From Terriglobia bacterium (GTDB lineage: Bacteria > Acidobacteriota > Terriglobia > JAJPHL01): 64,000 nucleotides of DNA. The notes under the pieces are model-generated. The model made no database searches, had not been told where the DNA came from, and saw only the letters and a list, made by a program, of their open reading frames with translations. Position 1 is the stretch's first letter. Every line of letters starts with the position of its first letter. Positions 1 to 64,000 of the stretch are shown one piece after another. The translations under genes and the position numbers were made by a program. Location of the stretch: contig CAVVEL010000022.1 in the NCBI GenBank assembly GCA_963747095.1, positions 3,959 to 67,958 of the forward strand, given 5' to 3'.

Positions 1-285
1 TTCCGGGTCCAGGCCCGGCACGGCATACACGTGAACGTGAATATCGACAAGACCCGGAGTCACATACAGGCCCTTGCAGTTGACGGCGCGCCGGGCCGAG
101 GCGGCGGGAATGGTTTTGGCTACGCGGGCAATCTTGCCGTTGGCGATGGCGACGTCGAAGATGTCGTTGCGGCGATTTTTGGCGTCAATCACGTGGCCGC
201 CTTTGAGCAGAAGGTCGTATTGCGGGGTCTGCGCCGAAATCGGGCAGGCGCAGCAAATGAAAGCGAGGATGGCCGCAAATCTCAT
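1..285 (-). CDS. amidohydrolase-family protein, N-terminal part (gene continues past window start)
   Basis: Minus-strand translation from ATG at 285..283 reads MRFAAILAFICCACPISAQTPQYDLLLKGGHVIDAKN...GLVDIHVHVYAVPGLDPE: signal peptide followed by the HxH metal-binding start of the amidohydrolase fold. Start codon overlaps the stop of the upstream MFS gene (ATGA). Not in the ORF track because it is truncated by the window edge. Confidence 0.55.
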   Translation of the reverse strand, partial: MRFAAILAFICCACPISAQTPQYDLLLKGGHVIDAKNRRNDIFDVAIANGKIARVAKTIPAASARRAVNCKGLYVTPGLVDIHVHVYAVPGLDPE

Positions 286-1520
286 AATGCTTCTCCGATC
301 TTTCCCGGCACCAGGAGCAGATAGGACAGGCAACCGAGCACCAACACAACTCCGGTGAAGGATAGCGCCACGCGAAAGGAGCCGGTTACATAAGCGATAT
401 AGCCGGTGAGCGCCGGCGCGATGATGCCGCCGATGTTGCCCCAGAAGTTTTGAAAGCCGGCCAACGTGCCGATCCATCTGCGCGGCGATATGGCGCTGGT
501 AATGGTCCAGGTATTGGGCGAGGCGATTCCCAGACCGATCAGGGAGACCGTCAACAGGGCCACGCACTTGTAGGGACTGGAGACCATTCCGGCGGGCACG
601 ATGAAGCAGCCGATCAGCAGGCCGGCGGTCAGAAAAATCTTGCGGGTTCGAACCTCTTCAAAACCGAGCGCGATCAAACGGTCGCTGAGGTATCCGGCCG
701 CGGGCATGGCGATGGACATACAAACCAGGGGCAGGGAAGCGAAGACGCCGGTCTGTTTCAGCGAGAAGTGCCGCTCCAGCGTCAAGTAGCCGGGCAACCA
801 TGTGGCATAGACGTACCAGGCGTAGTCATAACAAAGAAAGCCCAGGGAAACGCCCCACGCGGCGCGGTGGCGGAGCAAGGGTCCGAGCGCCGCGAGGGTC
901 AACGGCGAGTTGGCCGGAGCGCTGGGCTTGGCCGCTAGCGGGTGCGCGCGGAAGAACCAGAACCACACCAGCAGGAACGGCAATCCGGCGAAGCCGGTAA
1001 TTGCGAAGAGCGCCCTCCAGCCGTACGCGGACAACAGAATCGCGCCGCCCGCCGTTACGGCGATGATGCCGGCCCGCACGCCGACCGTGTAGATGCCTGT
1101 TGCCGTGCCTCGCTCCGATGCGGGAAACCACAGGGCCACGGCCCGGGTGCTGGCCGGAAACACCGCGGCCTGGCCGGTGCCGAGCAAAACGCGCATTGCC
1201 AGCAGCGCTCCAAAAGACCCGGTCAATCCAGACGCCGCGCAGGCCAGAGACCAAAGTAGAAACGACCATGCATAAAGAACCTTGACACCCACGCGATCCA
1301 CCAGCCAGCCCAGCGGCACCTGCAACAGCGCATAGGGCCAGAAAAATGCCGACTGCAGCACGCCCATGGACAGCGTATTCAAATGCAATTCGCGGATCAT
1401 CGCCGGCGCGGCTACCGAAAGCGCCGTGCGATGGATATAATTGAAGGTCAGTCCGGAGAACAACAAGGCTAGCAGCGTCCATCGGCCGGTGGGCGCGGCG
1501 GTCTCCGAGGGTGTTTCCAT
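282..1520 (-). CDS. MFS transporter (anion:cation symporter / sugar-acid type)
   Basis: 412-aa ORF with a multi-TM hydrophobic profile and typical MFS loop motifs (LVDRVGVKV, GLTGSFGALLAMRVLLGTGQA). Confidence 0.8.
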   Translation of the reverse strand: METPSETAAPTGRWTLLALLFSGLTFNYIHRTALSVAAPAMIRELHLNTLSMGVLQSAFFWPYALLQVPLGWLVDRVGVKVLYAWSFLLWSLACAASGLTGSFGALLAMRVLLGTGQAAVFPASTRAVALWFPASERGTATGIYTVGVRAGIIAVTAGGAILLSAYGWRALFAITGFAGLPFLLVWFWFFRAHPLAAKPSAPANSPLTLAALGPLLRHRAAWGVSLGFLCYDYAWYVYATWLPGYLTLERHFSLKQTGVFASLPLVCMSIAMPAAGYLSDRLIALGFEEVRTRKIFLTAGLLIGCFIVPAGMVSSPYKCVALLTVSLIGLGIASPNTWTITSAISPRRWIGTLAGFQNFWGNIGGIIAPALTGYIAYVTGSFRVALSFTGVVLVLGCLSYLLLVPGKIGEAL

Positions 1521-1554
1521 GGACTGGAATTGTATACCACATAAGGAAATTTCG

Positions 1555-1573
1555 TGATATCTAATACATCAGA
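1555..1573. promoter_or_regulatory. AT-rich recurrent motif, site 1 (TGATATCTAATACATCA) between the divergent MFS and IolB-like genes
   Basis: Seen directly. Member of the 12-copy TGATAT-N5-ATATCA family. A TAATAC hexamer ends 7 nt before the ATG at 1575, so the transcript may be leaderless. Confidence 0.45.
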
Positions 1574-1574
1574 C

Positions 1575-2342
1575 ATGACTCCAGCCGTCAAACCAGCCAA
1601 ACGATTTCCGGCGGATTCCGCCACCGCCGTCTACCGCCAGCGCTTTACACCGGCGGCGGCCAACCTGCTCTTTCTCAGTTGGGGAGAGTTCGATGTGCCG
1701 GGCGGAGGCGCGTCGGGAGAAACGACGATTCTTGGGCAGGAGATCCTTCTGTTCATGTGGAAAGGCTCGGCCGAGGTTCACGTGGCCGACGCGGTTTACG
1801 ACTTGCAGCCGTACGACACTTTGTATGTCACCCGCGACTTGCCTTTCCGGATCGTCAATCCCGGCCCCGATCGCGCCGTGGTTTTGCAGGCCTCTGCGCC
1901 GGCGGAGAAACGGCATCCCGTCTTCCATTCGCGCTTCACGGAATTTTCGAAGTGCGAGGAGCGCATCCGCCACCTCAAGGGCAAAGACGTTTACATGATG
2001 TTCGATGTCAGCGAGGGCGCCGACAAGCTGATCGCCGGATATACGTTTTTCCAGCCTTTCCAGAGATCCTGGCCGCCGCACAACCACACCGATCAGGAAG
2101 AAGCGTACTTCTTCATCAAGGGGCACGGTTCCATGGAGGTTTATGAATCGCCCGAGACGTTGAGCTTTGTGCACAACGTGCAGGAGGGCGACGTGGTGAC
2201 CATTCCGATGCTCAACTATCATCCGGTTTTTTCGCAAGAAGACCCGCTGGAGTTCATCTGGTGCATCGCCGGCGAGCGATATTGGGTGGGCGACAAGAAC
2301 AAGGCGTTCATGAATGGTACAGGACCTGCCATTACCACGTAG
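1575..2342 (+). CDS. bicupin sugar isomerase, IolB (5-deoxy-glucuronate isomerase) / KduI-like
   Basis: Start is ATG 1575 rather than the track start 1554. Cupin motif WPPHNHTDQEEAYFFIKGHG and VVTIPMLNYHPV resemble the IolB/KduI families. Family-level call only. Confidence 0.5.
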   Translation: MTPAVKPAKRFPADSATAVYRQRFTPAAANLLFLSWGEFDVPGGGASGETTILGQEILLFMWKGSAEVHVADAVYDLQPYDTLYVTRDLPFRIVNPGPDRAVVLQASAPAEKRHPVFHSRFTEFSKCEERIRHLKGKDVYMMFDVSEGADKLIAGYTFFQPFQRSWPPHNHTDQEEAYFFIKGHGSMEVYESPETLSFVHNVQEGDVVTIPMLNYHPVFSQEDPLEFIWCIAGERYWVGDKNKAFMNGTGPAITT

Positions 2343-3549
2343 CGCCGCCCCCGCGGATCTTCGGGGCAATCTGCTGGTGGCTCACGGCGGAGGTCCCACG
2401 GCCGTGATCAACTCATCGCTCTATGGTGTGATCCAGGAGGCATCCGGCCTGGAAGCGATCGACGGCGTTTATGGTGCGCGGTTCGGAACCGCGGGGTTGC
2501 TGAGCGGCGATTGGATTGATCTGCGCCGCCAGCCGCAGGAACAGGTCGAGGCACTGAAGCACACTCCCGCGTCGGCTTTAGGCAGCAGCCGACGAACCAT
2601 CGAAGACGGTGACTACGAATGCATCTTGGATCATTTTCGCCGCCAGGATGTCCGCTTCTTCCTGTTCAACGGCGGTAACGGAACCATGCTGGCCGCGGCC
2701 GAACTGGCGCGGCGGGCCGTTGCACAAGGCTATGAGTTGCGGGTGATCGGAATCCCCAAGACCGTGGACAACGACTTGGCGGGAACGGATCATGCCCCCG
2801 GCTACGGCAGCGCGGCCCGCTACATGGCCGTGACGGCTCTGGAGTTGGGCCGCGACAACCAGGCTCTTCCCTTTCCCGTTTGTATCTTCGAGGCCATGGG
2901 ACGAAACACCGGATGGCTGGCGGCGGCATCCACGCTGTTTGCGCGCCACGCCGATGATGGACCGCAACTGGTTTACGTGCCGGAGATTCCTTTTCACCGT
3001 GAGCAATTCCTGGCGGACGTGGAGGCAACGTACCGGCGCACCGGGCGCGCCTTCATCGTGGTGAGCGAAGGAATCCGCGACGAGCAAGGCGAGTTGTTTG
3101 TAACCTCGCTGGCCACCGATCGGGATGGATTTGGGCGGCCTCTGCCGGGCAATGTCTCGGTGCACCTGGCGGGTTTGGTGGGAAAGGAATTGCGGCTGCG
3201 TGTACGCAACGAAAAGCCCGGATTGTGCGCCCGCACTTCCATGGCGCATGTGTCGGCGACGGATCGCGCCGAAGCGGAAGAGTGCGGCCGCTATGCGGTG
3301 CGCGCGGCTGTCGCGGGGAACAGCGGCATGATGGTCAGTCTACGGCGCGCGTCCTATGATTCCGATTCCTCCCATACTTCCTATTGCTGTGAATACGCGT
3401 TAACGCCGCTCGACGATGTCGCCGGCCGCGAACAGCGCTTGCCAGTGGAATGGTTCAACGCAGAAGCCCGCCAACCAGGCCGGGCATTCTACGATTATGC
3501 CTTGCCGTTAACGGGCGATGACATTCCGCGGCACGCGCGCTTCAATTAA
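2314..3549 (+). CDS. pfk: 6-phosphofructokinase (PfkA family, ATP- or PPi-dependent)
   Basis: GGGPTAVINSSLYGV and IGIPKTVDNDL are hallmark PfkA motifs. About 29-nt overlap with the upstream gene. Confidence 0.8.
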   Translation: MVQDLPLPRSAAPADLRGNLLVAHGGGPTAVINSSLYGVIQEASGLEAIDGVYGARFGTAGLLSGDWIDLRRQPQEQVEALKHTPASALGSSRRTIEDGDYECILDHFRRQDVRFFLFNGGNGTMLAAAELARRAVAQGYELRVIGIPKTVDNDLAGTDHAPGYGSAARYMAVTALELGRDNQALPFPVCIFEAMGRNTGWLAAASTLFARHADDGPQLVYVPEIPFHREQFLADVEATYRRTGRAFIVVSEGIRDEQGELFVTSLATDRDGFGRPLPGNVSVHLAGLVGKELRLRVRNEKPGLCARTSMAHVSATDRAEAEECGRYAVRAAVAGNSGMMVSLRRASYDSDSSHTSYCCEYALTPLDDVAGREQRLPVEWFNAEARQPGRAFYDYALPLTGDDIPRHARFN

Positions 3550-3704
3550 CAGCCCTCTTGGGAAACCGCTGTTGCAGGCACACGACTTACCCTCCGCGAA
3601 CTCTCGAAAATGGTCGAAAAGCGGCGGGAACTGCGAAAGTTAGGATAGACCAAGCCAACGGGACCCCAATCGACCGGGACTCCGGTGTCGTCAGAAGGAC
3701 TGCT

Positions 3705-3840
3705 GGTGGGCACGTCGAGCCCCTGAACATCACCGCAGCGGTACAACTCGCGAGCGAACTCGGTCCCGGCAAGATCGTCACGACGGTGGTAGCGGACACG
3801 GGACTGAAATATCTCGCCGGCAACCTGCTTGCCAAGGCAA
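3705..3840 (+). pseudogene. 3' remnant of a cysteine-synthase/CBS-like PLP enzyme gene
   Basis: The translation NITAAVQLASELGPGKIVTTVVADTGLKYLAGNLL matches only the C-terminal ~45 aa of CysK-type enzymes (GISSGAA...IVVILPDTGERYLST). No upstream body. It sits in a read-through ORF (3558-3962) between pfk and the IS element. Confidence 0.35.
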
Positions 3841-4115
3841 AACTCGGCGCCGGCGGTCCTGCGGATCAGATTCGCTCGTGCAACGGGTTTTGCCGCGCCT
3901 CCAAACGCTATTACCGATGCGCTATTCCCACATACGCCGTCCTAAAGGCATTGGCCCCATAGAATCAGGGAATTAGCCTCGGCTCAGGCGACCTTCAGAA
4001 ATAGCACAAATCTGGCTCAAATAAGCTTCAGGCAAAGTTTCCCCAACCGCCAAGACTTCCTCGGCACCCAGGCCTGATTGTCGTTCCTACGCGCTACTGC
4101 GCGAAGGAGATGACG

Positions 4116-4199
4116 ATGAAGAAGCTTCAGATGGTTCTGGGCAGTTTGTTCCTGGTTTTGGCGCTCGCACAGATGGAGAACGCACAAACCGTTGTTCCA
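4116..4199 (+). pseudogene. 5' fragment (RBS + signal peptide) of a secreted retropepsin-like aspartic protease gene, cut by the IS630 element
   Basis: AGGAG RBS 6 nt before ATG 4116. MKKLQMVLGSLFLVLALAQMENAQTVVP is a Sec signal. The reading frame is interrupted exactly where the IS terminal inverted repeat starts. Confidence 0.45.
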
Positions 4200-5439
4200 T
4201 TCAAACTAGTGTATCGTTTCATTAAAATATCATCTCATCAAGAGACTCCGAACTTCCTCCACCGGTGGACCACGGGGGCCGCATTGATCTCGGCGATGCC
4301 CAGCAGGATACGGTCTCGCAACTCTTCCCAGGAGTGGACCCGAATGTGCTTGAGGAAAGTCCGCGCCATCTTGCCAAATAGACTCTCGACGATATTGAGC
4401 CAGGACCCATGCGTAGGCGTCAGGACGTAGTGGAAACGGTTGGGGCGGGTCGCCAGCCACGCTTGGGTTTCGCGGGAAATGTGCGAGGAGTGATTGTCCA
4501 GGATCAGACGGATGGAGCAGTCCGGCGGATAGTGGTGATCCAGGTCTTGCAGCAGGGCAATGAATTCAATGCTGCGATGGCGCCGCTCGACGCGCGCCGT
4601 AACGTGCCCGTCGTGCAGATCCAAAGCCGCCAAGATCGAGCAGGTCCCCAAGCGTTTGTATTCGTGGTCGCGGGTGACCGTGGGATGCTTGCCGGCAACG
4701 GGGGGCAGGTCTGGCGCGGTGTTGGCGATGGCCTGCAAGCCGGGTTTCTCATCCACCGAAACCGTGACCACCGGCAGGATCTGGTCGGAGGCTTGGCGCC
4801 CTTCATTCCGCAGGGCCACCGCTTGGTAGACCAGCAGGACATTGCGCATCTTCTCTTCAAACCGCGGGTCGCGCCGCTCCAGATAGTATTGGATCCGTTC
4901 GGGGTGCAGGGGTTGGTCGGCCAGAATGCGATGGACGGTGGCCTTAACGGCCCTGCCCAGGGAAGGATGGCCAGCCTCCACGGCGTGGGTTCGAACATGG
5001 TTGGCCAGAGCGCTCCGCGTCCACAGTTCGGCCGCATAACCGAGATCTTTTGGTTTCGTGCAAGCCACATGAACCACCCAGACCCGCGCTTCCTCGGTGA
5101 TGACGGGTTCTTTGGGACGATGCCAGGTGTCCTTCAGTGCGGCCAGCGGCCCCATCGCCAACGCTCGGTTGACCCATTTGGCAACGCTCTTTCGCGTTGT
5201 CCCCATGTTTCTGGCAATTCCGGCTACCGTCTCGCCGGCCGCGTAACGCAACAGGATCTGCGCCCGCTGCACCTCCCGGATCGGTGCCTTGGCCGACTGT
5301 CGAATCCGTTGTAGTTGCGCCTGTTGTTCCGGCGTCAGGTTAAGCTTCGGTCGTCGCGATTTGCCTGCCATGCTTTCAGCATAGCAGAAAACAGATCCAA
5401 CAGAATATGTTTTATTGAAACGCTATACTAGTTGACGGC
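4198..5439 (-). mobile_element. IS630-family insertion sequence (~1.24 kb) with imperfect ~28-bp terminal inverted repeats
   Basis: Left end TCAAACTAGTGTATCGTTTCATTAAAATA (4201-) and reverse complement of right end TCAACTAGTATAGCGTTTCAATAAAACA (-5438). Single transposase ORF inside. Local GC is lower than the flanks. No clean TA target duplication could be identified. Confidence 0.7.
4238..5371 (-). CDS. IS630-family DDE transposase
   Basis: N-terminal HTH (RAQILLRYAAGETVAGIARNMGTTRKSVAKWVNR) and C-terminal LILDNHSSH...LTPTHGSWLNIVESLF signature of IS630/Tc1-like DDE_3 transposases. Confidence 0.85.
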   Translation of the reverse strand: MAGKSRRPKLNLTPEQQAQLQRIRQSAKAPIREVQRAQILLRYAAGETVAGIARNMGTTRKSVAKWVNRALAMGPLAALKDTWHRPKEPVITEEARVWVVHVACTKPKDLGYAAELWTRSALANHVRTHAVEAGHPSLGRAVKATVHRILADQPLHPERIQYYLERRDPRFEEKMRNVLLVYQAVALRNEGRQASDQILPVVTVSVDEKPGLQAIANTAPDLPPVAGKHPTVTRDHEYKRLGTCSILAALDLHDGHVTARVERRHRSIEFIALLQDLDHHYPPDCSIRLILDNHSSHISRETQAWLATRPNRFHYVLTPTHGSWLNIVESLFGKMARTFLKHIRVHSWEELRDRILLGIAEINAAPVVHRWRKFGVS

Positions 5440-6195
5440 TATGTGATTATCGTGCAGGGAAGCATCGGAAACCTGGAGAGGCTGAGCTTTATTGTGGACA
5501 CCGGCACCTTCCCCACGGTGATTGACTCCGGCGTGACCGCCAAACTCGGCTTGCATGGCAAGCCGGATGCGGTGAAAGGCTTCGCGGCGAATGGGGTTGG
5601 TGAGAGGCTGACACTCCCCGGCTTGCACCTGGGGTCGGTAGATGCCGATGACCTCCCCGTCATTTCGTTTGATCTTTCGTACCTCCAAAAGGCACTTGGG
5701 GTCCACATTGACGCGTTGGTCGGGCCGGATGTGCTCAGCCGCGCCGGCACCTTCAAGATTGATTATCAGTCGCGCACGCTGGCGTTCGGCGACCAGCCGT
5801 CGTATGGACCAACGGCCTTGAGCCGCCCGTCGGCGCGGATGACTCCGGTGCCGTTCGAGAACCTGGGCATCATTAACGTGCAGGTGGGATATGCCGCTCT
5901 GCGGTTGCTCATGGACACGAGAACTGGCCAGTTTGTTCTTTTCAACAGCGGCAAGGCCCTGGAGATTGGCGGGACCCGCGTAATCGCCGCGAATACCTCG
6001 CGGGGAGATTTCAAGCATGACCGCGTTCAGCTTCCTCCCGCTCGTGTTGGAGACACAGATCTGGGGATGCCCATCGCGGTCGTCGATTCGTCTCCTCACT
6101 CGCCCTTGATTGATGGCGTCTTGGGTCCCGCGTCGCTCAAGGTTCGCAGCGTGGAATTCGATTACAACCACGGCTTGGTCTCTTGGGTGAGGTAA
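5440..6195 (+). pseudogene. 3' part of the IS-disrupted retropepsin-like (clan AA) aspartic protease gene
   Basis: VIIVQGSIGNLERLSFIVDTGTFPTVIDS carries the D-T-G aspartic protease motif. Joining 4199|5440 restores an in-frame signal-peptide + protease protein (...AQTVVP|YVIIVQG...). Confidence 0.5.
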
Positions 6196-6278
6196 GGAAG
6201 AAGAAGCGATCCACAGATTCCGCAGATTTCGCAGATGAGAACAAGAAGCAGATTAGAACAAGAAAAGGATTAGCCGTT

Positions 6279-6345
6279 GATCAACACGGATCAAACGCGG
6301 ATCAACGCGGATCACATCGATTTCTTCGTTGGTTTGATCCGCGTT
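6279..6345. repeat. four tandem ~10-11-bp repeats (GGATCAAnnCG) plus an inverted copy forming a 12-bp perfect stem (CAACGCGGATCA...TGATCCGCGTTG), upstream of the CadC-like regulator gene
   Basis: Seen directly in the low-GC region 6196-6500, which also contains GCAGAT and AGAACAAGAA repeats. The 10-11-bp periodicity is typical of winged-helix (OmpR/CadC-type) binding-site arrays. Confidence 0.5.
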
Positions 6346-6501
6346 GCTCCTTGCAAGTACGTGGCTGGTTTCTTCTTAATCCGCGAAATCTGTGGAATGT
6401 GTGGACGGGTTCTTTCGACCTGCGGTTTATATTTGCGCTCCCAAAGCTGGTACCTGGGTGTATGATGGCGGCATCGATTTGACAGACTGGGAGTCCGCGA
6501 A

Positions 6502-8632
6502 GTGGAGAGCGAGTTTCAGATTGGGACGTGGCTGGTTCAGCCGGACCTGAACTGCATCGTGGACAATGGCCGCAGGGTGCGCCTCGAGCCGAAGACGATG
6601 GAGTTGCTGGTCTGCTTGGCTTCGAGCGCGCCACAGGTGATGAGCAAGGAAGCACTGCTGGCCACGGTGTGGTCGGGGACCTTTGTCGGCGATGATGCGC
6701 TGACGCACGCCATATTCGAATTGCGCAAAGCGCTGGGCGACGACGCGCGCGAATCACGCGTGATCGAGACCATTCCCAAGCGTGGCTATCGCCTCAGTGC
6801 GCCAGTCCTACGCACCCACGGCCAGGATGCCAGTGCCACTGGGCCCGCAATCGCGCCAAGCCCCGCGTGGCGCCGCGGATTGCCGTGGGCAGTTGTCGGC
6901 GCGCTGGCGGGAGTCCTGATTGCTGCTGCCCCCATTTCTGCTGCTGCGACCGTCCGCACCCGCCAAGCCCGCGCCGCTGATCCATTTTGTCATTACGCCG
7001 CCGCCGGATGCACCGATCACCGGCGCTCTCGCGATCTCGCCGGATGGCAGTGAGATTGTCTACAGGAGTGAGTACCACGGACAGGCGCGTTTGTACTTGC
7101 GCTCGCTGGACAATCCCATCGTCAAGCAGATTCCTGGAACCGAAGACGCAACCCGCCCTTGTGTCTCGCCGGATGGGAAATGGGTTGCGTTCGTTGTTCC
7201 TGATCTTGGAAAGCGCGACGGGGAAGCAGAGGCCAGGGATACGCCGATCTACAAAGTACCTGTAGCGGGTGGAGAAAGGGTTTTGATCGCAAGGCCGGAT
7301 GGTGTTGTCGGCGGATTAAGCTGGACTTTGGACGGCATCCTCGCCGGCACGAAGCGGGGGATCTTTCGTTTGGCTTCGGCCGGGGGCGAACCAAAGCGAT
7401 TGACACAAGTGCAAAAAGGGGAAGACTGGCATGCAGCGCCGCAACTGCTTCCGGGCGGAAGGGCACTGCTGTTCACGATTGTCGGGTCTGGGTCTCCCCG
7501 GGCACAACGGGTAGCGCTCAAGGAGTTGCCTGACGGGCAACCGCGCGTGCTTCTCGAAAATGCATCTGGCGCGCGCTATCTCCCTATAGGGGAATTGCTT
7601 TTCAACCGCCGGGGACGGCGATACGCCGTGCCATTCGATCTGGAACACCTTCAGCTTGCAGGAACGCCTTGGCCGGTTTCGAGTCCGGATGGGCCGATGT
7701 CGGAGAACGGCACGCTCGCCTACACCTCGCCGGCGGCAGAAACCAAAACCGAAGCGGTGTGGGTGAACCGGCAAGGGCTTGCGTACCCCGTTTCGTCCTC
7801 GCTACCTCAGGGCGCGATGGCGGGCCCGGAGATTTCGCCCGATGGACGACGCATGGCTTTTCTCCAGGGAGACGGTATCTGGACGTTTGACTTTGAGCGC
7901 GAAGTGCCTGCGCTTCTTGTTTCCGACCCCACTATTGAACCACCCGTCTGGACGCCGGATGGTCACCGGCTCGCCTATACCAGGCAAGGATCTGTCTATT
8001 GGCGGCCGGTTGACGGGAGCGGCCCGGAAGAGCGGCTCGCGCGGCCGGACAACACCGGACGCAGAGGTACCCAATATCCCATATCCTGGTCCCCGGATGG
8101 CCGCGTCCTGGCTTTGACTGACATCGATCTATTTACATTCTTTGACCGCAAGATTCTGCTCTTCTCTTTGGATACCCGCACGCTGCGGCCTTTTCTCCAA
8201 GAACAATTTCACTCGCAGGTCGCCGCTATGTTTTCGCCCGACGGGCACTGGATCGCCTACGTTTCCGATGAATCAGGCCGATGGGAAGTACGGGTGGCTG
8301 CATATCCACAACCGGGACCGCAATTTCAGATCTCGAACGAGGGTGGCGCCGAGCCGCGATGGTCACGCGATGGCCGCGAATTGTTTTACCGCAACGGGCA
8401 AAAAATGATGGAAGTGAGGATTACCACGCAGCCTGCGTTCAACGCTTCCCGCCCGCGGCTGCTATTCGAGGGCTACGAGAACGCGAAAGGGCGGGATGCC
8501 AATTATGATGTTTCACCCGACGGGAAGGAGTTCCTGATGATTCGCGCCACGGGCTCCGCGCCTCCGGGCCAGATCCACGTGGTGCTGAACTGGTTTGAGG
8601 GGCTGAAGAAGGTATTAACGAGTGAGAAGTGA
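6502..8632 (+). CDS. CadC/ToxR-like membrane-anchored transcriptional regulator (OmpR-type winged helix + TM + periplasmic TolB-like PD40 beta-propeller); frameshifted near 6940-6990
   Basis: N-terminus LEPKTMELLVCLASSAPQVMSKEALLATVWSGTFVGDDALTHAIFELRKAL...IPKRGYRL is a trans_reg_C domain, followed by a TM helix. The continuation in the +1 frame (ORF 6920-8632) has PD40 repeats (SPDGKWVAF, SPDGRRMAF, SPDGHWIAY). The frame change lies near a C5 run, so this is either a genuine frameshift or a sequencing error. Confidence 0.6.
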
Positions 8633-8639
8633 AGCTTTC

Positions 8640-8850
8640 CGCTACGGAGCTTGCGACCGATCTGCCTCCGGTCGTTTTCCCGCAATTCGGCAAATCCGAG
8701 TTTCAATCGTCTACCTCGATGACGCATTCCTCCGGCATCACCGGTGGAATGTTTCAATGGAGACGCTCGCCAGCCGGGTCCGGCATTCCTCAACTACGCG
8801 CTGCCGTTAACGGGGCAGACATTCCGCGGCACGCGCACTTCAATTATTCT
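8640..8850 (+). pseudogene. decayed 3' remnant of a second pfk copy
   Basis: 8750-8850 aligns at ~80% nt identity to pfk 3440-3549. This includes the near-identical CCGTTAACGGG..GACATTCCGCGGCACGCGCNCTTCAATTA, but a 1-nt indel shifts the frame. Weaker homology extends to ~8640. Confidence 0.5.
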
Positions 8851-9303
8851 TAGCGCCTTGCTGGATCCACTGGGCGATCAAGTGGTTCTCCGCGGGGCTG
8901 AGACCCTTGCCATACGGGGGCATAGGGTCGCCCGCTCGCGGCTTGGCCGACAACTTATTCATCAGGAAACTGTCGTTGGGGTCGTCGGCCTTTACCAGGA
9001 ATTGTTTGCCCGAAAGCGTTCCCTTCTGATTCACCAGGGTCGTGTAGGCGCGATCCTGGCTGAGGTCCATGCCTGGCCAGTGGTCCTTCTGAAAGTGGCA
9101 GGCCATGCAATGGTCTTGCAGGACCGGTAGCACGTCGCGCCGGAAACTGACCACGCGCGTGCCATGCGCCCCGCCCGGCGAAGCGGCAGCCGGCTTGGCG
9201 GCGGGTTTTGACGTGGGCGCGGACTTTGCCGCGGCAGCTTGCCCGGCGAGCCATCCAGCGCCGCAAAGAAGCATTACGCAGACAGTTGTGATTCCTCTCT
9301 TCA
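8840..9303 (-). CDS. small exported mono-heme c-type cytochrome (PSCyt1-like, CxxCH)
   Basis: Probable start MKRGITTVCVMLLCGAGWLAG is a signal peptide. VLPVLQDHCMACHF (CxxCH) and DPNDSFLMNKLSA...MPPYGKGLSPAENHLIAQWIQQGA resemble the Planctomycete-type cytochrome C domain. Last gene of a minus-strand operon. Confidence 0.55.
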
Positions 9304-10893
9304 TTAGACCTTGTGCTCCGGGTGCTGACACCCCTTGAATTCCGACTCGTACGTGTTGCCCTTGTAGCCCAACTCTTCGATGAGACCTTGCGGCGAAGCG
9401 TAGTATCCCCGCACCACCAGCCCCCGAATGCCGCTGAAGAACTGCATCGCGGGCCGGTCGCGCTCGGCGATGCCTTTGCCCGTGAGGGCGGTCAGGAATT
9501 CGATCCTCTGGGCCGATGACAGCGCGGAAAATGCTTTGCCGTAGTGTTCCGTCACCATTTCCCGGAAGCGCGCCATCTGGCGGCGCGTGGCGTCATAGCG
9601 GTCCGGATCCATCCAGAGCATGAAGTCGGCGTATTCATCGGCGCGAGCCGCCAATGCTCCCGGCGTGTTGGTGACCGGGACAATGGTATCGGCCAGCGCC
9701 GACACGTCGCGATATTCTTCCGGGGTAAAGAAGAGCGGCGCGAAGTTGGGATCTTGAGGCGGCAGCGGCGTCACCGGACGGCCGCGATGCTCGCGCATGT
9801 CATGGGTCACGGCCTGCATGGGATTGCTGTTGTCGGTTGGCGCAAACGACGCCGGACGCAGCAAGGCGGCGGGCTGCGTCATGGCCGCGCCTATGACGAC
9901 GAGGTCTTGCAGCAATCCACGGCGGGGATGGTGATGCTCGGCGGGTTCCTCGCGAACTTCCGCTACTTCCGGGCCGGCGGCCTTGATGGCCGCTGCCATG
10001 TGCGGCTCCAGAAACTTGCGGCTTTGCCCGGCGTCCGCTTCGGGAGACTTACGCACATTGTCCTGCTGAACGCTGACCCAACCGTTGTAACTGTATTGCG
10101 CGAGTGCGGTGAGCACGGCCCCGGAGTTGATCTTGCCGGCGCCGGCGGGGGCATCCTGCCAGTCTTTACCGTTGGCCACGCCATCGCGCAAGTGGATGTG
10201 CACGACGCGCTGACCGTAGGCCTTGATCATCGGCACGGGATCGATGCCCAGGCGCGTCAGGTATTGGGTGTCGAAGCAGAGCTTGGTATAACGGCTGTCG
10301 GAAGTGGCGATGATCTTGCGTACGTCGGCGGCTTCCATTTCGCGGAACCGGTAGGCGCAATGCAGGCCGGTCTCTTCATAAACCAGCGCGCCGATTTCCG
10401 ACATGTTGCTGGAATAGACATGGTACGTTGGCGCGTCCTTCGGGGCATCGCCCCAAATGCCTTCCAGCACGAAGATTCCGCAGCCGAGAGATTGCAGCGC
10501 GCGCGCCAGCAGCACGGCGCGGCTGATGTTCTTGATGCGGTCGTCGCGCTTGGCGAAATTGCCGGTCATCGAGGCCGTCACCAGACCAAGACTGTGGGTG
10601 TCCAAGAGCTTCTTGAAGTCATCGGTCTTTTCCCGATAGTCCCACAAGTCGTCCCCGTGGACTTCCACCCAGGTGTAGCCGGCGGCAGCGACGCCGGCCA
10701 GGGCCGCAGGCAGGGCCACGCCCTGCTTGCGCCACGCCGCGGTGGAGCAGGCCAGTTTGAGTCCCCGGCCGGCTTCGCTGGCCGGGTGGAACCCGGTGGC
10801 ATGTTGCGGTTGCGGAGTTTCGGCGATGGCCGAGCCGGCGGCGGCAGCCGTCAGGGCGCTGGACTTCAGGAATTGGCGGCGATTAAATCCCAT
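9304..10893 (-). CDS. Tat-exported fusion protein: xylose-isomerase-like TIM barrel (sugar phosphate isomerase/epimerase fold) + gluconate 2-dehydrogenase subunit 3 (GMC-dehydrogenase small-subunit) domain
   Basis: Twin-arginine signal MGFNRRQFLKSSALTAAAAGSAIA. The TIM-barrel region runs from LKLACSTAAWRKQG to GIDPVPMIKAYGQRVVHIHLRD. The C-terminal ~170 aa (FFTPEEYRDVSALADTIVP...FLTALTG...VVRGYYASPQGLIEELGYKGN) matches the Gluconate_2-dh3 family. Confidence 0.7.
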   Translation of the reverse strand: MGFNRRQFLKSSALTAAAAGSAIAETPQPQHATGFHPASEAGRGLKLACSTAAWRKQGVALPAALAGVAAAGYTWVEVHGDDLWDYREKTDDFKKLLDTHSLGLVTASMTGNFAKRDDRIKNISRAVLLARALQSLGCGIFVLEGIWGDAPKDAPTYHVYSSNMSEIGALVYEETGLHCAYRFREMEAADVRKIIATSDSRYTKLCFDTQYLTRLGIDPVPMIKAYGQRVVHIHLRDGVANGKDWQDAPAGAGKINSGAVLTALAQYSYNGWVSVQQDNVRKSPEADAGQSRKFLEPHMAAAIKAAGPEVAEVREEPAEHHHPRRGLLQDLVVIGAAMTQPAALLRPASFAPTDNSNPMQAVTHDMREHRGRPVTPLPPQDPNFAPLFFTPEEYRDVSALADTIVPVTNTPGALAARADEYADFMLWMDPDRYDATRRQMARFREMVTEHYGKAFSALSSAQRIEFLTALTGKGIAERDRPAMQFFSGIRGLVVRGYYASPQGLIEELGYKGNTYESEFKGCQHPEHKV

Positions 10894-10897
10894 ACAC

Positions 10898-10915
10898 TGA
10901 TATCTAATATCTTAC
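10898..10915. promoter_or_regulatory. AT-rich recurrent motif, site 2 (TGATATCTAATATCTTAC), 4 nt upstream of the ATG of gene 9304-10893
   Basis: Identical 18-mer to site 12. A TTGACA hexamer lies on the minus strand at 10932-10927. This implies a near-leaderless transcript. Confidence 0.45.
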
Positions 10916-11027
10916 TTGCAGGTTGTTGTCAAGTGGCGCAGGCCTTTCGTGGGGCAGGCATCCTTGCCTGCCGTTTTTTCCTGTTCCCAGAGAAAGGCGG
11001 CAGGCAAGGATGCCTGCCCCACTCAAA

Positions 11028-13629
11028 CTACTTTACCGCTTCGGCGCGACGCTCGACCAGAAGCTTTCGAGCCTCGCCATAGAGGCGGCGGACTTCCTGC
11101 TTCTCGGCCTCGTTGTTCCAGTGTATCGGCGAAGACGGCGGGACACCGAGCGTTTTTTGCGCCGCGGAAAACTGGGCCTGTTCGGCCGCGGTCAGGGGCT
11201 TGCCAAAGGCCCGCGCCAGGGAGCGATCCAGCCATTCAATAAGGAAATCTGCGTCCGCGCGAAAGCGCACGGGTTTGCCGTCCACAGTGATCCATACCGG
11301 CATGGTGGCGGCCCAGGGAACGGGCTTGCGGATCGACTTTCCCGTGGGTCTGCTGCGGACGCGCGCCGCCAGCCATCCACTGGCGTCGATCGTCACCGTT
11401 TGTTCAAGGCGAGCCTGCGGATCGCCGCGCGATTCGAGTTTGGCGATCACGTTGCCGTCGCGCAACAGCTCGATGCTTTCAATCGGGGTGTTCGATTCCA
11501 CGTCCACCGTCACATGCAATGCATGCGTTCCCGGCGGCAAGGCGATTTCCTCTCCTGGAATCTTGCCCTCAACGTCCAGGAAAACCAGCGGGCCGGCGGT
11601 GACAAAGCTGTGACCCTCGCGCATCGCTTTCATCCAGCCTTCGTAGTTGAGCCGCGATCCGCTGTGCACGTAGATGCGATTGGTCCCCAGCACGTTGCCG
11701 CGATAAAAATCGCCGAACGTGTCCACGCCGGCCGAGGCCACCAAGTGATAGCCCAGGTTCCAGGCGTGATAAAGCGTATCCATCGTCTCGGGCCAGTTGG
11801 CTTCGATGAAGTCAACTGTGCCGAGCGCCAGGTCTACCGGGAAGTTCGCGCCCGGTTCGTGGGCGTATCCGGTGAGTGCGCCTTCCTCATGACCAACCCG
11901 AAAGGGAACCGTGTTGGGCGGATACATGCTCGCTACCGCCGTGTTGGGATAGCCCACGTAGGTGGGAATGATCAAGTGCTCCTTAAGATTGAGGAACACG
12001 GCGTGTCCCCAGAACGGCGGATGATATTCCTGATTGTGAAAGAGAATCCGTTCTTCCGTCGAGGCCGCATCGGGATGGCCGCTAAAATGGGCTACATCGG
12101 GAATGCGCTGCTCTTTGTTGCAGATCAGATTGTTCAGAATGCTCAGGTCTTCAGCGGCGCTCTGCGCCATGATTGCGACCGGGGAGGTGTGATAGACGCC
12201 GGCGTAATTCATGTGGAAGTGATTGTCGCCGCTCCACCAGCCCTTGGCGGGCAAATCGTCCAGGCGGCGCAGCGGCACGCGAATCTCGGCGGGATGATCG
12301 GCCGGGACATCTGCTTCCGCGTCCGCGGGAAAGTACTCCAACCCATGGGAAACTGTCAGCCGCGTGCGTCCCGGCGGCACGCTAACCTCGAAGGAGCCGT
12401 CCGCGTAAAAGTAGTGATACTCGTCCTTCTCCAGGTGATCCTCAATGAAGGAATCGGCGCGCAACCAGCTTTTATCCGGCGCGTAGGCGCGGCCGTCGGC
12501 GGCCAGCAGATGAATCCGCGCCGGCAGAGGCTTGCCGCTGGCGGCGTCCACGACGGAAACATGCAAGCGGCTCATGGGCCGCTTGTAAACGACCTTCTGA
12601 ATCTCCACCGGCTCCAATTTTCCGCCGAACCAGTAAAACAGCCAGAGCCGCGTGTCGCCGCTCTGATTCGAGACGAAAGCGATGCGGGTTCCGTCCGGCG
12701 ACCATCGCGGCGCGGTGCGGTCGAAATCTCCGTAGGTCAGCGGGAAGGCGTCGCCACCCTTGGTTGGCATGATCCAGAGTTGCTGCCATTGCCCGCCGAG
12801 GTAGGAACTGTAAACTAGTTTGGTTCCATCGGGCGACACCGAGGGCCGCGCCTTCCAGGTAGTTTCTTCATAGTGAAAGCTCCGCATCGGCGCGCCGGGG
12901 CGGGCCTCCATGCGGTAAAAGCCGCCCGATCCGTTGGGATTGTCACGGTCGGAAACCATGATCAACTCGCGGCTGTCCGCAGTCCACACCGGATTGATGT
13001 GCAGCACGCGATCGCCGTAGTAGACACTGGGCGGCGACAAGCGGACCTCGGTGGTCAAGCGCACGGGCGGCCCAGGCTGGCCGTTCGTGAAGCGGATCAC
13101 GTAGATGTGAAACGCCCCGCTGCCCTGGCCGGGAGGTTGCGCGGAAACATAAGCGAGCCTTGTGCCATCAGGCGACCACGCGGGCTCGATGCTGACGGAA
13201 TCGCCGGAGGTGAGTGCGCGCGTTGAACCGGTCTGTACGTTGAGCAGTTGCAGATGAATCTGCTCGTGCTGTTCCGCTGTGTAAACGATCCATTTTCCGT
13301 CGGGCGACCAAGCCGGTTGGGAATCGTAAATGCCGCCGTCCGTCAATTCCTCGGCGACGCCGCTCCCCAGCGTCATACGGAAGATCGATCCCTTCATGGC
13401 GAAGGCTAACTGCTTTCCGTCCGGCGACCACGCCGGATAGTTGGGACCATTCGTCACGGGCGGCAGGTAACATTCCGCTACGTAAGCCATGTCGCCGACG
13501 TGGTCCTGATCGAGAACGCGGGAGAAAAGGCGGCGGCGCATCTGTCCCGGCGCGGGACAGGCGACCACCAGCACCAGCAGCAATGCCGGAAACTGGCGTA
13601 CGACCTTCAGGAAGATGCGCTGTCTCAAT
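11028..13629 (-). CDS. exported TolB-like beta-propeller + PHP-type (CehA/McbA family) metallohydrolase fusion
   Basis: Multiple PD40 repeats (WSPDGKQLAF, WSPDGKWIVY, WSPDGTRLAY, WSPDGTRIAF). C-terminal GWWSGDNHFHMNYAG...FWGH region is typical of PHP/CehA-McbA metallohydrolases. Likely TTG start at 13629 gives the signal peptide MRQRIFLKVVRQFPALLLVLVVACPAPGQ (track start 13688). Confidence 0.7.
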
Positions 13630-13633
13630 TTTG

Positions 13634-14665
13634 CTATGCCAATCGAATCACCTGGCCGGTGGCCAGCGACCGCTGCGCTTCCATGCACAGCATCACGGCG
13701 CGGCGCCCTTCCTGCGGAGTAATCGGCAGCGGCGCGCCCTCGCGGAGCGCGCGGGCCAGCGCGGCCAATTCCTGGCGCAGTTCGAACAACTCGCCGGGCG
13801 TTCCGGCCAATTCGATCTTTTGCATGGCGCCGTCAGCCGATACTTCCAGGGAATAGCTGGGATGCTCGGAACGATCCATTTCGGCGTGCCATTCCGCGCG
13901 CAACAGACCCTCGGAGCCGAAAACCTTCAGGCTGAAATGGTGCTCCACGGCCGCCAAGGTTTGCGAAATCACGGCGTAGGCCTGGTTGGGATAGGTTACC
14001 ACCGCCGTAAAATTATCGTTGGTATCGACCACTGCTCCGCCGGGTTCGCTGCGATTGCCGAACGCGTAGACCGTAGAGGGTTGTCCCGCGCCGCTCAGGA
14101 ACCAAGCGGTGGCGTCGAAGAAATGGACCGGCTCCTCGAGGATCCAATTCCCTACCCTAACCGGATCCATCCGCCATCCGCTGGAACCGGTGCGATAGGG
14201 CCGGCGCCAGAGATCGGCTAGCACATAGCGCACCGCACCCAGCCGTCCGCTGTCGATCACCTCGCGCATGGCCGTATACATAGGCGAAAAACGCATTTCG
14301 TGTCCGATGAGCAGCAACTTCTTCGAGGCGTTGGCGGCCTGAATGATGCGGTCGCAGGATTCCGCGCTGACCGACATCGGTTTTTCGAGAAGCACATTCC
14401 TGCCGGCGGCCAGCGCCGCCACGGCAACTTCCTCATGCAAGTAGTTGGGAACGACAATGTCGATGACGTCGAGATCCGCGCGCGCGATCATCTCGCGGAA
14501 ATCGGCGTAGACGGCCGCGCCCGTGTCGGCGGCCGCGGCTTGGCGGCTTTGTTCCGACGCCGAGGCCACCGCTCGCAACTCGCAACCGCTGGTCTCACGA
14601 ATGGCCTGGGCGTGACACTTGCCCCAGGCGCCATATCCAACGAGTCCAAACCCCAAAGGATTCAT
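13634..14665 (-). CDS. Gfo/Idh/MocA-family NAD(P)-dependent oxidoreductase (cytoplasmic)
   Basis: N-terminal Rossmann GFGLVGYGAWGKCHAQA, EKPM motif, family-typical length. Confidence 0.8.
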   Translation of the reverse strand: MNPLGFGLVGYGAWGKCHAQAIRETSGCELRAVASASEQSRQAAAADTGAAVYADFREMIARADLDVIDIVVPNYLHEEVAVAALAAGRNVLLEKPMSVSAESCDRIIQAANASKKLLLIGHEMRFSPMYTAMREVIDSGRLGAVRYVLADLWRRPYRTGSSGWRMDPVRVGNWILEEPVHFFDATAWFLSGAGQPSTVYAFGNRSEPGGAVVDTNDNFTAVVTYPNQAYAVISQTLAAVEHHFSLKVFGSEGLLRAEWHAEMDRSEHPSYSLEVSADGAMQKIELAGTPGELFELRQELAALARALREGAPLPITPQEGRRAVMLCMEAQRSLATGQVIRLA

Positions 14666-14710
14666 GATGCAGAACCTCCCTTCACCGGCCGGGAAAACGG
14701 CCTAGGTTCA

Positions 14711-14727
14711 TGATATCTAATATTTCA
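14711..14727. promoter_or_regulatory. AT-rich recurrent motif, site 3 (TGATATCTAATATTTCA), ~46 nt upstream of the Gfo/Idh/MocA gene and just downstream of the gntR stop
   Basis: Seen directly. Confidence 0.45.
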
Positions 14728-14733
14728 GCAGCG

Positions 14734-15462
14734 TCAAGGGAGAACATGCGGAAAGAAGCCCGGACCCGAGCGGGTGTTTAGCCGGCGGCCGCCCCAGCCG
14801 GGTCCTTCCGCGAGGCGGGCTTTTTCTTCGTCCATATCGCTGAGCAGCCGGGCGCGGATCATCTGAATATGCTCGGCCATCAGTTGGGCCGCTTTCTCGC
14901 GACGGCCGGCCTTCAGCTCGTCCAGAATCGCGCGGTGTTGCGGGAGCGCCTGATGACTGGAGAGTTGGAAGGTGCGGTGGCGCAAAATGATCATCTGATG
15001 CTGCATTCCTTGCAGGGCGTTGCGCAGGCGCGTATTGCTATTGGCCTGGGCCAGAATGATGTGGAACAGCGCATCTTCGCGGATGTAGTTGGCTTTATCG
15101 TTTTTCTTCAAAAACCTTTCCGCTCCGACGACGGCCGCTTCCAGGCGTTGGGCGGTTTTCTTATCGAGATCGATGTGACGGACCACGGCGGGTTCCAGCA
15201 ACTCGCGCAATTCGTAAATCTCCTCCACATCGCGGCGGGTCATTTCCACGAGGAAAGCGCCGCGGCGCGGCTGGATCTTGATCAGACCCTCGGATTCCAG
15301 GCGATTGAACGCTTCGCGGATGGGAGACTTGCTGATCCCGAAGCGGCGCGCAAAGAATTCCTCTGTCAGACGGTGGCTGCCGTCAACCTTGCCGTCTAAA
15401 ATAGAGTTGCGGATCAATTTACAAGCGCGTTCAGTCAGACTTTCAGAAACTCGCAGCTTCAC
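14734..15462 (-). CDS. GntR-family transcriptional regulator (FadR subfamily, FCD C-terminal domain)
   Basis: N-terminal wHTH LTERACKLIRNSILDGKVDGSHRLTEEFFARRFGISKSPIREAFNRLESEGLI. C-terminal all-helical domain. Confidence 0.8.
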   Translation of the reverse strand: MKLRVSESLTERACKLIRNSILDGKVDGSHRLTEEFFARRFGISKSPIREAFNRLESEGLIKIQPRRGAFLVEMTRRDVEEIYELRELLEPAVVRHIDLDKKTAQRLEAAVVGAERFLKKNDKANYIREDALFHIILAQANSNTRLRNALQGMQHQMIILRHRTFQLSSHQALPQHRAILDELKAGRREKAAQLMAEHIQMIRARLLSDMDEEKARLAEGPGWGGRRLNTRSGPGFFPHVLP

Positions 15463-15484
15463 TTTTCTTCCTCCTCGTCGAAGA

Positions 15485-15504
15485 TGATATCCAAGATCCT
15501 ATCA
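15485..15504. promoter_or_regulatory. inverted repeat TGATATCCAAGATCCTATCA, 23 nt upstream of the gntR start; candidate auto-operator
   Basis: TGATA/TATCA arms with a 10-nt spacer. Shares the TGATAT half-site with the 12-copy motif. Confidence 0.3.
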
Positions 15505-15590
15505 GAGGAAGCCGCTCAGGTAAACGGAAACAGACCGCAAATCGCGAGTGTTCCTTGGAAAGCAATCTGCCTTCCCGCCGAAAGGCCGGC

Positions 15591-17033
15591 CTATCCGCGC
15601 CAGCAAATCAACTTCATTTCAGTCATTTCTTCGATGGCGTAGCGCGGACCCTCCCGGCCGGTGCCGCTGTTTTTGACACCGCCATAGGGCATGTGATCGG
15701 CGCGGAAGGTGGGGACGTCGTTGATCATGACGCCGCCGACCTGTAGTTTGCGCGACGCCTGAAAGGCGCGCTGCAAGTCCCGGGTGCAGAGTCCGGCCTG
15801 CAAGCCGTACTCGCTGGAGTTGACGCGGCGGATGGCGTCGTCCAGATCGGAGTAGCGATGCACCGCCACGACCGGACCGAAGACCTCCTTGCAGCAAATC
15901 GGCGACTCATCCGGCACTCCTTCGAGAACGCAAGGCTCGATGGCGCTGCCGTGCCGCGCGCCCCCGCACAACACCCGTGCGCCGCGGCCCTTGGCGTCGC
16001 CGATCCAGCTTTCGACGCGTTCCGCTTCCTCTTTCGTAATCAGGGAGGAAATATCGGTGGATTCCTCGCGTGGATGTCCCAGAACCAACTTCTTGGTGGC
16101 ATCCAGAAAACGCTCCAGAAACGTGGAGGCGATTTTTTCGTGCAGGTAAATATTCTGAACCGAAATGCAAACCTGGCCGGAGTGAGAAAATGCCCCGACC
16201 ACGCAGCGCGGAACGATCAGATCCAGGTCGGTGTCCGGCTCGATGATGACCGACGAGTTGGCGCCCAGCTCCAGCGCCACTTTGCGCAATCCCATTTGGC
16301 TGCGAATCATGGTTCCCACCGGCACGCTGCCGGTGAAGGTAATCATCGCCGGGCGCGGATCGCGCACCAGTTGCGCGCCGACTTCCCTGCCCGGTCCAGT
16401 GACCACGTTGTACGCGCCGGCCGGCGCATTCGCTTCGCGGATTAACTGTCCCAGGCGCAGCGCGCTGAGGGGAGTGTTCTCCGCGGGCTTAAGGACCACG
16501 GCGTTCCCCGCGGCGAAGGCCGGAGCGACTTTGTGCAGCGCCAGATTCAGAGGAACGTTGAAGGGAGTGATCGCCCCGATGATGCCGATCGGCTCGCGCA
16601 CGGTCATGGCCCAGCGGCCTTTACCGATCGGCGCGGATTCCATGGGAATCACTTCGCCGTGCAGGCGGCGAGCCTCGTCGGCGGCGCTCAATAAGGTTTG
16701 TTGGGAGCGCTCCACTTCGCCGCGCGCTTCCTTGATCGGTTTGCCGGTCTCGTGACAAACCAGTTCCGTGAACTCCGCAGCATCCCGCGCCAGCAGCGCG
16801 CGCATCCGGTCGAGCAATTCTCCGCGTTCGTATTGGGTGAGCGCGGCCATTGCCGTGGCGCCGCGCTCGGCGGCGCTTAAAGCGTCTTGGACAATGCCGG
16901 CATCGGCTTCGTAAACAGTGCCGACCGGCTCACCGTCATAGGGAAGACGCACGGTGTGGCGGTGGGGTGTGGTCACCTCCCGGTTGGCAATCCACATCGG
17001 ATACTCGGGCGTTTCAAGCATAGTCGCTGACAT
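15591..17033 (-). CDS. NAD(P)+-dependent aldehyde dehydrogenase
   Basis: ITPFNVPLNLALHKVAPAFAAGNAVVLKPAENTP, ELGANSSVII and FSHSGQVCISVQ are the catalytic E and C regions. Start codon uncertain (17033, 17021 or 16997). Confidence 0.85.
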   Translation of the reverse strand: MSATMLETPEYPMWIANREVTTPHRHTVRLPYDGEPVGTVYEADAGIVQDALSAAERGATAMAALTQYERGELLDRMRALLARDAAEFTELVCHETGKPIKEARGEVERSQQTLLSAADEARRLHGEVIPMESAPIGKGRWAMTVREPIGIIGAITPFNVPLNLALHKVAPAFAAGNAVVLKPAENTPLSALRLGQLIREANAPAGAYNVVTGPGREVGAQLVRDPRPAMITFTGSVPVGTMIRSQMGLRKVALELGANSSVIIEPDTDLDLIVPRCVVGAFSHSGQVCISVQNIYLHEKIASTFLERFLDATKKLVLGHPREESTDISSLITKEEAERVESWIGDAKGRGARVLCGGARHGSAIEPCVLEGVPDESPICCKEVFGPVVAVHRYSDLDDAIRRVNSSEYGLQAGLCTRDLQRAFQASRKLQVGGVMINDVPTFRADHMPYGGVKNSGTGREGPRYAIEEMTEMKLICWRG

Positions 17034-18330
17034 GATCGATCTCCTTTCCCGCCGACGAGAGATACAATTCCTTATCGGCAACGTGAGGCAGGGTCAGGCC
17101 GCTCTGCGGAATGCAGGCGATCCGGGCGTCTGGCGCTAATCCAGCTAAGGCTTCATTCAAGGCTTCTTGCGGGTTCTGCACCGGGACGAAAAGGCAGTTC
17201 CGTACCAGCGCTTCCGGCAACTTGGAGTAACAAAGGATGCGATAACGTTCGCCTAGCCGGACGACCCAGTAAGCCTTGTGACCGCCGACGACGAAATGTT
17301 CGCGCAATTCGATTTCCATGGCCGCGGAACTGGAATATTTTTGCAGCCATTCGACCAGCGCCTTGGTTCCCGCCCCATCGGCACACTCGGCCAGAAATAG
17401 CAGAGTACCACCGTGCCGAAGCACGCGCGCGGCATTCTCCAGGCTCTTGTGCGCCTGGCGCAAATCGATGTCGAAGGGAAAACCTCCCGCGCTGGCGATC
17501 ACCAGGTCGTACGGCGCGGCCGTTTCCACTTTGTAGAGCACGTCAACCGCCTGGCACCCAGAGCGGTGGGCCTGTTCATAGTGGCCGGCGACGACGCACG
17601 CAAATCCGCCCTGCGGGTGAAGCACTACATTCAAGATAAAGTCGGGACGAAATAGACGGCAAGCCTCCATGAGATCCTCATGAATGGGATTGCCTTCCAG
17701 AACTCCGCTCCGGCAATTGGGGTCCATGAACATACGGTGATTAAAAGAGATGGTCTCGGCCCCCGCAACTCCCGGCACCAAGCCTTTTCGTCCACCACTA
17801 TAGCCCGCCAAGAGGTGATAAATAATTTCTCCAGTCAGGATCACGAAGTCGGCTTCGCGCACGCGGCGATTGATCCAGACCGGATTGCCTCGGCTGGTGC
17901 GTCCAATCTCGACCAAGTTCGCGCTGTCGAAAGCATCGTGATCGAAGAGTTGCAGACGGCGCGCCATCTCGGGACCCACGATTAGGCGCCGTTCTTCCGG
18001 CGTCTGCGCGCGGTGCAAACCGAGCGCAAAGACCAGGGAGATCTGAGCATCCGTAACGCCGGCGCGGTTGAGCTCCGCGACGAGCAGTGGCAGGAACAGA
18101 TCGGTGTACACCAGGCGGGTAATGTCATTGACGACAATGACGACTCGCTGGTGGGGCTTGACGAGGTCCCGCAACGGCGGACTGCCAATGGGATGCCGGA
18201 CGGCCTGCAGCACAGCTTCCTCGACCGACTTCAAAGGAACGCTGCGCGCCGGCTCGAGGATATCGCACGAGAAACCGTCCGGCAGGGAGAGGCGGCACTG
18301 GGAATGACCGAATTTGAGCGGCAGGTCCAT
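17014..18330 (-). CDS. LarA-family (nickel-pincer-nucleotide dependent) 2-hydroxyacid racemase/epimerase homolog
   Basis: VVIVVNDITRLV (DUF2088 NDxTR), AGYSGGRKGLVPG (equivalent of the cofactor-tethering Lys in FAGFSGGPKAVMPG of LarA), NHRMFMDPNCRSGVLEGNPIHEDL, GGHKAYW. ATG 18330 is preferred over the track GTG 18351. Confidence 0.6.
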   Translation of the reverse strand: MDLPLKFGHSQCRLSLPDGFSCDILEPARSVPLKSVEEAVLQAVRHPIGSPPLRDLVKPHQRVVIVVNDITRLVYTDLFLPLLVAELNRAGVTDAQISLVFALGLHRAQTPEERRLIVGPEMARRLQLFDHDAFDSANLVEIGRTSRGNPVWINRRVREADFVILTGEIIYHLLAGYSGGRKGLVPGVAGAETISFNHRMFMDPNCRSGVLEGNPIHEDLMEACRLFRPDFILNVVLHPQGGFACVVAGHYEQAHRSGCQAVDVLYKVETAAPYDLVIASAGGFPFDIDLRQAHKSLENAARVLRHGGTLLFLAECADGAGTKALVEWLQKYSSSAAMEIELREHFVVGGHKAYWVVRLGERYRILCYSKLPEALVRNCLFVPVQNPQEALNEALAGLAPDARIACIPQSGLTLPHVADKELYLSSAGKEIDHVSDYA

Positions 18331-18344
18331 GGAACTCGTGTAGA

Positions 18345-18368
18345 ATATCACATATCAGATGTCAGATG
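18345..18368. promoter_or_regulatory. AT-rich recurrent motif, site 4 (degenerate: ATATCACATATCAGATGTCAGATGA) between the divergent LarA-like and molybdoenzyme operons
   Basis: The reverse complement contains TGACATCTGATATGTGA, which matches TGATATCTGATATATCA with 3 mismatches. Confidence 0.35.
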
Positions 18369-18399
18369 ATTAACAAGGTGCAAGAAAGCTTCCTCCACA

Positions 18400-19860
18400 A
18401 TGCGCTATGGCTTCATACTAGATCAACGAAAATGTATCGGGTGCCACGCCTGCACGGTGGCCTGCAAGACCGAAAACCAGGTGCCGGTGGGCAGCTTTCG
18501 GACCTGGGTCAAGTACGTCGAAAAGGGAGAGTATCCCGAGACGCGCCGACACTTCGGCGTAATGCGCTGCAATCACTGCGAGAATGCGCCGTGCGTCAAG
18601 ATCTGTCCTGTGAATGCGTTGTATACTCGCCCCGACGGCATCGTGGATCTCGATGGCGACAAGTGCATCGGCTGCCAGTCCTGCATGCAGGCTTGTCCCT
18701 ACGACGCCCTCTACATCAACCCCGACCGGGGGGTGGCGGAGAAGTGTCATTTTTGCGCGCATCGCGTGGAACGCGGGCTGGAGCCGGCCTGCGTGATCGT
18801 GTGCCCCGTGCAGGCGATCGTCCCGGGAGACCTGGACAATCCGCAGTCGCAGATTTCGCAGCTTGTGGCGCGCCTGCCGTCCCAAGTCCGCAAGCCGGAG
18901 CAAGGGACACGGCCCAAAGTTTTTTATCTCGGCGCGGATCAAGACGCCATTTCTCCCGGCGGCAACAGCGACATTCCAGCCTCCTATCTGTGGTCCGAGG
19001 GCCCAGCGGAGATTCTCCAGCAGTTGATGGACCCGGCGCAGCTTCCGGCCACGCACGAAGTATACAACGTGAGTCACGCGAAGTCCTGGGGCTGGCATAT
19101 TTCCGCCTATCTCTGGACAAAAGCGATTTCAGCCGGTGTGGCGATTGTGGGCGCAATCGGAATGATGGAATCCCCAGGAAGAACGGATCGCCTGGCGCCG
19201 CTACTCAGTTTGATTTTTCTGGCGATTACCACGGCGTTGTTGATCGGCGATCTAAAGCGTCCGGAGCGTTTCTGGCGACTGATCCTGGCGCCGAACTGGA
19301 CTTCCTGGCTGGTTTGGGGCGGATACATTCTGATGGCTTTCGGCGGTGTGGTCAGCTTGTGGTGGCTGTGGGGCAATCCGCCACCGTGGTTGCTGCTTGT
19401 TAGTATTGTGCTAGGCGCGGCGGCGGCGGGATACTCGGCGTTCCTGTTCGCACAGGCGGAAGGCCGCGACTTCTGGCAAAGCCCGTTGCTTTTGCCGCAT
19501 CTGGTGGCGCAAGCGGTGGTCGCCGGAGCCGGCGTTCTGATGATCTGCGGATCGGCGCGACCCGCGAGTCTCGGCCTGTGGCTCGCCGGCGGTCTTGCCG
19601 TGCACCTGCTGATGATCTCTGGCGAAGTAGCTGTTCCGCACACCAATTCCGACTGCGCGCAGGCGGCCCGGCACATCACGCATCGGCGGCGGGCGTCCTT
19701 TTGGCTGCTGGCCGTCGGTTTGGGAGCGCTCGCGCCCCTGCTGTTGATAATCTTGGTGGGCGAAGCCGGCTATCGGCCGGCGGGTTTACTCGCAACGGCC
19801 GGACTCTACGTATACGAACATTTATGGATCGAAGCGGGACAAGTGGCTCCGCTTAGTTGA
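18400..19860 (+). CDS. complex iron-sulfur molybdoenzyme electron-transfer subunit: four-cluster ferredoxin domain (PsrB/NrfC-like) fused to an NrfD/PsrC-like integral membrane anchor
   Basis: Four Cys clusters (CIGCHACTVAC, CNHCENAPCVKICP, CIGCQSCMQACP, CHFCAHR...CVIVCP). The C-terminal ~300 aa has about 8 predicted TM helices. Confidence 0.75.
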   Translation: MRYGFILDQRKCIGCHACTVACKTENQVPVGSFRTWVKYVEKGEYPETRRHFGVMRCNHCENAPCVKICPVNALYTRPDGIVDLDGDKCIGCQSCMQACPYDALYINPDRGVAEKCHFCAHRVERGLEPACVIVCPVQAIVPGDLDNPQSQISQLVARLPSQVRKPEQGTRPKVFYLGADQDAISPGGNSDIPASYLWSEGPAEILQQLMDPAQLPATHEVYNVSHAKSWGWHISAYLWTKAISAGVAIVGAIGMMESPGRTDRLAPLLSLIFLAITTALLIGDLKRPERFWRLILAPNWTSWLVWGGYILMAFGGVVSLWWLWGNPPPWLLLVSIVLGAAAAGYSAFLFAQAEGRDFWQSPLLLPHLVAQAVVAGAGVLMICGSARPASLGLWLAGGLAVHLLMISGEVAVPHTNSDCAQAARHITHRRRASFWLLAVGLGALAPLLLIILVGEAGYRPAGLLATAGLYVYEHLWIEAGQVAPLS

Positions 19861-22632
19861 TTGGAATTTATTATGACTTATCCTCCATTTCAAGTTCTCT
19901 CCGCATATCCGAAGCCCGAAGAGTGGGACGATTGGGTGGAGTACGAATCCACCGCGTGGCCGCGTAAGGTGGAAAAACACTACTTCCTGGTGCCGACCGC
20001 CTGCTTCAATTGCGAAGCGGCCTGCGGCTTGCTGGCCTACGTTGACAAAGAGACGCTCGAGGTCCGCAAGTTCGAAGGCAACCCCGCGCACCCCGCCAGC
20101 CGCGGGCGCAACTGCGCCAAGGGACCCGCAACCATCACGCAGATCCACGATCCTGAGCGCATCCTGTATCCGATGAAGCGCAAAGGTGAGCGCGGCGCGG
20201 GCGAATGGGAGCGCGTCTCCTGGGACGCGGTGCTGGACGACATCGCCGGACGCATCCGTCAGGCGCTGGTGGAGAAACGCGGCAATGAGATCATGTATCA
20301 TGTGGGCCGTCCTGGAGCGGATGGCTACATGGATCGCGTGCTCCAGGCGTGGGGCATCGACGGGCACAACAGCCATACCAACATTTGTTCGGCGTCGGCG
20401 CGCCTGGGATACAACTTGTGGCAAGGCCACGACCGGCCGTCGCCGGATCACGCGCGGGCGCGCTTCATTTTGCTGCTGAGCGCGCATCTGGAAACCGGAC
20501 ACTACTTCAATCCCCACGCGCAGCGCGTGATCGAAGCGAAGATGCGCGGCGCCAAGATCGCCTGCATCGACGTGCGGCTTTCCAACACCGCGTCGCAATC
20601 GGATTACTGGATCTCCCCGTGGCCCGGCTCGGAAGCGGCGCTGTTGCTGGCCGTGGCGCGGGAGTTGGTGGAGAGCGATCGCGTGAATCACGAGTTCATG
20701 CGCCGCTGGGTGAATTGGCGGGAGTACCTGCGCCATGCCGGCGTGGAAGTAAAGTACGAAAACTTTATCGCGGAACTGAAGCGGGTCTATGCCGAGTTCA
20801 CTCCGGAGTTCGCGGCGCAGGAATGCCGCATCGGGCCGGAGATCGTCCAGACGCTGGCCGACGAAATCGCCGCGGCGGGCACGGCGTTCGCCAGCCACGT
20901 GTGGCGCAACACGGCGGCCGGTAACCTCGGGGGATGGCAGGTGGCCCGGGCCCTCGAATTCCTCCATGTGCTCACCGGATCGGTGGGCACGGAGGGCGGA
21001 TTGCTGCCCAACGGCTGGAATAAATTTGTCCCCGCGCCGTTCCTGAAACCGTCGCCGCAAAAAATGTGGAGCGAGTTGCTGTGGCCCAAGGAATATCCGC
21101 TGGCCTTCCACGAAATGAGCTTCCTGCTGCCGCACATGATGAAGGAAGGCCGCGCCAAGCTGGCCGTCTACTTCACGCGCGTCTACAACCCGGTGTGGAC
21201 CAATCCGGACGGCGCCACCTGGATGGATGTGCTGCAAGACGAGAGCAAGATCGGCCTGCACGTGGCGCTTTCGCCGATGTGGAGCGAAACCACGATGTTC
21301 GCCGATTACGTCCTGCCCATGGGCATGGCCAGCGAGCGGCACGACATTCAGAGCCAGGAAACTCATGCCAGCCGCTGGATCGCGTTCCGCCAGCCGGTGA
21401 TGCGCGTGGTGCAGGAGAAACTCGGCAAGAAGGTGGAGTTTACCTATCAGGCTAATCCCGGCGAGGTCTGGGAAGAAGACGAGTTCTGGATTGAGCTGAG
21501 CTGGCGCATCGATCCCGACGGATCGCTGGGCATCCGGAAGTATTTCGAATCGCCTTATCGCGCCGGCCAGAAGCTGACCATCGACGAGTATTACCGCTGG
21601 ATCTTCGAGAACAGCGTTCCGGGATTGCCGGAGCGCGCCGCGCGCGAAAACCTTACGCCGCTGGAATTCATGCGCAAGTACGGCGCGTATCAGGTGCCCG
21701 GCGAAACCACGCTGCTGCACACGCGCCGGCTTTCCGAAACGGAAACGCAAAACGCCTCGCCCGACAGCGACGGCGTGTTGCGGCGCGGCGATTTGGCGGT
21801 GGGCCTCGAAATCGACGGCGCCGCCGTGGCCGGTTTCCCCACGCCCTCGAAGCGCCTGGAGTTTTACTCTTCCACCATGCGCGATTGGAAATGGGCCGAG
21901 CACGCCTTGCCGGGATACATCCGCAGCCAGGTGCATTACTCCAACATCGACCGCTCCAAGAACGAGTATGTGTTGCTGCCGACGTTCCGCTTGCCCACGC
22001 TGATCCATACGCGGTCCGGAAACGCCAAGTACCTGAACGAAATTTCCCACCGCAATCCGGTGTGGATGCATCCGGAAGACGCCCAGCATTTGGGCGTGCG
22101 CAACGGCGAACTGCTGCGCGTTTCCACCGCCATTGGATACTTCGTGAATCGCGCCTGGATCACCGAAGGGATGAAGCCAGGCGTGGTGGCGTGCTCGCAT
22201 CACTTGGGCCGCTGGACACTGCATCGCGCTCAGGGCGAACGATGGTCGGCGGCGGTGGTGGAGTTTTCGCGCAAAGACGGAACTCTGCTGATGCGCCAGA
22301 AGGAAGGTCTCAAGCCCTTTGCTTCCTCCGATCGCGATTCCGGCCGCATCTGGTGGAGCGACGCGGGAGTCCATCAGAACCTGACGTTCCCGGTGCAACC
22401 CGATCCCATCAGCGGCATGCATTGCTGGCATCAGAAGGTAACGGTGGAAAAAGCGCACGCCGGCGATCGCTACGCCGACATTTTCGTGGATACGCGCAAG
22501 TCGATGGAGGTGTACCACGAGTGGCTGAAGAAAACGCGGCCTGCGCCGGGTCCCGGCGGGATGCGGCGTCCCTTGTGGTTCCTGCGGGCGGTCAAGCCGG
22601 ATGCGTCGGTCTACAAGATGGAAGGAAGTTAG
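19861..22632 (+). CDS. molybdopterin (bis-MGD) oxidoreductase catalytic subunit, no Tat signal
   Basis: N-terminal FeS motif CFNCEAACGLLAY...C. ~920 aa. Immediately follows the FeS-NrfD gene. Start may be ATG 19873. Confidence 0.7.
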   Translation: MEFIMTYPPFQVLSAYPKPEEWDDWVEYESTAWPRKVEKHYFLVPTACFNCEAACGLLAYVDKETLEVRKFEGNPAHPASRGRNCAKGPATITQIHDPERILYPMKRKGERGAGEWERVSWDAVLDDIAGRIRQALVEKRGNEIMYHVGRPGADGYMDRVLQAWGIDGHNSHTNICSASARLGYNLWQGHDRPSPDHARARFILLLSAHLETGHYFNPHAQRVIEAKMRGAKIACIDVRLSNTASQSDYWISPWPGSEAALLLAVARELVESDRVNHEFMRRWVNWREYLRHAGVEVKYENFIAELKRVYAEFTPEFAAQECRIGPEIVQTLADEIAAAGTAFASHVWRNTAAGNLGGWQVARALEFLHVLTGSVGTEGGLLPNGWNKFVPAPFLKPSPQKMWSELLWPKEYPLAFHEMSFLLPHMMKEGRAKLAVYFTRVYNPVWTNPDGATWMDVLQDESKIGLHVALSPMWSETTMFADYVLPMGMASERHDIQSQETHASRWIAFRQPVMRVVQEKLGKKVEFTYQANPGEVWEEDEFWIELSWRIDPDGSLGIRKYFESPYRAGQKLTIDEYYRWIFENSVPGLPERAARENLTPLEFMRKYGAYQVPGETTLLHTRRLSETETQNASPDSDGVLRRGDLAVGLEIDGAAVAGFPTPSKRLEFYSSTMRDWKWAEHALPGYIRSQVHYSNIDRSKNEYVLLPTFRLPTLIHTRSGNAKYLNEISHRNPVWMHPEDAQHLGVRNGELLRVSTAIGYFVNRAWITEGMKPGVVACSHHLGRWTLHRAQGERWSAAVVEFSRKDGTLLMRQKEGLKPFASSDRDSGRIWWSDAGVHQNLTFPVQPDPISGMHCWHQKVTVEKAHAGDRYADIFVDTRKSMEVYHEWLKKTRPAPGPGGMRRPLWFLRAVKPDASVYKMEGS

Positions 22633-22669
22633 CAACGCATTTCCTTCCACGAAGGCACAAGGGAAAAAC

Positions 22670-24250
22670 CTAACTCTTCTTCACCACCGGTGGATTGTGA
22701 TGTTCCGGATGCGTGCAGCCCTTGAACTCCGCCAAATAGGTGTTGCCCTTGTAACCGAGGTCCATCAACAATCCTTGCGGCGAAGCGTAGTAGCCCCGAA
22801 CCACCAAGCCGCGAACACGATTGAAAAACGACGATGCCGGACGGATGTCCGCCGGAACGGACTGTCCGGTGAGCGCGGTCAGGAATTCCACCTGCTGTGC
22901 GTGCGTTGCGGCGGCAAACGGTTTTCCAAGGCGCGCCTTGCAGACGCTCTGGAACTGGGCCACGGACTTGTGCACGTCGTCGTGATGCTCCTCATCGAGC
23001 CAGATCATCAGGTCGGCGTATTCATCGGCTTGCGCGGCGAGCGCTCCAGGAGTATCGGTCACGGGAATGATGGTGTCGGCGAGCGCGGAAACGTCGCGGT
23101 ATTCCTCGACGCTGAAGAACAGCGGCTTGAAGTTGGGATCGAGCGGCGGAACCGGCGGCACCGGGCGGTTCATATGGCCATGCATGTCGTGAGTGTGCTG
23201 CTCCATGGGATTGCTGTTATCGCTGGAGACGAATCGGGCGGGAGCGAGAAACGCCGCTGGTTGGCTCGACAGCGTCGCGCCAATGGTCACCAGGTCGCGC
23301 AGCATCCCGCGGCGCGCGGCTTGCGGTTCGGGCGCGGCTTCGGTCCGGGCTTGTAATTCCTCGCCCGCTTTCTTCGCTTGCGCCACTAGCGGCTGAAGTT
23401 TCCGCAGTGCTTCTCCGGCGTCTTTCACCGGCGTATTGCGCACGCGATCCTGCTTCACAACCACCCACCCGTTATAGTCGGCCTGCACCAGTGCGGCCAG
23501 TACCGCGTTGGGAGTTTCCTTGACGGTGCCGCCGTCGCCTTCCCGCAGTTGAATGTGGACGACGCGGACACCGTAGGTCTTGATCATCGGGGCTGAGGTG
23601 ATGCCCAGTTTCGCGAGAGATTGCGTATCGAAACAGAATTTGGTGTAGCGGCTGTCGGAGGTGGTGATGATCTTGCGCACGTCCGCGGCTTCTTCTTCGT
23701 GGAAGCGGTAGGCGCAATGCAAGCCGGTCTCTTCGTAGACCAACGCGCCCAGCTCCGCCAGGTTGGTGGAGTGATGATGGAAGTTGCGCGGAGTGCGCGG
23801 AATGCTTCCAAATCCCGTGCCTTCCAACACCAGCGTGCCGCAGCCCAGCGCTTGCAGCGCGCGCGCCGTAAGAACGGCGCGGCTGATGTTCTTCAGCCGC
23901 TTCTCGCGATCCGCGAAATCGCCGGAGAGCGCCGCGGTCACCAAGCCGAGTCCGTGTTCGTCCAGCATCTTGCGGAGCGCATCGGGTTGTTCGCGGAACT
24001 CCCAGATATCGTCGGCGTCCACTTCCACCCAGTCGTAGCCCGCGGCGGAGACGCCCGCCAGGGCGTCGGCGAACGAGGCGTTCGCGCCTTTTGTCCATAG
24101 GTTGGTGGAACACGCCACCTTGATTCCACGGCCCGCTTCGCTGGCCGGATGGAAACCGGTCTTCTTGCCGGTCTGCGCGACGCTGGCGCCCGCCGCCACC
24201 GCGGTGACCACACCGCTCTTGATGAATTGCCGCCGATCGACTGAAATCAT
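22670..24250 (-). CDS. Tat-exported TIM-barrel + gluconate 2-DH subunit-3 fusion, paralog 2
   Basis: MISVDRRQFIKSGVVTAVAAGASVA Tat signal. Same two-domain architecture and motifs as 9304-10893 (FFSVEEYRDVSALADTIIPVT..., VVRGYYASPQGLLMDLGYKGN). Directly downstream of the minus-strand GMC gene array. Confidence 0.7.
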   Translation of the reverse strand: MISVDRRQFIKSGVVTAVAAGASVAQTGKKTGFHPASEAGRGIKVACSTNLWTKGANASFADALAGVSAAGYDWVEVDADDIWEFREQPDALRKMLDEHGLGLVTAALSGDFADREKRLKNISRAVLTARALQALGCGTLVLEGTGFGSIPRTPRNFHHHSTNLAELGALVYEETGLHCAYRFHEEEAADVRKIITTSDSRYTKFCFDTQSLAKLGITSAPMIKTYGVRVVHIQLREGDGGTVKETPNAVLAALVQADYNGWVVVKQDRVRNTPVKDAGEALRKLQPLVAQAKKAGEELQARTEAAPEPQAARRGMLRDLVTIGATLSSQPAAFLAPARFVSSDNSNPMEQHTHDMHGHMNRPVPPVPPLDPNFKPLFFSVEEYRDVSALADTIIPVTDTPGALAAQADEYADLMIWLDEEHHDDVHKSVAQFQSVCKARLGKPFAAATHAQQVEFLTALTGQSVPADIRPASSFFNRVRGLVVRGYYASPQGLLMDLGYKGNTYLAEFKGCTHPEHHNPPVVKKS

Positions 24251-24265
24251 ATTGGGCTCCTGTTT

Positions 24266-25972
24266 CTAAGTATTTCCTTTTCGCACGTCTTCCGTCAAAT
24301 GCGCCGCGTTGCGCATGGTCAAACTCAAAATGGTCATGGTGGGATTGGTGATCCCGCTGGTGCAGTGAATCGAACCATCCGCCAGTGTCAGGTTCGGAAC
24401 GTCGTGGGTCCGGCCCCAACGGTTGGTGACAAACTTTTTCGAGTCGTCGCCCATGCGACAGGTCCCTTGTTCGTGAACGTTGGCGCCGGGAACAGCCGGA
24501 CCGGCGGAATACCTGCTGACCTTGCCGCCGGCCGCTTCAATGATCTCGATTCCCCGTTTGACCATGTCGCGCGCCATACCCTCTTGCGTGGGACCATGCT
24601 TCAGGTGGATGCGTGCCACGGAGATGCCCCAGGCGTCCTTCACATTGGGATCGAGTTCCATGAAGTTGTTGGGATCTTCCAAGCCGCAGCCGGCGCCGGT
24701 GATATTGACGCCGCTCCCCGCCACTCGCCGGGAGGCGTCCTTGATTCCGGCGCCGAACATCACTCCTCCTCCGCCTCCTCCGCCCATGGCGAAGCCGCCG
24801 TTGGAACGCATGATGTAGCGTCGCAGATAGTCTTTGCTGCGGGTTTTCTCGTCGATGTTGGCGAAGGGGTGAATCATAACATCTCCCTGATAGCCGTCCT
24901 CATTGACGATTTCGCGGCCTTCCAACTGCGGAAGTTCACCCGAGACCGAGCACGCCGTATCCTCCACCAGCCAGCGTCCCACCTGCCCGCTGGAGTTCGC
25001 CAAACCGTTGGGAAACAGGTTGGACTTCGAGTTCAACAGAATGCGCGCGGTTTCAATCGATCCCGCGGAGAGGACCACTTGTCTACCGCGAACCGCATTT
25101 TCCTGGAACGTGTAGCGATCGATGAAGGAAACGCCGGAAGCCCGCCCGCTGGAATCTACGGTAACCTCGCGGACAATCGCATTGGTGAATACCGTCATCC
25201 GCCCGGTGGCCTGCGCCACGGGCAACAGCGCGCCGACCGAAGTGAATTTCGCGCCGGAGTCGCAACCTTGGCCGCAACGGCCGCAATAGTGGCACTGGGG
25301 CCGGCCGTTATGGTCCTGGGTGATGATGGCATGCGGCTCCCGCGTGGTGATATAGCCCATCTTCTTCACCGCCGCGGTTATGATCGCGTGATTGCAGGTG
25401 TAGCCTTGCGGCGGCATGAACTCCCCATCGGGCGTGCCGGTCATCTGTCCGGCTTTCCCGCCGCTGACGCCAACCAGCAGTTCGGTCTTGGAATACCAGG
25501 GAGCCATTTCTTCGTAGGAAATCGGCCAGTCGATCCCGTAGCCGTCATAGCTGTAAGGCTTCCACTCCAGCGGTCCCCAACAAGCGCGCCGGCGTTCCAG
25601 CAATTGGTTTGGCCGCCGAGCGATCGAGCACGCACCCAGCGGTAGGGCATCCCTTCGGGATGGGTGTAGCGCCAGTCGCGGATTTTGACGAAGAAATGAT
25701 CGTTGTAATAGTTGGCGTGCGCGTTGCCGTCGAATAGATGATTTCGCTTCCTGCGGCCGCGCCCGGCGAAGTAATTTTTCGTGCCAGGCGTACGTTCGAT
25801 CTGGATCCGGCTGGTATAGCGTGTTAGCGAAGGCAGTTCCCAGGGCCACTGGTGATGGCGGATATCGCGATCCATGTTGTGCCCGCCCGCTTCCACGACG
25901 GCCACGCGCGCGCCCGCTTGCGGTGAGCACGTAGGCCATCATGCCTCCGCCCGCGCCGGAACCTACAATCAC
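24266..25972 (-). pseudogene. GMC oxidoreductase paralog with at least two frameshifts in its 5' third
   Basis: C-terminal two-thirds reads as a GMC protein. The N-terminal region reads correctly only in another frame (ORF 25441-25905: VVEAGGHNMDRDIRHHQWPWEL...YYNDHFFVKIRDWRYTHPEGMPYRWVRARSLGG). A +1 insertion relative to the intact paralog is visible near 25930. Confidence 0.6.
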
Positions 25973-25997
25973 GACATCGAAAATTTCCGCTCATAAG

Positions 25998-27741
25998 TTA
26001 GACGTGGCCGTTCCGCAGTTCCTCGTCGATCAGATGATTGGCATTGCGCATCGTGAGCGAAAGAATCGTCAGCGTCGGATCGGTGATGCCGCTGGTGCAG
26101 TGCAGCGAACCATCCGCCAGAATCAGATTCGGCACATCGTGAGTCATTGGCCCCAGCGATTCGTTACAAACTTGTTTGGGATCGTTGCCCATGCGGCAAG
26201 TGCCCTGCTCGTGGATCTGCGAGCCGGCGATGGACGATCCAGTGGTGTATGCCAGTGACCATGCCTCCCGCCTTTTCGATCCGTTCGCGTCCGATCGCTG
26301 CACCATGTCCTTCACCATCGCTTCGGCGTTCTCGCGATGTTAAAATGAATCCGCACTGCGGGGATGCCCCAGGCGTCTTTGACTCCGGGGTCGATGTCCA
26401 CGAAATTGTCGAGGATTTTCCAATCCACAACCAGCCGCCGTGAATACCGATCGCAGGCGCCCCCGGATTCCGGCGCGAGCCGATTTCTTAAATCCTGCGG
26501 GCCAAGCCCCGACCGCCCCCGCCGCCCATTCCGAATCCACCCGCGGACCGCAGCACGTAACGGCGCAAAAGTTCTTCCGGCGGCTCTTTTCGTCGACGTT
26601 GATAAAGGGATGAACACCGTGACTCCCGCGGCGTAGCTGTCTTCGTTGAGACCTCGCGGCGCCTCCAGTTGCGGCAAGCGCCCGTGAGACGCCGGCCGTG
26701 GCACGTCTTCCACCAGGTTGCGGCCCACTTGTCCGCTGGAATTCGCCAGGCCGTTGGGGAATAGAGAGGATTTCGAGTTGAGCAGCATGCGCGCCGTCTC
26801 GATGGCGCTGGCCGCGACCACAACGTAACTGCCCCGAACGCGATTTTCTTGCAACGTGTAGCGATCCATATACGCCACGCCATCGGCGCGGCCCTGGCGT
26901 CGGTGGTCACGTCGCGGACAATCGGATTAGCGAACAGTTTCATGCGTCCAGTGGCGAAGGCCGTGGGAAGCAGCGCGCCCACGGAAGTGAACTTCGCGCC
27001 GGTATCGCAACCTCGCCCGCATCGCCCGCAATAATGGCAGGCGGACACGGCCATTGTGCGGACGGGTAATGATGGCGTGCGGCCAGCCGATGGCAATATA
27101 GCCGATTTTTTCCGCCGCCGCGGCTTTCATGATCGCGGGACGACAGGAGAATGCCGGCGGGCGTCATGAATTCTCCGTCCGGACAGGCGGTGAGCTTGCC
27201 GATCTTTTCCCCACTGACGCCAATGAGTTGCTCGACTTTGCGAATACCAAGGCGCAATTTCATCGTAGGACATCGGCCAGTCGATACCCACGCCATCGTA
27301 ACTATAGGGCTTCCACTCCACGGGACCCCAGCGCGCGGCATCCGACTCCCCAACAATTCGTTTTTCCGCCGATCGCGCGCGCCCGCACCCAGCGAAGGGC
27401 AGGCCTGGCGGATGCGTATAGCGCCAGTCGCGGAGCTTCACGAAGAAATGTTCGTCGGAATATTTGCTGTGGGCATTGCCATCGAAAATAATGGTCTGCT
27501 CGCGCTCGCCCACACCGACCGTGTATCGCCGCGTGGTCAGTTTGACATGCACGGGATCCGGCTGGTAGCTCTCGCGATAGCGCAGCTCCCAAGACCATTG
27601 ATGGTGCCGGATGTCGCGGTCCATATTGTGCCCGCCGGCTTCCACCACTGCAACATTCGCGCCAAGCTCGGTCAACGTATGGGCGGCCATGCCGCCACCC
27701 GCGCCAGATCCAACGATCACGACGTCGAAGAGTTCCGCCAT
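25998..27741 (-). pseudogene. heavily decayed GMC oxidoreductase paralog (five or more frame-shifted fragments)
   Basis: Fragments 25998-26318 (C-term HEQGTCRMGNDPK...ADGSLHCTSG), 26312-26878, 26488-27096, 26940-27356 and 27127-27843 (N-term MAELFDVVIVGSGAGGGM...) each match consecutive parts of the GMC fold in different frames. Confidence 0.6.
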
Positions 27742-27743
27742 GC

Positions 27744-29477
27744 CTATACGTTCCCCTTGCGCCGCTCCTCCACCATATGGGTCATGTTGCGCATCGTCAT
27801 GCTGAGGATGGTCAGCGTCGGATTGGTCACGCCGGATGTGCAATGCAGCGAGCCGTCAGCAATGAACAGATTGCGCACGTCGTGAGTCTGTCCCCAACGA
27901 TTGGTGACGAAATTCCTGGGATCGTCGCCCATTCGGCACAATCCCTGTTCGTGGATTTGCGCGCCGGGGATGGAGGGCGAGGTTTCCCATCCGGTCACCA
28001 CTCCGCCGGCAGCTTCGATCCATTCCGCGCCGCGCTGCGCCACATCCTTGACATAGGCTTCCGCATTGGCGCCCCACTTCATGTGGATGCGAACCGCGGG
28101 AATGCCCCAGGCGTCTTTCACGTCGGGGTCGATGTTGACGTAATTGTTGGGATCTTCCAAGCCGCAACCGGCACCGGTAACCGAAACATGCGAGCCGATC
28201 CCGGTGTGCTGATCTTTCTTGAAGGCCTCGCCAAAAGGGGGCGCCATGGCGCGGCCGCTGCTTCCGCCGCCCATCCCGATGCTGCAGTTGCAGGTGAGGA
28301 GATAGCGGCGCAAGAAGTTCTTGTTGCGACTCTTTTCATCAACGTTCATGAAAGGATGAACCGTAACCTCGGAATCGTAGCTGTCTTCGTTGGCCATGGG
28401 ACGATTGAAGAATTCCGGCAGAGTTCCGGAGACGCCGGCCACGCAGTCCTCCACCAGGTGACGGCCGACCTGGCCGCTCGAGTTGGCCAGACCATTCGGA
28501 AACAGGTTCGATTTCGAATTCAGCAGAATCCGCGCCGTTTCGATGGCGCTGGCGGCCAGCACCACAGTTTTGCCGCGTACTTCATTTTCCTGAAAGGTGT
28601 AGCGATCGATATAGCGTACGCCGGAGGCACGGCCCTGGCTGTCCACCGTCACATCGCGCACGATAGCGTTGCTGATCATGGTCAGGTTGCCGGTGGCCCG
28701 TGCCGTCGGCAGCAGCGCGCCGACAGTGGTAAATTTTGAGCCGTTGTCGCAACCTTTTCCGCATCGTCCGCAGTAGTGGCAAGGCGCGCGGCCATTGAGC
28801 GGCTGGGTAATGATCGCGCGCGGACCGGCCACCGCGAGGTAGCCCATCTTCTTCGCCACGCCCTTCATCCAGGTGTTGCCGCACGTCAACCCCGGCGCGG
28901 GCTGATAGACGCCGTCCGGAGTGGCGGTGAGTTTGCCGCAGGCTTCTCCGCTGCAGCCGATTAGTTTTTCGACGCGCGTATACCACGGGTCCATTTCCTC
29001 ATAGGACATCGGCCAATCGATGCCGTAGCCGTCGTAGCTGTAGGGCTTGTACTCCACAGGACCCCAGCGAACCGCGCCGGCGTCCCAGCAATTCGTTTTG
29101 CCGCCGATGGCCCGCGCGCGCATCCAGCGATAGGGCATGCCCTCGGGATGGGTGTAACGCCAGTCGCGGATTTTCGCGAAGAAGTGATCGTTGTAATAGG
29201 TGCTGTGCCCGCTGCCGTCGAAGGTAGTCGTCTGCGTGCTTTCACCCCGACCCACGGTATAGTGCGTGGTTTTTAGCTTCACGTTGACGGGATCGTACTG
29301 GTAATCGTCGCGATAACGCAGTTCCCAGCGCCACTGGTGCTTGCGAATGTCGCGATCCATGTTGTGGCCTCCCGCCTCCACCACCGCGACCTTCACGCCC
29401 GCCTGGCTCAGCACAAACGCCGACATGCCGCCGCCGGCCCCGGACCCAACAATCACGACATCGTATTCTTCGCTCAT
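27744..29477 (-). CDS. GMC-family FAD oxidoreductase, intact, no signal peptide
   Basis: MSEEYDVVIVGSGAGGGM Rossmann start. C-terminal IHEQGLCRMGDDPRNFVTNRWGQTHDVRNLFIADGSLHCTSG GMC active-site region. 577 aa. Confidence 0.85.
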   Translation of the reverse strand: MSEEYDVVIVGSGAGGGMSAFVLSQAGVKVAVVEAGGHNMDRDIRKHQWRWELRYRDDYQYDPVNVKLKTTHYTVGRGESTQTTTFDGSGHSTYYNDHFFAKIRDWRYTHPEGMPYRWMRARAIGGKTNCWDAGAVRWGPVEYKPYSYDGYGIDWPMSYEEMDPWYTRVEKLIGCSGEACGKLTATPDGVYQPAPGLTCGNTWMKGVAKKMGYLAVAGPRAIITQPLNGRAPCHYCGRCGKGCDNGSKFTTVGALLPTARATGNLTMISNAIVRDVTVDSQGRASGVRYIDRYTFQENEVRGKTVVLAASAIETARILLNSKSNLFPNGLANSSGQVGRHLVEDCVAGVSGTLPEFFNRPMANEDSYDSEVTVHPFMNVDEKSRNKNFLRRYLLTCNCSIGMGGGSSGRAMAPPFGEAFKKDQHTGIGSHVSVTGAGCGLEDPNNYVNIDPDVKDAWGIPAVRIHMKWGANAEAYVKDVAQRGAEWIEAAGGVVTGWETSPSIPGAQIHEQGLCRMGDDPRNFVTNRWGQTHDVRNLFIADGSLHCTSGVTNPTLTILSMTMRNMTHMVEERRKGNV

Positions 29478-29490
29478 ATTGTTTCCTCAA

Positions 29491-30699
29491 CTAGCCGATC
29501 TTCTTGATTCGAACATTTCGAAAGTCCACCGTGGATCCCGCGGACACCCGAAAGGCGAGCGGTCCGCGAAGACTGCCGGTGGAATGTCCGTCCCCCGACT
29601 TTACCAGGTTCAGCAAAGTCACCATATGGTTGCCGCTCACGTAAAGATGCGCCTGATTCCACCGCCCGGGATGATAGACGTTCTGCAAACACTGGTCGGT
29701 GAAAAACGCCCGCGACACACCGGGAACCGATCCGCTGGGGAACGTCTCGTCTTTGTCGGAGATGCGAAACTCGGAGCCGCCGCGAAACTCCACGCCCGCA
29801 GTCCCCCCGGCGCTGACTCGGAAGTCGAACGTCAGCATGAAATCGCCGTAGGTTCCTTTCACGGCGGCCGTGGACTCTTGGCCGGCGCCCGAGCCGTGCA
29901 GCACGCCGTCTTTCAACGTCCATCCATTCGCCAGCGCGGTGTCGGGAAGCACGTCGGTGAACTCGCCCGGCGCTTCCGTCAACTGCTCTTCCATCAAACG
30001 GTCGGGATGCGGGCCGGGCGCCAATTCCTGAATCTCGATCTTCCTGAAACGCACTTCCGGCTTGTCGTTGCCGCCGTGGAGATGAAATCCGATGCCTCCG
30101 TAATACGAGCGCCGGCTATGCGTTTCCGCCATCTTATGGCCGTCCATCAAGGTGGTAATGTGATCGCCCTCGCAGCGGATCTCGAAGGAGGTCCATTCGT
30201 GCTCGGGAATCTCGTGAATCGGCGCATCGGCGACATACCAAATGGTGCCGTTGCCGTTTTCCACGCGATCGCCCTGCGCCAGTTTGATCTCGAAGCCATT
30301 CACGGCGGGCCGGCCGACCTTGGCGTGCCCAGCGTCGCGGATCAACACGCCGCTGTTATACAAATGAGCGCCGGGCTGAAGTTGGAAGCGCAGGATGAAG
30401 TCGCCGTAATTCTGGCGCGTCACCAGCCATCCGCCGCCGTGGTCTTCGGCCGGGCGGCGCATCACCAGCGCGCCATCTTCGGCGCTCCAAGAGCCGGGGC
30501 CGACCACTTCCCAGCCGTCCAGGTTGTGACCGTTGAATAAAGGACGCCAGGCGGCCGCCGCAGCGCCGGGGTGGGGCGCAGGAGACGCGGCGGCCTTTTG
30601 TGGAACCTGGGATATGATCGCGGCGGCCACCGCCAGACAGATCACCACGCAAAGCGGTGCAGAGACCGACCGGATCAGCGACGGGTATTCAACCTTCAT
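29491..30699 (-). CDS. secreted double-DUF1080 (3-keto-disaccharide hydrolase domain) protein
   Basis: Signal peptide MKVEYPSLIRSVSAPLCVVICLAVAAAIIS. Two repeats of the DUF1080 pattern (LFNGHNLDGWEVVG...GFHLHGG...VRFRKIEIQEL; GWTLKDGVLHG...FRNVRIKKI). Confidence 0.7.
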   Translation of the reverse strand: MKVEYPSLIRSVSAPLCVVICLAVAAAIISQVPQKAAASPAPHPGAAAAAWRPLFNGHNLDGWEVVGPGSWSAEDGALVMRRPAEDHGGGWLVTRQNYGDFILRFQLQPGAHLYNSGVLIRDAGHAKVGRPAVNGFEIKLAQGDRVENGNGTIWYVADAPIHEIPEHEWTSFEIRCEGDHITTLMDGHKMAETHSRRSYYGGIGFHLHGGNDKPEVRFRKIEIQELAPGPHPDRLMEEQLTEAPGEFTDVLPDTALANGWTLKDGVLHGSGAGQESTAAVKGTYGDFMLTFDFRVSAGGTAGVEFRGGSEFRISDKDETFPSGSVPGVSRAFFTDQCLQNVYHPGRWNQAHLYVSGNHMVTLLNLVKSGDGHSTGSLRGPLAFRVSAGSTVDFRNVRIKKIG

Positions 30700-30743
30700 T
30701 TCCCCCACGATATCCGCCCGGAGGTGGTCTGTCAATGACAAAT

Positions 30744-30760
30744 TGATATCTGATATATCA
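30744..30760. promoter_or_regulatory. AT-rich recurrent motif, site 5 (perfect TGATATCTGATATATCA) between the divergent DUF1080 genes; TGTCAA at 30730-30735 is exactly 8 nt to its left
   Basis: Seen directly. On the minus strand this gives motif-N8-TTGACA-N17-TATCGT-N7-ATG(30699), i.e. a near-leaderless promoter with the motif at about -44 to -60. Confidence 0.5.
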
Positions 30761-30791
30761 CACGGCAGCGTTTTTGTGTTATACCGTTACT

Positions 30792-32042
30792 ATGCTCAAG
30801 CCATCAACTAGTCTTCTTGTCCTGACGATTCTTTTCTCTTGCACCGCCGTGGCGCAACATCCCGCGGCAGCCTCTTCCAAAGGTTGGACCAAGCTCCTGC
30901 AGGGCAACTCGCTGGACGGCTGGGAAGTGGTTCCCATCGGCGCGGGCGGCGGCAAGTGGACCGTTGAGGATGGCGAGCTCAAAGTCACTCGCCTGCTCCC
31001 CGATCGCGGCGCGGCCTGGCTGGTGAGCCGCAAGGATTATGAGGATTTCATCCTACGCGTGAAGTTCCGGCCGAACTCCACCGATTATGTTACCGGCCTC
31101 TTGATCCGCGATCCCGGACACGCCAAGATCGGGCGCCCGGCTTTCAACGCCTACGAGGTGGTGATGCAACGCAATCCCTCGGATATCAATGTGGACGGCG
31201 CGATCTACCACGTGGCCAACGCCTATGACTCCGCAGTCCAGCCGGACCACTGGGTGGAGATGGAAGTACGCTGCGTCGGCGACCACATGGTGGTGCTGTT
31301 GGACCACAAGAAAATGTCGGAGGCTCATACGCGGCGATCCTACAAAGGCGCGATCGGCTTCCACCTGCATGGCGGCGACACCAACGTAAACTACGAGTTC
31401 AAGGACATTGAGATTCAGGAACTGCCTCCCGCACCGCATCCTTATCAACTGATGGAGGAACGCCTGTTGACGGACCTGCACGAGGTCGCGCCATTGTTTC
31501 AATCGCTGGAAGACCTTACTGGGAACGTCGGAAACGCATGGTCCTTAAATAAGGATGTGCTGCACGGCGCGGGAAGCCAGGAGGATTCCGTCCTGCTCAC
31601 CAAGCAGTCGTTCGGGAACTTCCTGCTGGACTTCCAGTTCAAGATCTCTGTGGGAGGCAATGCCGGTGTATTGTTCCGAGTTCCAGCCGACGGTCAGGCG
31701 GAGAAGAGCTATGAGTTCCACATTGAAGATCCGTACAAGGACAACCCCATCGGATCTTTGTTCAATTTGGCGCGCGCTTTCCCCGTGGACGGTAACAACC
31801 AGCCCATCACCAAGTCGGGAACGTGGATTCGCGGGCGGGTCTTTGCCACCGGCGATCATCTGGTGACATACATCAATTCCGAAAAGGGCGTGGACATTCA
31901 CGCCGATCGCAGTTTCCAGGGCCGCATCGGATTCCGCGTGGCGAAAGGCGCGACCATCGACTTCCGCAACGTGACCATCAAACGCGTGGACGAGAAGCCA
32001 GCCGCCAAGAAGGCGCCGGTTTCAAGCAAGAAGCCCACGTAA
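30792..32042 (+). CDS. secreted double-DUF1080 (3-keto-disaccharide hydrolase domain) protein, paralog
   Basis: Signal MLKPSTSLLVLTILFSCTAVAQ. WTKLLQGNSLDGWEVV...GFHLHGG...YEFKDIEIQEL, then a second DUF1080 repeat. Confidence 0.7.
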   Translation: MLKPSTSLLVLTILFSCTAVAQHPAAASSKGWTKLLQGNSLDGWEVVPIGAGGGKWTVEDGELKVTRLLPDRGAAWLVSRKDYEDFILRVKFRPNSTDYVTGLLIRDPGHAKIGRPAFNAYEVVMQRNPSDINVDGAIYHVANAYDSAVQPDHWVEMEVRCVGDHMVVLLDHKKMSEAHTRRSYKGAIGFHLHGGDTNVNYEFKDIEIQELPPAPHPYQLMEERLLTDLHEVAPLFQSLEDLTGNVGNAWSLNKDVLHGAGSQEDSVLLTKQSFGNFLLDFQFKISVGGNAGVLFRVPADGQAEKSYEFHIEDPYKDNPIGSLFNLARAFPVDGNNQPITKSGTWIRGRVFATGDHLVTYINSEKGVDIHADRSFQGRIGFRVAKGATIDFRNVTIKRVDEKPAAKKAPVSSKKPT

Positions 32043-33383
32043 CAACTGTACCGCGGCCTCGCGTACTCCGCGCTCCATGTCCGGCGTGGTGCGCAGGATG
32101 CCGTAGACCTTCCAGGCATCGTCAACTTCATATTTCCCTTTGGGAAATTCGTCGGCGTGCGGCAAGTAGCCGGTGGAGGTGTCGTTCGAATAGGCGGCCA
32201 CCATCAGCTTGCGCTGGTTGGGAAAATCCTTGCGGATCAGTTCCGCGGTCAGATGCAGAATCTCGCCCGGCAAGACGGCCAAGGCCACGTCGCCGATGCG
32301 CGCCGCTTGCACGAACGTGTCGCGGGATTGATGGATATCGCCGCCGTCTTCCAGATGGCGGAGCATTTTCTCCGCCCATTGCTCCCGTTCGAACGATCCG
32401 CTGGTGAGTTGCACGTACTTGGCGCGCATCTCGTCCAGCGTGTAAGGCGCCACGTAGGTAAGCATGACACGCCTGGCGCTGAAGTCGAGCGACGTTCCAC
32501 CGACGGGCTTGGCCGCCGCCAGCGCGCGGCGCGCTTCGTCGGCTAGCTTGCGTCCGTATTCCTCCATTTCCTTGACTCCGCCGAAGACCTTGGGAATCGT
32601 GTCGCCGGCGCAGCCTTGCATATAAGCCACCGGGCACTGCTCGGAGCGTCCCAATTCCCGGTACAGCACGCCGGGAAAATCCGCGGTGATCTGGACATTG
32701 TCGTCGCGCATGGTCACCGGATGCGTCGGGTAGTTCACGATGATGCCGCGATTCCGGCCTTCGGGCGACTTTACTTGAAGCACGTTGAGAATGCCGTCGA
32801 TGGGTCCGGACTCTTTGTTCCAGGTGTTGTCGCGATTGCCAACGCGGCGGTTCAGGCCAATGGAGGATTCCACTTGTCCGAACGACACCGCGGCCGGCGC
32901 GAGATTTCGTTGCGCCTCCTGCGCCAGCAGGAGCAGTTTGTCCGCGTAGAAGAGTTGGTAGCGTTCGTCGGCCGGCCAGATCGGCGTGCCCAGCAAGGCC
33001 GGCGCGGAATGATCGTGGGTGCATTGAATCATGATGCCGTCGTCGCTCATCTTGAGCGCGCCGGCGATTCTCGCGCCGATTTGCCGCCGCAGCGGAAATC
33101 CGATGCCGCCGACGTCGGTCATGATGATCAGGAAGCGCTGGCCCCAATCGAAGAGAAAAGCCTTGGCGAAAATTTCGTCATGCACGCCGGTGGAATAGCG
33201 CAGCCGCGCGCCATAGCCCCACAACTCCGTGGACCAGCCGGGAGTAATGGAGGTCTCCGCGATACCAACCTTCAAGGAAGCGTCGCTCTTCGGCGCTTGG
33301 CCCAAAAGGCGGGCGACGACGCCCGCTGCCAGTGCAGCGGCGCCGCCCAGGCATTCCCGCCGGGAAAACTTCTTGGATGGCAT
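32022..33383 (-). CDS. Tat-exported hydrolase of the neutral/alkaline ceramidase N-terminal-domain family
   Basis: Tat signal MPSKKFSRRECLGGAAALAAGVVARLLG. VGIAETSITPGWSTELWGYGARLRYSTGVHDEIFAKAF resembles the neutral ceramidase N-terminal motif. RBS AGAGGA 7 nt before ATG 33383. Family call is tentative. Confidence 0.45.
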   Translation of the reverse strand: MPSKKFSRRECLGGAAALAAGVVARLLGQAPKSDASLKVGIAETSITPGWSTELWGYGARLRYSTGVHDEIFAKAFLFDWGQRFLIIMTDVGGIGFPLRRQIGARIAGALKMSDDGIMIQCTHDHSAPALLGTPIWPADERYQLFYADKLLLLAQEAQRNLAPAAVSFGQVESSIGLNRRVGNRDNTWNKESGPIDGILNVLQVKSPEGRNRGIIVNYPTHPVTMRDDNVQITADFPGVLYRELGRSEQCPVAYMQGCAGDTIPKVFGGVKEMEEYGRKLADEARRALAAAKPVGGTSLDFSARRVMLTYVAPYTLDEMRAKYVQLTSGSFEREQWAEKMLRHLEDGGDIHQSRDTFVQAARIGDVALAVLPGEILHLTAELIRKDFPNQRKLMVAAYSNDTSTGYLPHADEFPKGKYEVDDAWKVYGILRTTPDMERGVREAAVQLLRGLLA

Positions 33384-33402
33384 ACCATTGTCCTCTTCCA
33401 TC

Positions 33403-33419
33403 TAATATCTGATATATTA
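33403..33419. promoter_or_regulatory. AT-rich recurrent motif, site 6 (TAATATCTGATATATTA) between the divergent ceramidase-like and Tat-Gfo/Idh/MocA genes
   Basis: Read rightward it contains TGATATATT (extended -10 like, TGnTATAAT). This is followed by GGAGG at 33428-33432 and ATG 33437. Confidence 0.5.
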
Positions 33420-33436
33420 CCAGTTCGGAGGTCCTT

Positions 33437-34630
33437 ATGTCCCCTCGAATTGTAGGCCGTCGCGATTTCCTTGCCGCCGGTTTGGCCGGCGCCGCCTTCA
33501 CAACCTTGGCATCGGCGCAAACGCCCGCGCGTAAGGTGCGCTATGGCATTGTGGGCGCGGGAAACCGCGGGCGCAACGTTCACATGCCGATTCTAAGGCG
33601 TCAGGTGCCGGAAGTGGAAATCGCAGCCATCTGCGACATCACCCCGGCCACTCTGCAAACCGCGCTCGATGCCAATCCCGGCGCCAAGGGCTATTCAGAT
33701 TATCGCAAGATGCTGGCCGAGGAGCCGAACCTCGATGCGGTCCTAGTGGTCGTACCGAATTTCCTGCACGCTGAAGTGGCTTTGGCGGCGCTGGAAGCCG
33801 GCAAGCACGTTCTGGTGGAAAAGCCGATGGCGTTGCGGCTGACCGATGCCGATCGCATGATCGCAGCCGCACGCCAGCGAAACCGCGTGCTGCAAGTCGG
33901 TTTGCAATCCCGCTACAGCGAGGTCTACGCCAAGATGGCGCAGATGATTCGCGACGGCGCCATCGGGGACGTCTCCTACATGTTCGCATCGCTGTTTCGC
34001 GGCGATTGGAATCCCAAGAGCTGGCAGTACACCGATCCGGCCACGGGAAAATCCACCAACTGGCGCTTCCTGACCAAATGCGCGGGCAGTTCCCTGCTGG
34101 AAGACGGCATTCATGAGCTGGATGTGATCCACTGGCTGGTGGCGTCCGATCCGACGACCATTCAGGCGCAAGGCGGCAACAGCGTCTATCGCGATCGCGA
34201 GACGATCGATAACGCCGGCCTGCTGGTGCGTTTCGCCAATGGCGCGCAGCTCACCTTCGGGTACACCGTGTTTACGCCCGGCTCGTCCGGCACGCGACTA
34301 GTGCGCGTGATGGGATCGAAAGCGGAGATGCGGCTGGAAGGAACACGGCACGATTTCGAAATCGTGATCGCGCCCTATGGCGGCAAGGATCAGCGGATTC
34401 CCATCAAGGACCAGCGCGCCGACGAGAGCTTCTGGGCCGAGAGCGGAAGAGTAGACTTCGACGTGGAGACCTACCGCGAGCATCGCGCGTTTCTCCAGTC
34501 GATCACCACGGGTGCGCCGGTTCGTGCCGACGGCAAAGTGGGGCGCGACGCGATTCACATTTCTCTAGCGGCGGAGCGCTCCTTGCGCAACGGCCGCATC
34601 TACAAATGGAACGAGGAGGAAGGAATATGA
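33437..34630 (+). CDS. Tat-exported (periplasmic) Gfo/Idh/MocA-family oxidoreductase
   Basis: MSPRIVGRRDFLAAGLAGAAFTTLASAQ Tat signal, then Rossmann VRYGIVGAGNRGRNVHMP and EKPM. Confidence 0.8.
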   Translation: MSPRIVGRRDFLAAGLAGAAFTTLASAQTPARKVRYGIVGAGNRGRNVHMPILRRQVPEVEIAAICDITPATLQTALDANPGAKGYSDYRKMLAEEPNLDAVLVVVPNFLHAEVALAALEAGKHVLVEKPMALRLTDADRMIAAARQRNRVLQVGLQSRYSEVYAKMAQMIRDGAIGDVSYMFASLFRGDWNPKSWQYTDPATGKSTNWRFLTKCAGSSLLEDGIHELDVIHWLVASDPTTIQAQGGNSVYRDRETIDNAGLLVRFANGAQLTFGYTVFTPGSSGTRLVRVMGSKAEMRLEGTRHDFEIVIAPYGGKDQRIPIKDQRADESFWAESGRVDFDVETYREHRAFLQSITTGAPVRADGKVGRDAIHISLAAERSLRNGRIYKWNEEEGI

Positions 34631-35118
34631 GGAAAGTTCTGGCAGCGGGTGGTTGGGTGTTGGCAGCTTTTGTGATTGGCTACTACGCTCCGCATTCCGG
34701 CAAGGTTCTGGCGGCGGCTCAGGAACAGATCCGTTCCATTACGCTTCCGGGCGAGGCTGCGCCAATCGCGCGCTATTCGCACGCCGTGCTGGTTCCGGCC
34801 GGACAGGACTTGATCTTCGTCTCGGGCGCGGGCGGCGATAACTCCAAAGGCGAAATTGTCTCGCCGAGCGTGGTGGAACAAACGCGGCAAACCATGGAAA
34901 ACCTAAAAAAGGTCCTGGCGGCCGCGGGATCGGATTTTTCGCATGTCGTAAAGATGAACATTTTCCTGACCGACATGGACCACATGCCCGAGTTGCGCAA
35001 AGTTCGCGACGCCTATCTCGATCCGCAGCACGCCCCGGCGATGACCACCGCCAAGGTGGTCGACTTGGTGGGCGGGATCAAAGTGGAGATCGAAGTGGTG
35101 GCGGTGCGCAAGAAGTAG
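34627..35118 (+). CDS. RidA/YjgF-family protein with N-terminal signal/anchor sequence
   Basis: MRKVLAAGGWVLAAFVIGYY hydrophobic N-terminus, then a RidA fold (IARYSHAVLVPAGQDLIFVSG...HVVKMNIFLTDMDHMPELRKVRDAYL). ATGA overlap with the upstream gene. Confidence 0.7.
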   Translation: MRKVLAAGGWVLAAFVIGYYAPHSGKVLAAAQEQIRSITLPGEAAPIARYSHAVLVPAGQDLIFVSGAGGDNSKGEIVSPSVVEQTRQTMENLKKVLAAAGSDFSHVVKMNIFLTDMDHMPELRKVRDAYLDPQHAPAMTTAKVVDLVGGIKVEIEVVAVRKK

Positions 35119-36378
35119 CTAACGAGCCGCTTGGAACGCCGACTCCGGCACGGGCTCGATCTTGCGGACGACCAGGAAAAGGGATGCTAGCGACAGCATC
35201 GGCAAAATGCCGGCGGCGATCAGGATCGGGAAATAGGAGAAACGGTCCACCACCATCCCGGTGACGATCATGCTGATCATGCCGGCGCCGCTATCGCCCG
35301 CTCCGGCAATTCCGTTGACGCGTCCCACGATCTTCGGCGCGAACATATCGCCGACCGTGCCGATGTACGTGGCGGCCGTCCAGTTGTTGCCGAATACCAC
35401 GATGCAAATCACTGCCACGGCAAACGCATTGCTCCGCACAAAAGGGACCACCATGCTCAGCGCCGATAGCCCCAAGCCCGCGGTGAAACAGAGCTTGCGG
35501 GCGCGGTCCAACGACATGCCGTTGCGAATCAAGCGGTCGGAAACGAAACCTCCGCCGAGATTCCCGAACGTGCCGAACAGATACGGAATCCACGCCATCA
35601 GGCCGATCAGCACGAAAGACATTCCGCGCGAACTCTTGAGATACTCGGGCAGCCAGTACCAATAAAAGCTGTAGAGAGGCCCGGCGAACAGGCGCTGCAG
35701 GAAGAGCCCAAAGACCTTGCGATTGCGAAGAAGCGTCCCGACCTTCGTCACCGGCTCCACCGCCGCGCCGGACGCGTCAACTTCAGCGGCGTCGTTGCGG
35801 GGATAGATTTTCAGCCACGGAATAATCCACAGCAATCCCAGGATACTGGGAAGCAGGAACGCGGCCGGCCAACCCCAACGCAAGGTAATGAAGACAATGA
35901 TCGGCGGCGCCAGCACCGACCCGAACTGCGCGCCGGCGTTGAAAATGCCGCCGGAAAGCGCCCGACGATCGGCGGGGAAGAATCGCGCGATGGCCTTGAT
36001 CCCGCCGGTGTAATTACCGCATTCGCTGAAGCCCATCAGGAACCGCAACGACAAGAAGGCGATGATCGTACGGGCAAAGGCATGGAGTCCATTGAAAATG
36101 GACCAAGCCGCGAGAATCAGGGCCATGCCGAATCGCGTGCCTTTGGAATCCATCAGCATGCCGGCGGGGATCTGGCCGAGGACCATTCCTAACTGGAAGG
36201 CGAACACAATGTAGGCGTAACCGGTGTTGGTCAGGTGCAACTGCTCGCGTAACACCGGAGCGACCACCGAAAGCACCTGGCGGTCCATCAAATTGAGGGT
36301 GATGGAGAGAGAGAGCAGCCCCAGGATACTCCAGCGCAGTTTCTCAGAGAGCTCGGAGTCTCCCGCCAGCGTGTTCAT
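35119..36378 (-). CDS. MFS transporter (sugar-acid / ExuT-GudP-like)
   Basis: 419 aa, 12-TM profile, MDRQVLSVVAPVL and LRFLMGFSECGNYTGGIKAIARFFP motifs. Confidence 0.8.
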   Translation of the reverse strand: MNTLAGDSELSEKLRWSILGLLSLSITLNLMDRQVLSVVAPVLREQLHLTNTGYAYIVFAFQLGMVLGQIPAGMLMDSKGTRFGMALILAAWSIFNGLHAFARTIIAFLSLRFLMGFSECGNYTGGIKAIARFFPADRRALSGGIFNAGAQFGSVLAPPIIVFITLRWGWPAAFLLPSILGLLWIIPWLKIYPRNDAAEVDASGAAVEPVTKVGTLLRNRKVFGLFLQRLFAGPLYSFYWYWLPEYLKSSRGMSFVLIGLMAWIPYLFGTFGNLGGGFVSDRLIRNGMSLDRARKLCFTAGLGLSALSMVVPFVRSNAFAVAVICIVVFGNNWTAATYIGTVGDMFAPKIVGRVNGIAGAGDSGAGMISMIVTGMVVDRFSYFPILIAAGILPMLSLASLFLVVRKIEPVPESAFQAAR

Positions 36379-36466
36379 TTGGATTCGTCACCGATCTGAC
36401 TTCATTTCCCGCCGCTTCCGGCATGGCCAGTGTACTGGTCTGGCGACGCGGCTGTCAATGGGCATT

Positions 36467-36483
36467 TGATATCTGATATATTA
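36467..36483. promoter_or_regulatory. AT-rich recurrent motif, site 7 (TGATATCTGATATATTA) with TGTCAA 8 nt to its left (36453-36458)
   Basis: Seen directly. Same TGTCAA-N8-motif module as sites 5 and 9. Confidence 0.5.
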
Positions 36484-36514
36484 CCGAAAAAGAGCGAAGG
36501 CCGTTGACAAGAGC

Positions 36515-36531
36515 TGATATATCAGATATCA
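36515..36531. promoter_or_regulatory. AT-rich recurrent motif, site 8 (TGATATATCAGATATCA; the reverse complement of site 5's perfect 17-mer TGATATCTGATATATCA, i.e. opposite orientation to site 7) with TTGACA at 36504-36509 just upstream
   Basis: Two oppositely oriented copies 31 bp apart within the MFS/PSD1 divergent intergenic region. TTGACA-N17-TATCAA sits 26 nt before the ATG at 36557 and its GGAAGGGGG RBS. Confidence 0.5.
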
Positions 36532-36556
36532 ATTGGAAGTGCGATTCTTGCCGGAA

Positions 36557-38440
36557 GGGGGTTGGATGCACCCAAATTTATCTGTTGTGTCGCGCTGGCT
36601 GGCGTTATGCCTGCTGATCGTCCCGGCCGCGGTGACGGCCCAACCGCCGCCCGATTCGAAACCGGACCAGAACAAGGATCCTCATCCGGCGGTGATGGCC
36701 CCGCCGCAAAGCCGCGCCGGCTCCGACACGCAACTGCGGCAGGCCGCGCAGAGCGCCACGCGCGACGGGCTGCGGCCCGTTCCAGTCAAGAACCTCATCG
36801 ACAAATTCATTTTCGACAAGATCGCCAAGGACAAGATTCCCTGCGCCGGACTGTCCACCGACGAAGAATTCCTGCGCCGGATTCACCTCGACCTGACCGG
36901 CCGGCTGCCCTCGCCCGAGGTGATTCGCGCGTTCTTAGCCGATACGCGTTCGGACAAGCGCGAGCGGATGATCGACGGTTTGATGGCCATCAAGTGGGAT
37001 CCCCAGGACAACGACAAGCCGGAAACGCCCTACCTCTCGCGGTGGACCTACTTCTTCAGTGAATTGTTCCAGGTCTCCAACAACCACATGGCAGAGGGCC
37101 GCAACCTCTTCCATGACTATGTACATTTTGCTCTCCTGGACAATGTACCGTACAACGAAATGGTCCGGGACATGCTCACGCACACAGCGCGATCGAGTTG
37201 GCTGGACGGACCTGTCAATTTTTTGGCCGCCGACCATGTGAACGATTCCGATTTCGTGGATGTCAACCAGGAAGATACCTATGACGCGCTGGCCATCACC
37301 ACGGGAAAATTGTTCCTGGGCATCAACCTGGAATGCGTCTCCTGCCATAGTGGAAAAGGACATTTGGAGAAGATCAATCTAGGTCTCAGCCGCATCCCGC
37401 GCGATCAGTTTTGGCGGCAGAGCGCGTTCTTCAGCCGGCTGGAGCTCAAGCACACATACCACCAATCGGAAGAGTTTTCGATGTTGGAGAAGCATCCAGG
37501 TTACGACGTCACCACCACCAGCGTGCAGCGTATGCCGCGCTACAAAGCCGACGTCGGCCCGCAGTTTTTACTTGGCGGCGAGCGTCCCGGGCCGAACGAA
37601 CCTTGGCGCGATGCTTTCGCGCGCATCCTGACCTCGAATCCGCAGTTCGCGCGCGCCACGGTCAACCTGATTTGGGCGGAACTGATGGGCGTCGGCATCG
37701 TGGATTCGCCCTTCAGTTTCGATTTGGCGCGCCAGGATCCGGCCAACCCGCCGCCTGCGCCGTGGACCATCCAGCCTTCTCATCCCGAATTGCTCGACGC
37801 TTTGGCTGAGGATTTTCGGACTCATCACTACGATCTGCGGTATCTGATTCGGCTCATCACGACGTCGAGCACCTATCAGCTCTCGTCGCATTTCGATGGC
37901 CAGTGGAAGCCGGCATACGATTCCTACTTTGCCCGGCGACACGTCCGGCGGTTGCCGCCGGAGATGATCGCCGATGAAGTCACCCAGGCCAGCGGAATCT
38001 TCCCGGAAATTGCCATTCGCTACACCGCCAAGAAAAAAGTCAACTACATGACCGAAACCTACGCCCCCGACGACGTGGGCGGCCCGACGCGGAAATTCAT
38101 GACCGCTCTGGGACAGGGTAATCGCACCCTGATGGTGGAGGTGGGAGCGTACAACAACAACGGCTCGATTGTGGAAGCCTCGGTGCTGATGAACAGCCCA
38201 TTCGTCAAGGACCACGTGAAGGTGGGAGACAAAGGTCGTCTGCACGATCTGCTGAATCACACGCCGCCGTTGTCCGACGAAGCGAAAGTGGATGAGCTTT
38301 TCCTGTCATTCCTCGGCCGGCCGCCGTGGCCGGAGGAACGGAAAACAGCTCTTGCGGCGCTGAGTGCCTCTGCAACGACAGGGCTGTCGGACTTGGCTTG
38401 GAGCTTAATCAACATGCCGGAGTTTGTGTTGAATTACTGA
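36557..38440 (+). CDS. PSD1-type protein (DUF1549 + DUF1553), secreted
   Basis: Signal MHPNLSVVSRWLALCLLIVPAAVTAQ. DUF1549 region (FIFDKIAKDKIPCAGLSTDEEFLRRIHLDLTGRLP). C-terminal DUF1553 (TSSTYQLSS). Confidence 0.8.
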   Translation, partial: GGWMHPNLSVVSRWLALCLLIVPAAVTAQPPPDSKPDQNKDPHPAVMAPPQSRAGSDTQLRQAAQSATRDGLRPVPVKNLIDKFIFDKIAKDKIPCAGLSTDEEFLRRIHLDLTGRLPSPEVIRAFLADTRSDKRERMIDGLMAIKWDPQDNDKPETPYLSRWTYFFSELFQVSNNHMAEGRNLFHDYVHFALLDNVPYNEMVRDMLTHTARSSWLDGPVNFLAADHVNDSDFVDVNQEDTYDALAITTGKLFLGINLECVSCHSGKGHLEKINLGLSRIPRDQFWRQSAFFSRLELKHTYHQSEEFSMLEKHPGYDVTTTSVQRMPRYKADVGPQFLLGGERPGPNEPWRDAFARILTSNPQFARATVNLIWAELMGVGIVDSPFSFDLARQDPANPPPAPWTIQPSHPELLDALAEDFRTHHYDLRYLIRLITTSSTYQLSSHFDGQWKPAYDSYFARRHVRRLPPEMIADEVTQASGIFPEIAIRYTAKKKVNYMTETYAPDDVGGPTRKFMTALGQGNRTLMVEVGAYNNNGSIVEASVLMNSPFVKDHVKVGDKGRLHDLLNHTPPLSDEAKVDELFLSFLGRPPWPEERKTALAALSASATTGLSDLAWSLINMPEFVLNY

Positions 38441-38468
38441 CGATCCACACCAAAGAGGGGTTGAAACA

Positions 38469-39851
38469 ATGGCAATGGACGAAATCCTGACTGATCGGCC
38501 GACTCTCAACCGCCGGCTTTTCTTGCGAAGTGGTCTGGCGTCTCTCAGCGGGTTCTATCTTGCTCCGATGCTGGCGCCACTCAACGTCCGAGCGGACACT
38601 CCGCTAAAGCTGCGAGGACAAGCCGAGTTCTGCGTGTTTCTGTTCCTGCGCGGCGGTCCCAGCCAACTCGATACCTTCGATCTGAAAGAAGGGCGCTGGA
38701 CTCCGCCGGATTTCGACGTGCGCAAGACCAAGGGCATCCTGATGCCTTACGGATTGTTCCCTGGTATCAGCCAACAACTGGATCGTTTCGCGATCGCGCG
38801 CTCGGTGCAATCCTGGGAGAGTTCGCATATTCGCGGTGTTTACTATTTGCAAGCCGGACACCCGATGAGTCCCGCTCGGCAGAAGGAGATTCCCTCTATT
38901 GGAGCCGTGGTGGCCTACGAATACTTGTCGCGCCGGCGCGCCGGCGATTTTTTGCCACCCTTCGTGACCGTCAACGCCGATTCCGCCGCCTTGGTGAAGG
39001 AAGGTTGTCTCGCACAGGGAGCCACCCCGATGACTCTCTCCACGGGAGGCGATTCCTCCTTCCTGATTCCCGATAAAGATAGGGCGGACTTCGATCGGCG
39101 CTGGAAACTCTTGGAGCAACTCAACGCCGGCAAGGCCGGCAGTTCTTTGAAGACCGCGGACAACTGGCTGTCCTATTCCGACGGCGCGGATCGCTTGATG
39201 ACCAACCCGGCCGTCGGACAGATCATGCGGATCGAAAGCGACGATCACAAACGATATGGAAATTCCGCCTTGGGCGATGGTTGTGTCCTGGCGCGAAATC
39301 TGCTGAAGGCCAATGCCGGCACGCACTACATCATGATCGAGCACAGCGCTTGGGATTCCCATAGCAATATGTTCGATCGCAAGGATCGGGACAATCACTA
39401 TACCGTCTGCAATCAGCTCGACTCGGCGGTTTCTTCCCTGGTGAGCGATCTCAGCCAGATCCCGTCCGCGGACGGAAAGTCTACGCTGCTGGACAAAACG
39501 TTTGTGGTTTGTGCCGGTGAGTTCGGACGGACCGGCGGCGAGCTCAATGTGACCAAAGGCCGCGATCACAATCGCATGGCGCAATCGGTGCTGTTTGCCG
39601 GCGCCGGCGTGAAGGGCGGACGCGCCTTCGGCCAAACGGACGATCGCGGCGAGAAAGTCATCAAGCCGGAATGGCACTTGGACCGCCCGATCTATACGGA
39701 GGATATCTTTGCCACCATCTACTCGCAGATGGGCATTGACTGGAATAAGACCATTACCAACACGCCGTCCGGCCGGGTTTTCGAGTATTTGGAGGGCGCG
39801 TCCGGCACCGCCTTCCTCGATCCCAGCGAGATCTCGGTGCTGTTTTCATAA
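38469..39851 (+). CDS. DUF1501 (sulfatase/alkaline-phosphatase-like) protein with Tat signal
   Basis: TLNRRLFLRSGLASLSGF. FLFLRGGPSQLDTFDLK and GEFGRTGGELN...GRDHN are conserved DUF1501 motifs. Confidence 0.8.
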   Translation: MAMDEILTDRPTLNRRLFLRSGLASLSGFYLAPMLAPLNVRADTPLKLRGQAEFCVFLFLRGGPSQLDTFDLKEGRWTPPDFDVRKTKGILMPYGLFPGISQQLDRFAIARSVQSWESSHIRGVYYLQAGHPMSPARQKEIPSIGAVVAYEYLSRRRAGDFLPPFVTVNADSAALVKEGCLAQGATPMTLSTGGDSSFLIPDKDRADFDRRWKLLEQLNAGKAGSSLKTADNWLSYSDGADRLMTNPAVGQIMRIESDDHKRYGNSALGDGCVLARNLLKANAGTHYIMIEHSAWDSHSNMFDRKDRDNHYTVCNQLDSAVSSLVSDLSQIPSADGKSTLLDKTFVVCAGEFGRTGGELNVTKGRDHNRMAQSVLFAGAGVKGGRAFGQTDDRGEKVIKPEWHLDRPIYTEDIFATIYSQMGIDWNKTITNTPSGRVFEYLEGASGTAFLDPSEISVLFS

Positions 39852-39852
39852 C

Positions 39853-41784
39853 ATGACGATTCCTGCGCATCGCATTTTGGCGTGGGCCCTGTTTGCCTCG
39901 TTGGCAGGCGCGTCCGGCCGTGTCTTGGAAATTCGCGAGACGGCGCTATCGCCGGATGGAACCCGGGTGGCGTGGGTTCAGGAAATAGAAACGCCCAAAC
40001 CGGGAACGGCGATTTTCGTTCAAGACCTGCGCCCGTCATCGGCGAGTCCCGCGCGCATCACGGCAGGTAGCGGAGGCAGAGGCCTGTCCTGGTCGGCGGA
40101 TGGACAGTCGCTGGCCTTCCTGGTCGGTGACCAACTTTATGTCCAGGCGATTACAGGCAATATCGCGCGCCGCGTCACACGTTTTCAAGGCTCTGTGGCG
40201 GATCCCAAGTGGTCGCCCGACGGAAAGACGATCGCGGTACTGGTGACGGAATCCGCGACCGGTCCGCAAGGTCCCACGACGCCGAAGTCCAATGTACCCG
40301 GCGATGCGACTGGGCAGATTCCCGAGCAGCGGATTTTTACCGTGGATGCCGCATCGGGGCGCATCCACAAGACGTCGTCCGCCGATCTTTACGTATACGA
40401 ATACGACTGGTCTCCCGACAGCAAATCGTTCGCGGCCATCGCAGCACACGGAGATGGCGATAACAATTGGTACATCGCGCAGTTGTACATCATCACGGCG
40501 GCCTCGGGTGAAACGCGCTCCCTCTGGAAGCCGCCCCTGCAAATGGCGGTTCCCCGCTGGTCGCCGGATGGCCGGAGCATCGCAGTGATCGAAGGCTTGA
40601 TGAGCGATGAGAGCATCAATGGCGGCGATGTCTTCCTGGCGCCGGCCGCGGGCGGCGAGCCTCGCAACCTGACGCCAGGGATGAAAGCATCCGCCTCTTG
40701 GATCGCCTGGAAGAGCGCCACGCAAATTCTGATCTCCGAATCCATTGACGGACAAGGCGGCCTGGCGACGTTGGATATCACCAGCGGCAGGATGTCAACG
40801 ATCTCCAATCCGTTGGCCAGCGGTCTGAATGTGCCGGTGTACAGTGGACTGAATGGACCGATCTCGTTGGCCAAGGATGGGGAAATGTCGGCGCTGGTGT
40901 TGTATGAATTTGATCGTCCACCGGAAGTTTGGGCGGGCCCCTTGGCTTCGTGGAAGCAGATTACACACATCAATACGGGCGTGCCACCGGCCTGGGGAAA
41001 AGCGACCAGCCTGCACTGGGATCGCGGCGGCTTTCAAATTCAAGGATGGCTGATTGAGCCCGTTCACTACGATCCGGCGCGGCGCTATCCAATGGTTGTG
41101 GCCGTGCATGGCGGGCCGAGTTCGATGGCTCGTCCCCGCTGGGTAACGGACAGTTCGCCGTACGTGTATAAGCTCGTGCTGCTGGCTAACGATGGCTATT
41201 TTGTGTTCCTTCCGAATGCCCGGGGAAGTTACGGCCAAGGGGAAGTCTTCACGCAGGCCAACGTGAAGGACTTTGGTCATGGCGATCTCGAGGACATTCT
41301 GGCGGGCGTGGATGCGGTGGTTCGTTCTTACCCCGTGGACAAAGACCGCGTTGGCCTGGCCGGCTGGAGCTACGGCGGCTACATGGCCATGTGGACGGCA
41401 ACGCAAACCCAACGTTTCGGTGCAATCGTTGCAGGCGCAGGCATTGCCAACTGGCAAAGCTATTACGGCGAAAACGAGATCGACCAGTGGCTGATTCCGT
41501 TTTTCGGCGCCTCCGTGTACGACGATCCAGCGGTGTACCGGCGAAGCTCTCCAATGGAATTCGTTAAGAACGCGAAGACACCCACGTTGATCCTGGTGGG
41601 CGAGAAAGATGGGGAGTGTCCGTTGCCGCAATCGCTGGAATTCTGGCACGCGTTAAAGACGTTAGGCGTGGAAACAAAGTTGATGGTGTACGCCGGTGAA
41701 GGTCACGATATCGCCGGCGAAGAACACCGCCGCGATATTATGAATCGCACGCGAGCCTGGTTCGATCAACATCTCAAACGCTAG
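39853..41784 (+). CDS. S9-family serine peptidase (prolyl oligopeptidase/DPP type) with N-terminal PD40 propeller
   Basis: GWSYGGYM nucleophile elbow. Asp and His of the triad (GEKDGECP, EGHDI). Signal peptide. Confidence 0.8.
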   Translation: MTIPAHRILAWALFASLAGASGRVLEIRETALSPDGTRVAWVQEIETPKPGTAIFVQDLRPSSASPARITAGSGGRGLSWSADGQSLAFLVGDQLYVQAITGNIARRVTRFQGSVADPKWSPDGKTIAVLVTESATGPQGPTTPKSNVPGDATGQIPEQRIFTVDAASGRIHKTSSADLYVYEYDWSPDSKSFAAIAAHGDGDNNWYIAQLYIITAASGETRSLWKPPLQMAVPRWSPDGRSIAVIEGLMSDESINGGDVFLAPAAGGEPRNLTPGMKASASWIAWKSATQILISESIDGQGGLATLDITSGRMSTISNPLASGLNVPVYSGLNGPISLAKDGEMSALVLYEFDRPPEVWAGPLASWKQITHINTGVPPAWGKATSLHWDRGGFQIQGWLIEPVHYDPARRYPMVVAVHGGPSSMARPRWVTDSSPYVYKLVLLANDGYFVFLPNARGSYGQGEVFTQANVKDFGHGDLEDILAGVDAVVRSYPVDKDRVGLAGWSYGGYMAMWTATQTQRFGAIVAGAGIANWQSYYGENEIDQWLIPFFGASVYDDPAVYRRSSPMEFVKNAKTPTLILVGEKDGECPLPQSLEFWHALKTLGVETKLMVYAGEGHDIAGEEHRRDIMNRTRAWFDQHLKR

Positions 41785-41814
41785 GGCGGCGAAATCTACG
41801 GAGGCATTTTCTTA

Positions 41815-42828
41815 GTGAAACTCACAGTGGGAAAAATCGAAGGGATGGAAGCGGTCGCCAAGGCCGGCGTGATCGCCGCGGCGGCCATGGACCAGCGGAG
41901 TCCCCTGGCCAAAGCCATCGCTAAAGAGAGAGGCGTGGAGGCGTCCGCGGTCACGGCGGAGATGCTCAGCGAGTTCAAGACCGCGGTGGCGCGAATCATC
42001 ACGCCGCACACCAGCGCGATTCTGCTCGATCCCGAAGTCGGCTTGGAAGCTGCCCAGGCGCGAGCGATCAATACCGGATTGCTGCTGGCTTACGAACAAA
42101 CTTGGTACGATCACAAAGAAGCCGGCCATTTTCCAAGGCTGCTGTCCGACTGGTCGGTGCGCCGCCTGAAAGCGGCGGGCGCCAACGGCATCAAGATCCT
42201 GCTTTTCTACACTCCGTTTGACGACCCGCGAGTCAACGACCGCAAGAAAATCTGGGTGGAACGGATCGGCGCGGAATGCGCCGCCGAGGACATTCCCTAT
42301 TTTTTGGAGTTCATCGGCTACGATCCCCAAGGCGGCGATCCGGTGGGTCTGGAGTTTGCCCGGATCAAACCCAAGGTGGTGATCGCCAGCATCGAAGAGT
42401 TCTCGCGACCCGAATACCGCGTGGATGTGCTGAAAGTAGAAATGCCGGTGAACCTGAAATTTGTGGAAGGCACACGGGCGTTCTGCGGCGAACGAGCCCA
42501 GACGAGGCAGGAAGCGCTCGACCTGATGCGTCGGGCGGCCGAGACGGCTACCAAGCCGTTCATCTACTTGAGCGCCGGCGTCAGCAACGCCGAGTTCACC
42601 GAAGCCCTGCAAATGGCTGCCGAAGCCGGCGCCAAGTTCAACGGAGTCCTTTGCGGAAGGGCCACATGGAAGGATGGAATCCCCGCATATGCCAAGGGCG
42701 GTTTACGGGCCCTGGAGGAATTCCTGAATACCCAAGGTCTCGCAAATATCGCCGCGATCAATGAAGCGCTGAAAGCAGCGGTGCCCTGGTATTGGGTGTA
42801 TGGAGCAAGCAACGCGTTTCAGGTTTAG
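41815..42828 (+). CDS. class I aldolase of the LacD (tagatose-1,6-bisphosphate aldolase) family
   Basis: ILLDPEVGLEAAQARAINTGLLLAYEQTWYD, RLKAAGANGIKILLFY and ERIGAECAAEDIPYFLEF closely parallel LacD sequences. Start may be ATG 41845. Confidence 0.65.
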   Translation: MKLTVGKIEGMEAVAKAGVIAAAAMDQRSPLAKAIAKERGVEASAVTAEMLSEFKTAVARIITPHTSAILLDPEVGLEAAQARAINTGLLLAYEQTWYDHKEAGHFPRLLSDWSVRRLKAAGANGIKILLFYTPFDDPRVNDRKKIWVERIGAECAAEDIPYFLEFIGYDPQGGDPVGLEFARIKPKVVIASIEEFSRPEYRVDVLKVEMPVNLKFVEGTRAFCGERAQTRQEALDLMRRAAETATKPFIYLSAGVSNAEFTEALQMAAEAGAKFNGVLCGRATWKDGIPAYAKGGLRALEEFLNTQGLANIAAINEALKAAVPWYWVYGASNAFQV

Positions 42829-42874
42829 GGTGACTCAGTTTTAGCGAGACTCACTCACTGCGAAAGGAAGTGTT

Positions 42875-44224
42875 ATGTCCACCGAGGTTACGCGGCGTTT
42901 TTTCGGCAAATTGGCGGCAGCGGCTGCCGGCTTGAGCATGTCATCCCGGGCGCAGGACAAAGTTGTTCAGGATCGAGGCGCCTCTACCAAGAAACTGGCG
43001 CTCTTCGGCGGCCCGAAAGCCGTTCAGGAGAAGGCACCACCGTGGCCGGTCATCGCGGGGAACGACGAAGAGAACTGGATGGCCGTTCTGAAGAGCGGCA
43101 ACTGGAACCGCTGGTCCGGGAAGTATGTCCAGACCTTCGAGGAAAAGTGGTCGGAGGAACTGGGTGGCAAGAAAGTGCTGGCGGTGTCGAATGGAACCGC
43201 GGCGCTGGTGACCGCGGCTTTCGCGGTGGATATTGCGCCGCACGACGAGGTGCTGGTGCCAACCATGACGTACATAGCCACCATCAACCCCGTGCTGATC
43301 CATAGCGCGCTGCCGGTCTTTGTGGATACCGATCCCGAAACGTTTCAGATGGACGCGACGAAGCTAGAGGCCGCCATTACACCGCGCACGAAGGGGATTA
43401 TCCCGGCGCACATGGGCGGCGCGTCCTGCGACCTCGATAAAATCATGGCCGTTGCGAAGAAGCACAACCTGTGGGTGATCGAAGATGGCTGCGAGGGCGT
43501 TAAGACAGAGTGGCGGAAGCAAAAGATCAACACCTTCGGCAACGTGGGATGCTTTAGCTTTCAGGCTTCCAAGAACCTCTCCTGCGGCGAGGGCGGAGCG
43601 CTGGTGATTAACGACATGTCATTGTACGAGCGCTGCGCCTGCTTTCACACCAACGGCTGGATGCCCGGCGCGCACAACAATACGATTCTGATGAACGGCC
43701 TGAACTACCGCCTTACCGAGTTCCAAGGCGCGCTCTTGCTATCGCAATTGGCCCGCCTGGAAGAGCAGCAGCAGACCAGGGAAAGCAATGCGCTTTACCT
43801 GAGCGCCCGCATCAGCGAGATCCCTGGCATTCAACCGGCGCGTATGTACGAGGGGAATACGCGCAATAACTACTACGGCTACATGGTTCGCTACCAGAAG
43901 GAAGCGTTCGGCGGCGTGCCGCGCGCAAAATTCCTGAGGGCGCTGGGCGCCGAAGGCGTTCCCGTCGGCGCGTGGAGTGACGCTCTGCACAAAGAACCAG
44001 TGATCGAGAAGACTCTGAACTCGCGGACCTACCAAACCATCTACTCGCCCAAGGTACTGAAGGAATACCGCGAGCGTCTCCACTGCCCGCAGAACGACCG
44101 AGCCGCGGAAGAAGCCTTATGGATGACGGGAAGGACGCTGAACGGTCCGCGGCGCAGGGCCGAGCAGATTGCCGACGCGTTCCACAAGGTCGCGGCCAAT
44201 ATCGGTGAGCTGGCCAAGTCCTAG
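42875..44224 (+). CDS. DegT/DnrJ/EryC1-family PLP-dependent (sugar) aminotransferase carrying a twin-arginine signal
   Basis: MSTEVTRRFFGKLAAAAAGLSMSSRAQ (T-R-R-F-F-x-K Tat consensus). SFQASKNLSCGEGGAL PLP-lysine region. VSNGTAAL. Confidence 0.7.
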   Translation: MSTEVTRRFFGKLAAAAAGLSMSSRAQDKVVQDRGASTKKLALFGGPKAVQEKAPPWPVIAGNDEENWMAVLKSGNWNRWSGKYVQTFEEKWSEELGGKKVLAVSNGTAALVTAAFAVDIAPHDEVLVPTMTYIATINPVLIHSALPVFVDTDPETFQMDATKLEAAITPRTKGIIPAHMGGASCDLDKIMAVAKKHNLWVIEDGCEGVKTEWRKQKINTFGNVGCFSFQASKNLSCGEGGALVINDMSLYERCACFHTNGWMPGAHNNTILMNGLNYRLTEFQGALLLSQLARLEEQQQTRESNALYLSARISEIPGIQPARMYEGNTRNNYYGYMVRYQKEAFGGVPRAKFLRALGAEGVPVGAWSDALHKEPVIEKTLNSRTYQTIYSPKVLKEYRERLHCPQNDRAAEEALWMTGRTLNGPRRRAEQIADAFHKVAANIGELAKS

Positions 44225-44263
44225 CTCAGCTTTGCGAACGCACGGCAGATTGCCGAGCTATTC

Positions 44264-45641
44264 TCACGGGTGCTTCCACGTGGACGGGTAAGATTGGCCG
44301 GAGGGCGTGGGATTGTCCCGCAGCCTTCCGAGTAACCGGTCCACGTCGATCAGCGCCCGATTTATCATCGCTTCGCCGGCTCCCGGTTCGACGCCCGTCA
44401 TAATGTTATTCGCGCCTAGTCCACCCGTCGACGCGGCTTCGATGGTTGGGAAGTAACCGAAGTATCCGTTCGCGTACCCCACGAAGAACGTGTGGGCCAG
44501 CGGCGAGCGAGCGCGGAAATCGGTCTGCAACTGCACGAAGAATTCTCCTGGGAACGCCGCCCAGGCAATGTCGCCATCGATCACGATCACCGCCAGCGGC
44601 ATGCGAGGATTCGCCTTTACGTGATCAACGTAGCCGCGCCACCGCGAGAATTCGCCGATGAAATCGGTGTTGGGCCATCGCGGTGCAACGGGCAGTTCCT
44701 CCGAGATCAATTTGATGCTGCCCGATTGCTGCGTAGCCGTCTGGATGGCGCGGGCTACGGTGATGACCCGCGAGGCGAAGAATTGTCCGAGTTGCCGCAC
44801 GCCATCGTCGGCAGCCGGGTCGGCGCCGTGCGGCCTCTGCGGGTTGATGTCTCCGGCGGCGCCTTGCAGGAAGAAGCACACCGGCCGCGATGGAAACGCG
44901 GCCGACACCTGCGCGCGGACTACGCCGGGATAATCGGCGGAGAACATATCGCGCTCCTGGCGGATCACCGGGTGCGCCGTCGCGTTGATCAAGATTGCCA
45001 ACGGCTCTCCCGTTCCGCTATCGTCCAAGCGAAGCACCGCAAAAGTAGGATCGATGGGGCCGCTGGCAATCGCGTCGCGGTTTCCATCGATGCCGCTGAG
45101 CATGGTGACCGAACCGTCCGTGCGAACCAGCCGGCGGTTGTAGCCGATGACCGCGGAACCAAACGCGAATCCAATTTTCACCGGGCGGGCCGTGCGGGTC
45201 GCATCACGAATGGCGGAGACGATTCGCTCTTCGAAACTCTTCTCCCAAGGAGGAATCTCCGCTCCGGAGAAATCGTCCTGGAAGAAGGGACCTGAGTGTG
45301 TGTGCGTGGCCGAGAAGAAGACATGAGGAACGACCGCTGCCACCTGCTGCTGAATGCGGTGTTGCGTCGGAATACCTGGGGTTCGGCCGCAGTCCAGGTC
45401 CACCCACGCAAAGGCTTCTCCGTTACTGCCGCGCAGATACAGCACTTGCGCGTAGAGGGGATCGAGCGCGCCCTTCGCATAGACGCGATTGTCCCAGGCG
45501 CCATAGCCCCACATCGCCACGACCCCAGGCGGTGGCGTGATGTTGAACGCTTCGAGCACCCGCCACGAGCGGTTCTGGACTCGCGTTTGCCTTTGCTCCG
45601 AATGCGCCTAGGATGGCCGCCAGAAACAGCATCTTCCGCAA
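44264..45641 (-). CDS. neutral/alkaline ceramidase-like hydrolase, paralog; signal peptide lies in a separate frame, so there is one frameshift near 45560-45600
   Basis: ORF 45423-45641 begins MRKMLFLAAILGAFGAKANA (signal). The body ORF 44264-45559 carries WGYGAWDNRVYAKGALDPLYAQVLYL...FSATHTHSGP. Confidence 0.45.
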
Positions 45642-45707
45642 AGAAGTTCTCCTTCCGTGTTTGCCGAACTCCCGGCGGTCGATACCCTCGCCGCTCAGGC
45701 GCGCCTC

Positions 45708-48700
45708 CTAGAAATGGAACTTCATCGAGAACTGCAAAATTCGCGGCAACGTAACGGTGGTGGTTATGTTGGCGACCGAGCTGTTGCCGTTGGGCGCGAT
45801 GGCCGCATTCGGCAGGCCCAAGTTGGGATGATTCAGCGCGTTGAACATTTCAAAGCGGAATTCCAGGCCGTAGCTCTCACGGATCGCGAAGGTCTTCGAG
45901 AGGCCGGTATCGAAGGTGAACGCCGCTGGGCCGCGCAGGATAAACGCCGAAGAGTTGCCTTCCACGAGTTGCGCGCCTGGGGTAGTCGGTTCCACCGGCA
46001 TCGAGAAGCACGTCTTGTCAAACCAATTGAAGGCAGTGGGATTGCTGATCGCTCCGTTGCAGGTGCGGTTCGGCAGGTCCACCTGAAGCTCCGGGTTGTT
46101 CAATAGGTTGGTGCCGGAGAGAACCGGTGTGAAGGGGAAGCCGCTCCTGGCGGTGAAGATGCCGCTCAGTTGCCATCCGCCCACAACCTCGTTGGCCCAG
46201 CCGCCGTGGTTGAGGAACTTCTGGCCTTTGCCAAAAGGCAGCATGTAGATCGGCGAAATCGTTGCCGAGTTGGGAACATCGTTGAATCCCGCGGATTTAA
46301 GTGGAGCATATAGGTTGTCCACGCCCCAGGTCGTACCGATGCTGCGAGAATGCGTATACCAAGCGGTGAGGGTGAAACCTTTGCTCAGGCGGCGGGTGAC
46401 TTTCACTTGCAGCGCTTGATAATCGGAAGTGTCCTGGAAATCGTAGTATTCGATCGCGCCCAACTTCGGAAAAGGCGTTACCTGCGACTGACCCTTGGCC
46501 AGGACCATGCCGACCGGGCCCGGTACATTGTAATAACAGCACGCCGTGGGATTGGCCGCTCCGGAGACCGGATCCAAGTGCCGCGCCAGCGTCGCGACGT
46601 AACCTACTTGCAAGGTGGTGTCCTTGGTGAGCTGGCGTTCCAAGGTTAGGTTCCATTGGTAAGTCGATGGATCTTTGTAATTTCCGAAGGTTTCCCAGGC
46701 AGGGGCCGGAATGACCAGGCCAGCGTCGGGATTGCTGATATTCAACGGCGGAGGGCTCATGCGCGACGAATAAGTCGCCGTCTTCAGATCCAACTCGTAG
46801 GGAAAAGTCCCGTCAATTGAGTTTTGCTGATAGTCCCCCAACGCATGGCCATAAAAGATGCCGCCGCCCCCGCGAAGCACGGTCTTGCCGTTCATCTGCC
46901 ATGCGAACCCCGCGCGGGGCTGAAATTCATCTTTGGGTGAGGTTACGCAACTATCCGGCTTGCCCGCCGAGCGGCAAGTAACGACGACCCCTGGGAAGTT
47001 CGCTAGCACCTGAGCCGAGACGGTCGAAGGAAGCTGGCCGTTGGAACCGTTAGCGACCGCCACCTGTCCGGTGAACTGACCATTACTGAGCAGCGGGAGC
47101 GACCAGACCGGCGGATCCGTTCAACAGGCGTGTGGTGAACTCATAACGCAGTCCCACATTCACGGTTAAGCTACGGCTGACGCGCCATGTATCCCAAGCG
47201 TAGCCGGCCCACGTTGAAAAATGGTCGCTCAGCGTTGAGGTGGCCTGCCCCGCTTCGAAGTAGCTCAGATCGCCAAGCAAGAAGTCTCCCATCGCGTCTC
47301 CCGCAGTGCAACTGGTCGCCGATGCGCTACCTGGACAGTTTGTGGTCGCCACCGTGGGGTATCGGGCATCGCGCGTTTGCGCCCCGTTGAATCGAAACTG
47401 CCCGCGGGCCCGCGCCGTGTCTTCCAGGGTTCGCGCACCATAATACAGTTCACCGCCGAGCCGCAAGGTATGCTTGCCCCGAATCAACGTCAGATTGTCG
47501 AGACCCTGCCAGTTGGTCTCGGAAACGCGGAAGGGGCGCGTGTTGCCGGCGGCGATTGTGGTCGAGCCGATCAAGATCGTCGGCAATCCGGGAGGCGCGG
47601 TCGGCGACATGAATTGCGCCAAGCCCCACTGTTGCAGAAACGGCGTAGTGCCGACGGGGCCGATGCTTTGGTAGTTCTGCGGATTGGTGGAGACGCCGAA
47701 GCGAGCTTCGTTGATGGTCGCGGGACCAAAATTGTGGATCCAGGTCCCAGTGATATTCTTGCCGCCTAAATCATCCTGCTCTTCGCCATTGATGCCACCC
47801 AGGTTGGTGGCCTCCGGCCCTTGACCAAGAAGGTAGTTCGAGCTTTGCGTATAGCGGGCAAAGAACGTGTTTTTCTCGGAAAAGTTGTAGTCCACGCGGA
47901 TGTTGAATTGATTGATGGTGCGCCAGCGCTCCGGGTCGTAGGCGTAATTCTGGCTTGGCTCCAGCGCGAGACCCGCGTTGTTGGTGTTCTGCACACCCGG
48001 CGTATTCGGCAACGGGTACTGCTGGATGATTTGCTGGTCGATAGAGTTGAAACGGATGGAAGGAATCGTGTTGTTGGGGAACTGCAGCCCGGTGAGGGGG
48101 TCGAAGACCAGAACGCCGCTCGGGAAAACTCCGTTGCGATTCGCCACGGTTGGCACGAATGTGGTCAGCGGGTTGGAGAGAACTTCGCGCATCCCCTCAT
48201 AGTTGAAAAAGAAGAACAGCTTGTCCTTCTTGATCGGCCCACCGAAAGTTCCGCCGAATTGATTGCGCTTCAGAAGCGGTGTGACGTGGGGACCGCTATA
48301 TTCCCACTCCGCGCCGTCGAAATAGTCGTTGCGCACAAACTCATAGAGCGAGCCATGGTATCGGTTGGTTCCCGATTTCATGGTCACGTCCACTTGAGAG
48401 GGACCGCGGCTGTACTCGGGCGAGAAATTGGCGGTCTGGATTTTTACCTCGCCAATGGCATCGACGGAAACCGGGATATTGGCGCCTCCGAACTCGCTTT
48501 CCGAGTTGTCCACGCCGTCCAGACGATAAGTAACGAACGCCGCCCCGCCGCCGTTGACGTCGTAGGTCAGCATGCCATTCCGCTGTTGACCCGCCAGATT
48601 GGGATCGTTGTTCTTGAAGAGGTAATCGTAGGTAGCCGGCAGCGTTCCCGGCGAGAGTTGCAGCAATTGCGTGAATTGGCGGCCGTTCAGCGGAAGATTG

Positions 48701-49127
48701 ACCACTTGATCGCTGCTCACCACCGTGCCCACGCTGGCGTCCTCGTTTTGCAACAGCGGCGCCGCGGAGGTCACAGTGACTTCCTGGCCCATCGTGCCGA
48801 CCTTCACGGTTACGTCAATGCGGGCCTGCTGGTCGATCTGCAGCGTAATTCCGGTGAGCGTCTCGTTGCGAAAGCCCGTCGCCTTGACCGTCAACGTGTA
48901 GGGCCCGTAATCAAGCTCGGGAACACATAGACGCCGGAGCCGTTGGACGGCACGGTCTTGTCCACGTCCGTGGCGGTGTTGTGGACCGTCACCATGGCGT
49001 TGGGGACCACCGCGCCCGTAGTATCGCGCACGGTTCCTGCCAAAGAGGCGTTACCGATCTGCGCAACGGCAGTCGAACAGAAAACAGCAATTGTGATGGC
49101 CAGAAGCCAAGAGGCAGTCCGCTTCAT
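45708..49127 (-). CDS. TonB-dependent outer-membrane receptor of the Acidobacteria CarboxypepD_reg type; reading frame broken twice (near 47085-47100 and 48890-48900)
   Basis: Three consecutive ORFs (48891-49127 signal + CarboxypepD_reg GTVRDTTGAVVPNAMVTV; 47083-48894 plug/barrel; 45708-47063 C-terminal barrel ending in an aromatic residue). Either a pseudogene or sequencing errors. Confidence 0.6.
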
Positions 49128-49232
49128 AACCCAGCCCTCCGTTTGTGTCCGGATTCCACCAGCGATCAGAATCCTGGAATCTGCGGCTAAGGCGGAGCGT
49201 AGCCGGGCTGGAGAGGATTGTCAAGGGAAAAC

Positions 49233-49249
49233 TGATATCTGATATATTA
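49233..49249. promoter_or_regulatory. AT-rich recurrent motif, site 9 (TGATATCTGATATATTA) with TGTCAA 8 nt to its left (49219-49224), ~105 nt upstream of the TonB receptor gene
   Basis: Seen directly. Confidence 0.5.
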
Positions 49250-49337
49250 TCTTTCGGCAGGCCCCCTCGATTTTGGCGATCTCGGCCGGCTAGGGTGGTG
49301 TACCCGAAATTCGGCGCACAAATTCGGAACCGCCATT

Positions 49338-49459
49338 TGAAGTGCGGTAGCTTGCTAGCGCTTTTCCGCGGCGAAGCTTGCTTCGCCGCCCGCGGCGCAT
49401 GCGCCGCGGGCGGGCAAGCAAGCTTGCCCGTCAAAAGCGGTTGCAAGCTACCGCACTCC
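49338..49459. repeat. ~122-bp GC-rich imperfect palindrome centred on GCGCATGCGC (49398/49399)
   Basis: Outer arms GAAGTGCGGTAGCTTGC / GCAAGCTACCGCACTCC match 16/17. Inner arms GCTTCGCCGCCCGCGGCG / CGCCGCGGGCGGGCAAGC. Lies between the amidohydrolase stop and the TonB receptor promoter region. Confidence 0.6.
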
Positions 49460-49519
49460 AAATAAGTACTCTCTCGCCAATGTCTCCGGTTTTTCTGCGC
49501 GAACTTCAGTTACAGGACA

Positions 49520-50857
49520 CTAACGATACGCCACACCGGCCTTGAAAACGTGGCTGACGTTTTGCAGTAGTTGGATATCGGCGAGAACGTCGCCTTTCAC
49601 CAGAATTACGTCGGCCAGAAAACCCGGGCGTAGCGCGCCAATGTCCGGGGCCAGCAGCCGTCCGGGCCGCGATGTAGCCGCGGTGATCGCTTCCAGAGGC
49701 GTCATGCCAAAATCCACCAGGTTCTTCAACTCGTACCAAGTGGTTGCGCCGTGAATCAGGCCCGGCTCACCGCTATCGGTGCCGGTGACGATGCAAGCGC
49801 CAGCCGCGACAAACGGTTCGACCTTGCGCCTGAGGTTCTTCAGGAATCGCCGCTCATGATCGGCGTACGACAGATGCAGATAGTCGGCCAAGGAGTCGCG
49901 TAAACTGGCGGACAGGTCGGAGGGTAGGCTCTCGGCGGCTATTTGATCCTTCAGGCGAGCCGGGAACTTCTCGGTGTCGGTAAAGATCGTTCGCCGGGCC
50001 GACGTTGGGTCGATGCAGGTGTCGCTGCCGATCACCGCACGCAGAGTCTCCAGGCTGAAGTCGTAGTTGGAACTGAGCCCGGGATGCTCCACGGTCTTGA
50101 AGTGAAAGCGTACCGCGCGCAGCAACTCTGAATCCGAGTTGAAGCCATGACCGGCCACAGGCTTGTGAGCCTTGGCGGCTTCCCCGGTAATGGCTGCAAG
50201 TTCGTCGTCGGAGAAATTGCTTTGGTCGTGAACTTTGATCCAGTCAACGCCGGCTTCGACCAGGGCCCGCACCTTTTGCCGGCCATCTTCCGGCCCAGTA
50301 ACATCCCAGGCCCATCCGTTCCATCGATCGGCATGATGGCGCTGCAACAAAGGACCGGCCACGAAGAGCCGCGCTCCGGGAATTTTTCCGCGGGCTATTC
50401 GGTCCCTGACCTTGACGATCTCGAGCGGTGAGCCGACATCGCGGACCGTGGTCACGCCATTGAGCAAGTATTGGCGCGCACCCGCAGGCATGATTTCGCG
50501 CTCTTCCCGGCCCAGATGATCTTGCACGAAATGATCTTCGTCCATGTGGCCGATCAAGCCGAGGTGGACATGCATGTCAATCAAACCGGGCAGCACCGTC
50601 ATCCCGCCGGCGTTGATGACCTTTACACCCGCGGGTATGGGGACGGCGCCGGCATCGCCGACGGCCACGATCCGGTCGCCGGCGATGAGCACCACGCCAT
50701 TGGGAATGGGAGCAGCTCCAGATCCATCAATCACCTGGCCTCCGGCGATCGCCAGTGTGACTGGAGGAGGAGTTGCGGGAGCGGCCAGGGACGTGGCCAG
50801 CGCAAGAAAGACCAGCGCCATGCACCATACGTTCCGCCGCGTCGGTTTCGATTTCAT
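49520..50857 (-). CDS. secreted amidohydrolase-family protein (metal-dependent hydrolase)
   Basis: Signal MKSKPTRRNVWCMALVFLALATSLAAP. GLIDMHVHLG HxH motif. Similar N-terminus to the truncated gene at 1-285. Confidence 0.75.
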   Translation of the reverse strand: MKSKPTRRNVWCMALVFLALATSLAAPATPPPVTLAIAGGQVIDGSGAAPIPNGVVLIAGDRIVAVGDAGAVPIPAGVKVINAGGMTVLPGLIDMHVHLGLIGHMDEDHFVQDHLGREEREIMPAGARQYLLNGVTTVRDVGSPLEIVKVRDRIARGKIPGARLFVAGPLLQRHHADRWNGWAWDVTGPEDGRQKVRALVEAGVDWIKVHDQSNFSDDELAAITGEAAKAHKPVAGHGFNSDSELLRAVRFHFKTVEHPGLSSNYDFSLETLRAVIGSDTCIDPTSARRTIFTDTEKFPARLKDQIAAESLPSDLSASLRDSLADYLHLSYADHERRFLKNLRRKVEPFVAAGACIVTGTDSGEPGLIHGATTWYELKNLVDFGMTPLEAITAATSRPGRLLAPDIGALRPGFLADVILVKGDVLADIQLLQNVSHVFKAGVAYR

Positions 50858-50917
50858 GTCCGAATGAATACGCGCCGTCCCCCAAGGCGGCGATCGCGAA
50901 CCTTGCGGCTGGATCGC

Positions 50918-50934
50918 TGATATAGTATATATCA
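50918..50934. promoter_or_regulatory. AT-rich recurrent motif, site 10 (TGATATAGTATATATCA; same arms, different spacer) between the divergent amidohydrolase and lactonase genes
   Basis: TATATA ends 6 nt before the ATG at 50938, suggesting a leaderless transcript. Confidence 0.45.
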
Positions 50935-50937
50935 GGG

Positions 50938-52089
50938 ATGTTGAAGATCGTTTCCCGCTCAGTCCAGCGGATGTGGTTGCCGCTGTTGCTGCTCTGCCTG
51001 CTTTCCTACGCGCCGCTCTGGGCCAGCGATCCGGAATACCTGGTCTATACCGGATCATTTACCGACGCCCAGATTCCCGGAATTTATGCCTTCCGCTTCA
51101 ATGCGGCCACCGGAAAATTGTCACCGTTGGGCCTCGCGGTCGCCGCGAAGAATCCCACATACTTTTCCTTCGATGCGAAGGGACGGTTCCTCTACACCGT
51201 GGTCAACGAGAGAGAATCGACCGGCGGCGTGAGCGCCTATTCCATCGATCGGCAAACGGGAAAGCTGGCGCTTCTCAATACCGTCTCCTCGCGCGGCGCG
51301 AATACTTGCTTTGTATCGATCACGCCATCCGGCAAATATGCGCTGGCGGCGAGCTACGCCAGCGGAAACGTGGCGGTTTTCCCGGTGCGCGCCGACGGCC
51401 GCTTGGGAGAAGCCAGCGGATTCGATCAGCATTCCGCATCGAGCGGCGACAGGCAAGTGATGCCGCGCGCTCATTCCTTCAACGCATCCCCCGATGAGCG
51501 ATTTGCCATCGCCGCCGACCTCGGTCTCGATCAGTTCATCGTCTATCATCTGAAGAACGGCGAGATCACGCGCAACGGCCCTCCATTCACCGCAGTCAAG
51601 CCCGGATCGGGACCGCGTCATTTTGCGTTTCATCCTTCCGGACGATATGCGTACGGAGTGGAGGAGACATCCTCCGCACTCACGGCATTCGCCTATAACG
51701 CGGAGCGCGGAGTGCTGACCGAGTTGCAAACGGTGTCCTCGCTTCCTCCTGGCTTCACGGGAGCCAACACTACCGCCGACGTGCAAGTGCACCCTTCGGG
51801 CAAGTTTGTCTATGAGTCGAACCGCGGCGCGGACACCATCGCCGTGTTCGCCGTGGACGGTAACACGGGACTGTTGACGCCGGTGGAAAATGTCGCTTCG
51901 GGCGGCAAAACCCCGCGCATCTTCGCGATTGATCCAACCGGCAAGTTCTTGATTGCCGCCAACGAAGCTTCCAGCACTTTGGTAGTGTTCCGTATCGACC
52001 AGGCGACCGGCCGTTTAACGCCCACCGGTGAGAAGATAGACGCTCCGAAGCCGATCTGTGTGAAGTTTGTTCCGGTGCCGGCGCACTGA
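50938..52089 (+). CDS. secreted 7-bladed beta-propeller lactonase (6-phosphogluconolactonase / cycloisomerase-2 family)
   Basis: Signal peptide. LVYTGSFTDAQIPGIYAFRFNAATGKLSPLG...GGVSAYSIDRQTGKLALLN...GNVAVFPVRADGRL is the characteristic repeated pattern of this family. Confidence 0.75.
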   Translation: MLKIVSRSVQRMWLPLLLLCLLSYAPLWASDPEYLVYTGSFTDAQIPGIYAFRFNAATGKLSPLGLAVAAKNPTYFSFDAKGRFLYTVVNERESTGGVSAYSIDRQTGKLALLNTVSSRGANTCFVSITPSGKYALAASYASGNVAVFPVRADGRLGEASGFDQHSASSGDRQVMPRAHSFNASPDERFAIAADLGLDQFIVYHLKNGEITRNGPPFTAVKPGSGPRHFAFHPSGRYAYGVEETSSALTAFAYNAERGVLTELQTVSSLPPGFTGANTTADVQVHPSGKFVYESNRGADTIAVFAVDGNTGLLTPVENVASGGKTPRIFAIDPTGKFLIAANEASSTLVVFRIDQATGRLTPTGEKIDAPKPICVKFVPVPAH

Positions 52090-52099
52090 AGGAGGATTC

Positions 52100-54646
52100 T
52101 TGAAAGTTCGCATTGCAATGGTTCTGGCGGTGTCGCTGGCCGCGGCGACATTCCCCGCCAGCTTAATGGCTCAGGTGGATCACGATCAGTACGCTCGTCC
52201 GGTCTATCCGGAAGCCAAAACCGGTGCAACCTATATGTACAACTACTACCTGCCGCCGGCGGGCAGTTCCACTCCCTGGTGGCCGTCCTGGTCGCCGGAT
52301 GGGAAATCGCTGGCGTTCGCCATGCATGGCTCGATTTGGACGATTCGTATCGGCGACACCACCGCGAGGGAAGTTGCCTACTCCAAGGAGTACCTCTCGT
52401 CTCCGGAATGGTCCCCCGACGGACGATGGATCGCCTACACCGCTGAGGATTTCGCGCAAACCATCAACCTGATGCTGCTCGATTTGCAGTCCGGCAAGTC
52501 GATTCCGTTAACGACAGGGGGTTTTGTCAATCTCGATCCGGCGTGGGCGCCCGACGGCAAACGCCTGGCGTTTGTCAGCACCCAACCGAACGGCTATTTC
52601 AATATTCACGTGATGGAGATCGCCGACGGGCGCTCCGGCAAGGTCACCGCCGTGACCACCGACCATCGCTTCGGCAGCGACCGTCTTTATTTCGGCGACT
52701 ACGACGAGCACATCTCGCCGACCTGGTCTCCGGACAGCAAAGAGTTGATCTTCGTTTCCAATCGCGGCGTCCCCCTGGGGTCCGGAGCCATTTGGCGCGG
52801 GCCCGTGGAGCCGGACGTCATGAACAGCGGTCACGCAAACCGGATCCACACCGAACAGACGCTGTTTCGCACGCGACCGCATTGGTCGCCGGATGGAAAG
52901 CGGATCATCTACAGTTCGTACCTGGGTGGACAATACAACAATCTGTACGTGTTGCCGGCGTCGGGCGGCGAGCCATATAAGATGACCTTCGGCGAATTCG
53001 ACAGCTTCCACCCGCGCTGGTCACCGGACGGCGAGTGGATCGCCTACATCTGCAATGAAGGCGGTCTTCCGCAATTGAAGCTGCTGAAAAGTTGGGGCGG
53101 CTTGCAGCAACGCGTGAAAATCACGTCGTTGCATTGGAGCCGGCCGATGGGGAAGGTCGAGGTGGAAGTGATTGACGCGGCGACCGGGCGACCGATACCG
53201 GCGCGCATCTATTCCCAGGCCTCCGATGGAAAGCCCTACACTCCCGGGGATTCGTACGAGCGCGTCTCGGCTCTGAACGAACATTTATTCCACACGCCCG
53301 GGCGCTACGTTTCCGAGGTTCCTCCAGGTCCCTACTCCGTGGAGGCAGCGCGGGGGTTCGAATACGATCCGGTGCGTCAGACCGTGCAGGTACAGGCCGG
53401 CGCAACTCAACGAATCCGGTTGACGCTGCACCGCGTGCGCGATTGGAAGAGCCGCGGTTGGTATTCCGGAAGCAATCATGTGCATATGAACTACGGCGGG
53501 AACTTGCACAACACTCCAGAGAATATTTACTTCATGAACGCGGCGGAAGACGCCGACTTCATCGGGCACGAAATTGCCAACAAGGATAACCGGATTCTGG
53601 ACTACCAGTATTTCCAGCCCGGGCACATGCTGAACCCGGTGTCGACGCCGGATCGCATCATGGTGGAGGGCGAGGAATACCGGCCTCCGTTCTGGGGACA
53701 CATCTCGCTGTTCAATCTCACCGATCACCTGATCTCGCCCTTCACCACGGGATACGAAGGCACCGCTATTGAGAGCCTGTATCCTTCCAACACCGACATT
53801 TTCCAGGACGCCAAAAAGCAAGGCGCCATCGGCGCCTATGTGCATCCCTGGAACACCGCGGGAGATCCGCTGGAGCACGAACTGGGCGGCGCCAAAGGTT
53901 TCCCGGTGGACTTGGCGTTGGGCGCGTCTTCTTACCTGGAGTTGTGGTCGTCGGCCAATCGGGTGGTGCTGATTCCCTGGCACCACGCCTTGAATCTTGG
54001 ATTCCGCGTGCCGGTGACGGGCGGCGAAGATTCCATCTCCAATTTGCATCGCACCAAGCTCGTGGGATCGGTGCGCGGCTACTTCCTTTTGGGCAAAGGC
54101 AATTTGAGCTGGCCGAATTATATGGCGGCGCTGCTGAAGGGCCGTGGCTTCGTCACCAACGGTCCGCTGCTGGACCTGCGAGTCAACGGCGCGATGCCTG
54201 GCGATGACGTCAAGTTGTCCGCACCCGGAACGGTGCATGTCCATGGATTGGTGGAATCGATCGTTCCGCTGGACCGCCTGGAAGTGATGTGCAACGGACG
54301 GATCGCCTCGACCATTCCACTGGCCGGCGACCGGCGCCGCGCCGAGTTCGACCAGGAGTTGCGCGTGGAGAGCAGCGGTTGGATTACCTTGCAAGGTTTC
54401 TCGAATCGCCCGGAAAATCCGGTGGAAGACAATTTCCCGATGGCTTCGACGAACGCGGTTTACATCACAGTCGGCGGGTGCCCCGCGCGCAACCGGGAAT
54501 CGGCCGAGTATTTTCTTCGCTGGATCGATAAGCTGGCGGCGATGGTCAGCCAACATCCGGGCTGGCGGTCGGATCGGGAGAAGGAACATGTCCTGGGGCA
54601 GATTCGCGAGGCCCGCGAGGTTTTTGTGAAGCTGGCTCGGGAGTAG
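52100..54646 (+). CDS. exported TolB-like propeller + PHP-type (CehA/McbA) metallohydrolase fusion, paralog 2
   Basis: GGAGG RBS then TTG 52100 gives signal MKVRIAMVLAVSLAAATFPASLMAQ. PD40 repeats. GWYSGSNHVHMNYGG...FWGH. Same architecture as 11028-13629. Confidence 0.7.
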   Translation: MKVRIAMVLAVSLAAATFPASLMAQVDHDQYARPVYPEAKTGATYMYNYYLPPAGSSTPWWPSWSPDGKSLAFAMHGSIWTIRIGDTTAREVAYSKEYLSSPEWSPDGRWIAYTAEDFAQTINLMLLDLQSGKSIPLTTGGFVNLDPAWAPDGKRLAFVSTQPNGYFNIHVMEIADGRSGKVTAVTTDHRFGSDRLYFGDYDEHISPTWSPDSKELIFVSNRGVPLGSGAIWRGPVEPDVMNSGHANRIHTEQTLFRTRPHWSPDGKRIIYSSYLGGQYNNLYVLPASGGEPYKMTFGEFDSFHPRWSPDGEWIAYICNEGGLPQLKLLKSWGGLQQRVKITSLHWSRPMGKVEVEVIDAATGRPIPARIYSQASDGKPYTPGDSYERVSALNEHLFHTPGRYVSEVPPGPYSVEAARGFEYDPVRQTVQVQAGATQRIRLTLHRVRDWKSRGWYSGSNHVHMNYGGNLHNTPENIYFMNAAEDADFIGHEIANKDNRILDYQYFQPGHMLNPVSTPDRIMVEGEEYRPPFWGHISLFNLTDHLISPFTTGYEGTAIESLYPSNTDIFQDAKKQGAIGAYVHPWNTAGDPLEHELGGAKGFPVDLALGASSYLELWSSANRVVLIPWHHALNLGFRVPVTGGEDSISNLHRTKLVGSVRGYFLLGKGNLSWPNYMAALLKGRGFVTNGPLLDLRVNGAMPGDDVKLSAPGTVHVHGLVESIVPLDRLEVMCNGRIASTIPLAGDRRRAEFDQELRVESSGWITLQGFSNRPENPVEDNFPMASTNAVYITVGGCPARNRESAEYFLRWIDKLAAMVSQHPGWRSDREKEHVLGQIREAREVFVKLARE

Positions 54647-54670
54647 CCGCAGGGCCCGGGGAACGGCTCG

Positions 54671-54687
54671 TGATATCTGATATATTA
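54671..54687. promoter_or_regulatory. AT-rich recurrent motif, site 11 (TGATATCTGATATATTA), 57 nt upstream of the first gene of the plus-strand GMC array
   Basis: Read rightward it contains TGATATATT (extended -10 like). Confidence 0.5.
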
Positions 54688-54743
54688 GCAGCGGGTGCTC
54701 GTTCCGGTGTACGATGGTCTCGCGGACCAGGCAAGGAAGAAGC

Positions 54744-56480
54744 ATGGCCAAAGTTTACGACGTTGTGATTGTGGGTTCCGGCGCGGGCGGCGGGATGTTC
54801 GCCAAGGTGCTCACCGAAGCCGGCGCCGACGTGTTGCTGGTCGAAGCCGGCGGGCACAATATCGACCGCGATATCCGGCACCACCAATGGCCCTGGGAGC
54901 TTCCCGGCCGCAACACTTACCGCCTGGACGAAGAGTATACGGTGCGGTTGAAGACCAAGCAATACACGGTGGGCCAAGGCGAGCGCGAAGTGGTCACCAC
55001 ATTCGATGGCAGCGCCCACCAGGACCATTACAACGACCATTTCTGGGCCAAACGAAGGGATTGGAAGTACACCTTTCCGAAAGCCAAGCCTTACCGCTGG
55101 GTTCGGGTGCGCGCGCTGGGAGGCAAGACCAATTGCTGGAGCGCCAACGTGGGACGCTGGGGTCCCATCGAATTTGCACCTGCCAGCTATGACGGATTTG
55201 ACGTGGACTGGCCGATCACGTACGAAGAGTTGGCGCCGTGGTACGAAAAGGTCGAGAAACTCATCGGCATTTCCGGCGGGGACACCAAGAGTCCGGATTT
55301 TCCAACCGGCAACTGGCTCCCGCCGCAGGCGCCGCGGTGCGCGGAAGTGCGCCTGGCCGCGGCGATCTCCAAGAAGATGGGACTCTATTCCTTCTCCGAG
55401 CCGAAAGGGGCGATCAGCCGCGACTTCAACGGACGTCCCGCGTGCCACTCTTGCGGCGCGTGCCATCGCGGCTGCGATTCCGGTTCGAAGTTCACCACCG
55501 CCGGAGTTCTGCTGCCGCCGGCCTTCGCCACCGGGTGCCTGACGGTCCGCATGAACTCCATCGTGCGCGAAGTGATGACCGATGCCGACGGCCGCGCGCA
55601 CGGCGTTGCCTTTGTGGATCGCTACACCTTTCAGGAAGGCGAAGCGCTCGGCAAAGTCGTGGTGCTGGCGGCCAGCGCTATGGAATCGGCGCGCATCATG
55701 CTCAATTCCAAGTCGCCGCGATTCTCGAACGGGATCGCCAATTCCAGCGGACAGGTCGGCCGCAACATGGTGGAGAACGTCACCGCCGGCGCCAGCGGCT
55801 TCTTCCCCGATTTCCGCAATCGCGAAGTGACCAACGACGATGGATGGGGCGCCGGCATGCAGGTTGCGCCGTTCCTCAACACCAACGCCAAGAACCGCAC
55901 CAACAAATTCCTGCGGCGCTACGTGATCGCGTTCTCCGGCGGATTCGGCATGGGCGGCGGCGGAGCACGCGGCGTCCAGCAGTTCGGCGAGACCTATAAG
56001 CACACCGTTCGCGAACAATATGGCTGGGGAATCGGCGCCGGCGGATCGGGCGAGACCATCCGCAGCGACGATAATTATATGGAACTCGATCCCGAAGTGA
56101 AGGACATTTGGGGGATCCCGGCGGCGCGCGTGTCTACCACTTTCGGCGAAAACGAGGAAGCCATGGCCCGAGACATGGTGGAGCGAAGCCGGGAGATGAT
56201 CGAGTGCGCCGGAGGAACCGTGACCGGCTGGCAAGCCTCGGCGTCGATCCCCGGCGGGCAGATTCATGAGCAAGGCACATGCCGGATGGGCAACGATCCC
56301 AAGAAATTCGTCACCAACCGTTGGGGTCAATGCCATGACGTGCCCAATTTGGTGCTGGCCGACGGCTCGCTGCACGTGACCGCCGCCACCGGCAATCCCA
56401 CACAGACGATCTTGACCATTGCCATGCGCAACGCAACGCACTTGGCGGAGATGGTCCGCAACGGCGACCTGAAAAGCTAG
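54744..56480 (+). CDS. GMC-family FAD oxidoreductase (array copy 1), no signal peptide
   Basis: MAKVYDVVIVGSGAGGGM. C-terminal IHEQGTCRMGNDPKKFVTNRWGQCHDVPNLVLADGSLHVTAATGNPT. Confidence 0.85.
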   Translation: MAKVYDVVIVGSGAGGGMFAKVLTEAGADVLLVEAGGHNIDRDIRHHQWPWELPGRNTYRLDEEYTVRLKTKQYTVGQGEREVVTTFDGSAHQDHYNDHFWAKRRDWKYTFPKAKPYRWVRVRALGGKTNCWSANVGRWGPIEFAPASYDGFDVDWPITYEELAPWYEKVEKLIGISGGDTKSPDFPTGNWLPPQAPRCAEVRLAAAISKKMGLYSFSEPKGAISRDFNGRPACHSCGACHRGCDSGSKFTTAGVLLPPAFATGCLTVRMNSIVREVMTDADGRAHGVAFVDRYTFQEGEALGKVVVLAASAMESARIMLNSKSPRFSNGIANSSGQVGRNMVENVTAGASGFFPDFRNREVTNDDGWGAGMQVAPFLNTNAKNRTNKFLRRYVIAFSGGFGMGGGGARGVQQFGETYKHTVREQYGWGIGAGGSGETIRSDDNYMELDPEVKDIWGIPAARVSTTFGENEEAMARDMVERSREMIECAGGTVTGWQASASIPGGQIHEQGTCRMGNDPKKFVTNRWGQCHDVPNLVLADGSLHVTAATGNPTQTILTIAMRNATHLAEMVRNGDLKS

Positions 56481-56497
56481 AGGAAGGACGGACGAAC

Positions 56498-58231
56498 GTG
56501 GCAACAATTTATGACGTTGTAATCGTGGGATCCGGCGCGGGCGGCGGGATGTGCGCCAAGGTGCTGGCGGAAGCCGGCGCCTCGGTGTTGCTGCTGGACG
56601 CGGGAGGGCACAACATCGACCGCGATATTCGCCATCATCAATGGAACTGGGAACTGCCGCTTCGCAACGCTTATCAAGTTGACGAGCCGTATGCCGTCCG
56701 ACTGCCGGTAACCACCCATACGCCGGGACAAGGCGATCGCACGGGAATGACGGTGTTCGACGGCAGCGCTCACAACAACTATCACAACGATCATTTCTGG
56801 GCCAAGCGGCGCGACTGGGCGTACACGTTCCCCAAGGACAAGCCGTATCGCTGGGTACGCGTGCGGGCGCTGGGAGGCAAGACGAATTGCTGGGACGCCA
56901 ACACCTGCCGCTGGGGACCGAAGGAGTTTAAGCCCGCAAGCTACGACGGGTACGATGTGGATTGGCCGGTTTCCTACGAAGAGATGGACCCTTGGTACAC
57001 CAAGACCGAAAAGCTGATCGGCGTCTCGGGTCCGCAAACCAATAACATCGATTATCCGAGCGGAGCGTGGCTACCGCCGATTGCCGGTCGCTGCGGCGAG
57101 ATGATCATGGGGGCGGCCGCGGCGAAGATGGGTCTCCCGGCTTTCGCCACTCCGAAAGCGGCGATCACGCGCGATTTCAATGGACGGCCGGCCTGCCATT
57201 ATTGCGGCGCGTGCAGTTACGGCTGCGATTCCGGATCGAAATTCACCACCGTCGGCGTTCTCCTTCCTCCCGCGATGGCTACCGGACGGCTGACCCTCCG
57301 GATGAACACCATCGTGCGCGAGGTTCTAGTGGACAGCGACGGACATGCCCGCGGCGTTTCCTTTGTCGATCGCTACACGTTCGAGAACGGAGAGGCGCTG
57401 GGTAAAGTTGTGATTCTGGCGGCCAGTGCCATCGAAACGGCGCGGATCATGCTGAATTCGAAATCCAGCAAGTTTCCCAATGGTATCGCCAACAGCAGTG
57501 GGCAAGTAGGCCGCAATCTGGTGGAGAATCCCACGGCCTCCGCGCATGGCTATTTGCCGCAACTCGCCGGCCGCGAGTGTACCAACGACGATGGATGGGG
57601 AACGGGCCGGACGATTGCTCCCTTCATCAACACAAACGAGCAGAACCGTTCCAAGAAATTCCTGCGGCGCTTCGAATTCGACATGAACGGAGGCTTCGGG
57701 CCGAGCGCCGGCGGAAGCCATAGCGGACAGGTTTTCGGTGAGGCCTACAAGCGCGACGTAAAGGAATGGTACGGCACCGGGGTTAGCGCCGGAGCTTCCG
57801 GCGAAGGAATATGGAATCCGAACAATTTCATGGAGCTCGATCCCGAAGTAAAAGACGCTTGGGGAATTCCGGCCGCGAGAATCAGCATGGAATTCGGCGA
57901 GAATGAGCGGGCCATGACCAAAGAAATTGTGGAATGGGGAGCGCGAATCATCGAAGCCGCTGGAGGAACGGTCACCCAAACCCAGGTCTCAACGTCGATT
58001 CCCGGCGGGCAAATTCACGAACAAGGCACCTGCCGCATGGGCAACGATCCCAAGAAATTCGTGACGAATCGCTGGGGACAGTGCCACGATGTCCCGAACT
58101 TGATGCTGGCGGACGGCTCGCTGCACGTCACCTGCTCCACCGACAGCCCCACGCTCACAATCCTGACGATGGCCATGCGCAACGCCATGCACTTGGCGGA
58201 GATTGTCCGCAACGGCGGCCTAAAAAGCTAG
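56498..58231 (+). CDS. GMC-family FAD oxidoreductase (array copy 2)
   Basis: GTG start after GAGGAAGGACG RBS. MATIYDVVIVGSGAGGGM. ~95% nt identity to copy 3 over long stretches. Confidence 0.85.
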   Translation: MATIYDVVIVGSGAGGGMCAKVLAEAGASVLLLDAGGHNIDRDIRHHQWNWELPLRNAYQVDEPYAVRLPVTTHTPGQGDRTGMTVFDGSAHNNYHNDHFWAKRRDWAYTFPKDKPYRWVRVRALGGKTNCWDANTCRWGPKEFKPASYDGYDVDWPVSYEEMDPWYTKTEKLIGVSGPQTNNIDYPSGAWLPPIAGRCGEMIMGAAAAKMGLPAFATPKAAITRDFNGRPACHYCGACSYGCDSGSKFTTVGVLLPPAMATGRLTLRMNTIVREVLVDSDGHARGVSFVDRYTFENGEALGKVVILAASAIETARIMLNSKSSKFPNGIANSSGQVGRNLVENPTASAHGYLPQLAGRECTNDDGWGTGRTIAPFINTNEQNRSKKFLRRFEFDMNGGFGPSAGGSHSGQVFGEAYKRDVKEWYGTGVSAGASGEGIWNPNNFMELDPEVKDAWGIPAARISMEFGENERAMTKEIVEWGARIIEAAGGTVTQTQVSTSIPGGQIHEQGTCRMGNDPKKFVTNRWGQCHDVPNLMLADGSLHVTCSTDSPTLTILTMAMRNAMHLAEIVRNGGLKS

Positions 58232-58247
58232 AGGAAGGACGAACGAA

Positions 58248-59982
58248 CGTGGCAAAAACTTATGACGTTGTAATCGTGGGATCCGGTGCGGGCGGCGGGA
58301 TGTGCGCCAAGGTGCTGGCGGAAGCCGGCGCGTCGGTGTTGCTGCTGGACGCGGGAGGGCACAACATCGATCGCGACATTCGCCATCACCAGTGGACCTG
58401 GGAACTGCCCTACCGCAATGTGTATCAAGTCGATGAGCCGTATGCGGTGCGCCTGCCGACGGTTCATAACACGCCCGGGCAAGGCGATCGTACTTCGATG
58501 ACGGTCTTCGACGGCAGCGCTCACAACAACTATCTCAACGATCATTTCTGGGTCAAGCGGCGCGACTGGGCTTACACGTTTCCCAAAGACAAGCCGTATC
58601 GCTGGGTGCGCGTACGCGCGCTGGGCGGCAAGACAAATTGTTGGGCCGCCAACACCTGCCGCTGGGGACCGAAGGAGTTTAAGCCGGCCAGCTACGACGG
58701 GTACGATGTGGATTGGCCCATTTCCTACGAGGAAATGGACCCTTGGTACACGAAAACCGAAAATCTGATTGGTGTCTCGGGTCCCGAAACCCATAGCGTG
58801 GATTATCCGAGTGGGGCGTGGCTTCCGCCTATTGCGCCGCGCTGCGGCGAGGTGATCATGACGGCCGCGGCGGCGAGGATGGGCCTGACAGCCTTCGCCA
58901 CACCCAAGGCGGCCATCACGCGCGATTTCAACGGCCGGCCTGCCTGCCACTATTGCGGCTCGTGCAGCCTGGGCTGCGATTCCGGATCGAAGTTTACGAC
59001 GGTCGGCGTTCTGCTGCCGCCCGCGCTGGCGACCGGGCGGCTGGACATCCGCATGAACACCATCGTGCGCGAGGTTCTGCTGGCCAGCGACGGACGGGCG
59101 CGCGGCGTTTCCTATGTGGATCGCTACACATTTCAGGACGGCGAAGCGCTGGGTAAGGTCGTGGTTCTGGCGGCCAGCGCCATCGAAACGGCGCGGATCA
59201 TGCTGAATTCGAAATCGATCAAGTTTCCCAATGGTATCGCCAACAGCAGCGGACAGGTGGGCCGCAACCTGGTGGAGAATCCCACCGCCGCCGCGCACGG
59301 CTACCTGCCGCAACTGGCCGGCCGCGAGTGCATCAACGAGGATGGATGGGCGACGGGCCGGGCCGTTGCCCCCTTCATCAACACCAACGAGCAGAACCGT
59401 TCCAAGAAATTCCTTCGGCGTTTCGAATTCGAGATGAGCGCTGGCTTCGGGATGGGCGCCGGGGGAAGCCAGGGCGGAAAGGTTTTCGGCGAGGCCTACA
59501 AGCGCGACGTGAAGGAATGGTACGGTACCGGGGTCAGCGCCTCAGCTTCCGGCGAGGGCCTTTGGAATCCGAACAATTTCGTGGACCTCGATCCCGAGGT
59601 GAAAGACATCTGGGGAATTCCGGCCGCGAGAATCAGCATGGAATTCGGCGAGAACGAGCGGGCCATGACCAAAGAGATTGTGGAATGGGGTGTGCGGTTG
59701 ATCGAAGCCGCAGGAGGCAAGGTCACCCAAACCCAGGTCTCGACCTCGATTCCCGGCGGGCAAATTCACGAACAGGGCACCTGCCGCATGGGAGACGACT
59801 CCAAGAAATTTGTGACGAACCGTTGGGGACTATGCCACGATGTGCCGAACCTAATGCTGGCGGACGGCTCGCTGCACGTCTCCTGCTCCACCGACAGCCC
59901 CACGTTGACGATTCTGGCCATCGCGATGCGCAACGCCTCGCACCTGGCGGAGATCGTGCGCACCGGCGAGTTGAAAACATAG
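58248..59982 (+). CDS. GMC-family FAD oxidoreductase (array copy 3)
   Basis: GTG start after an identical RBS. MAKTYDVVIVGSGAGGGM. Recent tandem duplicate of copy 2. Confidence 0.85.
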
Positions 59983-60052
59983 CCCACAGCGGCTCGACGC
60001 CGACAGGCGGCGATTTGCCACAGGCCACGCCACAGGCCACGCTTGACAAAAG

Positions 60053-60071
60053 GTAAGATATTAGATATCAG
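60053..60071. promoter_or_regulatory. AT-rich recurrent motif, site 12 (GTAAGATATTAGATATCAG, identical 18-mer to site 2), preceded by TTGACA (60043-60048) and a tandem 12-bp repeat CCACAGGCCACG x2
   Basis: Seen directly. 58 nt upstream of the ATG at 60129. Confidence 0.5.
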
Positions 60072-60128
60072 TAGGGGAGCGCGAGAACCACCGCTCGCTT
60101 TGTGACAGCCGGTCGCCGGCAGGAAGCT

Positions 60129-61979
60129 ATGGGCAAGATTTTCAAGAACGCGCCAGGGCGAACCCTCACGCTGATGGTGTGTGCGGGCGCCTGCTTTCTT
60201 CACTGCCAAACGCCGCCTCCTAAGGCCCATCCGCCGATCACAGCTCCGGCCCGCAGGCCAACCAACCCCGATCTCAGCGACGTCGCACAATCGGCCGCCC
60301 TGCCGGGGACCAACCCCGTGCCCATCGTCAATTCGATCGACCGCTACGTCTTCGCCAAAATGGCCAAGGATCACGTTCCCCATGCCGGATTGTCCACGGA
60401 CGAAGAGTTCTTACGGCGAATCTACCTCGACCTGACCGGACGCCTTCCGGAACCCGACGTGAGCCGCAAGTTTTTCGTCAACAAGAGTCCCGGCAAACGG
60501 GCCAAGCTGATCGACGAGTTGATGGCCACTCCGGAGCAAGGCCGCAGCTTGAAACTCGAAACGCCGTTTTTAGATCGCTGGACCTATTTCTTCTGCGACC
60601 TGTTCGAGGTGTCCACTCCGCATATGGAGAAGGGCCAGAACCTCTTCCGCGACTACGTTCATTTGGCGCTGCTCGACAACGTTCCCTATGATCAATTGGC
60701 ACGCGAATTGCTGACCGCGCAGGGCCGCTCCAACTGGCTGGACGGACCCATGAATTTCCTGACGGCCCAGGAAGTGGACGACTTCGACGACCGCAAGACC
60801 AACCAGGAGGACACCGACGACGCCATCGCCATCACGACCGGGAAGCTTTTCCTGGGGATCAACATGGAGTGCGTTTCTTGCCATGACGGCCGGGGCCACC
60901 TGGAGAAAATCAATGTCGGCCTGAGCCAGATCAAACGCGCGCAGTTGTGGCGGCAGGCCGCCTTTTTCAGCAAGCTGAACTTTTTCAAGCCCTATAGCAT
61001 CGCCCAGGAATTTTCGATTCTCGAGAAGCCGGACAAGCGTTACGACGTCACCACGAGCAGCGTGCAGCGGATGCCCCGCTACAAGACAGACTTAAATCCC
61101 CAGTTCTTGCTGACAGGGGAAGCGCCGAAACCCGGCGAAAACTGGCAGTCGGCGTTCGCCCGGATGCTGACCAGCAACCCGCAGTTCGCGCGCGCTACGG
61201 TGAATCTGTTCTGGACCGAGCTGATGGGCACGGGCATTGTGGACCCGCCGTTCTCTTTCGACTTGGCCCGCCAGGACCCCGCCCATCCGCCCGCCGCGCC
61301 GTGGACGATCCAGCCGACGCATCCGGAGTTGCTCGACGCGCTGGCCGGCGAATTCCGCGAGCATCAATACGATTTGCGTTATCTGATCAAGACCATCGTG
61401 AGTTCCAGCACCTATCAGCTCTCCTCGCATTTTGACGGCGAGTGGAAGGCCGCCTACGAACCCTACTTTGCGCGGCGCTACGTGCGGCGCCTGGCTCCGG
61501 AGATGATCGCCGATGAGGTCTCGCAAGCCACCGGCAAATTCAACGAGATGACCATCTTGTACTCCGACGGCAAGAAGGTCGATTACGTGTTGGGAACCAC
61601 GGCGCACAACGATATCCGCGGTCCCGGCGTCGGACCCATGTTTCAGTTTTTGCAATTCATGGGCTTGGCGAACCGCGACACACCGGAGAAGGATTACAGC
61701 GGAAACATGGTGGAAGCCTCCGCGTTGCTGAACAGCAAGTTCATCGCGGAGCGCGTGAAGATCGGCGACAAGGGCCGCCTGCACGACCTTCTGAATCATA
61801 CGCCACCACTCACCAACGAGGAGATTGTGGACGAGATGTTTCTCGCTTTCCTGGGGCGCTTCCCGCGGGACCGCGAGAAGACGCTTGGCGTCCAAGCTCT
61901 GGAACAGCGTCATGGCCAGGGCCTGGAAGACCTGGCGTGGTCGCTGATTAATATGCCCGAATTCCTGCTCGATTATTAA
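60129..61979 (+). CDS. PSD1-type protein (DUF1549 + DUF1553), paralog
   Basis: Same motif set as 36557-38440 (YVFAKMAKDHVPHAGLSTDEEFLRRIYLDLTGRLP ... SSSTYQLSS). Confidence 0.8.
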   Translation: MGKIFKNAPGRTLTLMVCAGACFLHCQTPPPKAHPPITAPARRPTNPDLSDVAQSAALPGTNPVPIVNSIDRYVFAKMAKDHVPHAGLSTDEEFLRRIYLDLTGRLPEPDVSRKFFVNKSPGKRAKLIDELMATPEQGRSLKLETPFLDRWTYFFCDLFEVSTPHMEKGQNLFRDYVHLALLDNVPYDQLARELLTAQGRSNWLDGPMNFLTAQEVDDFDDRKTNQEDTDDAIAITTGKLFLGINMECVSCHDGRGHLEKINVGLSQIKRAQLWRQAAFFSKLNFFKPYSIAQEFSILEKPDKRYDVTTSSVQRMPRYKTDLNPQFLLTGEAPKPGENWQSAFARMLTSNPQFARATVNLFWTELMGTGIVDPPFSFDLARQDPAHPPAAPWTIQPTHPELLDALAGEFREHQYDLRYLIKTIVSSSTYQLSSHFDGEWKAAYEPYFARRYVRRLAPEMIADEVSQATGKFNEMTILYSDGKKVDYVLGTTAHNDIRGPGVGPMFQFLQFMGLANRDTPEKDYSGNMVEASALLNSKFIAERVKIGDKGRLHDLLNHTPPLTNEEIVDEMFLAFLGRFPRDREKTLGVQALEQRHGQGLEDLAWSLINMPEFLLDY

Positions 61980-61989
61980 CGGAGGACTC

Positions 61990-63363
61990 ATGGAGCCGAT
62001 CATCACGAACAAGCCGACGCTGACTCGCAGGATGGTTCTGCGGGGAGGATTGGCGTCGGCGGCCGGATATTTCCTGGCGCCGATGGTGGCGCCGTTGAAC
62101 GTGAGAGCCGACGCGCCCGTCAAGTTGCGCGGCGGAGCCGATGCCTGTATTTTCCTTTTCCTCCGCGGCGGCGCCAGTCAGCTGGATACCTTCGACTTGA
62201 AGGAAGGGCGCTGGACGCCTCCTGAATTCGACGTACGCAAGATGAGAGGCATGAACTGGGCGCAGGGCCTGTTTCCGCGGATCGGCGCCCAGCTCGACGA
62301 CATTGCCATCGCGCGTTCCGTAGAAACGTGGGAAAGCTCGCATCCGCGTGGCGTCTACTATATGCAGGTGGGACATCCTTTCAGCCCGGCGCGCCAGAAG
62401 GAGATGCCTTCCGTCGGTGCGGTGGTGGCCTATGAGTTCCTCTCCAGACGGAAACCATTGGACTTTTTGCCCCCCTTCGTGGCTATGAATTTCGATTCCT
62501 CGGAGTTGGTGCGTGGCGGATGTTTGCCCGACCAAACCAACCCACTGCTGATCGGTGCGGGAGGCGATTTGCCGTTTGTGGTGGACGACAAGGAAAAGAC
62601 AACGTTCAACCGCCGTTGGAAAATGCTGGAAGAATTGCGCGGAACACCCGGAGCCGGAGGGTCCAAAACCGCCGAGGAATGGAAGAACTACTATGATTCC
62701 GCGTTCCAAATGATGTCCTCGCCGAGGATTCCCGAGGTTCTCAAGATTACTCCCGAAGACCATCAGCGCTACGGCGCTTCCAAAGTCGGAGATGGATGCA
62801 TCCTGGCGCGCAACCTGCTCCAAGCCAACGCCGGGACACGCTACATCACCATCGCTCATCAGAACTGGGATCTGCACAGCAATATGTTCGACAAGTCGGC
62901 CAAGGTCAATCACTTCAGCCTGTGCAGCGAGCTGGACCACGCGCTGCCGGCGTTGCTGGAGGATCTCAAACAAAGCAAGACCGAGGACGGTCGCTCGCTG
63001 TTCGAACGCACTTTCGTGGTCTGCGGCGGCGAGTTCGGCCGCACCGGCGGCGATCTGACGGTCAACAAGGGACGCGATCACAATCGGCAAGCCCAGACCA
63101 TGCTGTTTGCCGGCGCCGGCGTCAAGGGCGGCCAAGTCTTCGGCCAAACGGACGACCAGGGCGTCAAGGTCATAAAGCCGGAATGGAACAAGCCGCGATC
63201 CATTTACACCGAGGACGTGCTTGCGACGATCTACTCGCAATTGGGCATCGACTGGACCAAGAAAATTATCAACACGCCTTCGGGTCGCGCTTTTGAATAT
63301 CTGGAAGAGGTCTCGGCCACCGACTTTGTCGATATCGGCGAGATTCCAATTTTGTTTGGGTGA
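61990..63363 (+). CDS. DUF1501 protein with Tat signal, paralog
   Basis: TLTRRMVLRGGLASAAGY. FLFLRGGASQLDTFDLK. GEFGRTGGDL...GRDHN. Confidence 0.8.
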   Translation: MEPIITNKPTLTRRMVLRGGLASAAGYFLAPMVAPLNVRADAPVKLRGGADACIFLFLRGGASQLDTFDLKEGRWTPPEFDVRKMRGMNWAQGLFPRIGAQLDDIAIARSVETWESSHPRGVYYMQVGHPFSPARQKEMPSVGAVVAYEFLSRRKPLDFLPPFVAMNFDSSELVRGGCLPDQTNPLLIGAGGDLPFVVDDKEKTTFNRRWKMLEELRGTPGAGGSKTAEEWKNYYDSAFQMMSSPRIPEVLKITPEDHQRYGASKVGDGCILARNLLQANAGTRYITIAHQNWDLHSNMFDKSAKVNHFSLCSELDHALPALLEDLKQSKTEDGRSLFERTFVVCGGEFGRTGGDLTVNKGRDHNRQAQTMLFAGAGVKGGQVFGQTDDQGVKVIKPEWNKPRSIYTEDVLATIYSQLGIDWTKKIINTPSGRAFEYLEEVSATDFVDIGEIPILFG

Positions 63364-63384
63364 ATCTGAATGAAGGAGCAACCG

Positions 63385-64000
63385 ATGTCCGACTCTCCCA
63401 GCCACTCGCAGCGGCGTGCGATGCACCTGTTACTGAGTTGTGTTGTTGCAACGGCTCTAGCGGCAGCGCAAGCGTCGAAAGCCACTCTCACGGCCGATCA
63501 GAAGGCCGAGCACGTCCTCAACCGCCTGGGTTACGGACCGCGGCCGGGAGATATCGGACGCGTGCGCAAGATGGGGGTGAAGGCCTACATCGAGGAACAA
63601 CTTCATCCTGAAAAGATCGACGACAGTGCGGTGGAAGCGCGGCTCGCGCCGCTGGAAACGCTGAAGCTGCCGGTCGCCGAGGTTGTGTTCACTTATCCCG
63701 ACCCGTATCAGCTCTGGCTGCTGATGCAGCAAAAGGCCGACGGCAAGGAGTTGCCGGGTTCGCACAAGTTGATGTACGAGAAGTATGTCGTGCCGCTGAA
63801 ATTACCTGAACCGCAAAAGGGCGAGGACGAGGAGAAATGGTTGAAGCGCCTGACTCCCAGCCAGGCCGCCATCCTGGAAAACCATTCGCCGCAGCGCATG
63901 GAAGGAGACATGCAGCAAGCCCGCCTGATCCGGGCCGTTTACAGCCAGCGGCAGTTGGAAGAACAGATGGTGGACTTCTGGATGAATCACTTCAACGTCT
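63385..64000 (+). CDS. DUF1800-family protein, 5' part (runs past window end)
   Basis: AAGGAG RBS then ATG 63385. LNRLGYGPRPGD and FWMNHFNV are characteristic DUF1800 motifs. Confidence 0.75.
   Translation, partial: MSDSPSHSQRRAMHLLLSCVVATALAAAQASKATLTADQKAEHVLNRLGYGPRPGDIGRVRKMGVKAYIEEQLHPEKIDDSAVEARLAPLETLKLPVAEVVFTYPDPYQLWLLMQQKADGKELPGSHKLMYEKYVVPLKLPEPQKGEDEEKWLKRLTPSQAAILENHSPQRMEGDMQQARLIRAVYSQRQLEEQMVDFWMNHFNV

Follow-up and report, generated by a model that had tools for sequence, protein, structure and literature searches.

Operators of the FadR subfamily of GntR-type regulators are described as TKGT-N2/3-ACMA palindromes, to which weaker additional half-sites are often added at 7-12 nt from the centre (Suvorova et al. 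2015, PMC4494728). BioR, with the motif TTATMKATAA, and NanR of E. coli—an FCD-type GntR protein that binds direct repeats of TGGTATAW—are documented exceptions in this subfamily, with non-canonical motifs that lack GT/AC (PMC4494728). As for the protein side of the interaction, where position 28 of the HTH is Arg (Arg35 in FadR), G is favoured and A/T disfavoured at the G of TKGT; with Pro at position 40, G/C is disfavoured (PMC4494728). With GntR, UxuR, HypR and PrpR as the named regulators with N2-spaced FCD operators for comparison, we examined a recurrent element in a 64-kb stretch of acidobacterial DNA (hereafter, the window), the copies of which are numbered S1 to S12. Like FadR-subfamily operators, the element contains an A/T-rich 10-bp palindrome of the form T-G-x-T-N2-A-x-C-A and an adjacent extra box 7 bp away; it is found at 5' intergenic and divergon positions, as a double site (S7/S8) and before the operon of the regulator itself, and the cognate candidate in the window combines GntR and FCD domains. 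However, the GT/AC pair is replaced by AT/AT, and the palindrome matches neither NyGTNxACNy nor TKGT-N2-3-ACMA, even though its spacing and outer T/A positions do fit. The 'extra' box, moreover, equals or exceeds the palindrome in conservation, and 12-13 sites in 64 kb appear to form a dense local cluster for the FadR subfamily. The non-canonical systems offer further parallels: the window box TGATATW differs from the NanR box TGGTATAW mainly by a G to A change, the three direct repeats of S4 are reminiscent of the NanR operator, and a motif devoid of GT/AC is also the case for BioR. The NanR repeats have a period of 8-9 bp, whereas the period in the window is 7 bp and most sites mix direct and inverted boxes.

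Taken on the sequence evidence, the 17-mer is probably the operator of a GntR-family factor of the FadR/FCD subfamily, most likely the protein encoded at 14734-15462. An operator of a dedicated regulator was one of two roles put forward in a preliminary description of this DNA, and it is supported by the cross-phylum linkage of the motif to GntR/FCD genes, by its co-occurrence with homologues of the regulator and by a site architecture of the FadR-subfamily type.

The element follows the consensus TGATATCTRATATnTYA and occurs in 12 copies in the window, against 0.03 predicted from shuffled sequences. A search with TGATATCTGATATATYA allowing up to three mismatches returned 17 hits (0.03 expected from shuffles), including overlaps and both strands of near-palindromic sites, at positions 1555, 10898, 14711, 18341/18348(-), 30744, 33403, 36467, 36515(-), 49233, 50918, 54671 and 60054(-), which bears out the twelve copies listed in the preliminary description; the 13-mer core TGATATNTRATAT, with at most one mismatch, gave 13 hits against 0.05 expected. 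Positions T1, A3, T4, A5, T6, A10, T11, A12 and A17 are invariant. Positions 8-17 form the 10-bp palindrome TGAT-AT-ATCA, and positions 1-7 the extra TGATATC box, 7 bp upstream of it. The inverted-repeat form previously assigned to the element does not hold at S4, which consists of three direct heptads. Conservation within the window is stronger in the left 'extra' box than in the right half-palindrome, and the recognition unit could therefore be a direct repeat; a symmetric, four-box version of 24 bp is found in distant phyla.

The placement of the copies is equally distinctive. All PWM hits above 10 bits are intergenic, although intergenic DNA makes up 5.4% of the window, and no hit above this threshold was found in the ~60 kb of coding sequence; the claim that every copy is intergenic and close to a start codon (within 0-105 nt) hence stands, with measured distances of 1-105 nt. 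Two other figures needed correction: the local GC content was measured at ~60% rather than ~63%, and seven copies (S1, S4, S5, S6, S7, S8 and S10), not eight, lie between divergent genes. S2 is located between two minus-strand genes; codon-position GC does not favour the ORF at 10923-12818 (+). Around 17 transcription units, comprising roughly 38 of the 45 window genes, carry a site; these encode GMC oxidoreductases, TIM-barrel/G2DH3 fusions, DUF1080 and Gfo/Idh/MocA proteins, as well as MFS transporters, PSCyt2/PSD1-DUF1501 pairs, an amidohydrolase, a lactonase and a protein of the outer membrane (OMP).

S1 (TGATATCTAATACATCA, 1555-1571, plus strand, 28.4 bits) separates an MFS gene (282-1520, -) from a KduI-like/PFK operon (1575-3962, +). 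S2 (TGATATCTAATATCTTA, 10898-10914, plus) lies 4 nt upstream of the ATG at 10893 (-) of a gene for a TAT-signal TIM-barrel/gluconate-2-DH-subunit-3 fusion, and TTGACA (10932-10927, -) is followed there, after a 17-nt spacer, by TATTAG within the motif—a layout that predicts a leader of ~4 nt, and a leaderless transcript is plausible at this site. S3 (TGATATCTAATATTTCA, 14711-14727, plus), 6 nt past the GntR stop codon and 45 nt upstream of a Gfo/Idh/MocA gene (14665, -), is spanned by a promoter-like TTGACG(14737)-16-TATCAT(14710) arrangement on the minus strand. S4 (18341-18364, minus), with the heptads TGACATC TGATATG TGATATT(CTA), stands between the LarA-like/Aldedh/GntR operon (start 18330, -) and a Fer4-NrfD/molybdopterin oxidoreductase locus (18400, +). 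The consensus copy S5 (TGATATCTGATATATCA, 30744-30760, plus) is flanked by a DUF1080/GMC operon (ATG 30699, -) and a DUF1080 gene (30774 or 30792, +), with TTGACA(30735)-17-TATCGT(30707) on the minus strand and the motif 8 bp upstream of the -35 hexamer. S6 (TAATATCTGATATATTA, 33403-33419, plus, 30.8 bits) lies between a ceramidase-like gene (33401, -) and Gfo/Idh/MocA plus RidA genes (33437, +).

S7 (TGATATCTGATATATTA, 36467-36483, plus) precedes an MFS gene (35119-36378, -), again with the motif 8 bp upstream of the -35 hexamer of a minus-strand TTGACA(36458)-18-TACACT(36429). S8 (TGATATCTGATATATCA, 36515-36531, minus) is inverted relative to S7 at a distance of 31 bp, as originally noted; it precedes a PSCyt2/PSD1-DUF1501-S9-DeoC-DegT operon, and TTGACA (36504-36509, +) precedes the motif by N5, with TATCAA at the -10 position after a 17-nt spacer. 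S9 (TGATATCTGATATATTA, 49233-49249, plus) is located 105 nt upstream of a TonB-dependent-like OMP gene, the true start of which is at 49127 (-) in another frame; the motif is 8 bp upstream of TTGACA (49224-49219, -), and the same geometry recurs before OMP genes in two homologue contigs, L128 and L130. The near-symmetric variant S10 (TGATATAGTATATATCA, 50918-50934, plus; 24.2 and 23.5 bits on the two strands) separates an amidohydrolase gene (ATG 50857, -) from a lactonase/PD40 gene (50938, +). S11 (TGATATCTGATATATTA, 54671-54687, plus) lies 26 nt upstream of a three-gene GMC oxidoreductase operon (54714, +), towards which TGATATATT reads as an extended -10, and the opposite side is without a gene. 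S12 (TGATATCTAATATCTTA, 60054-60070, minus) precedes a PSCyt2/PSD1-DUF1501-DUF1800 operon (60102, +), with TTGACA (60043-60048, +)-N5-motif as in S8, and shares with S2 the identical 18-mer reported earlier, TGATATCTAATATCTTAC. The -35-like hexamers were likewise where they had been said to be: TGTCAA exactly 8 nt to the left of S5, S7 and S9, and TTGACA before S2 (N12), S8 and S12 (both N5) on the transcribed strand. A weak thirteenth site (TGATATCCAAGATCCTA, 15485-15501, plus, 14.8 bits), 22 nt upstream of the GntR GTG codon at 15462, is a putative autoregulatory site of this gene and is partly kept in the syntenic contig L122 as TGATAGACTCTGGCATATCA.

The candidate regulator (14734-15462, minus strand) is a 242-aa protein with a GntR winged-helix domain (PF00392, 1e-14) and an FCD domain (PF07729, 2.6e-17), and its best PDB match is 7xp0 (1.8e-17). 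A search of NCBIfam models matched no equivalog; NanR orthology was considered and rejected, with 49 bits on the NanR model against a cut-off of 260. The gene sits amid the regulated loci, with S4 before the LarA-Aldedh-GntR operon, the weak site at 15485 and S3 at its 3' end. Position 28 is Glu and position 40 is Pro; among 120 homologues of the regulator, all 120 lack Arg28 (having G/N/A/E/S/T instead) and all 120 carry Pro40, a combination that fits TGAT where the family has TGGT. This co-variation argument is not general, since Arg28 is present in ~10 of the 39 GntR/FCD proteins adjoining the exact 17-mer in other phyla, mainly in Bacillaceae.

The candidacy of this protein, already proposed in the preliminary description, gains support from the distribution of the motif next to its homologues. 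The motif was found on 9 of the 10 contigs encoding such homologues (52-89% identity, plus one Bryobacterales MAG), usually before the operon of the regulator itself; among the ten scanned, no motif was found on the IS-rich contig L125. L122 (89% identity, syntenic) retains S1-S4 at 14956, 11711, 8046 and 4427-4450, with an S4 copy identical to that of the window. Five sites in 15 kb were found in L129 (75%; same sample of origin as L122), and four of them match the 13-mer core against 0.02 expected. In contigs with more distant homologues (L123, L124, L126, L128 and L130; 52-59%), sites precede the GntR operon or Gfo/OMP genes; the site in L127 is weak, and in the Bryobacterales MAG (L081) the exact 17-mer overlaps the GntR stop codon. 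A similar association emerged in 119 stretches of unrelated genomes, each containing the exact 17-mer: GntR/FCD proteins are the largest family flanking the motif, which lies 5-261 bp upstream of a GntR/FCD start in 29 of these stretches and directly after a GntR/FCD stop in 5 more. These foreign neighbours are 23-31% identical to the window protein, and a specificity shared by descent is no more than conjecture.

The second role raised in the preliminary description, a promoter or UP-like module, corresponds to an element that is primarily an extended or bidirectional -10 read directly by RNA polymerase/sigma in this lineage—an explanation we regard as unlikely. The element does contain -10-like hexamers, as had been recognized, and these are probably functionally relevant: one strand reads TGATATATY, resembling TGnTATAAT, and the other TATCAN and TATATC. 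In the foreign loci, TTGAC precedes the motif by 5-8 nt in 16 cases and GTCAA follows it by 14-16 nt in 14, both arrangements placing TATATC/T at the -10 position, and several window start codons are 1-4 nt from the motif. Yet 17 conserved bases far exceed what a -10 element needs, and the fixed orientation and distance expected of a sigma-70 extended -10 are not seen. Depending on the site, the element has genes on one side only (S2, S3, S9 and S12), on the opposite side only (S11) or on both, and the -35 hexamer falls into three distance classes (N4/5, N12 or N8 on the far side), so that a promoter module is unsupported as the primary explanation. Other 5' regions of the window, such as those of the transposase and the CadC-like gene and the divergent region 26878-27151, are without the element, and the promoter reading leaves the GntR/FCD linkage unexplained. 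Operator and promoter readings are non-exclusive, and an overlap between the operator and genuine -10 hexamers is very likely.

Slightly less probable still is an operator that belongs to another regulator—the CadC-like protein (6502-8632), also named as a candidate beforehand, or a factor encoded outside the window—with the GntR gene as a mere member of the regulon. In its favour, conservation within the window peaks in the direct repeat TGATATC-TGATAT, direct repeats being what winged-helix response regulators bind, and the visible sequence is 64 kb of a genome. OmpR-type sites typically have a repeat period of 10-11 bp, which the 7-bp period misfits, and the cross-phylum and homologue co-occurrence points to GntR/FCD proteins instead. 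The CadC-like Trans_reg_C/PD40 gene itself is disfavoured, being split by a frameshift and sharing with a DDE transposase a segment that is missing from L122, a contig that still keeps four sites. The many near-identical, partly palindromic, intergenic copies might suggest a dispersed miniature mobile element, seen as its terminal repeat or as a remnant, or else a repeat of the REP type, and the preliminary description had named shared flanks and target-site duplications as the signs that would count against a regulatory role. We consider such an origin highly improbable: conservation is confined to exactly 17 bp, with flank identities of 0.28 and 0.26 against 0.26 for random 30-mers, a pattern that speaks against a mobile element. 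Neither target-site duplications nor paired ends were found around the window copies, L122 keeps copies at orthologous positions, and an Rfam search gave no match for the element.

If the 17-mer is indeed a GntR/FCD operator, one dimer would bind the palindrome, and the extra box would recruit or stabilise a second dimer. E. coli FadR acts as a repressor where its site overlaps the promoter and as an activator just upstream of the -35 hexamer at fabA; similarly, a single operator occupies differing promoter positions in the window, internal to the promoter in four cases (S2, S3, S8 and S12) and upstream of the -35 hexamer in three (S5, S7 and S9). In the former four, the site covers or falls between the -35 hexamer and the motif-embedded -10, and a bound protein would exclude RNA polymerase, resulting in repression. 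A small molecule would then lift this repression; by analogy with other FCD regulators, it is probably a sugar acid or hydroxy-acid. At S5, S7 and S9, 8 bp upstream of a perfect TTGACA (~-44 to -60), the regulator may activate transcription or disturb upstream polymerase contacts; these sites are centred near -52, unlike the fabA site (~-40), and activation there is hypothetical. Features that count against this model include the misfit of S5, S7 and S9 with simple repression and an operator without the GT/AC pair typical of most GntR sites. The regulator probably autoregulates via S4 (the LarA-Aldedh-GntR operon) and the weak site at 15485, and paralogous FCD regulators using the same motif may be encoded in the genome. 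Judged by its sequence, the twelve-copy set before sugar-oxidation operons, with a probable regulator encoded in the same island, most likely represents a regulon of conventional type, hitherto undescribed, in a soil acidobacterium.

When the window was searched with TGATATCTGATATATYA at up to three mismatches, solely the twelve reported sites (S1 to S12, starting at 1555 to 60054) were recovered, against 0.03 expected from shuffles, and at one mismatch the 13-base core TGATATNTRATAT was matched 13 times, versus 0.05 expected. Alignment of the 12 copies in a single orientation delimits a conserved block of exactly 17 bp with the consensus TGATATCTRATATaTYA, in which T1, A3, T4, A5, T6, A10, T11, A12 and A17 are invariant. 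Information content is at background at positions 0 and 18, and the 30-nt flanks show identities of 0.28 and 0.26, compared with 0.26 for random 30-mers. According to a gene map built from codon-position GC and Pfam, only 5.4% of the window is intergenic; all weight-matrix matches above 10 bits are intergenic, and the scan added a weak 13th site at 15485-15501. A mobile element or REP was ruled out: conservation ends abruptly at 17 bp, the flanking sequence is random, and the copies recur at orthologous positions in the syntenic locus L122. As for a structured RNA, no Rfam family matched anywhere in the window.

Most of the arrangement given in the preliminary description was reproduced: S5, S7 and S9 each have TGTCAA on their left at exactly 8 nt, TTGACA precedes S8 and S12 (N5) as well as S2 (N12), S2 and S12 have an identical 18-mer in common, and S8 is an inverted copy at a distance of 31 bp from S7. 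The gene map places seven copies in divergent intergenic regions, not the eight originally counted. S4 is a real site, but its form is not the inverted repeat proposed—it consists of three direct heptads, TGACATC-TGATATG-TGATATT. The claimed distance of at most about 105 nt to a start codon holds for S9 solely if the true start of the outer-membrane gene (MKRTASWLL..., 49127) is recognised, in a frame that differs from the remainder of the gene. Between S2 and the 3' end of a PD40/Tricorn-like gene, a perfect hairpin, GGCAGGCATCCTTGCCTGCC (10953-11018), is terminator-like on both strands.

The units behind these sites were assigned from the gene map and Pfam. S1 serves an MFS gene divergent from KduI-like-PFK; S2, a TAT-signal TIM-barrel/gluconate-2-dehydrogenase-subunit-3 (G2DH3) fusion; S3, Gfo/Idh/MocA-PD40; and S4, LarA-like-aldehyde dehydrogenase-GntR, divergent from Fer4/NrfD-molybdopterin oxidoreductase. 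S5 separates DUF1080-GMC from DUF1080, and S6 a ceramidase-like gene from Gfo-RidA. The S7/S8 pair lies between an MFS gene and PSCyt2/PSD1-DUF1501-S9 peptidase-DeoC-DegT, S9 precedes a TonB-dependent-like outer-membrane protein, and S10 an amidohydrolase divergent from lactonase-PD40. Three GMC oxidoreductases belong to S11, and a second PSCyt2/PSD1 set, with DUF1501 and DUF1800, to S12. Site-free 5' regions are confined to the transposase/CadC-like insertion and the 22670-27885 block. Within the S9 gene (OMP_b-brl_4, 45708-49127, minus strand) at least two frameshifts were seen: the signal peptide and CarboxypepD_reg start (ATG 49127) are out of frame, and the gene breaks at 47063/47083, making it either a pseudogene or an assembly error. 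A GMC oxidoreductase paralogue seems to have decayed at 25998-26878 (minus strand), where a short, 106-aa piece of GMC_oxred_C and a neighbouring ORF of no assigned family have the look of its remains.

To gain a view beyond the window, exact matches to the 17-mer were sought in one genome per species—a sample, not a census—which yielded at least 119 stretches, many of them chance matches inside genes in AT-rich genomes. Among the matches listed, Aminicenantes, other Acidobacteriota, Desulfobacterota and some Bacillaceae were conspicuously over-represented, and an all-against-all comparison of the ORFs adjoining the 17-mer revealed one dominant flanking family, GntR/FCD proteins of ~225 aa. 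In an HMM search of all ORFs around the same listed matches, 29 loci had the 17-mer 5-261 bp ahead of a GntR/FCD start codon and 5 further loci had it directly after the stop codon, with the gene elsewhere in the 8 kb in only 6 loci; the HMM was slightly contaminated by one non-GntR sequence (a 356-aa Ldh_2-like ORF of L006), and 2 extra L006 matches were disregarded. Since this regulator family accounts for an estimated well under 1% of genes, chance flanking in ~30% of cases would not be expected. The next commonest neighbours among the matches listed were glycyl-radical-enzyme activases and sulfoacetaldehyde acetyltransferase, so the same operator would serve other pathways in those phyla.

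The foreign 17-mer is often extended as ...TATATYAGATATCA, forming a perfect 24-bp palindrome (halves TGATATCTGATA and TATCAGATATCA) with four TGATA boxes. This palindrome, TGATATCTGATATATCAGATATCA, which includes the 17-mer, was found in L003, L005, L012, L019, L053, L054, L116, L118 and others, from Desulfobacterota, Desulfurellales, Synergistetes, further lineages and some Aminicenantes (e.g., L034), behind TTGACA-N6 and adjoining GntR/FCD and sulfoacetaldehyde acetyltransferase (Xsc) genes. Glycyl-radical-enzyme activase genes accompany the 17-mer mainly in Aminicenantes-type loci, and the palindrome loci may represent an organosulfonate or glycyl-radical-enzyme regulon with the same operator. 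In the high-GC Aminicenantes-type loci L023, L026, L065, L068, L075, L105, L106, L108 and L114, a longer conserved promoter, aaaaaaGCTTGAtttt-N-tcTGATATCTGATATATTAcgactaaat, fronts the activase gene, opposite a sugar-porter MFS gene.

The window itself encodes a single GntR+FCD protein (14734-15462, minus strand), with 295 database homologues at E <1e-20, many labelled Terriglobia. In L122, whose regulator is 89% identical, S1, S2, S3 and S4 are kept—S4 base for base—and L129 (75%) carries 5 sites in 15 kb, of which 4 match the core against 0.02 expected. Homologues at 52-59% (L123, L124, L126, L128 and L130) have sites before the regulator-containing operon or before Gfo/Idh/MocA and OMP genes; L127 (54%) has one weak site, and in the IS-rich L125 (52%) no site was found. 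In L081, a Bryobacterales MAG with 79% nucleotide identity over a 119-bp GntR segment, the exact 17-mer overlaps the GntR stop, before a LarA-like gene. In the seeded high-GC loci 43 positions exceeded 17 bits, but the seeded sites themselves are among them, and this control was set aside. Across the homologue loci the regulator is accompanied by LarA-like, UxaA-type dehydratase, aldehyde dehydrogenase and Gfo/Idh/MocA genes. A further homologue, P0004, is 73% identical, and a metagenome scan for relatives gave a single weak locus at 33% identity. Before the GntR genes of L123 (9933) and L126 (~9900), encoding 55-58% homologues, stands TGATATATAATAC, in which one TGATAT box runs directly into a consensus TATAAT, in place of the full 17-mer. 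Two candidate regulators had been named at the outset. The GntR protein is favoured by the 17-mer/GntR-FCD linkage and by the sites at homologue loci, whereas the CadC-like gene is split and shares with a transposase a 5.3-kb segment absent from L122. That segment (3962-9304) holds a DDE_3 transposase, an aspartyl-protease-like ORF and the frameshifted Trans_reg_C+PD40 (CadC-like) gene, and its absence from L122 makes it probably an insertion.

FadR-subfamily sites are A/T-rich palindromes of TKGT/ACMA boxes spaced by 3 nt or, in several groups, 2 nt, and at many of them an additional, weaker half-site lies 7-12 nt from the centre; NanR, with direct TGGTATAW repeats, and BioR, with TTATMKATAA, are exceptions (Suvorova et al. 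2015, PMC4494728). Positions 8-17 of the element, TGAT-AT-ATCA, likewise form an N2 palindrome and positions 1-7 an extra box 7 bp away, like the additional half-site, but GT/AC is replaced by AT/AT. In the same study of GntR regulons, Arg at helix-turn-helix position 28 (FadR Arg35) prefers G and avoids A/T at the G of TKGT, and Pro at position 40 avoids G/C there (PMC4494728). The window protein has Glu28 and Pro40, numbered by alignment to a FadR sequence whose numbering agrees with Table 1 of that paper; among its homologues Arg28 occurs in 0/120 and Pro40 in 120/120. Arg28 is also absent from the large Desulfobacterota/Aminicenantes group and present in the Bacillaceae group, so the support from these residues is partial. 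No named equivalog matched the protein, whose nearest solved relatives are uncharacterised FCD regulators. Judged by sequence, the element is best filed as a putative FadR-subfamily operator and regulon with a non-canonical AT core and unusually dense local sites.

The sites take up different positions relative to predicted promoters. By a consensus scan, TTGACG-16-TATCAT runs across S3; at S8 and S12, TTGACA-N5-motif gives a 17-nt spacer and brings the box end TATCAN to -10; and at S2, TTGACA-N12-motif brings TATTAG to -10, with a start ~4 nt before the ATG of the TAT-signal protein. A dimer bound at any of these four sites, or two dimers together, would obstruct RNA polymerase. Foreign loci show two arrangements, with a -35 hexamer either 5-8 nt ahead of the motif or 14-16 nt beyond it, and in both the palindrome's TATATC/T falls at -10. 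For S5, S7 and S9, a perfect TTGACA is found 8 bp downstream of the motif and a TAnnnT hexamer 17-18 nt beyond that, so that the motif spans about -44 to -60. The recurrence of this arrangement ahead of OMP genes in L128 and L130 makes it probably functional; it could mediate activation or another form of repression. Autoregulation via S4 and the weak 15485 site is likely, and the effector may reasonably be guessed, from the family and from the regulator's conserved neighbours, to be a sugar acid or hydroxy-acid. A whole-window promoter scan showed no overall enrichment (7, 8 and 7 found versus 5.3-5.6 expected), and only individual matches beside S3, S5 and S7 were used. In the stretch 10893-10932 (minus strand), the TIM-barrel/G2DH3 fusion starts 4 nt after S2 and has no Shine-Dalgarno sequence, and many other start codons in the island likewise have no obvious one; TTGACA-17-TATTAG predicts an essentially leaderless mRNA there. 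The earlier proposal of leaderless transcripts finds support at S2 only, by geometry; S1, S6 and S10 have alternative downstream start codons.

The -10 hexamers within the element are clearly usable, but we consider a pure promoter element unlikely since it leaves the 17-bp conservation, the variable geometry and the GntR linkage unexplained. That the element is instead the operator of a different regulator appears quite improbable on evidence that favours the GntR/FCD protein, although our view of this genome is limited to 64 kb of sequence. We therefore regard an operator of a GntR/FCD-type regulator as the likely identity of the element, and hold with somewhat less confidence that the protein at 14734-15462 is the binding factor. 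Nothing relevant emerged from literature searches for this sequence or for GntR regulons of Acidobacteria, in keeping with the initial impression that the element is undescribed, and none of the literature searched describes an Acidobacteriota transcription-factor regulon with this motif.

A wider reading, offered tentatively and on balance doubtful, is that the TGATAT-heptad operator defines a broad, unrecognised FCD-GntR specificity class in which the Arg-G contact is lost and arrays of 2-4 TGATATN boxes with a 7-bp period are read—ranging over Acidobacteriota including Aminicenantes, Desulfobacterota, Synergistota and others. Every copy would be a portable promoter-plus-operator cassette, because the box array carries -10 hexamers on both strands; this property could have let one regulator capture at least 17 transcription units in this acidobacterium, among them the enigmatic PSCyt2/PSD1-DUF1501 pairs. 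The regulator would repress some promoters and activate others.

As a putative GntR/FCD regulon, the set joins DUF1080/3-keto-disaccharide hydrolase-like proteins, PSCyt2/PSD1 with DUF1501/DUF1800, TIM-barrel/G2DH3 fusions and a LarA-like racemase, and sets such genes of unknown function beside GMC and Gfo/Idh/MocA sugar oxidoreductases, transporters and an outer-membrane receptor. Their shared regulation suggests that together they make up a single periplasmic system for oxidising carbohydrates or sugar acids. The AT-for-GT operator, together with the loss of Arg28, provides a natural test of the published recognition rules for GntR-family proteins and DNA, and an operator-regulator pair with 12-13 sites would offer an experimentally tractable entry to Acidobacteriota regulons, of which few are known.

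Follow-up and report, generated by a model that had tools for sequence, protein, structure and literature searches.

The left part of the locus, which lies in a 64-kb stretch of DNA referred to here as the window, is formed by an MFS transporter gene on the minus strand (282..1520; PF07690, E=1e-56). It constitutes the left syntenic flank, its product sharing 78% amino acid identity with that of the gene divergent from pfk on Logan contig L003, the only close relative found and our sole comparator genome. Adjacent to it is a conserved divergent promoter/operator region (1521..1575) having GGAATTGTATAYCAC...TTTCGTGATATCTAATACATCAGA in common with the MFS-pfk intergenic region of L003; its role as an operator is putative. 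On the plus strand a KduI/IolB-type cupin gene (1554..2342; PF04962 and PF07883; probable start ATG at about 1575) follows, for which tblastn gave no match in L003 and whose stop overlaps the start of pfk by 29 nt. The intact pfk (2314..3549, plus strand, 411 aa; PF00365, E=8.5e-45) is 75% identical to L003 pfk at the amino acid level from residue 1 to the end. Farther downstream, on the minus strand, are a gene for a 163-aa CxxCH protein (8840..9331), 64% identical to the 143-aa gene product encoded after pfk in L003, and, as right syntenic flank, a TIM-barrel/Gluconate_2-dh3 fusion gene with a TAT signal (9304..10893; PF01261 and PF13618; 74% amino acid identity to L003). The label "PSCyt" which the first-pass annotation had attached to the 163-aa gene could not be maintained, as this gene has no Pfam match and solely a CxxCH motif (CMACH) in its translation.

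The gene order in L003, MFS (-), pfk (+), 143-aa gene (-), TIM-Gluconate_2-dh3 (-), Tricorn-PD40, GFO, GntR, Aldedh and LarA, is that of the window. There, as anticipated with the synteny test proposed beforehand, pfk directly adjoins the convergent small CxxCH gene, from which it is separated by a gap of 22 nt, and the TIM/Gluconate_2-dh3 operon follows. In the window, by comparison, the end of pfk is present twice. Positions 3442-3548, the last 35 codons of functional pfk up to the stop codon, and positions 8741-8846, both on the plus strand, form a direct repeat of 107/106 nt with about 80% identity, the copies differing by 21 substitutions and by a single nucleotide that the second has lost. 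A recurrence of the pfk 3' end at such identity had been noted before, and local alignment bears it out (score 107 versus 18.3±2.3, maximum 28, in 300 shuffles). The place given for the repeat was 3440-3549 and 8750-8850, but copy 2 begins about 9 nt earlier, at 8741. Likewise, near-identity of the final 45 nt holds for the last 29 nt (one mismatch, 97%), while the last 47 nt contain five substitutions, one of them at the stop codon position (TAA/TAT), and the indel. The latter (GGC GAT to GG- GCA) indeed breaks the frame of copy 2, which in addition carries W to C and R to H exchanges and TAT in place of the stop codon TAA.

Chance similarity, or a widespread GC-rich motif at gene ends, is of negligible probability and already refuted: apart from the alignment score far above the shuffle maximum, the copies match in frame at the protein level (PVEWFNAEARQPGRAFYDYALPLTG / PVECFNGDARQPGPAFLNYALPLTG, E=3e-11), the 46-nt terminal segment occurs just once in the window with up to three mismatches allowed, and copy 2 is the positional ortholog of the L003 pfk end. 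When the JGI metagenomes were searched for exact matches to the 26-nt core common to both copies, one unrelated low-GC chance match was all that was returned. The suggestion that the 45-nt end is a recurring att-like site thus finds no further copy in the window or in these metagenomes, and the insert is devoid of a recombinase. Both edges of the homology are sharp. Past the stop codon the copies share no homology, and the weaker similarity supposed to extend back to about 8640 is not supported, since 8560-8740 aligned to pfk 3250-3441 scores 8 (shuffle mean 9.1) and tblastn recovers the last 35 codons of pfk only. No other pfk-like sequence was found upstream of 8741 or elsewhere in the insert.

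Between the copies lie all the components listed by the first-pass annotation, a cysK-like remnant, an IS630 element, a split protease gene, a low-GC repeat region and a frameshifted regulator gene. The first (3639..3845, plus strand) retains only the 3' portion of a PALP/cysteine-synthase-like gene, approximately its final 65-70 codons. In phmmer searches of 1.84 billion representatives it yielded 86 matches with E<=1e-3, the best at 5.7e-9, in which residues ~28-96 of the ORF 3558..3962 correspond to the C-terminal ends of PF00291 (PALP) proteins of about 310 aa; the fragment itself has no Pfam match, and in the PDB it retrieves cysteine synthases with E=0.012. It is followed by the 5' part of a retropepsin-like protease gene (4110..4208, plus strand; 33 codons with a signal-peptide-like N-terminus), whose 3' part lies at 5431..6195 (plus strand; PF13650 and PF13975). 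Rejoined, the two yield an in-frame ORF of 287 aa with homologs at <=35% identity and 90-97% coverage, the homolog alignment crossing the junction. The split gene has also been labelled Asp_protease_2.

The interrupting insertion sequence (4209..5428, minus strand; transposase 4238..5371) resembles IS630/Tc1-mariner elements in its size of 1220 bp, its DDE_3 transposase (PF13358) with N-terminal HTH domains, its terminal inverted repeats of ~23 nt and the TA duplication (4207-4208 and 5429-5430) in a CTAG target; its transposase cluster comprises seven members at >=90% identity. Its insertion is a later, separate event, to which the splitting of the protease gene, but not the repeat of the pfk end, can be attributed. 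Next comes a low-GC inverted-repeat region (6190..6430; GC 0.52; inverted repeats I1, I3, I12 and I16) forming a MITE-like hairpin of ~220 nt (MFE -101.5 versus -65.7±4.9 for shuffles, z=-7.3), with no match in Rfam and no second copy in the window. The plus-strand regulator gene (6502..8632) has ToxR/CadC topology, with a wHTH (PF00486, Trans_reg_C, in ORF 6502..7053), a TM segment and a PD40 β-propeller (PF07676 in ORF 6920..8632). A +1 frame change is located where the two ORFs overlap (6920-7053), its likely site being close to a C5 run around 6930. A single protein of 750 aa (P0207) aligns to both ORFs, with residues 28-110 to the first and 187-743 to the second, and the frameshift is also found in Logan contig L012. 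A spacer of 108 nt (8633..8740) without similarity to pfk or the rest of the window separates the regulator stop codon from the remnant. The sizeable ORFs of the insert are those of transposase, protease and regulator, and no integrase, excisionase or other recombinase was detected in it. Since the insert genes, at 0.64-0.76, are in line with the flanks (0.69-0.79) in both GC and GC3 and reveal no composition anomaly, the inserted DNA is not marked as foreign. The terms "rearrangement scar" and "patchwork" are appropriate, and "hotspot of plasticity" is fair, given at least four separate lesions in 5.3 kb and the KduI-type gene, absent from L003, just upstream.

As to the assembly, window 2238-4233 and 5404-9684 are matched at 100% identity by two Logan contigs of run ERR11523662, L002 and L012, in which both junctions are reproduced and each of which breaks inside the IS630 element. 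The protease reading frame, which bridges the IS, likewise supports the assembly.

Because pfk of L003 abuts the CxxCH gene and the operon, the remnant occupies the ancestral pfk position and ~5.2 kb have been inserted. Window 8741-8960 aligns collinearly with the 3' ends of L003 pfk and its convergent gene, and the last 7 nt of the 163-aa gene overlap the remnant. The ancestral pfk hence ran from the promoter on the MFS side to the convergent junction with the CxxCH gene; the intact pfk has kept the promoter side, while the 106-nt copy has stayed beside the ancestral downstream neighbour. Polarised on L003, ten changes fall on the remnant branch and two on the pfk branch, so that the remnant is a dead copy: frameshifted, deprived of its stop codon and faster-evolving, it is non-functional.

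How the two copies diverged bears on their origin. Of 21 substitutions, 13 are at codon position 3 (p=0.007 versus uniform), and 9 of the changed codons are synonymous and 8 non-synonymous. In simulations resting on these 21 substitutions and ignoring mutation and codon bias, pure duplication followed by neutral decay reproduces the observed values with P≈0.05-0.07, whereas models that keep the remnant lineage coding during half or more of the divergence do fit (P 0.2-0.8). Mildly favoured, on the strength of this pattern, is that the 3' end diverged while still coding, as would be the case for a replacement end brought along with the insert. A doubtful though real possibility is that the cysK'–protease–regulator segment was captured at the junction of pfk and the CxxCH gene by break repair or template switching, the host's own last 107 nt being copied to both sides, after which the left copy was kept under selection and the right one decayed neutrally. 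Such an in-situ duplication would account in one event for the two junctions and for a cysK that lacks its 5' part and directly follows the pfk stop codon, does without a recombinase, suits the native-like composition and is not formally rejected by the simulations; the branch ratio of 10 to 2 is near the ~4:1 expected for neutral versus synonymous-only evolution. Yet third-position and synonymous changes exceed the neutral expectation (9 synonymous codons versus 5.0-5.3), the end exactly at the stop codon would be a coincidence, and the differences are unevenly distributed (16 within the first 60 nt versus 5 within the remaining 47; Fisher p=0.05) where those between pfk and L003 are even (18 versus 15).

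The window pfk and the remnant are 80% identical, while comparison of these two with L003 gives 68.5% and 62%. As the remnant is nearer to the window pfk than either is to L003, the source lineage is closer than L003. This proximity, together with a substitution pattern which allows two copies both coding for some time, would also suit a second pfk paralog beside the CxxCH gene which coexisted with the first for a while and was then overwritten or deleted save for its last 35 codons. We consider this unlikely: it takes at least three events, among them, besides a duplication and an insertion, a deletion with its left edge precisely on the copy 1 stop codon, it has left no pfk-like sequence behind upstream of the remnant, and none of the four pfk-relative contigs (L003, L004, L007 and L008) carries two adjacent pfk genes. 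Of slightly lower probability still is replacement of the whole left part, in which a sister lineage would have supplied a KduI–pfk–cysK'–protease–regulator fragment that overwrote the native pfk except for the last 35 codons, through homologous recombination on the MFS/promoter side and an illegitimate joint at 8740|8741. The mechanism invoked here is homology-facilitated illegitimate recombination. While it would explain in one step why, in this genome only, a KduI-type gene intervenes between conserved operator and pfk, and would account for the homology end at the stop codon and the coding-like divergence, pfk is as close to L003 (75%) as are its neighbours (64-89%), with no step in identity along the gene. 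Moreover, the KduI–pfk arrangement of the donor is absent from the same four relatives, and the truncated cysK would require that the donor had itself been rearranged before.

Of the two alternatives put forward by the first-pass annotation, insertion at the 3' end with regeneration of pfk fits best, because the promoter side is on the intact pfk, the downstream side is on the remnant and the homology comprises just the last 35 codons; the deleted paralog needs more events. Our tentative interpretation, to which we accord somewhat less than an even chance, is therefore that the scar at this locus may go back to an old insertion, ~5.2-5.3 kb in size, in the pfk 3' end that brought its replacement end along. 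A circular or recombining molecule would have arrived with a pfk 3' end of its own which had already diverged and finished exactly at the stop codon, and a single crossover, either site-specific or homologous of the Campbell type, would have joined this end to the host pfk, the native end being displaced. Any recombination machinery would subsequently have been lost and the insert reworked, the cysK-like gene being reduced to its 3' fragment, the regulator gene gaining its frameshift and the protease gene being split by an IS630-family element that inserted recently. Against an insertion of this kind weigh the missing recombinase, the native-like composition and the truncated cysK right after the replacement end, which is unlike a tidy integrative element. 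Its preference over in-situ duplication is only marginal; it relies on one comparator genome, no empty site or intermediate was found in a relative closer than L003, and no relative of the window pfk was found on viral contigs.

Judged by analogy, the geometry of the pfk insert matches that of e14, the cryptic prophage which E. coli K-12 carries at icd/icdC (Hill, Gray & Brody 1989, described in PMC13626634). For e14 we measured 165 nt shared by the prophage-borne icd end and icdC, with 92.7% identity and 11 of 12 differences at position 3. Both lie inside the 3' end of a central-metabolism gene which is completed by a diverged replacement end, both have the displaced 3' fragment at the far end of the insert beside the original downstream DNA, and both display a sharp upstream homology edge, an end at the stop codon and a third-position bias. 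In contrast to the 5.2-kb pfk insert without any recombinase or phage gene, e14 measures 15.2 kb, carries intE, xisE and phage genes and still excises; the pfk remnant, with 80% identity, one frameshift and a lost stop codon, is older than icdC. ICEs and genomic islands in 3' ends of protein-coding genes, such as ICESt1 and ICESt3 in fda of Streptococcus thermophilus (PMC3234194), also use the 3' end of a glycolytic-type gene as insertion point, are flanked by direct repeats and keep the gene intact, but they possess integrase, excisionase, conjugation modules and short identical att repeats, all of which the pfk insert lacks. The locus is an ordinary old rearrangement scar of known type, a further example and not a new system. 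The regulator, finally, shares with ToxR/CadC-type regulators the N-terminal Trans_reg_C winged helix, a single TM segment and, at the C-terminus, a large domain outside the cytoplasm. Compared to CadC, besides the frameshift in its gene, its sensor is a PD40/TolB-like β-propeller and not the CadC periplasmic domain, and most of the proteins closest to it (≤42% identity) are Ser/Thr kinases with the same propeller.

Local alignment of positions 3300-3600 with 8600-8900, a comparison suggested in the first-pass annotation, yields a single segment in which 3442-3548 is paired with 8741-8846. Its score of 107 clearly exceeds that of 300 shuffles (18.3±2.3, maximum 28). The first copy consists of the last 35 codons of the predicted sugar-kinase gene pfk (2314..3549, plus strand) and completes an intact, full-length phosphofructokinase-family protein of 411 amino acids, whose match to PF00365 covers profile positions 2-276 of 277 and reaches 153.7 bits, the curated cut-off being 30.9; a direct repeat of the 3' end of the target gene flanks the intervening insert of about 5.2 kb. 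Read codon by codon, the intact pfk tail is PVEWFNAEARQPGRAFYDYALPLTGDDIPRHARFN followed by the stop codon, while the second copy reads PVECFNGDARQPGPAFLNYALPLTG and, after a 1-nt deletion, ADIPRHAHFNYS, again followed by a stop codon. Altogether, 21 substitutions and this one indel separate the copies, which leaves an identity of about 80%. In a repeat search the pair was recovered as D1 (74 nt, 77%) and D5 (29 nt, 97%), the one-base offset between them reflecting the 1-nt indel. The segment 8741-8846 is a pfk pseudogene fragment, and the alignment places its start at 8741 instead of at 8750 as assumed before.

Both limits of the repeat are sharp. Upstream of 8741 no pfk homology is detectable at the nucleotide level (score 8, with shuffles averaging 9.1), and a tblastn search in which the C-terminal 150 residues of the two pfk proteins served as queries retrieved the terminal 35 codons only; downstream of the stop codon, no homology exists between the copies. 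Hence, neither the weaker similarity previously described as reaching back to ~8640 nor a paralog remnant longer than the last 35 codons is found. For the same reason we consider it improbable that the repeat is what is left of a lost second, once full-length pfk paralog. With up to 3 mismatches allowed, the 46-nt terminal segment occurs nowhere else in the 64-kb window and is therefore not a common motif. This result also speaks against the idea that the pfk end is a recurring att-like site. In JGI metagenomes the 26-nt core of the repeat has one exact match, at 96-121 of an unrelated low-GC contig (L010), which we judged to be due to chance. This match lies in a coding-looking context, which we translated as ...DDIPRHARFKL.... 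A 28-nt blastn match of 3667-3694 to a region near 52292 of the window (E=0.002) was treated as insignificant.

The arrangement is not confined to a single assembly, since two independently assembled Logan contigs from ERR11523662 (L002 and L012) are 100% identical to 2238-4233 and 5404-9684 of the window. Both break inside the copy of an IS630-family element, across which the contig link is secured by a protease reading frame bridging this element. The arrangement was compared with that around the closest relative of the pfk protein among 5.8 billion proteins searched, which is 75% identical and whose gene lies on L003, a Logan contig of 61.5 kb. The order of genes there, MFS(-), pfk(+), a 143-aa gene(-), AP_endonuc_2+Gluconate_2-dh3(-), Tricorn/PD40(-), GFO_IDH_MocA, GntR, Aldedh and LarA, is that of the window, with amino-acid identities of 64-89% gene by gene. 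In this sole comparator, in line with the synteny proposed for inspection in the first-pass annotation, pfk directly adjoins the small convergent 143-aa gene, the two stop codons being separated by 22 nt. Window positions 8741-8960 are collinear with this junction; the remnant sits where L003 has the 3' end of its pfk, and it overlaps the end of the convergent 163-aa gene (8840-9331, minus strand) by 7 nt. At the 5' side of pfk, the window has kept the intergenic region that separates MFS from pfk in L003, and here it precedes a KduI/cupin gene. The comparison with L003 thus assigns the ancestral 5' context to the intact pfk and the 3' context to the remnant, which means that ~5.2 kb were inserted between them. 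We conclude that an old insertion has entered the 3' end of pfk, whose displaced and decayed tail persists at its native position. Judged from the sequence and supported by the L003 gene order, the earlier designation of the locus as a rearrangement scar is correct; it represents well-documented, ordinary genome plasticity and reveals no new mechanism. In a probable Acidobacteriota genome, as judged by the source names of the best matches to insert-encoded proteins, a conserved sugar-acid catabolic cluster has absorbed an insertion where two genes converge closely, and has kept both of them. More distant pfk relatives (P0003, P0004 and P0010) do not polarise the event since their contexts, in which pfk is followed by a gene of ~283 aa, are unrelated. 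A scan of a genome collection with pfk returned only a 44% identical Faecalibacterium relative providing no synteny information, and a scan of viral contigs returned no relative.

The insert opens with a cysK-like fragment (3639-3845, on the same strand as pfk) which begins at most 90 nt past the pfk stop codon and is part of an ORF at 3558..3962. When 1.84 billion representative proteins were scanned in full with this ORF, 86 matched at E<=1e-3 (best 5.7e-9); its residues ~28-96 align with the C-terminal ends of proteins of ~310 aa. All six matches that were checked are PALP enzymes (PF00291), and cysteine synthases account for eight of nine PDB matches, at marginal E-values of 0.012 to 0.8; Pfam gave no match to the ORF. 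The interpretation as a 3'-only cysK remnant is thereby substantiated. The subsequent element (4209-5428) shows features of the IS630 family: a DDE_3 transposase (PF13358, E=1.8e-21) with HTH domains, terminal inverted repeats of ~23 nt and a TA duplicated within a CTAG target. It is probably multicopy and recently active in the genome, as L002 and L012 end inside it and the cluster containing its transposase at 90% identity or more has 7 members, which are found on several long contigs. Removal of the element together with one TA joins 4110-4208 to 5431-6195 and restores an in-frame ORF of 287 aa for a retropepsin-like protease with a signal-peptide-like N-terminus. The alignment with a homolog crosses the junction unbroken (VVPFKLVDGYVIIVQGSIG versus VLPFKMGGRQLILVQGSIG), confirming that the element splits one gene; the homologs, at most 35% identical, served this purpose only.

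Between the protease stop codon and the start of a regulator gene lies a low-GC region (6190-6430) with an imperfect hairpin of ~220 nt (outer arms 6201-6236 and 6379-6414, inner palindrome 6279-6350). Its minimum free energy of -101.5 compares with -65.7±4.9 for shuffles (z=-7.3). The hairpin resembles a MITE but is unclassified; it has no Rfam match and occurs only once in the window. The regulator (6502-8632, 3' end complete) consists of a wHTH ORF and a PD40 propeller ORF which align to residues 28-110 and 187-743, respectively, of a single 750-aa homolog, so that its description as one frameshifted gene holds. The frame changes where the two ORFs overlap (6920-7053), and a C5 run at about 6930 marks the probable place. 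The propeller homologs form a huge paralogous family with a best identity of 42% and gave no lead to the origin of the insert. Clearly, the protease and regulator genes are both disrupted. The damage by the IS630-family element and the frameshift is later than, and independent of, the insertion into pfk, and the locus hence represents a dated series of an old insertion followed by these two events. A spacer of 108 nt (8633-8740) precedes the remnant. The gene call in L012 includes a 74-aa ORF (8629..8853) whose GTG start overlaps the regulator stop codon (GTGA) and which passes through the remnant out of frame at first and in frame further on; its GC3 is only 0.61 (0.68 in its first 37 codons), and it is probably spurious. 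In Pfam searches of all sizeable ORFs between the copies only the DDE_3 transposase, Asp_protease_2 and Trans_reg_C/PD40 were found, and no site-specific recombinase; the remaining gaps are too short for an integrase gene. Scans of 3300-9400 for Rfam families, tRNAs and terminators gave nothing relevant, and the composition shows no anomaly (GC3 of 0.64-0.76 for the genes of the insert versus 0.69-0.79 for the flanks).

Over the repeat, pfk is 80% identical to the remnant and 68.5% to L003, and the remnant is 62% identical to L003, which implies that the L003 lineage had already split off when the two copies separated. With L003 used for polarisation, the remnant branch receives 10 changes and the pfk branch 2, 9 being ambiguous. 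Among those of the remnant branch are W→C and R→H, both at conserved positions. The remnant is the dead, faster-evolving copy. Third codon positions hold 13 of the 21 substitutions (p=0.007 versus uniform), and 9 codons differ synonymously, 8 non-synonymously; 16 differences lie in the first 60 nt and 5 in the last 47 (Fisher p=0.05, marginal and post hoc). We simulated 20 substitutions on the 35 codons, ignoring mutation and codon bias and using three statistics which are correlated. Neutral decay from a duplication gives means of 8.2-8.5 third-position changes, 11.4-11.6 amino-acid-changing codons and 5.0-5.3 synonymous codons, under which the observed 12, 8 and 9 have P≈0.05-0.07. A good fit (P 0.2-0.8) is obtained if the remnant lineage was coding for at least half of the divergence. 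This is mild evidence that the tails may have diverged as parts of functional genes, in which case today's pfk tail (or all of the left part) would stem from another lineage. Tentatively, we favour a single crossover by which the insert delivered a pfk tail of its own. A pfk–remnant chimera was not seen among the proteins or contigs in our searches. Duplicative capture of the tail in situ is a possible but less probable origin, with the marginal P under neutral decay speaking mildly against it. Moreover, the repeat finishes exactly at the stop codon, which is unexpected for an arbitrary in-situ duplication and independently supports a replacement end delivered with the insert. A sister lineage as donor of the entire KduI–pfk side would likewise account for a foreign left part; we rate this slightly lower than the loss of a paralog.

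The closest known geometry is that of e14, the cryptic prophage at icd/icdC of E. coli K-12. In MG1655 we measured an e14 repeat of 165 nt with 92.7% identity and without an indel, third positions holding 11 of the 12 differences. As at the pfk locus, the upstream boundary is sharp and homology ends at the stop codon. The pfk locus shares with e14-type insertions the flanking 3'-end repeat and a displaced copy adjoining its ancestral neighbour (with L003 as sole comparator), but has neither a recombinase in the insert nor, in the window and (apart from the chance match) in JGI metagenomes, a recurring att segment. In contrast, e14 encodes intE and xisE and still excises. Because of the missing recombinase we do not file the insert as an integrative element, yet with its scar geometry it is possibly an eroded relic of one. 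Ends of glycolytic genes do serve as insertion points, as ICESt1 and ICESt3 reside in the 3' end of fda (PMC3234194). It would be far more speculative to regard the pfk 3' end as the attachment site of an unrecognised Acidobacteriota integrative element with replacement gene ends and, jointly, the 3'-only cysK fragment in the same orientation as a second "spare end" from an earlier target; we deem this combination highly improbable. If true, it would imply elements hopping between the 3' ends of metabolic genes.

Some further features of the flanks were observed. For the 163-aa gene, whose L003 ortholog is 64% identical, the earlier label "PSCyt" is not supported; there is no Pfam match at E<=0.01, and only a CMACH (CxxCH) haem-binding motif is visible. 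The KduI/IolB-type cupin gene (1554-2342, probable start ~1575) lies exactly between the conserved promoter region and the pfk ATG, overlaps pfk by 29 nt and is absent from L003 (9943-10000); at this end of pfk, exactly one gene has been gained or lost. The intergenic motif GGAATTGTATAYCAC...TTTCGTGATATCTAATACATCAGA, common to window 1521-1575 and L003 9943-10000, may serve the cluster's GntR-family regulator as an operator. Finally, the first 225 residues of an ORF at 18400..19860 (Fer4/NrfD-type in L003) are 95.6% identical to L003 (18400-19075 versus 20545-21219), compared with 64-89% for its neighbours, a difference that points to unusually strong conservation or, alternatively, to an exchange of more recent date.

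Follow-up and report, generated by a model that had tools for sequence, protein, structure and literature searches.

Does a divergent pair of double-DUF1080 genes in an acidobacterial contig mark a second, self-contained route of keto-sugar cleavage, or one part of a larger exported system? The window analysed here, 64,000 nucleotides from a Terriglobia bacterium, was described in a first-pass annotation as encoding two parallel routes, one FAD/GMC based and the other NAD(P)/Gfo based, which oxidise glycosides at C3 and then cleave them. The genes fit better as part of a single exported system for oxidising sugars and cleaving bonds, of which they form one piece under operator control and which is common to a small group of soil Acidobacteria.

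The double-DUF1080 pair and the GMC operon

The domain identities and export signals established here begin with the pair itself and the genes to its left:

22670-24250, minus strand: TIM barrel (AP_endonuc_2, xylose-isomerase-like) joined to a small subunit of the Gluconate_2-dh3 "hitch-hiker" type (Pfam); last gene of the operon
24266-25972, minus strand: GMC flavoprotein dehydrogenase (Pfam) with a single apparent frameshift, near 25580, where the tblastn frame changes from -2 to -1
26001-27741, minus strand: GMC copy in two or more broken frames (Pfam, tblastn)
27744-29477, minus strand: intact GMC flavoprotein dehydrogenase, 577 aa (Pfam)
29491-30699, minus strand: left double-DUF1080 protein P0024 (402 aa), encoded at the head of the GMC operon
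30707-30735, minus strand: promoter-like TTGACA-17-TATCGT, ending 7 nt before the ATG at 30699
30744-30760, no strand: operator-like site, the near-palindrome TGATATCTGATATATCA; it stands 8 nt away from the TTGACA box, a spacing identical in the related contig L028
30792-32042, plus strand: right double-DUF1080 protein P0001, 416 aa, secreted and monocistronic

Both DUF1080 proteins are two-domained and secreted, as first annotated. In the Pfam scan, the reading frames at 29491-30741 (minus strand) and 30774-32042 (plus strand) match PF06439 in two stretches each, with 173 and 168 bits, far above the gathering score of 26.8; the database gene calls start at 30699 and 30792, and hydrophobic N-termini can be read from both translations. 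The proteins are paralogues (41% identical) and their genes diverge from a 92-bp region in which the predicted pairing of a perfect motif copy (at 30746) with TTGACA was indeed found: the 17-nt near-palindrome TGATATCTGATATATCA lies next to TGTCAA at 30730-30735, a minus-strand TTGACA.

The best match of these proteins in sequence (profile E 1e-35; 18% identity) and in fold (Foldseek E 6e-23) is the structural-genomics protein BT3469 (PDB 4jqt), which has the same two-domain architecture; its second domain keeps Glu-x-Gln, whereas the window proteins have Glu-x-His or Glu-x-Arg. The AF2 model of the right protein (pLDDT 89) matches BT3469 and also, in Foldseek, the characterised AL2/BT2 hydratases, but at a TM of ~0.55, with a profile E of ~1e-6 over ~90 residues and 17-19% identity, and the double-DUF1080 proteins are only remote relatives of BT2/AL2. 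Measured against the BT2 motifs, the N-domain keeps the Glu of Glu-x-Gln with a variable Gln and has His-x-His in place of Gln-x-His, and the C-domain has lost Gln-x-His. The name "hydrolase" given to the family is outdated: characterised members are lyase/hydratases.

The operon junctions tie the left gene to its neighbours. A 13-nt gap, with GAGGAAA (Shine-Dalgarno) followed by ATG, separates it from the intact GMC gene on the same strand, and the interval originally delimited (29491-34630) therefore splits an operon; judged from the sequence, one transcript covers the left DUF1080 gene and the GMC genes. The intact GMC protein is without signal peptide and carries a Cys-rich CHYCGRCGKGC stretch. 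Of the solved chains, the nearest to it are the large subunit of fructose dehydrogenase (~1e-43) and FAD-glucose dehydrogenase (4e-37), which act at C5 of fructose and at C1 of glucose, respectively, and are not C3 enzymes. The other two GMC genes are frameshifted in the present assembly, that at 26001-27741 being a pseudogene or else the product of an indel in the assembly. The TIM fusion bears a Tat signal (N-terminus RRQFIKSG) and has a second copy, 59% identical, at 9304-10893. No dedicated cytochrome c subunit is evident in the operon.

Exported companions and a candidate operator

To the right of the pair, and further along the window, lie the following:

32022-33383, minus strand: Tat-signal zinc hydrolase P0036, 453 aa, consisting of the neutral-ceramidase catalytic domain only (Pfam, profile, fold)
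33403-33419, no strand: another copy of the operator, TAATATCTGATATATTA, placed 17 nt ahead of the ATG of Gfo, with GGAGG after it; kept in L028
33437-34630, plus strand: Tat-signal Gfo/Idh/MocA oxidoreductase P0038, 397 aa
34627-35118, plus strand: Rid-family protein P0039, 163 aa, either exported or anchored; its start codon and the stop codon of Gfo share an ATGA
35119-36378, minus strand: MFS transporter (MFS_1, Pfam); D-galactonate-transporter subfamily best, below cut-off
36467-36483 and 36515-36531, no strand: two more operator copies, a TTGACA box beside each, between the MFS and DUF1549 genes
42875-44224, plus strand: Tat-signal DegT/DnrJ/EryC1 aminotransferase, a recurrent companion gene
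44264-45559, minus strand: another ceramidase-like paralogue, divergent at 28% identity and with the motif ATHTHSG
49520-50860, minus strand: secreted Amidohydro_1 protein (Pfam), whose orthologues in relatives (60-68% identity) adjoin a ceramidase-like gene

The ceramidase-like hydrolase was correctly assigned as to domain (Ceramidase_alk, 58 bits in the Pfam scan, reading frame 32022-33401, minus strand; database start 33383), Tat signal (SRRECLGG in the translation) and adjacency, but it is not transcriptionally downstream of the right DUF1080 gene: it lies on the minus strand, convergent with that gene (3' ends overlapping by 21 bp) and divergent from Gfo. The entire catalytic domain of neutral ceramidase (Pseudomonas PaCD, 2zws; human, 4wgk) aligns with it (profile E 3.5e-41; Foldseek E 1e-28, TM 0.73), and the zinc/catalytic residue set is intact, with His-x-His, Arg, His, Glu, Tyr and Tyr invariant. 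Unlike neutral ceramidase, it has neither the C-terminal Ig-like domain nor several of the insertions, is predicted to be Tat-exported and is set in a sugar-oxidation cluster.

The Tat-Gfo call also holds, with N and C GFO_IDH_MocA domains (Pfam) and the motif GRRDFLAAG in the translation. Against the BT_2158 family it reaches 78.5 bits (cut-off 750), and against IolG it does better, with 134.9 bits (cut-off 355); no core protein of the cluster reaches a curated NCBIfam equivalog cut-off. The proposed assay of NAD(P)+ reduction would probably fail on this enzyme, because periplasmic Gfo enzymes bind their cofactor tightly. The genes that follow are, as stated, a Rid-family gene (Ribonuc_L-PSP in the Pfam scan, reading frame 34606-35118, plus strand; database start 34627) and an MFS gene. 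The Rid-like protein has the hydrophobic N-terminus expected of export but is not a canonical RidA, Met standing in place of the catalytic Arg.

The candidate operator and its conservation link these units. The motif ATATCTGATATAT occurs at 14 sites in the window (at most two mismatches) against 0.17 expected, a count reached in 0 of 100 shuffles, and all 14 are in, or at the edge of, intergenic gaps. Perfect copies stand at 30746 and at 33405, the latter being the second copy announced ahead of the Tat-Gfo gene. In addition, the operator is found near gene starts of six other loci and of L028, where it occupies three junctions equivalent to those in the window.

A proposed integrated route and its alternatives

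Taken together, it is somewhat more probable than the contrary that the region from 22.7 to 36.4 kb and the other operator-marked units form one periplasmic oxidise-eliminate-hydrate-reduce system, which would cleave glycosidic bonds without glycoside hydrolases; a Pfam scan of 50 ORFs of the window matched no glycoside hydrolase family. The signal-less GMC dehydrogenases would be exported by the Tat small subunit, here fused to the TIM barrel, and would oxidise one hydroxyl of the sugar, by analogy that at C3, with the respiratory chain taking up the electrons. [quoted passage not shown] The ceramidase-like hydrolase, Amidohydro_1 and the Rid-like protein could deal with a portion of the substrate that bears an amide, or with a reactive intermediate; the MFS carrier would import the product, and one transcription factor on TGATATCTGATATAT(C/T)A would co-regulate every unit. 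We infer the C3 regiochemistry, the lyase/hydratase activities of DUF1080 and TIM and the direction of the Gfo reaction; the substrate, and the roles given here to hydrolases and to the Rid-like protein, are likewise predictions. A periplasmic keto-sugar module is, in general terms, supported. DUF1080, Tat-Gfo and xylose-isomerase-like TIM proteins make up the three enzyme classes of the characterised 3-keto-glycoside pathway.

The alternative that survives best, although unlikely, dispenses with glycoside cleavage. Free sugars, polyols, sugar acids or cyclitols would be oxidised in the periplasm as in Gluconobacter and Pseudomonas, DUF1080 and TIM proteins would act as isomerases or dehydratases on the keto-products, and acidic products would be imported. 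The nearest GMC relatives, the gluconate 2-dehydrogenase name of the small subunit family and the galactonate-type MFS agree with this, as do the best scores of Gfo and TIM to IolG and IolE (both below cut-off), the KduI/IolB, LarA-like, aldehyde dehydrogenase, lactonase, DeoC aldolase and PFK genes of the regulon, and a TPP enzyme present in L018 and L027. However, the tested DUF1080 enzymes of the cited literature act on 3-keto-glycosides, except for one endo-xanthanase/lichenase, the TonB-dependent outer-membrane receptors of the cluster suggest substrates above monosaccharide size, and a lyase-type TIM domain is physically fused to the GMC escort subunit.

Gene neighbourhood further supports the integrated route. 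Double-DUF1080, GMC, ceramidase-like and Amidohydro_1 genes recur together on nine related contigs, and eight of the 12 contigs of at least 10 kb carrying a ceramidase-like gene are equal in bp to a contig carrying a double-DUF1080 gene. The nearest relative, L028, has the same order: TIM fusion, two GMC genes and a double-DUF1080 gene leftward, the second double-DUF1080 gene rightward, the ceramidase-like gene leftward, Gfo and Rid rightward and MFS leftward. L027 has GMC-DegT-DegT(Tat)-ceramidase-like.

Somewhat less likely again are two independent routes, with GMC/FAD serving the left DUF1080 protein and a self-sufficient, redox-neutral Gfo of Bacteroides type serving the right one. The diverged paralogues, one in the GMC operon and one alone near Gfo, would suit such a division; the Bacteroides/Alistipes system runs on Gfo alone, and Tat-Gfo orthologues (64% identity) occur in L029 and L030 without GMC, double-DUF1080 or ceramidase-like genes. 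Yet in L016 and L018 the Tat-Gfo orthologue (63-64% identity) is the final gene of a DUF1080x2-GMC-GMC-TIM(Tat)-Gfo(Tat) operon, with Amidohydro_1 and ceramidase-like genes divergent from it. Moreover, both paralogue types stand in tandem in GMC operons without Gfo in L026 (TIM-GMC-Rid-DUF1080x2-DUF1080x2-GMC-Cer-Cer, Cer being ceramidase-like) and in a JGI contig, the window Gfo has no accompanying TIM lyase gene, and a single candidate operator is common to all units. Given the L016/L018 operons, the shared operator and the left-DUF1080/GMC operon, the earlier proposal is therefore only partly supported: the keto-sugar module has support, the separate NAD(P)/Gfo route has none as such. A chance assembly of neighbours with unrelated functions is very improbable and strongly disfavoured, in view of synteny kept between contigs at 45-84% protein identity, translational coupling (the ATGA Gfo/Rid overlap and the 13-nt DUF1080-GMC junction) and what the sequence suggests is a shared, footprinted operator.

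Comparison with known systems

By literature precedent, DUF1080 proteins act as 3-keto-alpha-glucoside lyase and glycal hydratase, TIM proteins as beta-lyase, and Tat-Gfo enzymes hold NAD tightly and recycle it on 3-ketoglucose. The Agrobacterium tumefaciens set (Kumpf 2023, PMC10628242), with the O-glycoside beta-eliminase AtOGE, the putative hydratase AtHYD and a Gfo oxidoreductase, can be likened to the window, as can the GMC-type glycoside dehydrogenase GlycDH of Rhizobium with its Tat partner; these are separate proteins of different organisms, without ceramidase-like or Rid-like components. In the GMC systems of the cited papers, such as Rhizobium GlycDH, the small subunit is a protein by itself, whereas that of the window is fused to a TIM barrel.

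In the LacABC and glucoside 3-dehydrogenase flavoprotein-cytochrome complexes of Caulobacter and Pedobacter (Price 2022, PMC9007349), the GMC subunit also lacks a signal peptide and has a Tat Gluconate_2-dh3 small subunit. LacABC-type dehydrogenases adjoin DUF1080 genes, and one Caulobacter cluster holds both enzyme types, with Gfo and TIM homologues (Price 2022, PMC9007349). The DUF1080 proteins CCNA_01705 and BT2157 are single-domain, whereas those of the window are double; the LacABC type forms a cytochrome complex, whereas no dedicated cytochrome c subunit is evident in the window operon, and amidase-type partners are not described for the LacABC type. More generally, a ceramidase-like zinc hydrolase has not been met with in the known versions of the keto-sugar cleavage pathway.

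The alternative glycoside-cleavage pathway of Bacteroides thetaiotaomicron BT2156-BT2159 and Alistipes AL1-AL4 (Liu 2021, PMC8121099; Nasseri 2024, bioRxiv 10.1101/2024.03.25.586180) shares with the window a periplasmic Tat-Gfo/Idh/MocA protein, a secreted DUF1080 protein and a xylose-isomerase-like TIM protein, and likewise uses neither glycoside hydrolase nor periplasmic cofactor exchange. In contrast, the window DUF1080 proteins are two-domained and remote from BT2 (E ~1e-6), and its Gfo falls below the BT_2158 cut-off. The window, from the phylum Acidobacteriota, has in addition co-operonic FAD-GMC dehydrogenases, a TIM barrel fused to the GMC escort subunit, and ceramidase-like, Amidohydro_1, Rid-like and Tat-DegT proteins.

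Gene content and putative operator of the divergent DUF1080 region

ORF listing and Pfam scans recovered every gene that the first-pass annotation had named around the divergent DUF1080 pair. Both secreted DUF1080 proteins indeed carry two PF06439 domains, with scores well above the gathering score of 26.8. The open reading frames are as follows:

Open reading frames of the central region and their Pfam families
29491-30741, minus strand: left DUF1080 protein, two PF06439 domains (173.3 bits)
30774-32042, plus strand: right DUF1080 protein, two PF06439 domains (168.1 bits)
32022-33401, minus strand: neutral-ceramidase N-terminal family
33437-34630, plus strand: Gfo/Idh/MocA oxidoreductase
34606-35118, plus strand: Rid/L-PSP family
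35119-36378, minus strand: MFS carrier

Exact-sequence look-up gave database gene starts at 30699, 30792, 33383, and 34627. The left DUF1080 gene, separated by 13 nt (GAGGAAA then ATG) from a GMC (FAD) dehydrogenase gene, is the first of a minus-strand series in which three GMC genes and then a Tat-signal fusion of a TIM barrel to a Gluconate_2-dh3 small subunit follow. The ceramidase-like gene, previously described as lying downstream of the pair, is in fact a minus-strand gene: it converges on the right DUF1080 gene, the two overlapping by 21 bp, and diverges from the Gfo gene. The stop codon of Gfo overlaps the start of the Rid-like gene (ATGA), so these two genes form one operon. Among the 50 window ORFs scanned with Pfam, none matched a glycoside hydrolase family. 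In this assembly, the reading frame shifts within two of the GMC genes (24269-25920 and 26001-27741, minus strand), and the gene for a TonB-type outer-membrane barrel is divided between two ORFs (45708-47063 and 47083-48894, minus strand); these are either real pseudogenes or assembly indel errors. A DDE_3 transposase gene (4238-5371, minus strand) lies close to the cluster's left end.

The sequence ATATCTGATATAT, with at most two mismatches, occurs at 14 sites in the 64 kb, versus 0.17 expected, and all of these sites fall within or at the edge of intergenic gaps. The full motif is a near-palindrome, TGATATCTGATATAT(C/T)A. The two copies reported in the first-pass annotation were both found: one at 30744-30760 between the DUF1080 genes, 8 nt from TTGACA-17-TATCGT, a promoter-like site with 7 nt between its end and the left gene's ATG, and one ahead of Gfo at 33403-33419, just 5' of GGAGG and ATG. 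Further copies, at 1557, 10900, 14713, 18350, 36467, 36515, 49235, 50927, 54673, and 60056, stand in front of or beside genes that encode MFS/KduI, the TIM fusion, a cytoplasmic Gfo, LarA and an Fe-S-NrfD-molybdopterin oxidoreductase, DUF1549-DUF1501 pairs, an outer-membrane receptor, an amidohydrolase/lactonase, and a three-gene GMC operon. The putative regulon delimited by these sites covers most of the window. The motif core was also present in gene-start regions of six other loci, and in L028, the closest relative of the window locus, it is kept at three orthologous junctions though the surrounding spacer has diverged. A GntR/FCD regulator (14734-15462) was considered as the operator-binding protein but not assigned this role, as its homologues in two comparison loci (L024 and L025) sit in loci devoid of the motif.

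At both DUF1080 genes, -10-like hexamers (TATCGT and TATACC) lie 6-7 nt before the ATGs at 30699 and 30792 and a Shine-Dalgarno sequence is absent, which suggests that the divergent transcripts are leaderless. The same type of arrangement occurs in L028 (hexamer TATATC, no Shine-Dalgarno).

Properties of the encoded proteins

The two DUF1080 proteins share 41% identity over their full length and, like the Rid-like protein, have hydrophobic N-termini. They belong to a small family (35 database clusters at E<1e-20). A scan of genome contigs with the right protein as query yielded no orthologous locus, only relatives of 23-30% identity that are mostly single-domain. The AF2 model of the right protein (pLDDT 89) has a beta-jelly-roll fold like that of BT2 and AL2, characterised keto-glycoside pathway proteins of Bacteroides and Alistipes. 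Its Foldseek matches include 8v31, 8tda, 8rr2, and 9fbe (E about 1e-8; target-normalised TM 0.52-0.57); the structural comparison proposed earlier upholds the fold, with a likeness to AL2 and BT2 that is remote. The closest solved relative is the two-domain BT3469, which is uncharacterised.

Conservation is strong in the N-domain and variable in the C-domain. The conserved channel residues of BT2 are Glu103, Asn134, Glu164, Gln166, Tyr190, Lys245, Gln273, and His275. HMMER aligned the BT2 and AL2 chains to only the first ~90 positions of the family profile, and the N-domain profile did not report them at all; given these short alignments, the comparison with BT2 is one of motifs. At this level, the N-domain retains NSG and Tyr/Trp as well as Glu (E122) and His (H193), both of them invariant, with a variable residue at the Gln166 position and mostly His at that of Gln273. 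In the C-domain, FRV replaces Gln-x-His and the BT2 motifs are lost.

The GMC proteins are closest to the large subunits of fructose dehydrogenase and FAD-glucose dehydrogenase. Features of the flavoprotein-cytochrome complexes (FDH, FAD-GDH, G3DH, LacABC) are present, namely a signal-less GMC large subunit and a Tat-signal small subunit of the Gluconate_2-dh3 family, which is here fused to a xylose-isomerase-like TIM barrel. The window holds two copies of this fusion, 59% identical:

Tat-signal TIM fusions
9304-10893, minus strand: first copy
22670-24250, minus strand: second copy

A single-sequence PDB search found no match between the fusion and solved structures; in a related locus, L016, both the fusion and separate TIM genes are present. 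Directly after the first copy only, there is a gene for a small secreted CxxCH protein without a Pfam match (8840-9331, minus strand), possibly a cytochrome c that would act as electron acceptor. A literature search on Tat small subunits of G3DH returned no papers. GMC proteins of this type have been expressed with a Tat-signal partner (PMC10628242), and hitch-hiker export of GMC on such a partner would fit the gene content.

The Gfo protein has a twin-arginine signal (GRRDFLAAG) followed by Rossmann and C-terminal domains, and its orthologues bear NRRTF and DRRTF. It scored 78.5 bits against the family of the BT_2158 glycoside 3-dehydrogenase (NF058561), short of the cut-off of 750, and its top NCBIfam family was IolG (134.9 versus a cut-off of 355). 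As no core protein reached an NCBIfam cut-off, none can be given the name of an equivalog family. We infer that the NAD(P) of Gfo would be tightly bound and non-exchanging, given where the enzyme is located (periplasm) and what is known of its precedents.

The catalytic arginine of the RidA enamine/imine deaminases corresponds to Arg105 of Salmonella RidA. At this position the Rid-like protein has Met (PAM in place of PAR when aligned with 5yu2 and 1qah), and it scored 89.2 against TIGR00004, under the cut-off of 106.25. The protein earlier called an exported RidA is therefore a Rid-family member with a hydrophobic N-terminus, but lacks the catalytic Arg and the curated score of a canonical RidA. 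Farther along the window lies an aminotransferase gene with homologues in two related loci:

Tat-signal DegT/DnrJ/EryC1 aminotransferases
Window, 42875-44224, plus strand: signal TRRFFGKL
L017, 19865-21247: homologue
L027, 8604-10001: homologue

In relatives, Tat-bearing DegT homologues are located in GMC/ceramidase-like operons, and in L027 a signal-less DegT immediately precedes the Tat-bearing one. Pyoverdine maturation was the sole precedent for a Tat-exported aminotransferase found in a literature search.

The ceramidase-like protein bears a twin-arginine motif (SRRECLGG) and aligns with the whole catalytic domain of the Pseudomonas neutral ceramidase (2zws residues 5-490; profile E 3.5e-41). 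The THDHSAP of the family aligns with the ceramidase THTHSGP; His-x-His, Arg, His, Glu, and one Tyr show no variation, and a second Tyr almost none (H221, E374, Y406, Y418). A fold search with the AF2 model (pLDDT 91.5) was convincing for ceramidases only (E 1e-28, TM 0.73). The chain stops after the catalytic domain, without the C-terminal Ig-like domain (453 versus 646-688 aa). The functional name ceramidase was rejected on account of this missing domain and of neighbours among which no lipid-metabolism genes were recognised; a literature search for a link between ceramidase and 3-keto/GMC systems returned only unrelated sphingolipid and plant papers. The clade is one 50%-identity cluster within a superfamily of short ceramidase-like proteins, for which 1,139 cluster representatives were counted at E<=1e-30. 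In most of its top-scoring members the alignment begins within the first few residues, which leaves no space for an N-terminal signal. For this large uncharacterised family, the locus offers a first functional context. A second, divergent ceramidase-like gene (44264-45559, minus strand), whose product has an ATHTHSG motif, no Pfam match, and 28% identity with the first protein, lies tail-to-tail with the Tat-DegT gene.

Conservation of the gene guild in relatives

A metagenome scan with a narrow alignment returned only 5 loci. The same guild of genes occurs in the neighbourhoods of nine related contigs. L028 has a gene order identical to that of the window. Two others, L016 and L018, have an operon of double-DUF1080, GMC, GMC, TIM (Tat), and Gfo (Tat), the last with 63-64% identity to the window Gfo, with Amidohydro_1 and ceramidase-like genes divergent from it. 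The order is TIM-GMC-Rid-DUF1080x2-DUF1080x2-GMC-Cer-Cer in L026 (Cer, ceramidase-like) and GMC-DegT-DegT(Tat)-Cer in L027. Gfo orthologues are also present in L029 and L030, where these partner genes are missing. At the N-termini of the relatives' proteins, Tat motifs were seen in the ceramidase-like proteins, one DegT, and most TIM proteins, and in none of the GMC proteins. Just upstream of the DUF1080x2-GMC operons of relatives is a gene, absent from the window, for a secreted protein of 574-605 aa without a Pfam match (49-61% identity):

Secreted 574-605 aa protein in related loci
L015, 4571-6367
L016, 8172-9914
L017, 17770-19587
L018, 8194-9918

A candidate periplasmic keto-glycoside system

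DUF1080 proteins have been characterised as 3-keto-alpha-glucoside lyases and glycal hydratases, on which ground the label hydrolase was rejected; the TIM 'isomerases' are beta-lyases, and Tat-Gfo enzymes hold NAD tightly and recycle it on 3-ketoglucose (PMC8121099; bioRxiv 10.1101/2024.03.25.586180). In addition, GMC dehydrogenases of the LacABC type adjoin DUF1080 genes and, in Caulobacter, also Gfo and TIM homologues (PMC9007349). These published roles and neighbourhoods argue for a single system, and the window most likely encodes one integrated periplasmic pathway that would oxidise, eliminate, hydrate, and reduce under the control of one operator. The first-pass interpretation is supported in part; its two parallel routes look less likely than this single system. 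Under the main rival explanation, free sugars or sugar acids would be oxidised in the periplasm; this would fit the nearest relatives of the GMC proteins, the galactonate-type MFS, and the cytoplasmic regulon genes (KduI, LarA, aldolase, and lactonase).

Within the integrated keto-glycoside system, the ceramidase-like, Amidohydro_1, Rid-like, and Tat-DegT proteins are conserved here, whereas known keto-glycoside systems have no counterpart of them. Their presence may mean that the substrate carries an amide or amine. It is a long shot that the ceramidase-like, Amidohydro_1, Arg-less Rid, and Tat-DegT proteins form an undescribed periplasmic branch that extends keto-sugar elimination to sugars or glycoconjugates that carry an amide or amino group, for example glycosides of N-acylated amino sugars or lipids resembling glycosyl-ceramides. 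De-N-acylation would then precede oxidation and elimination to an enaminone or imine, which the Rid-like protein would resolve, and DegT would perform keto-to-amino exchange. The conservation and export of the gene set are consistent with such a branch; its chemistry is wholly conjectural.

The locus provides a well-delimited gene set and operator for testing, and may account for glycoconjugate use without classical glycoside hydrolases in these bacteria. How glycosides are cleaved through 3-keto intermediates was worked out only recently, in gut Bacteroidota and Alphaproteobacteria. By our analysis, Bryobacteraceae-like Acidobacteria, which are abundant in soil, may have a more elaborate version of this pathway that is exported in full. 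In it, the FAD-GMC form (respiratory) and the Gfo form (redox-neutral) would be united in one regulon, the lyase domain fused to the dehydrogenase escort subunit, and four conserved enzymes added.
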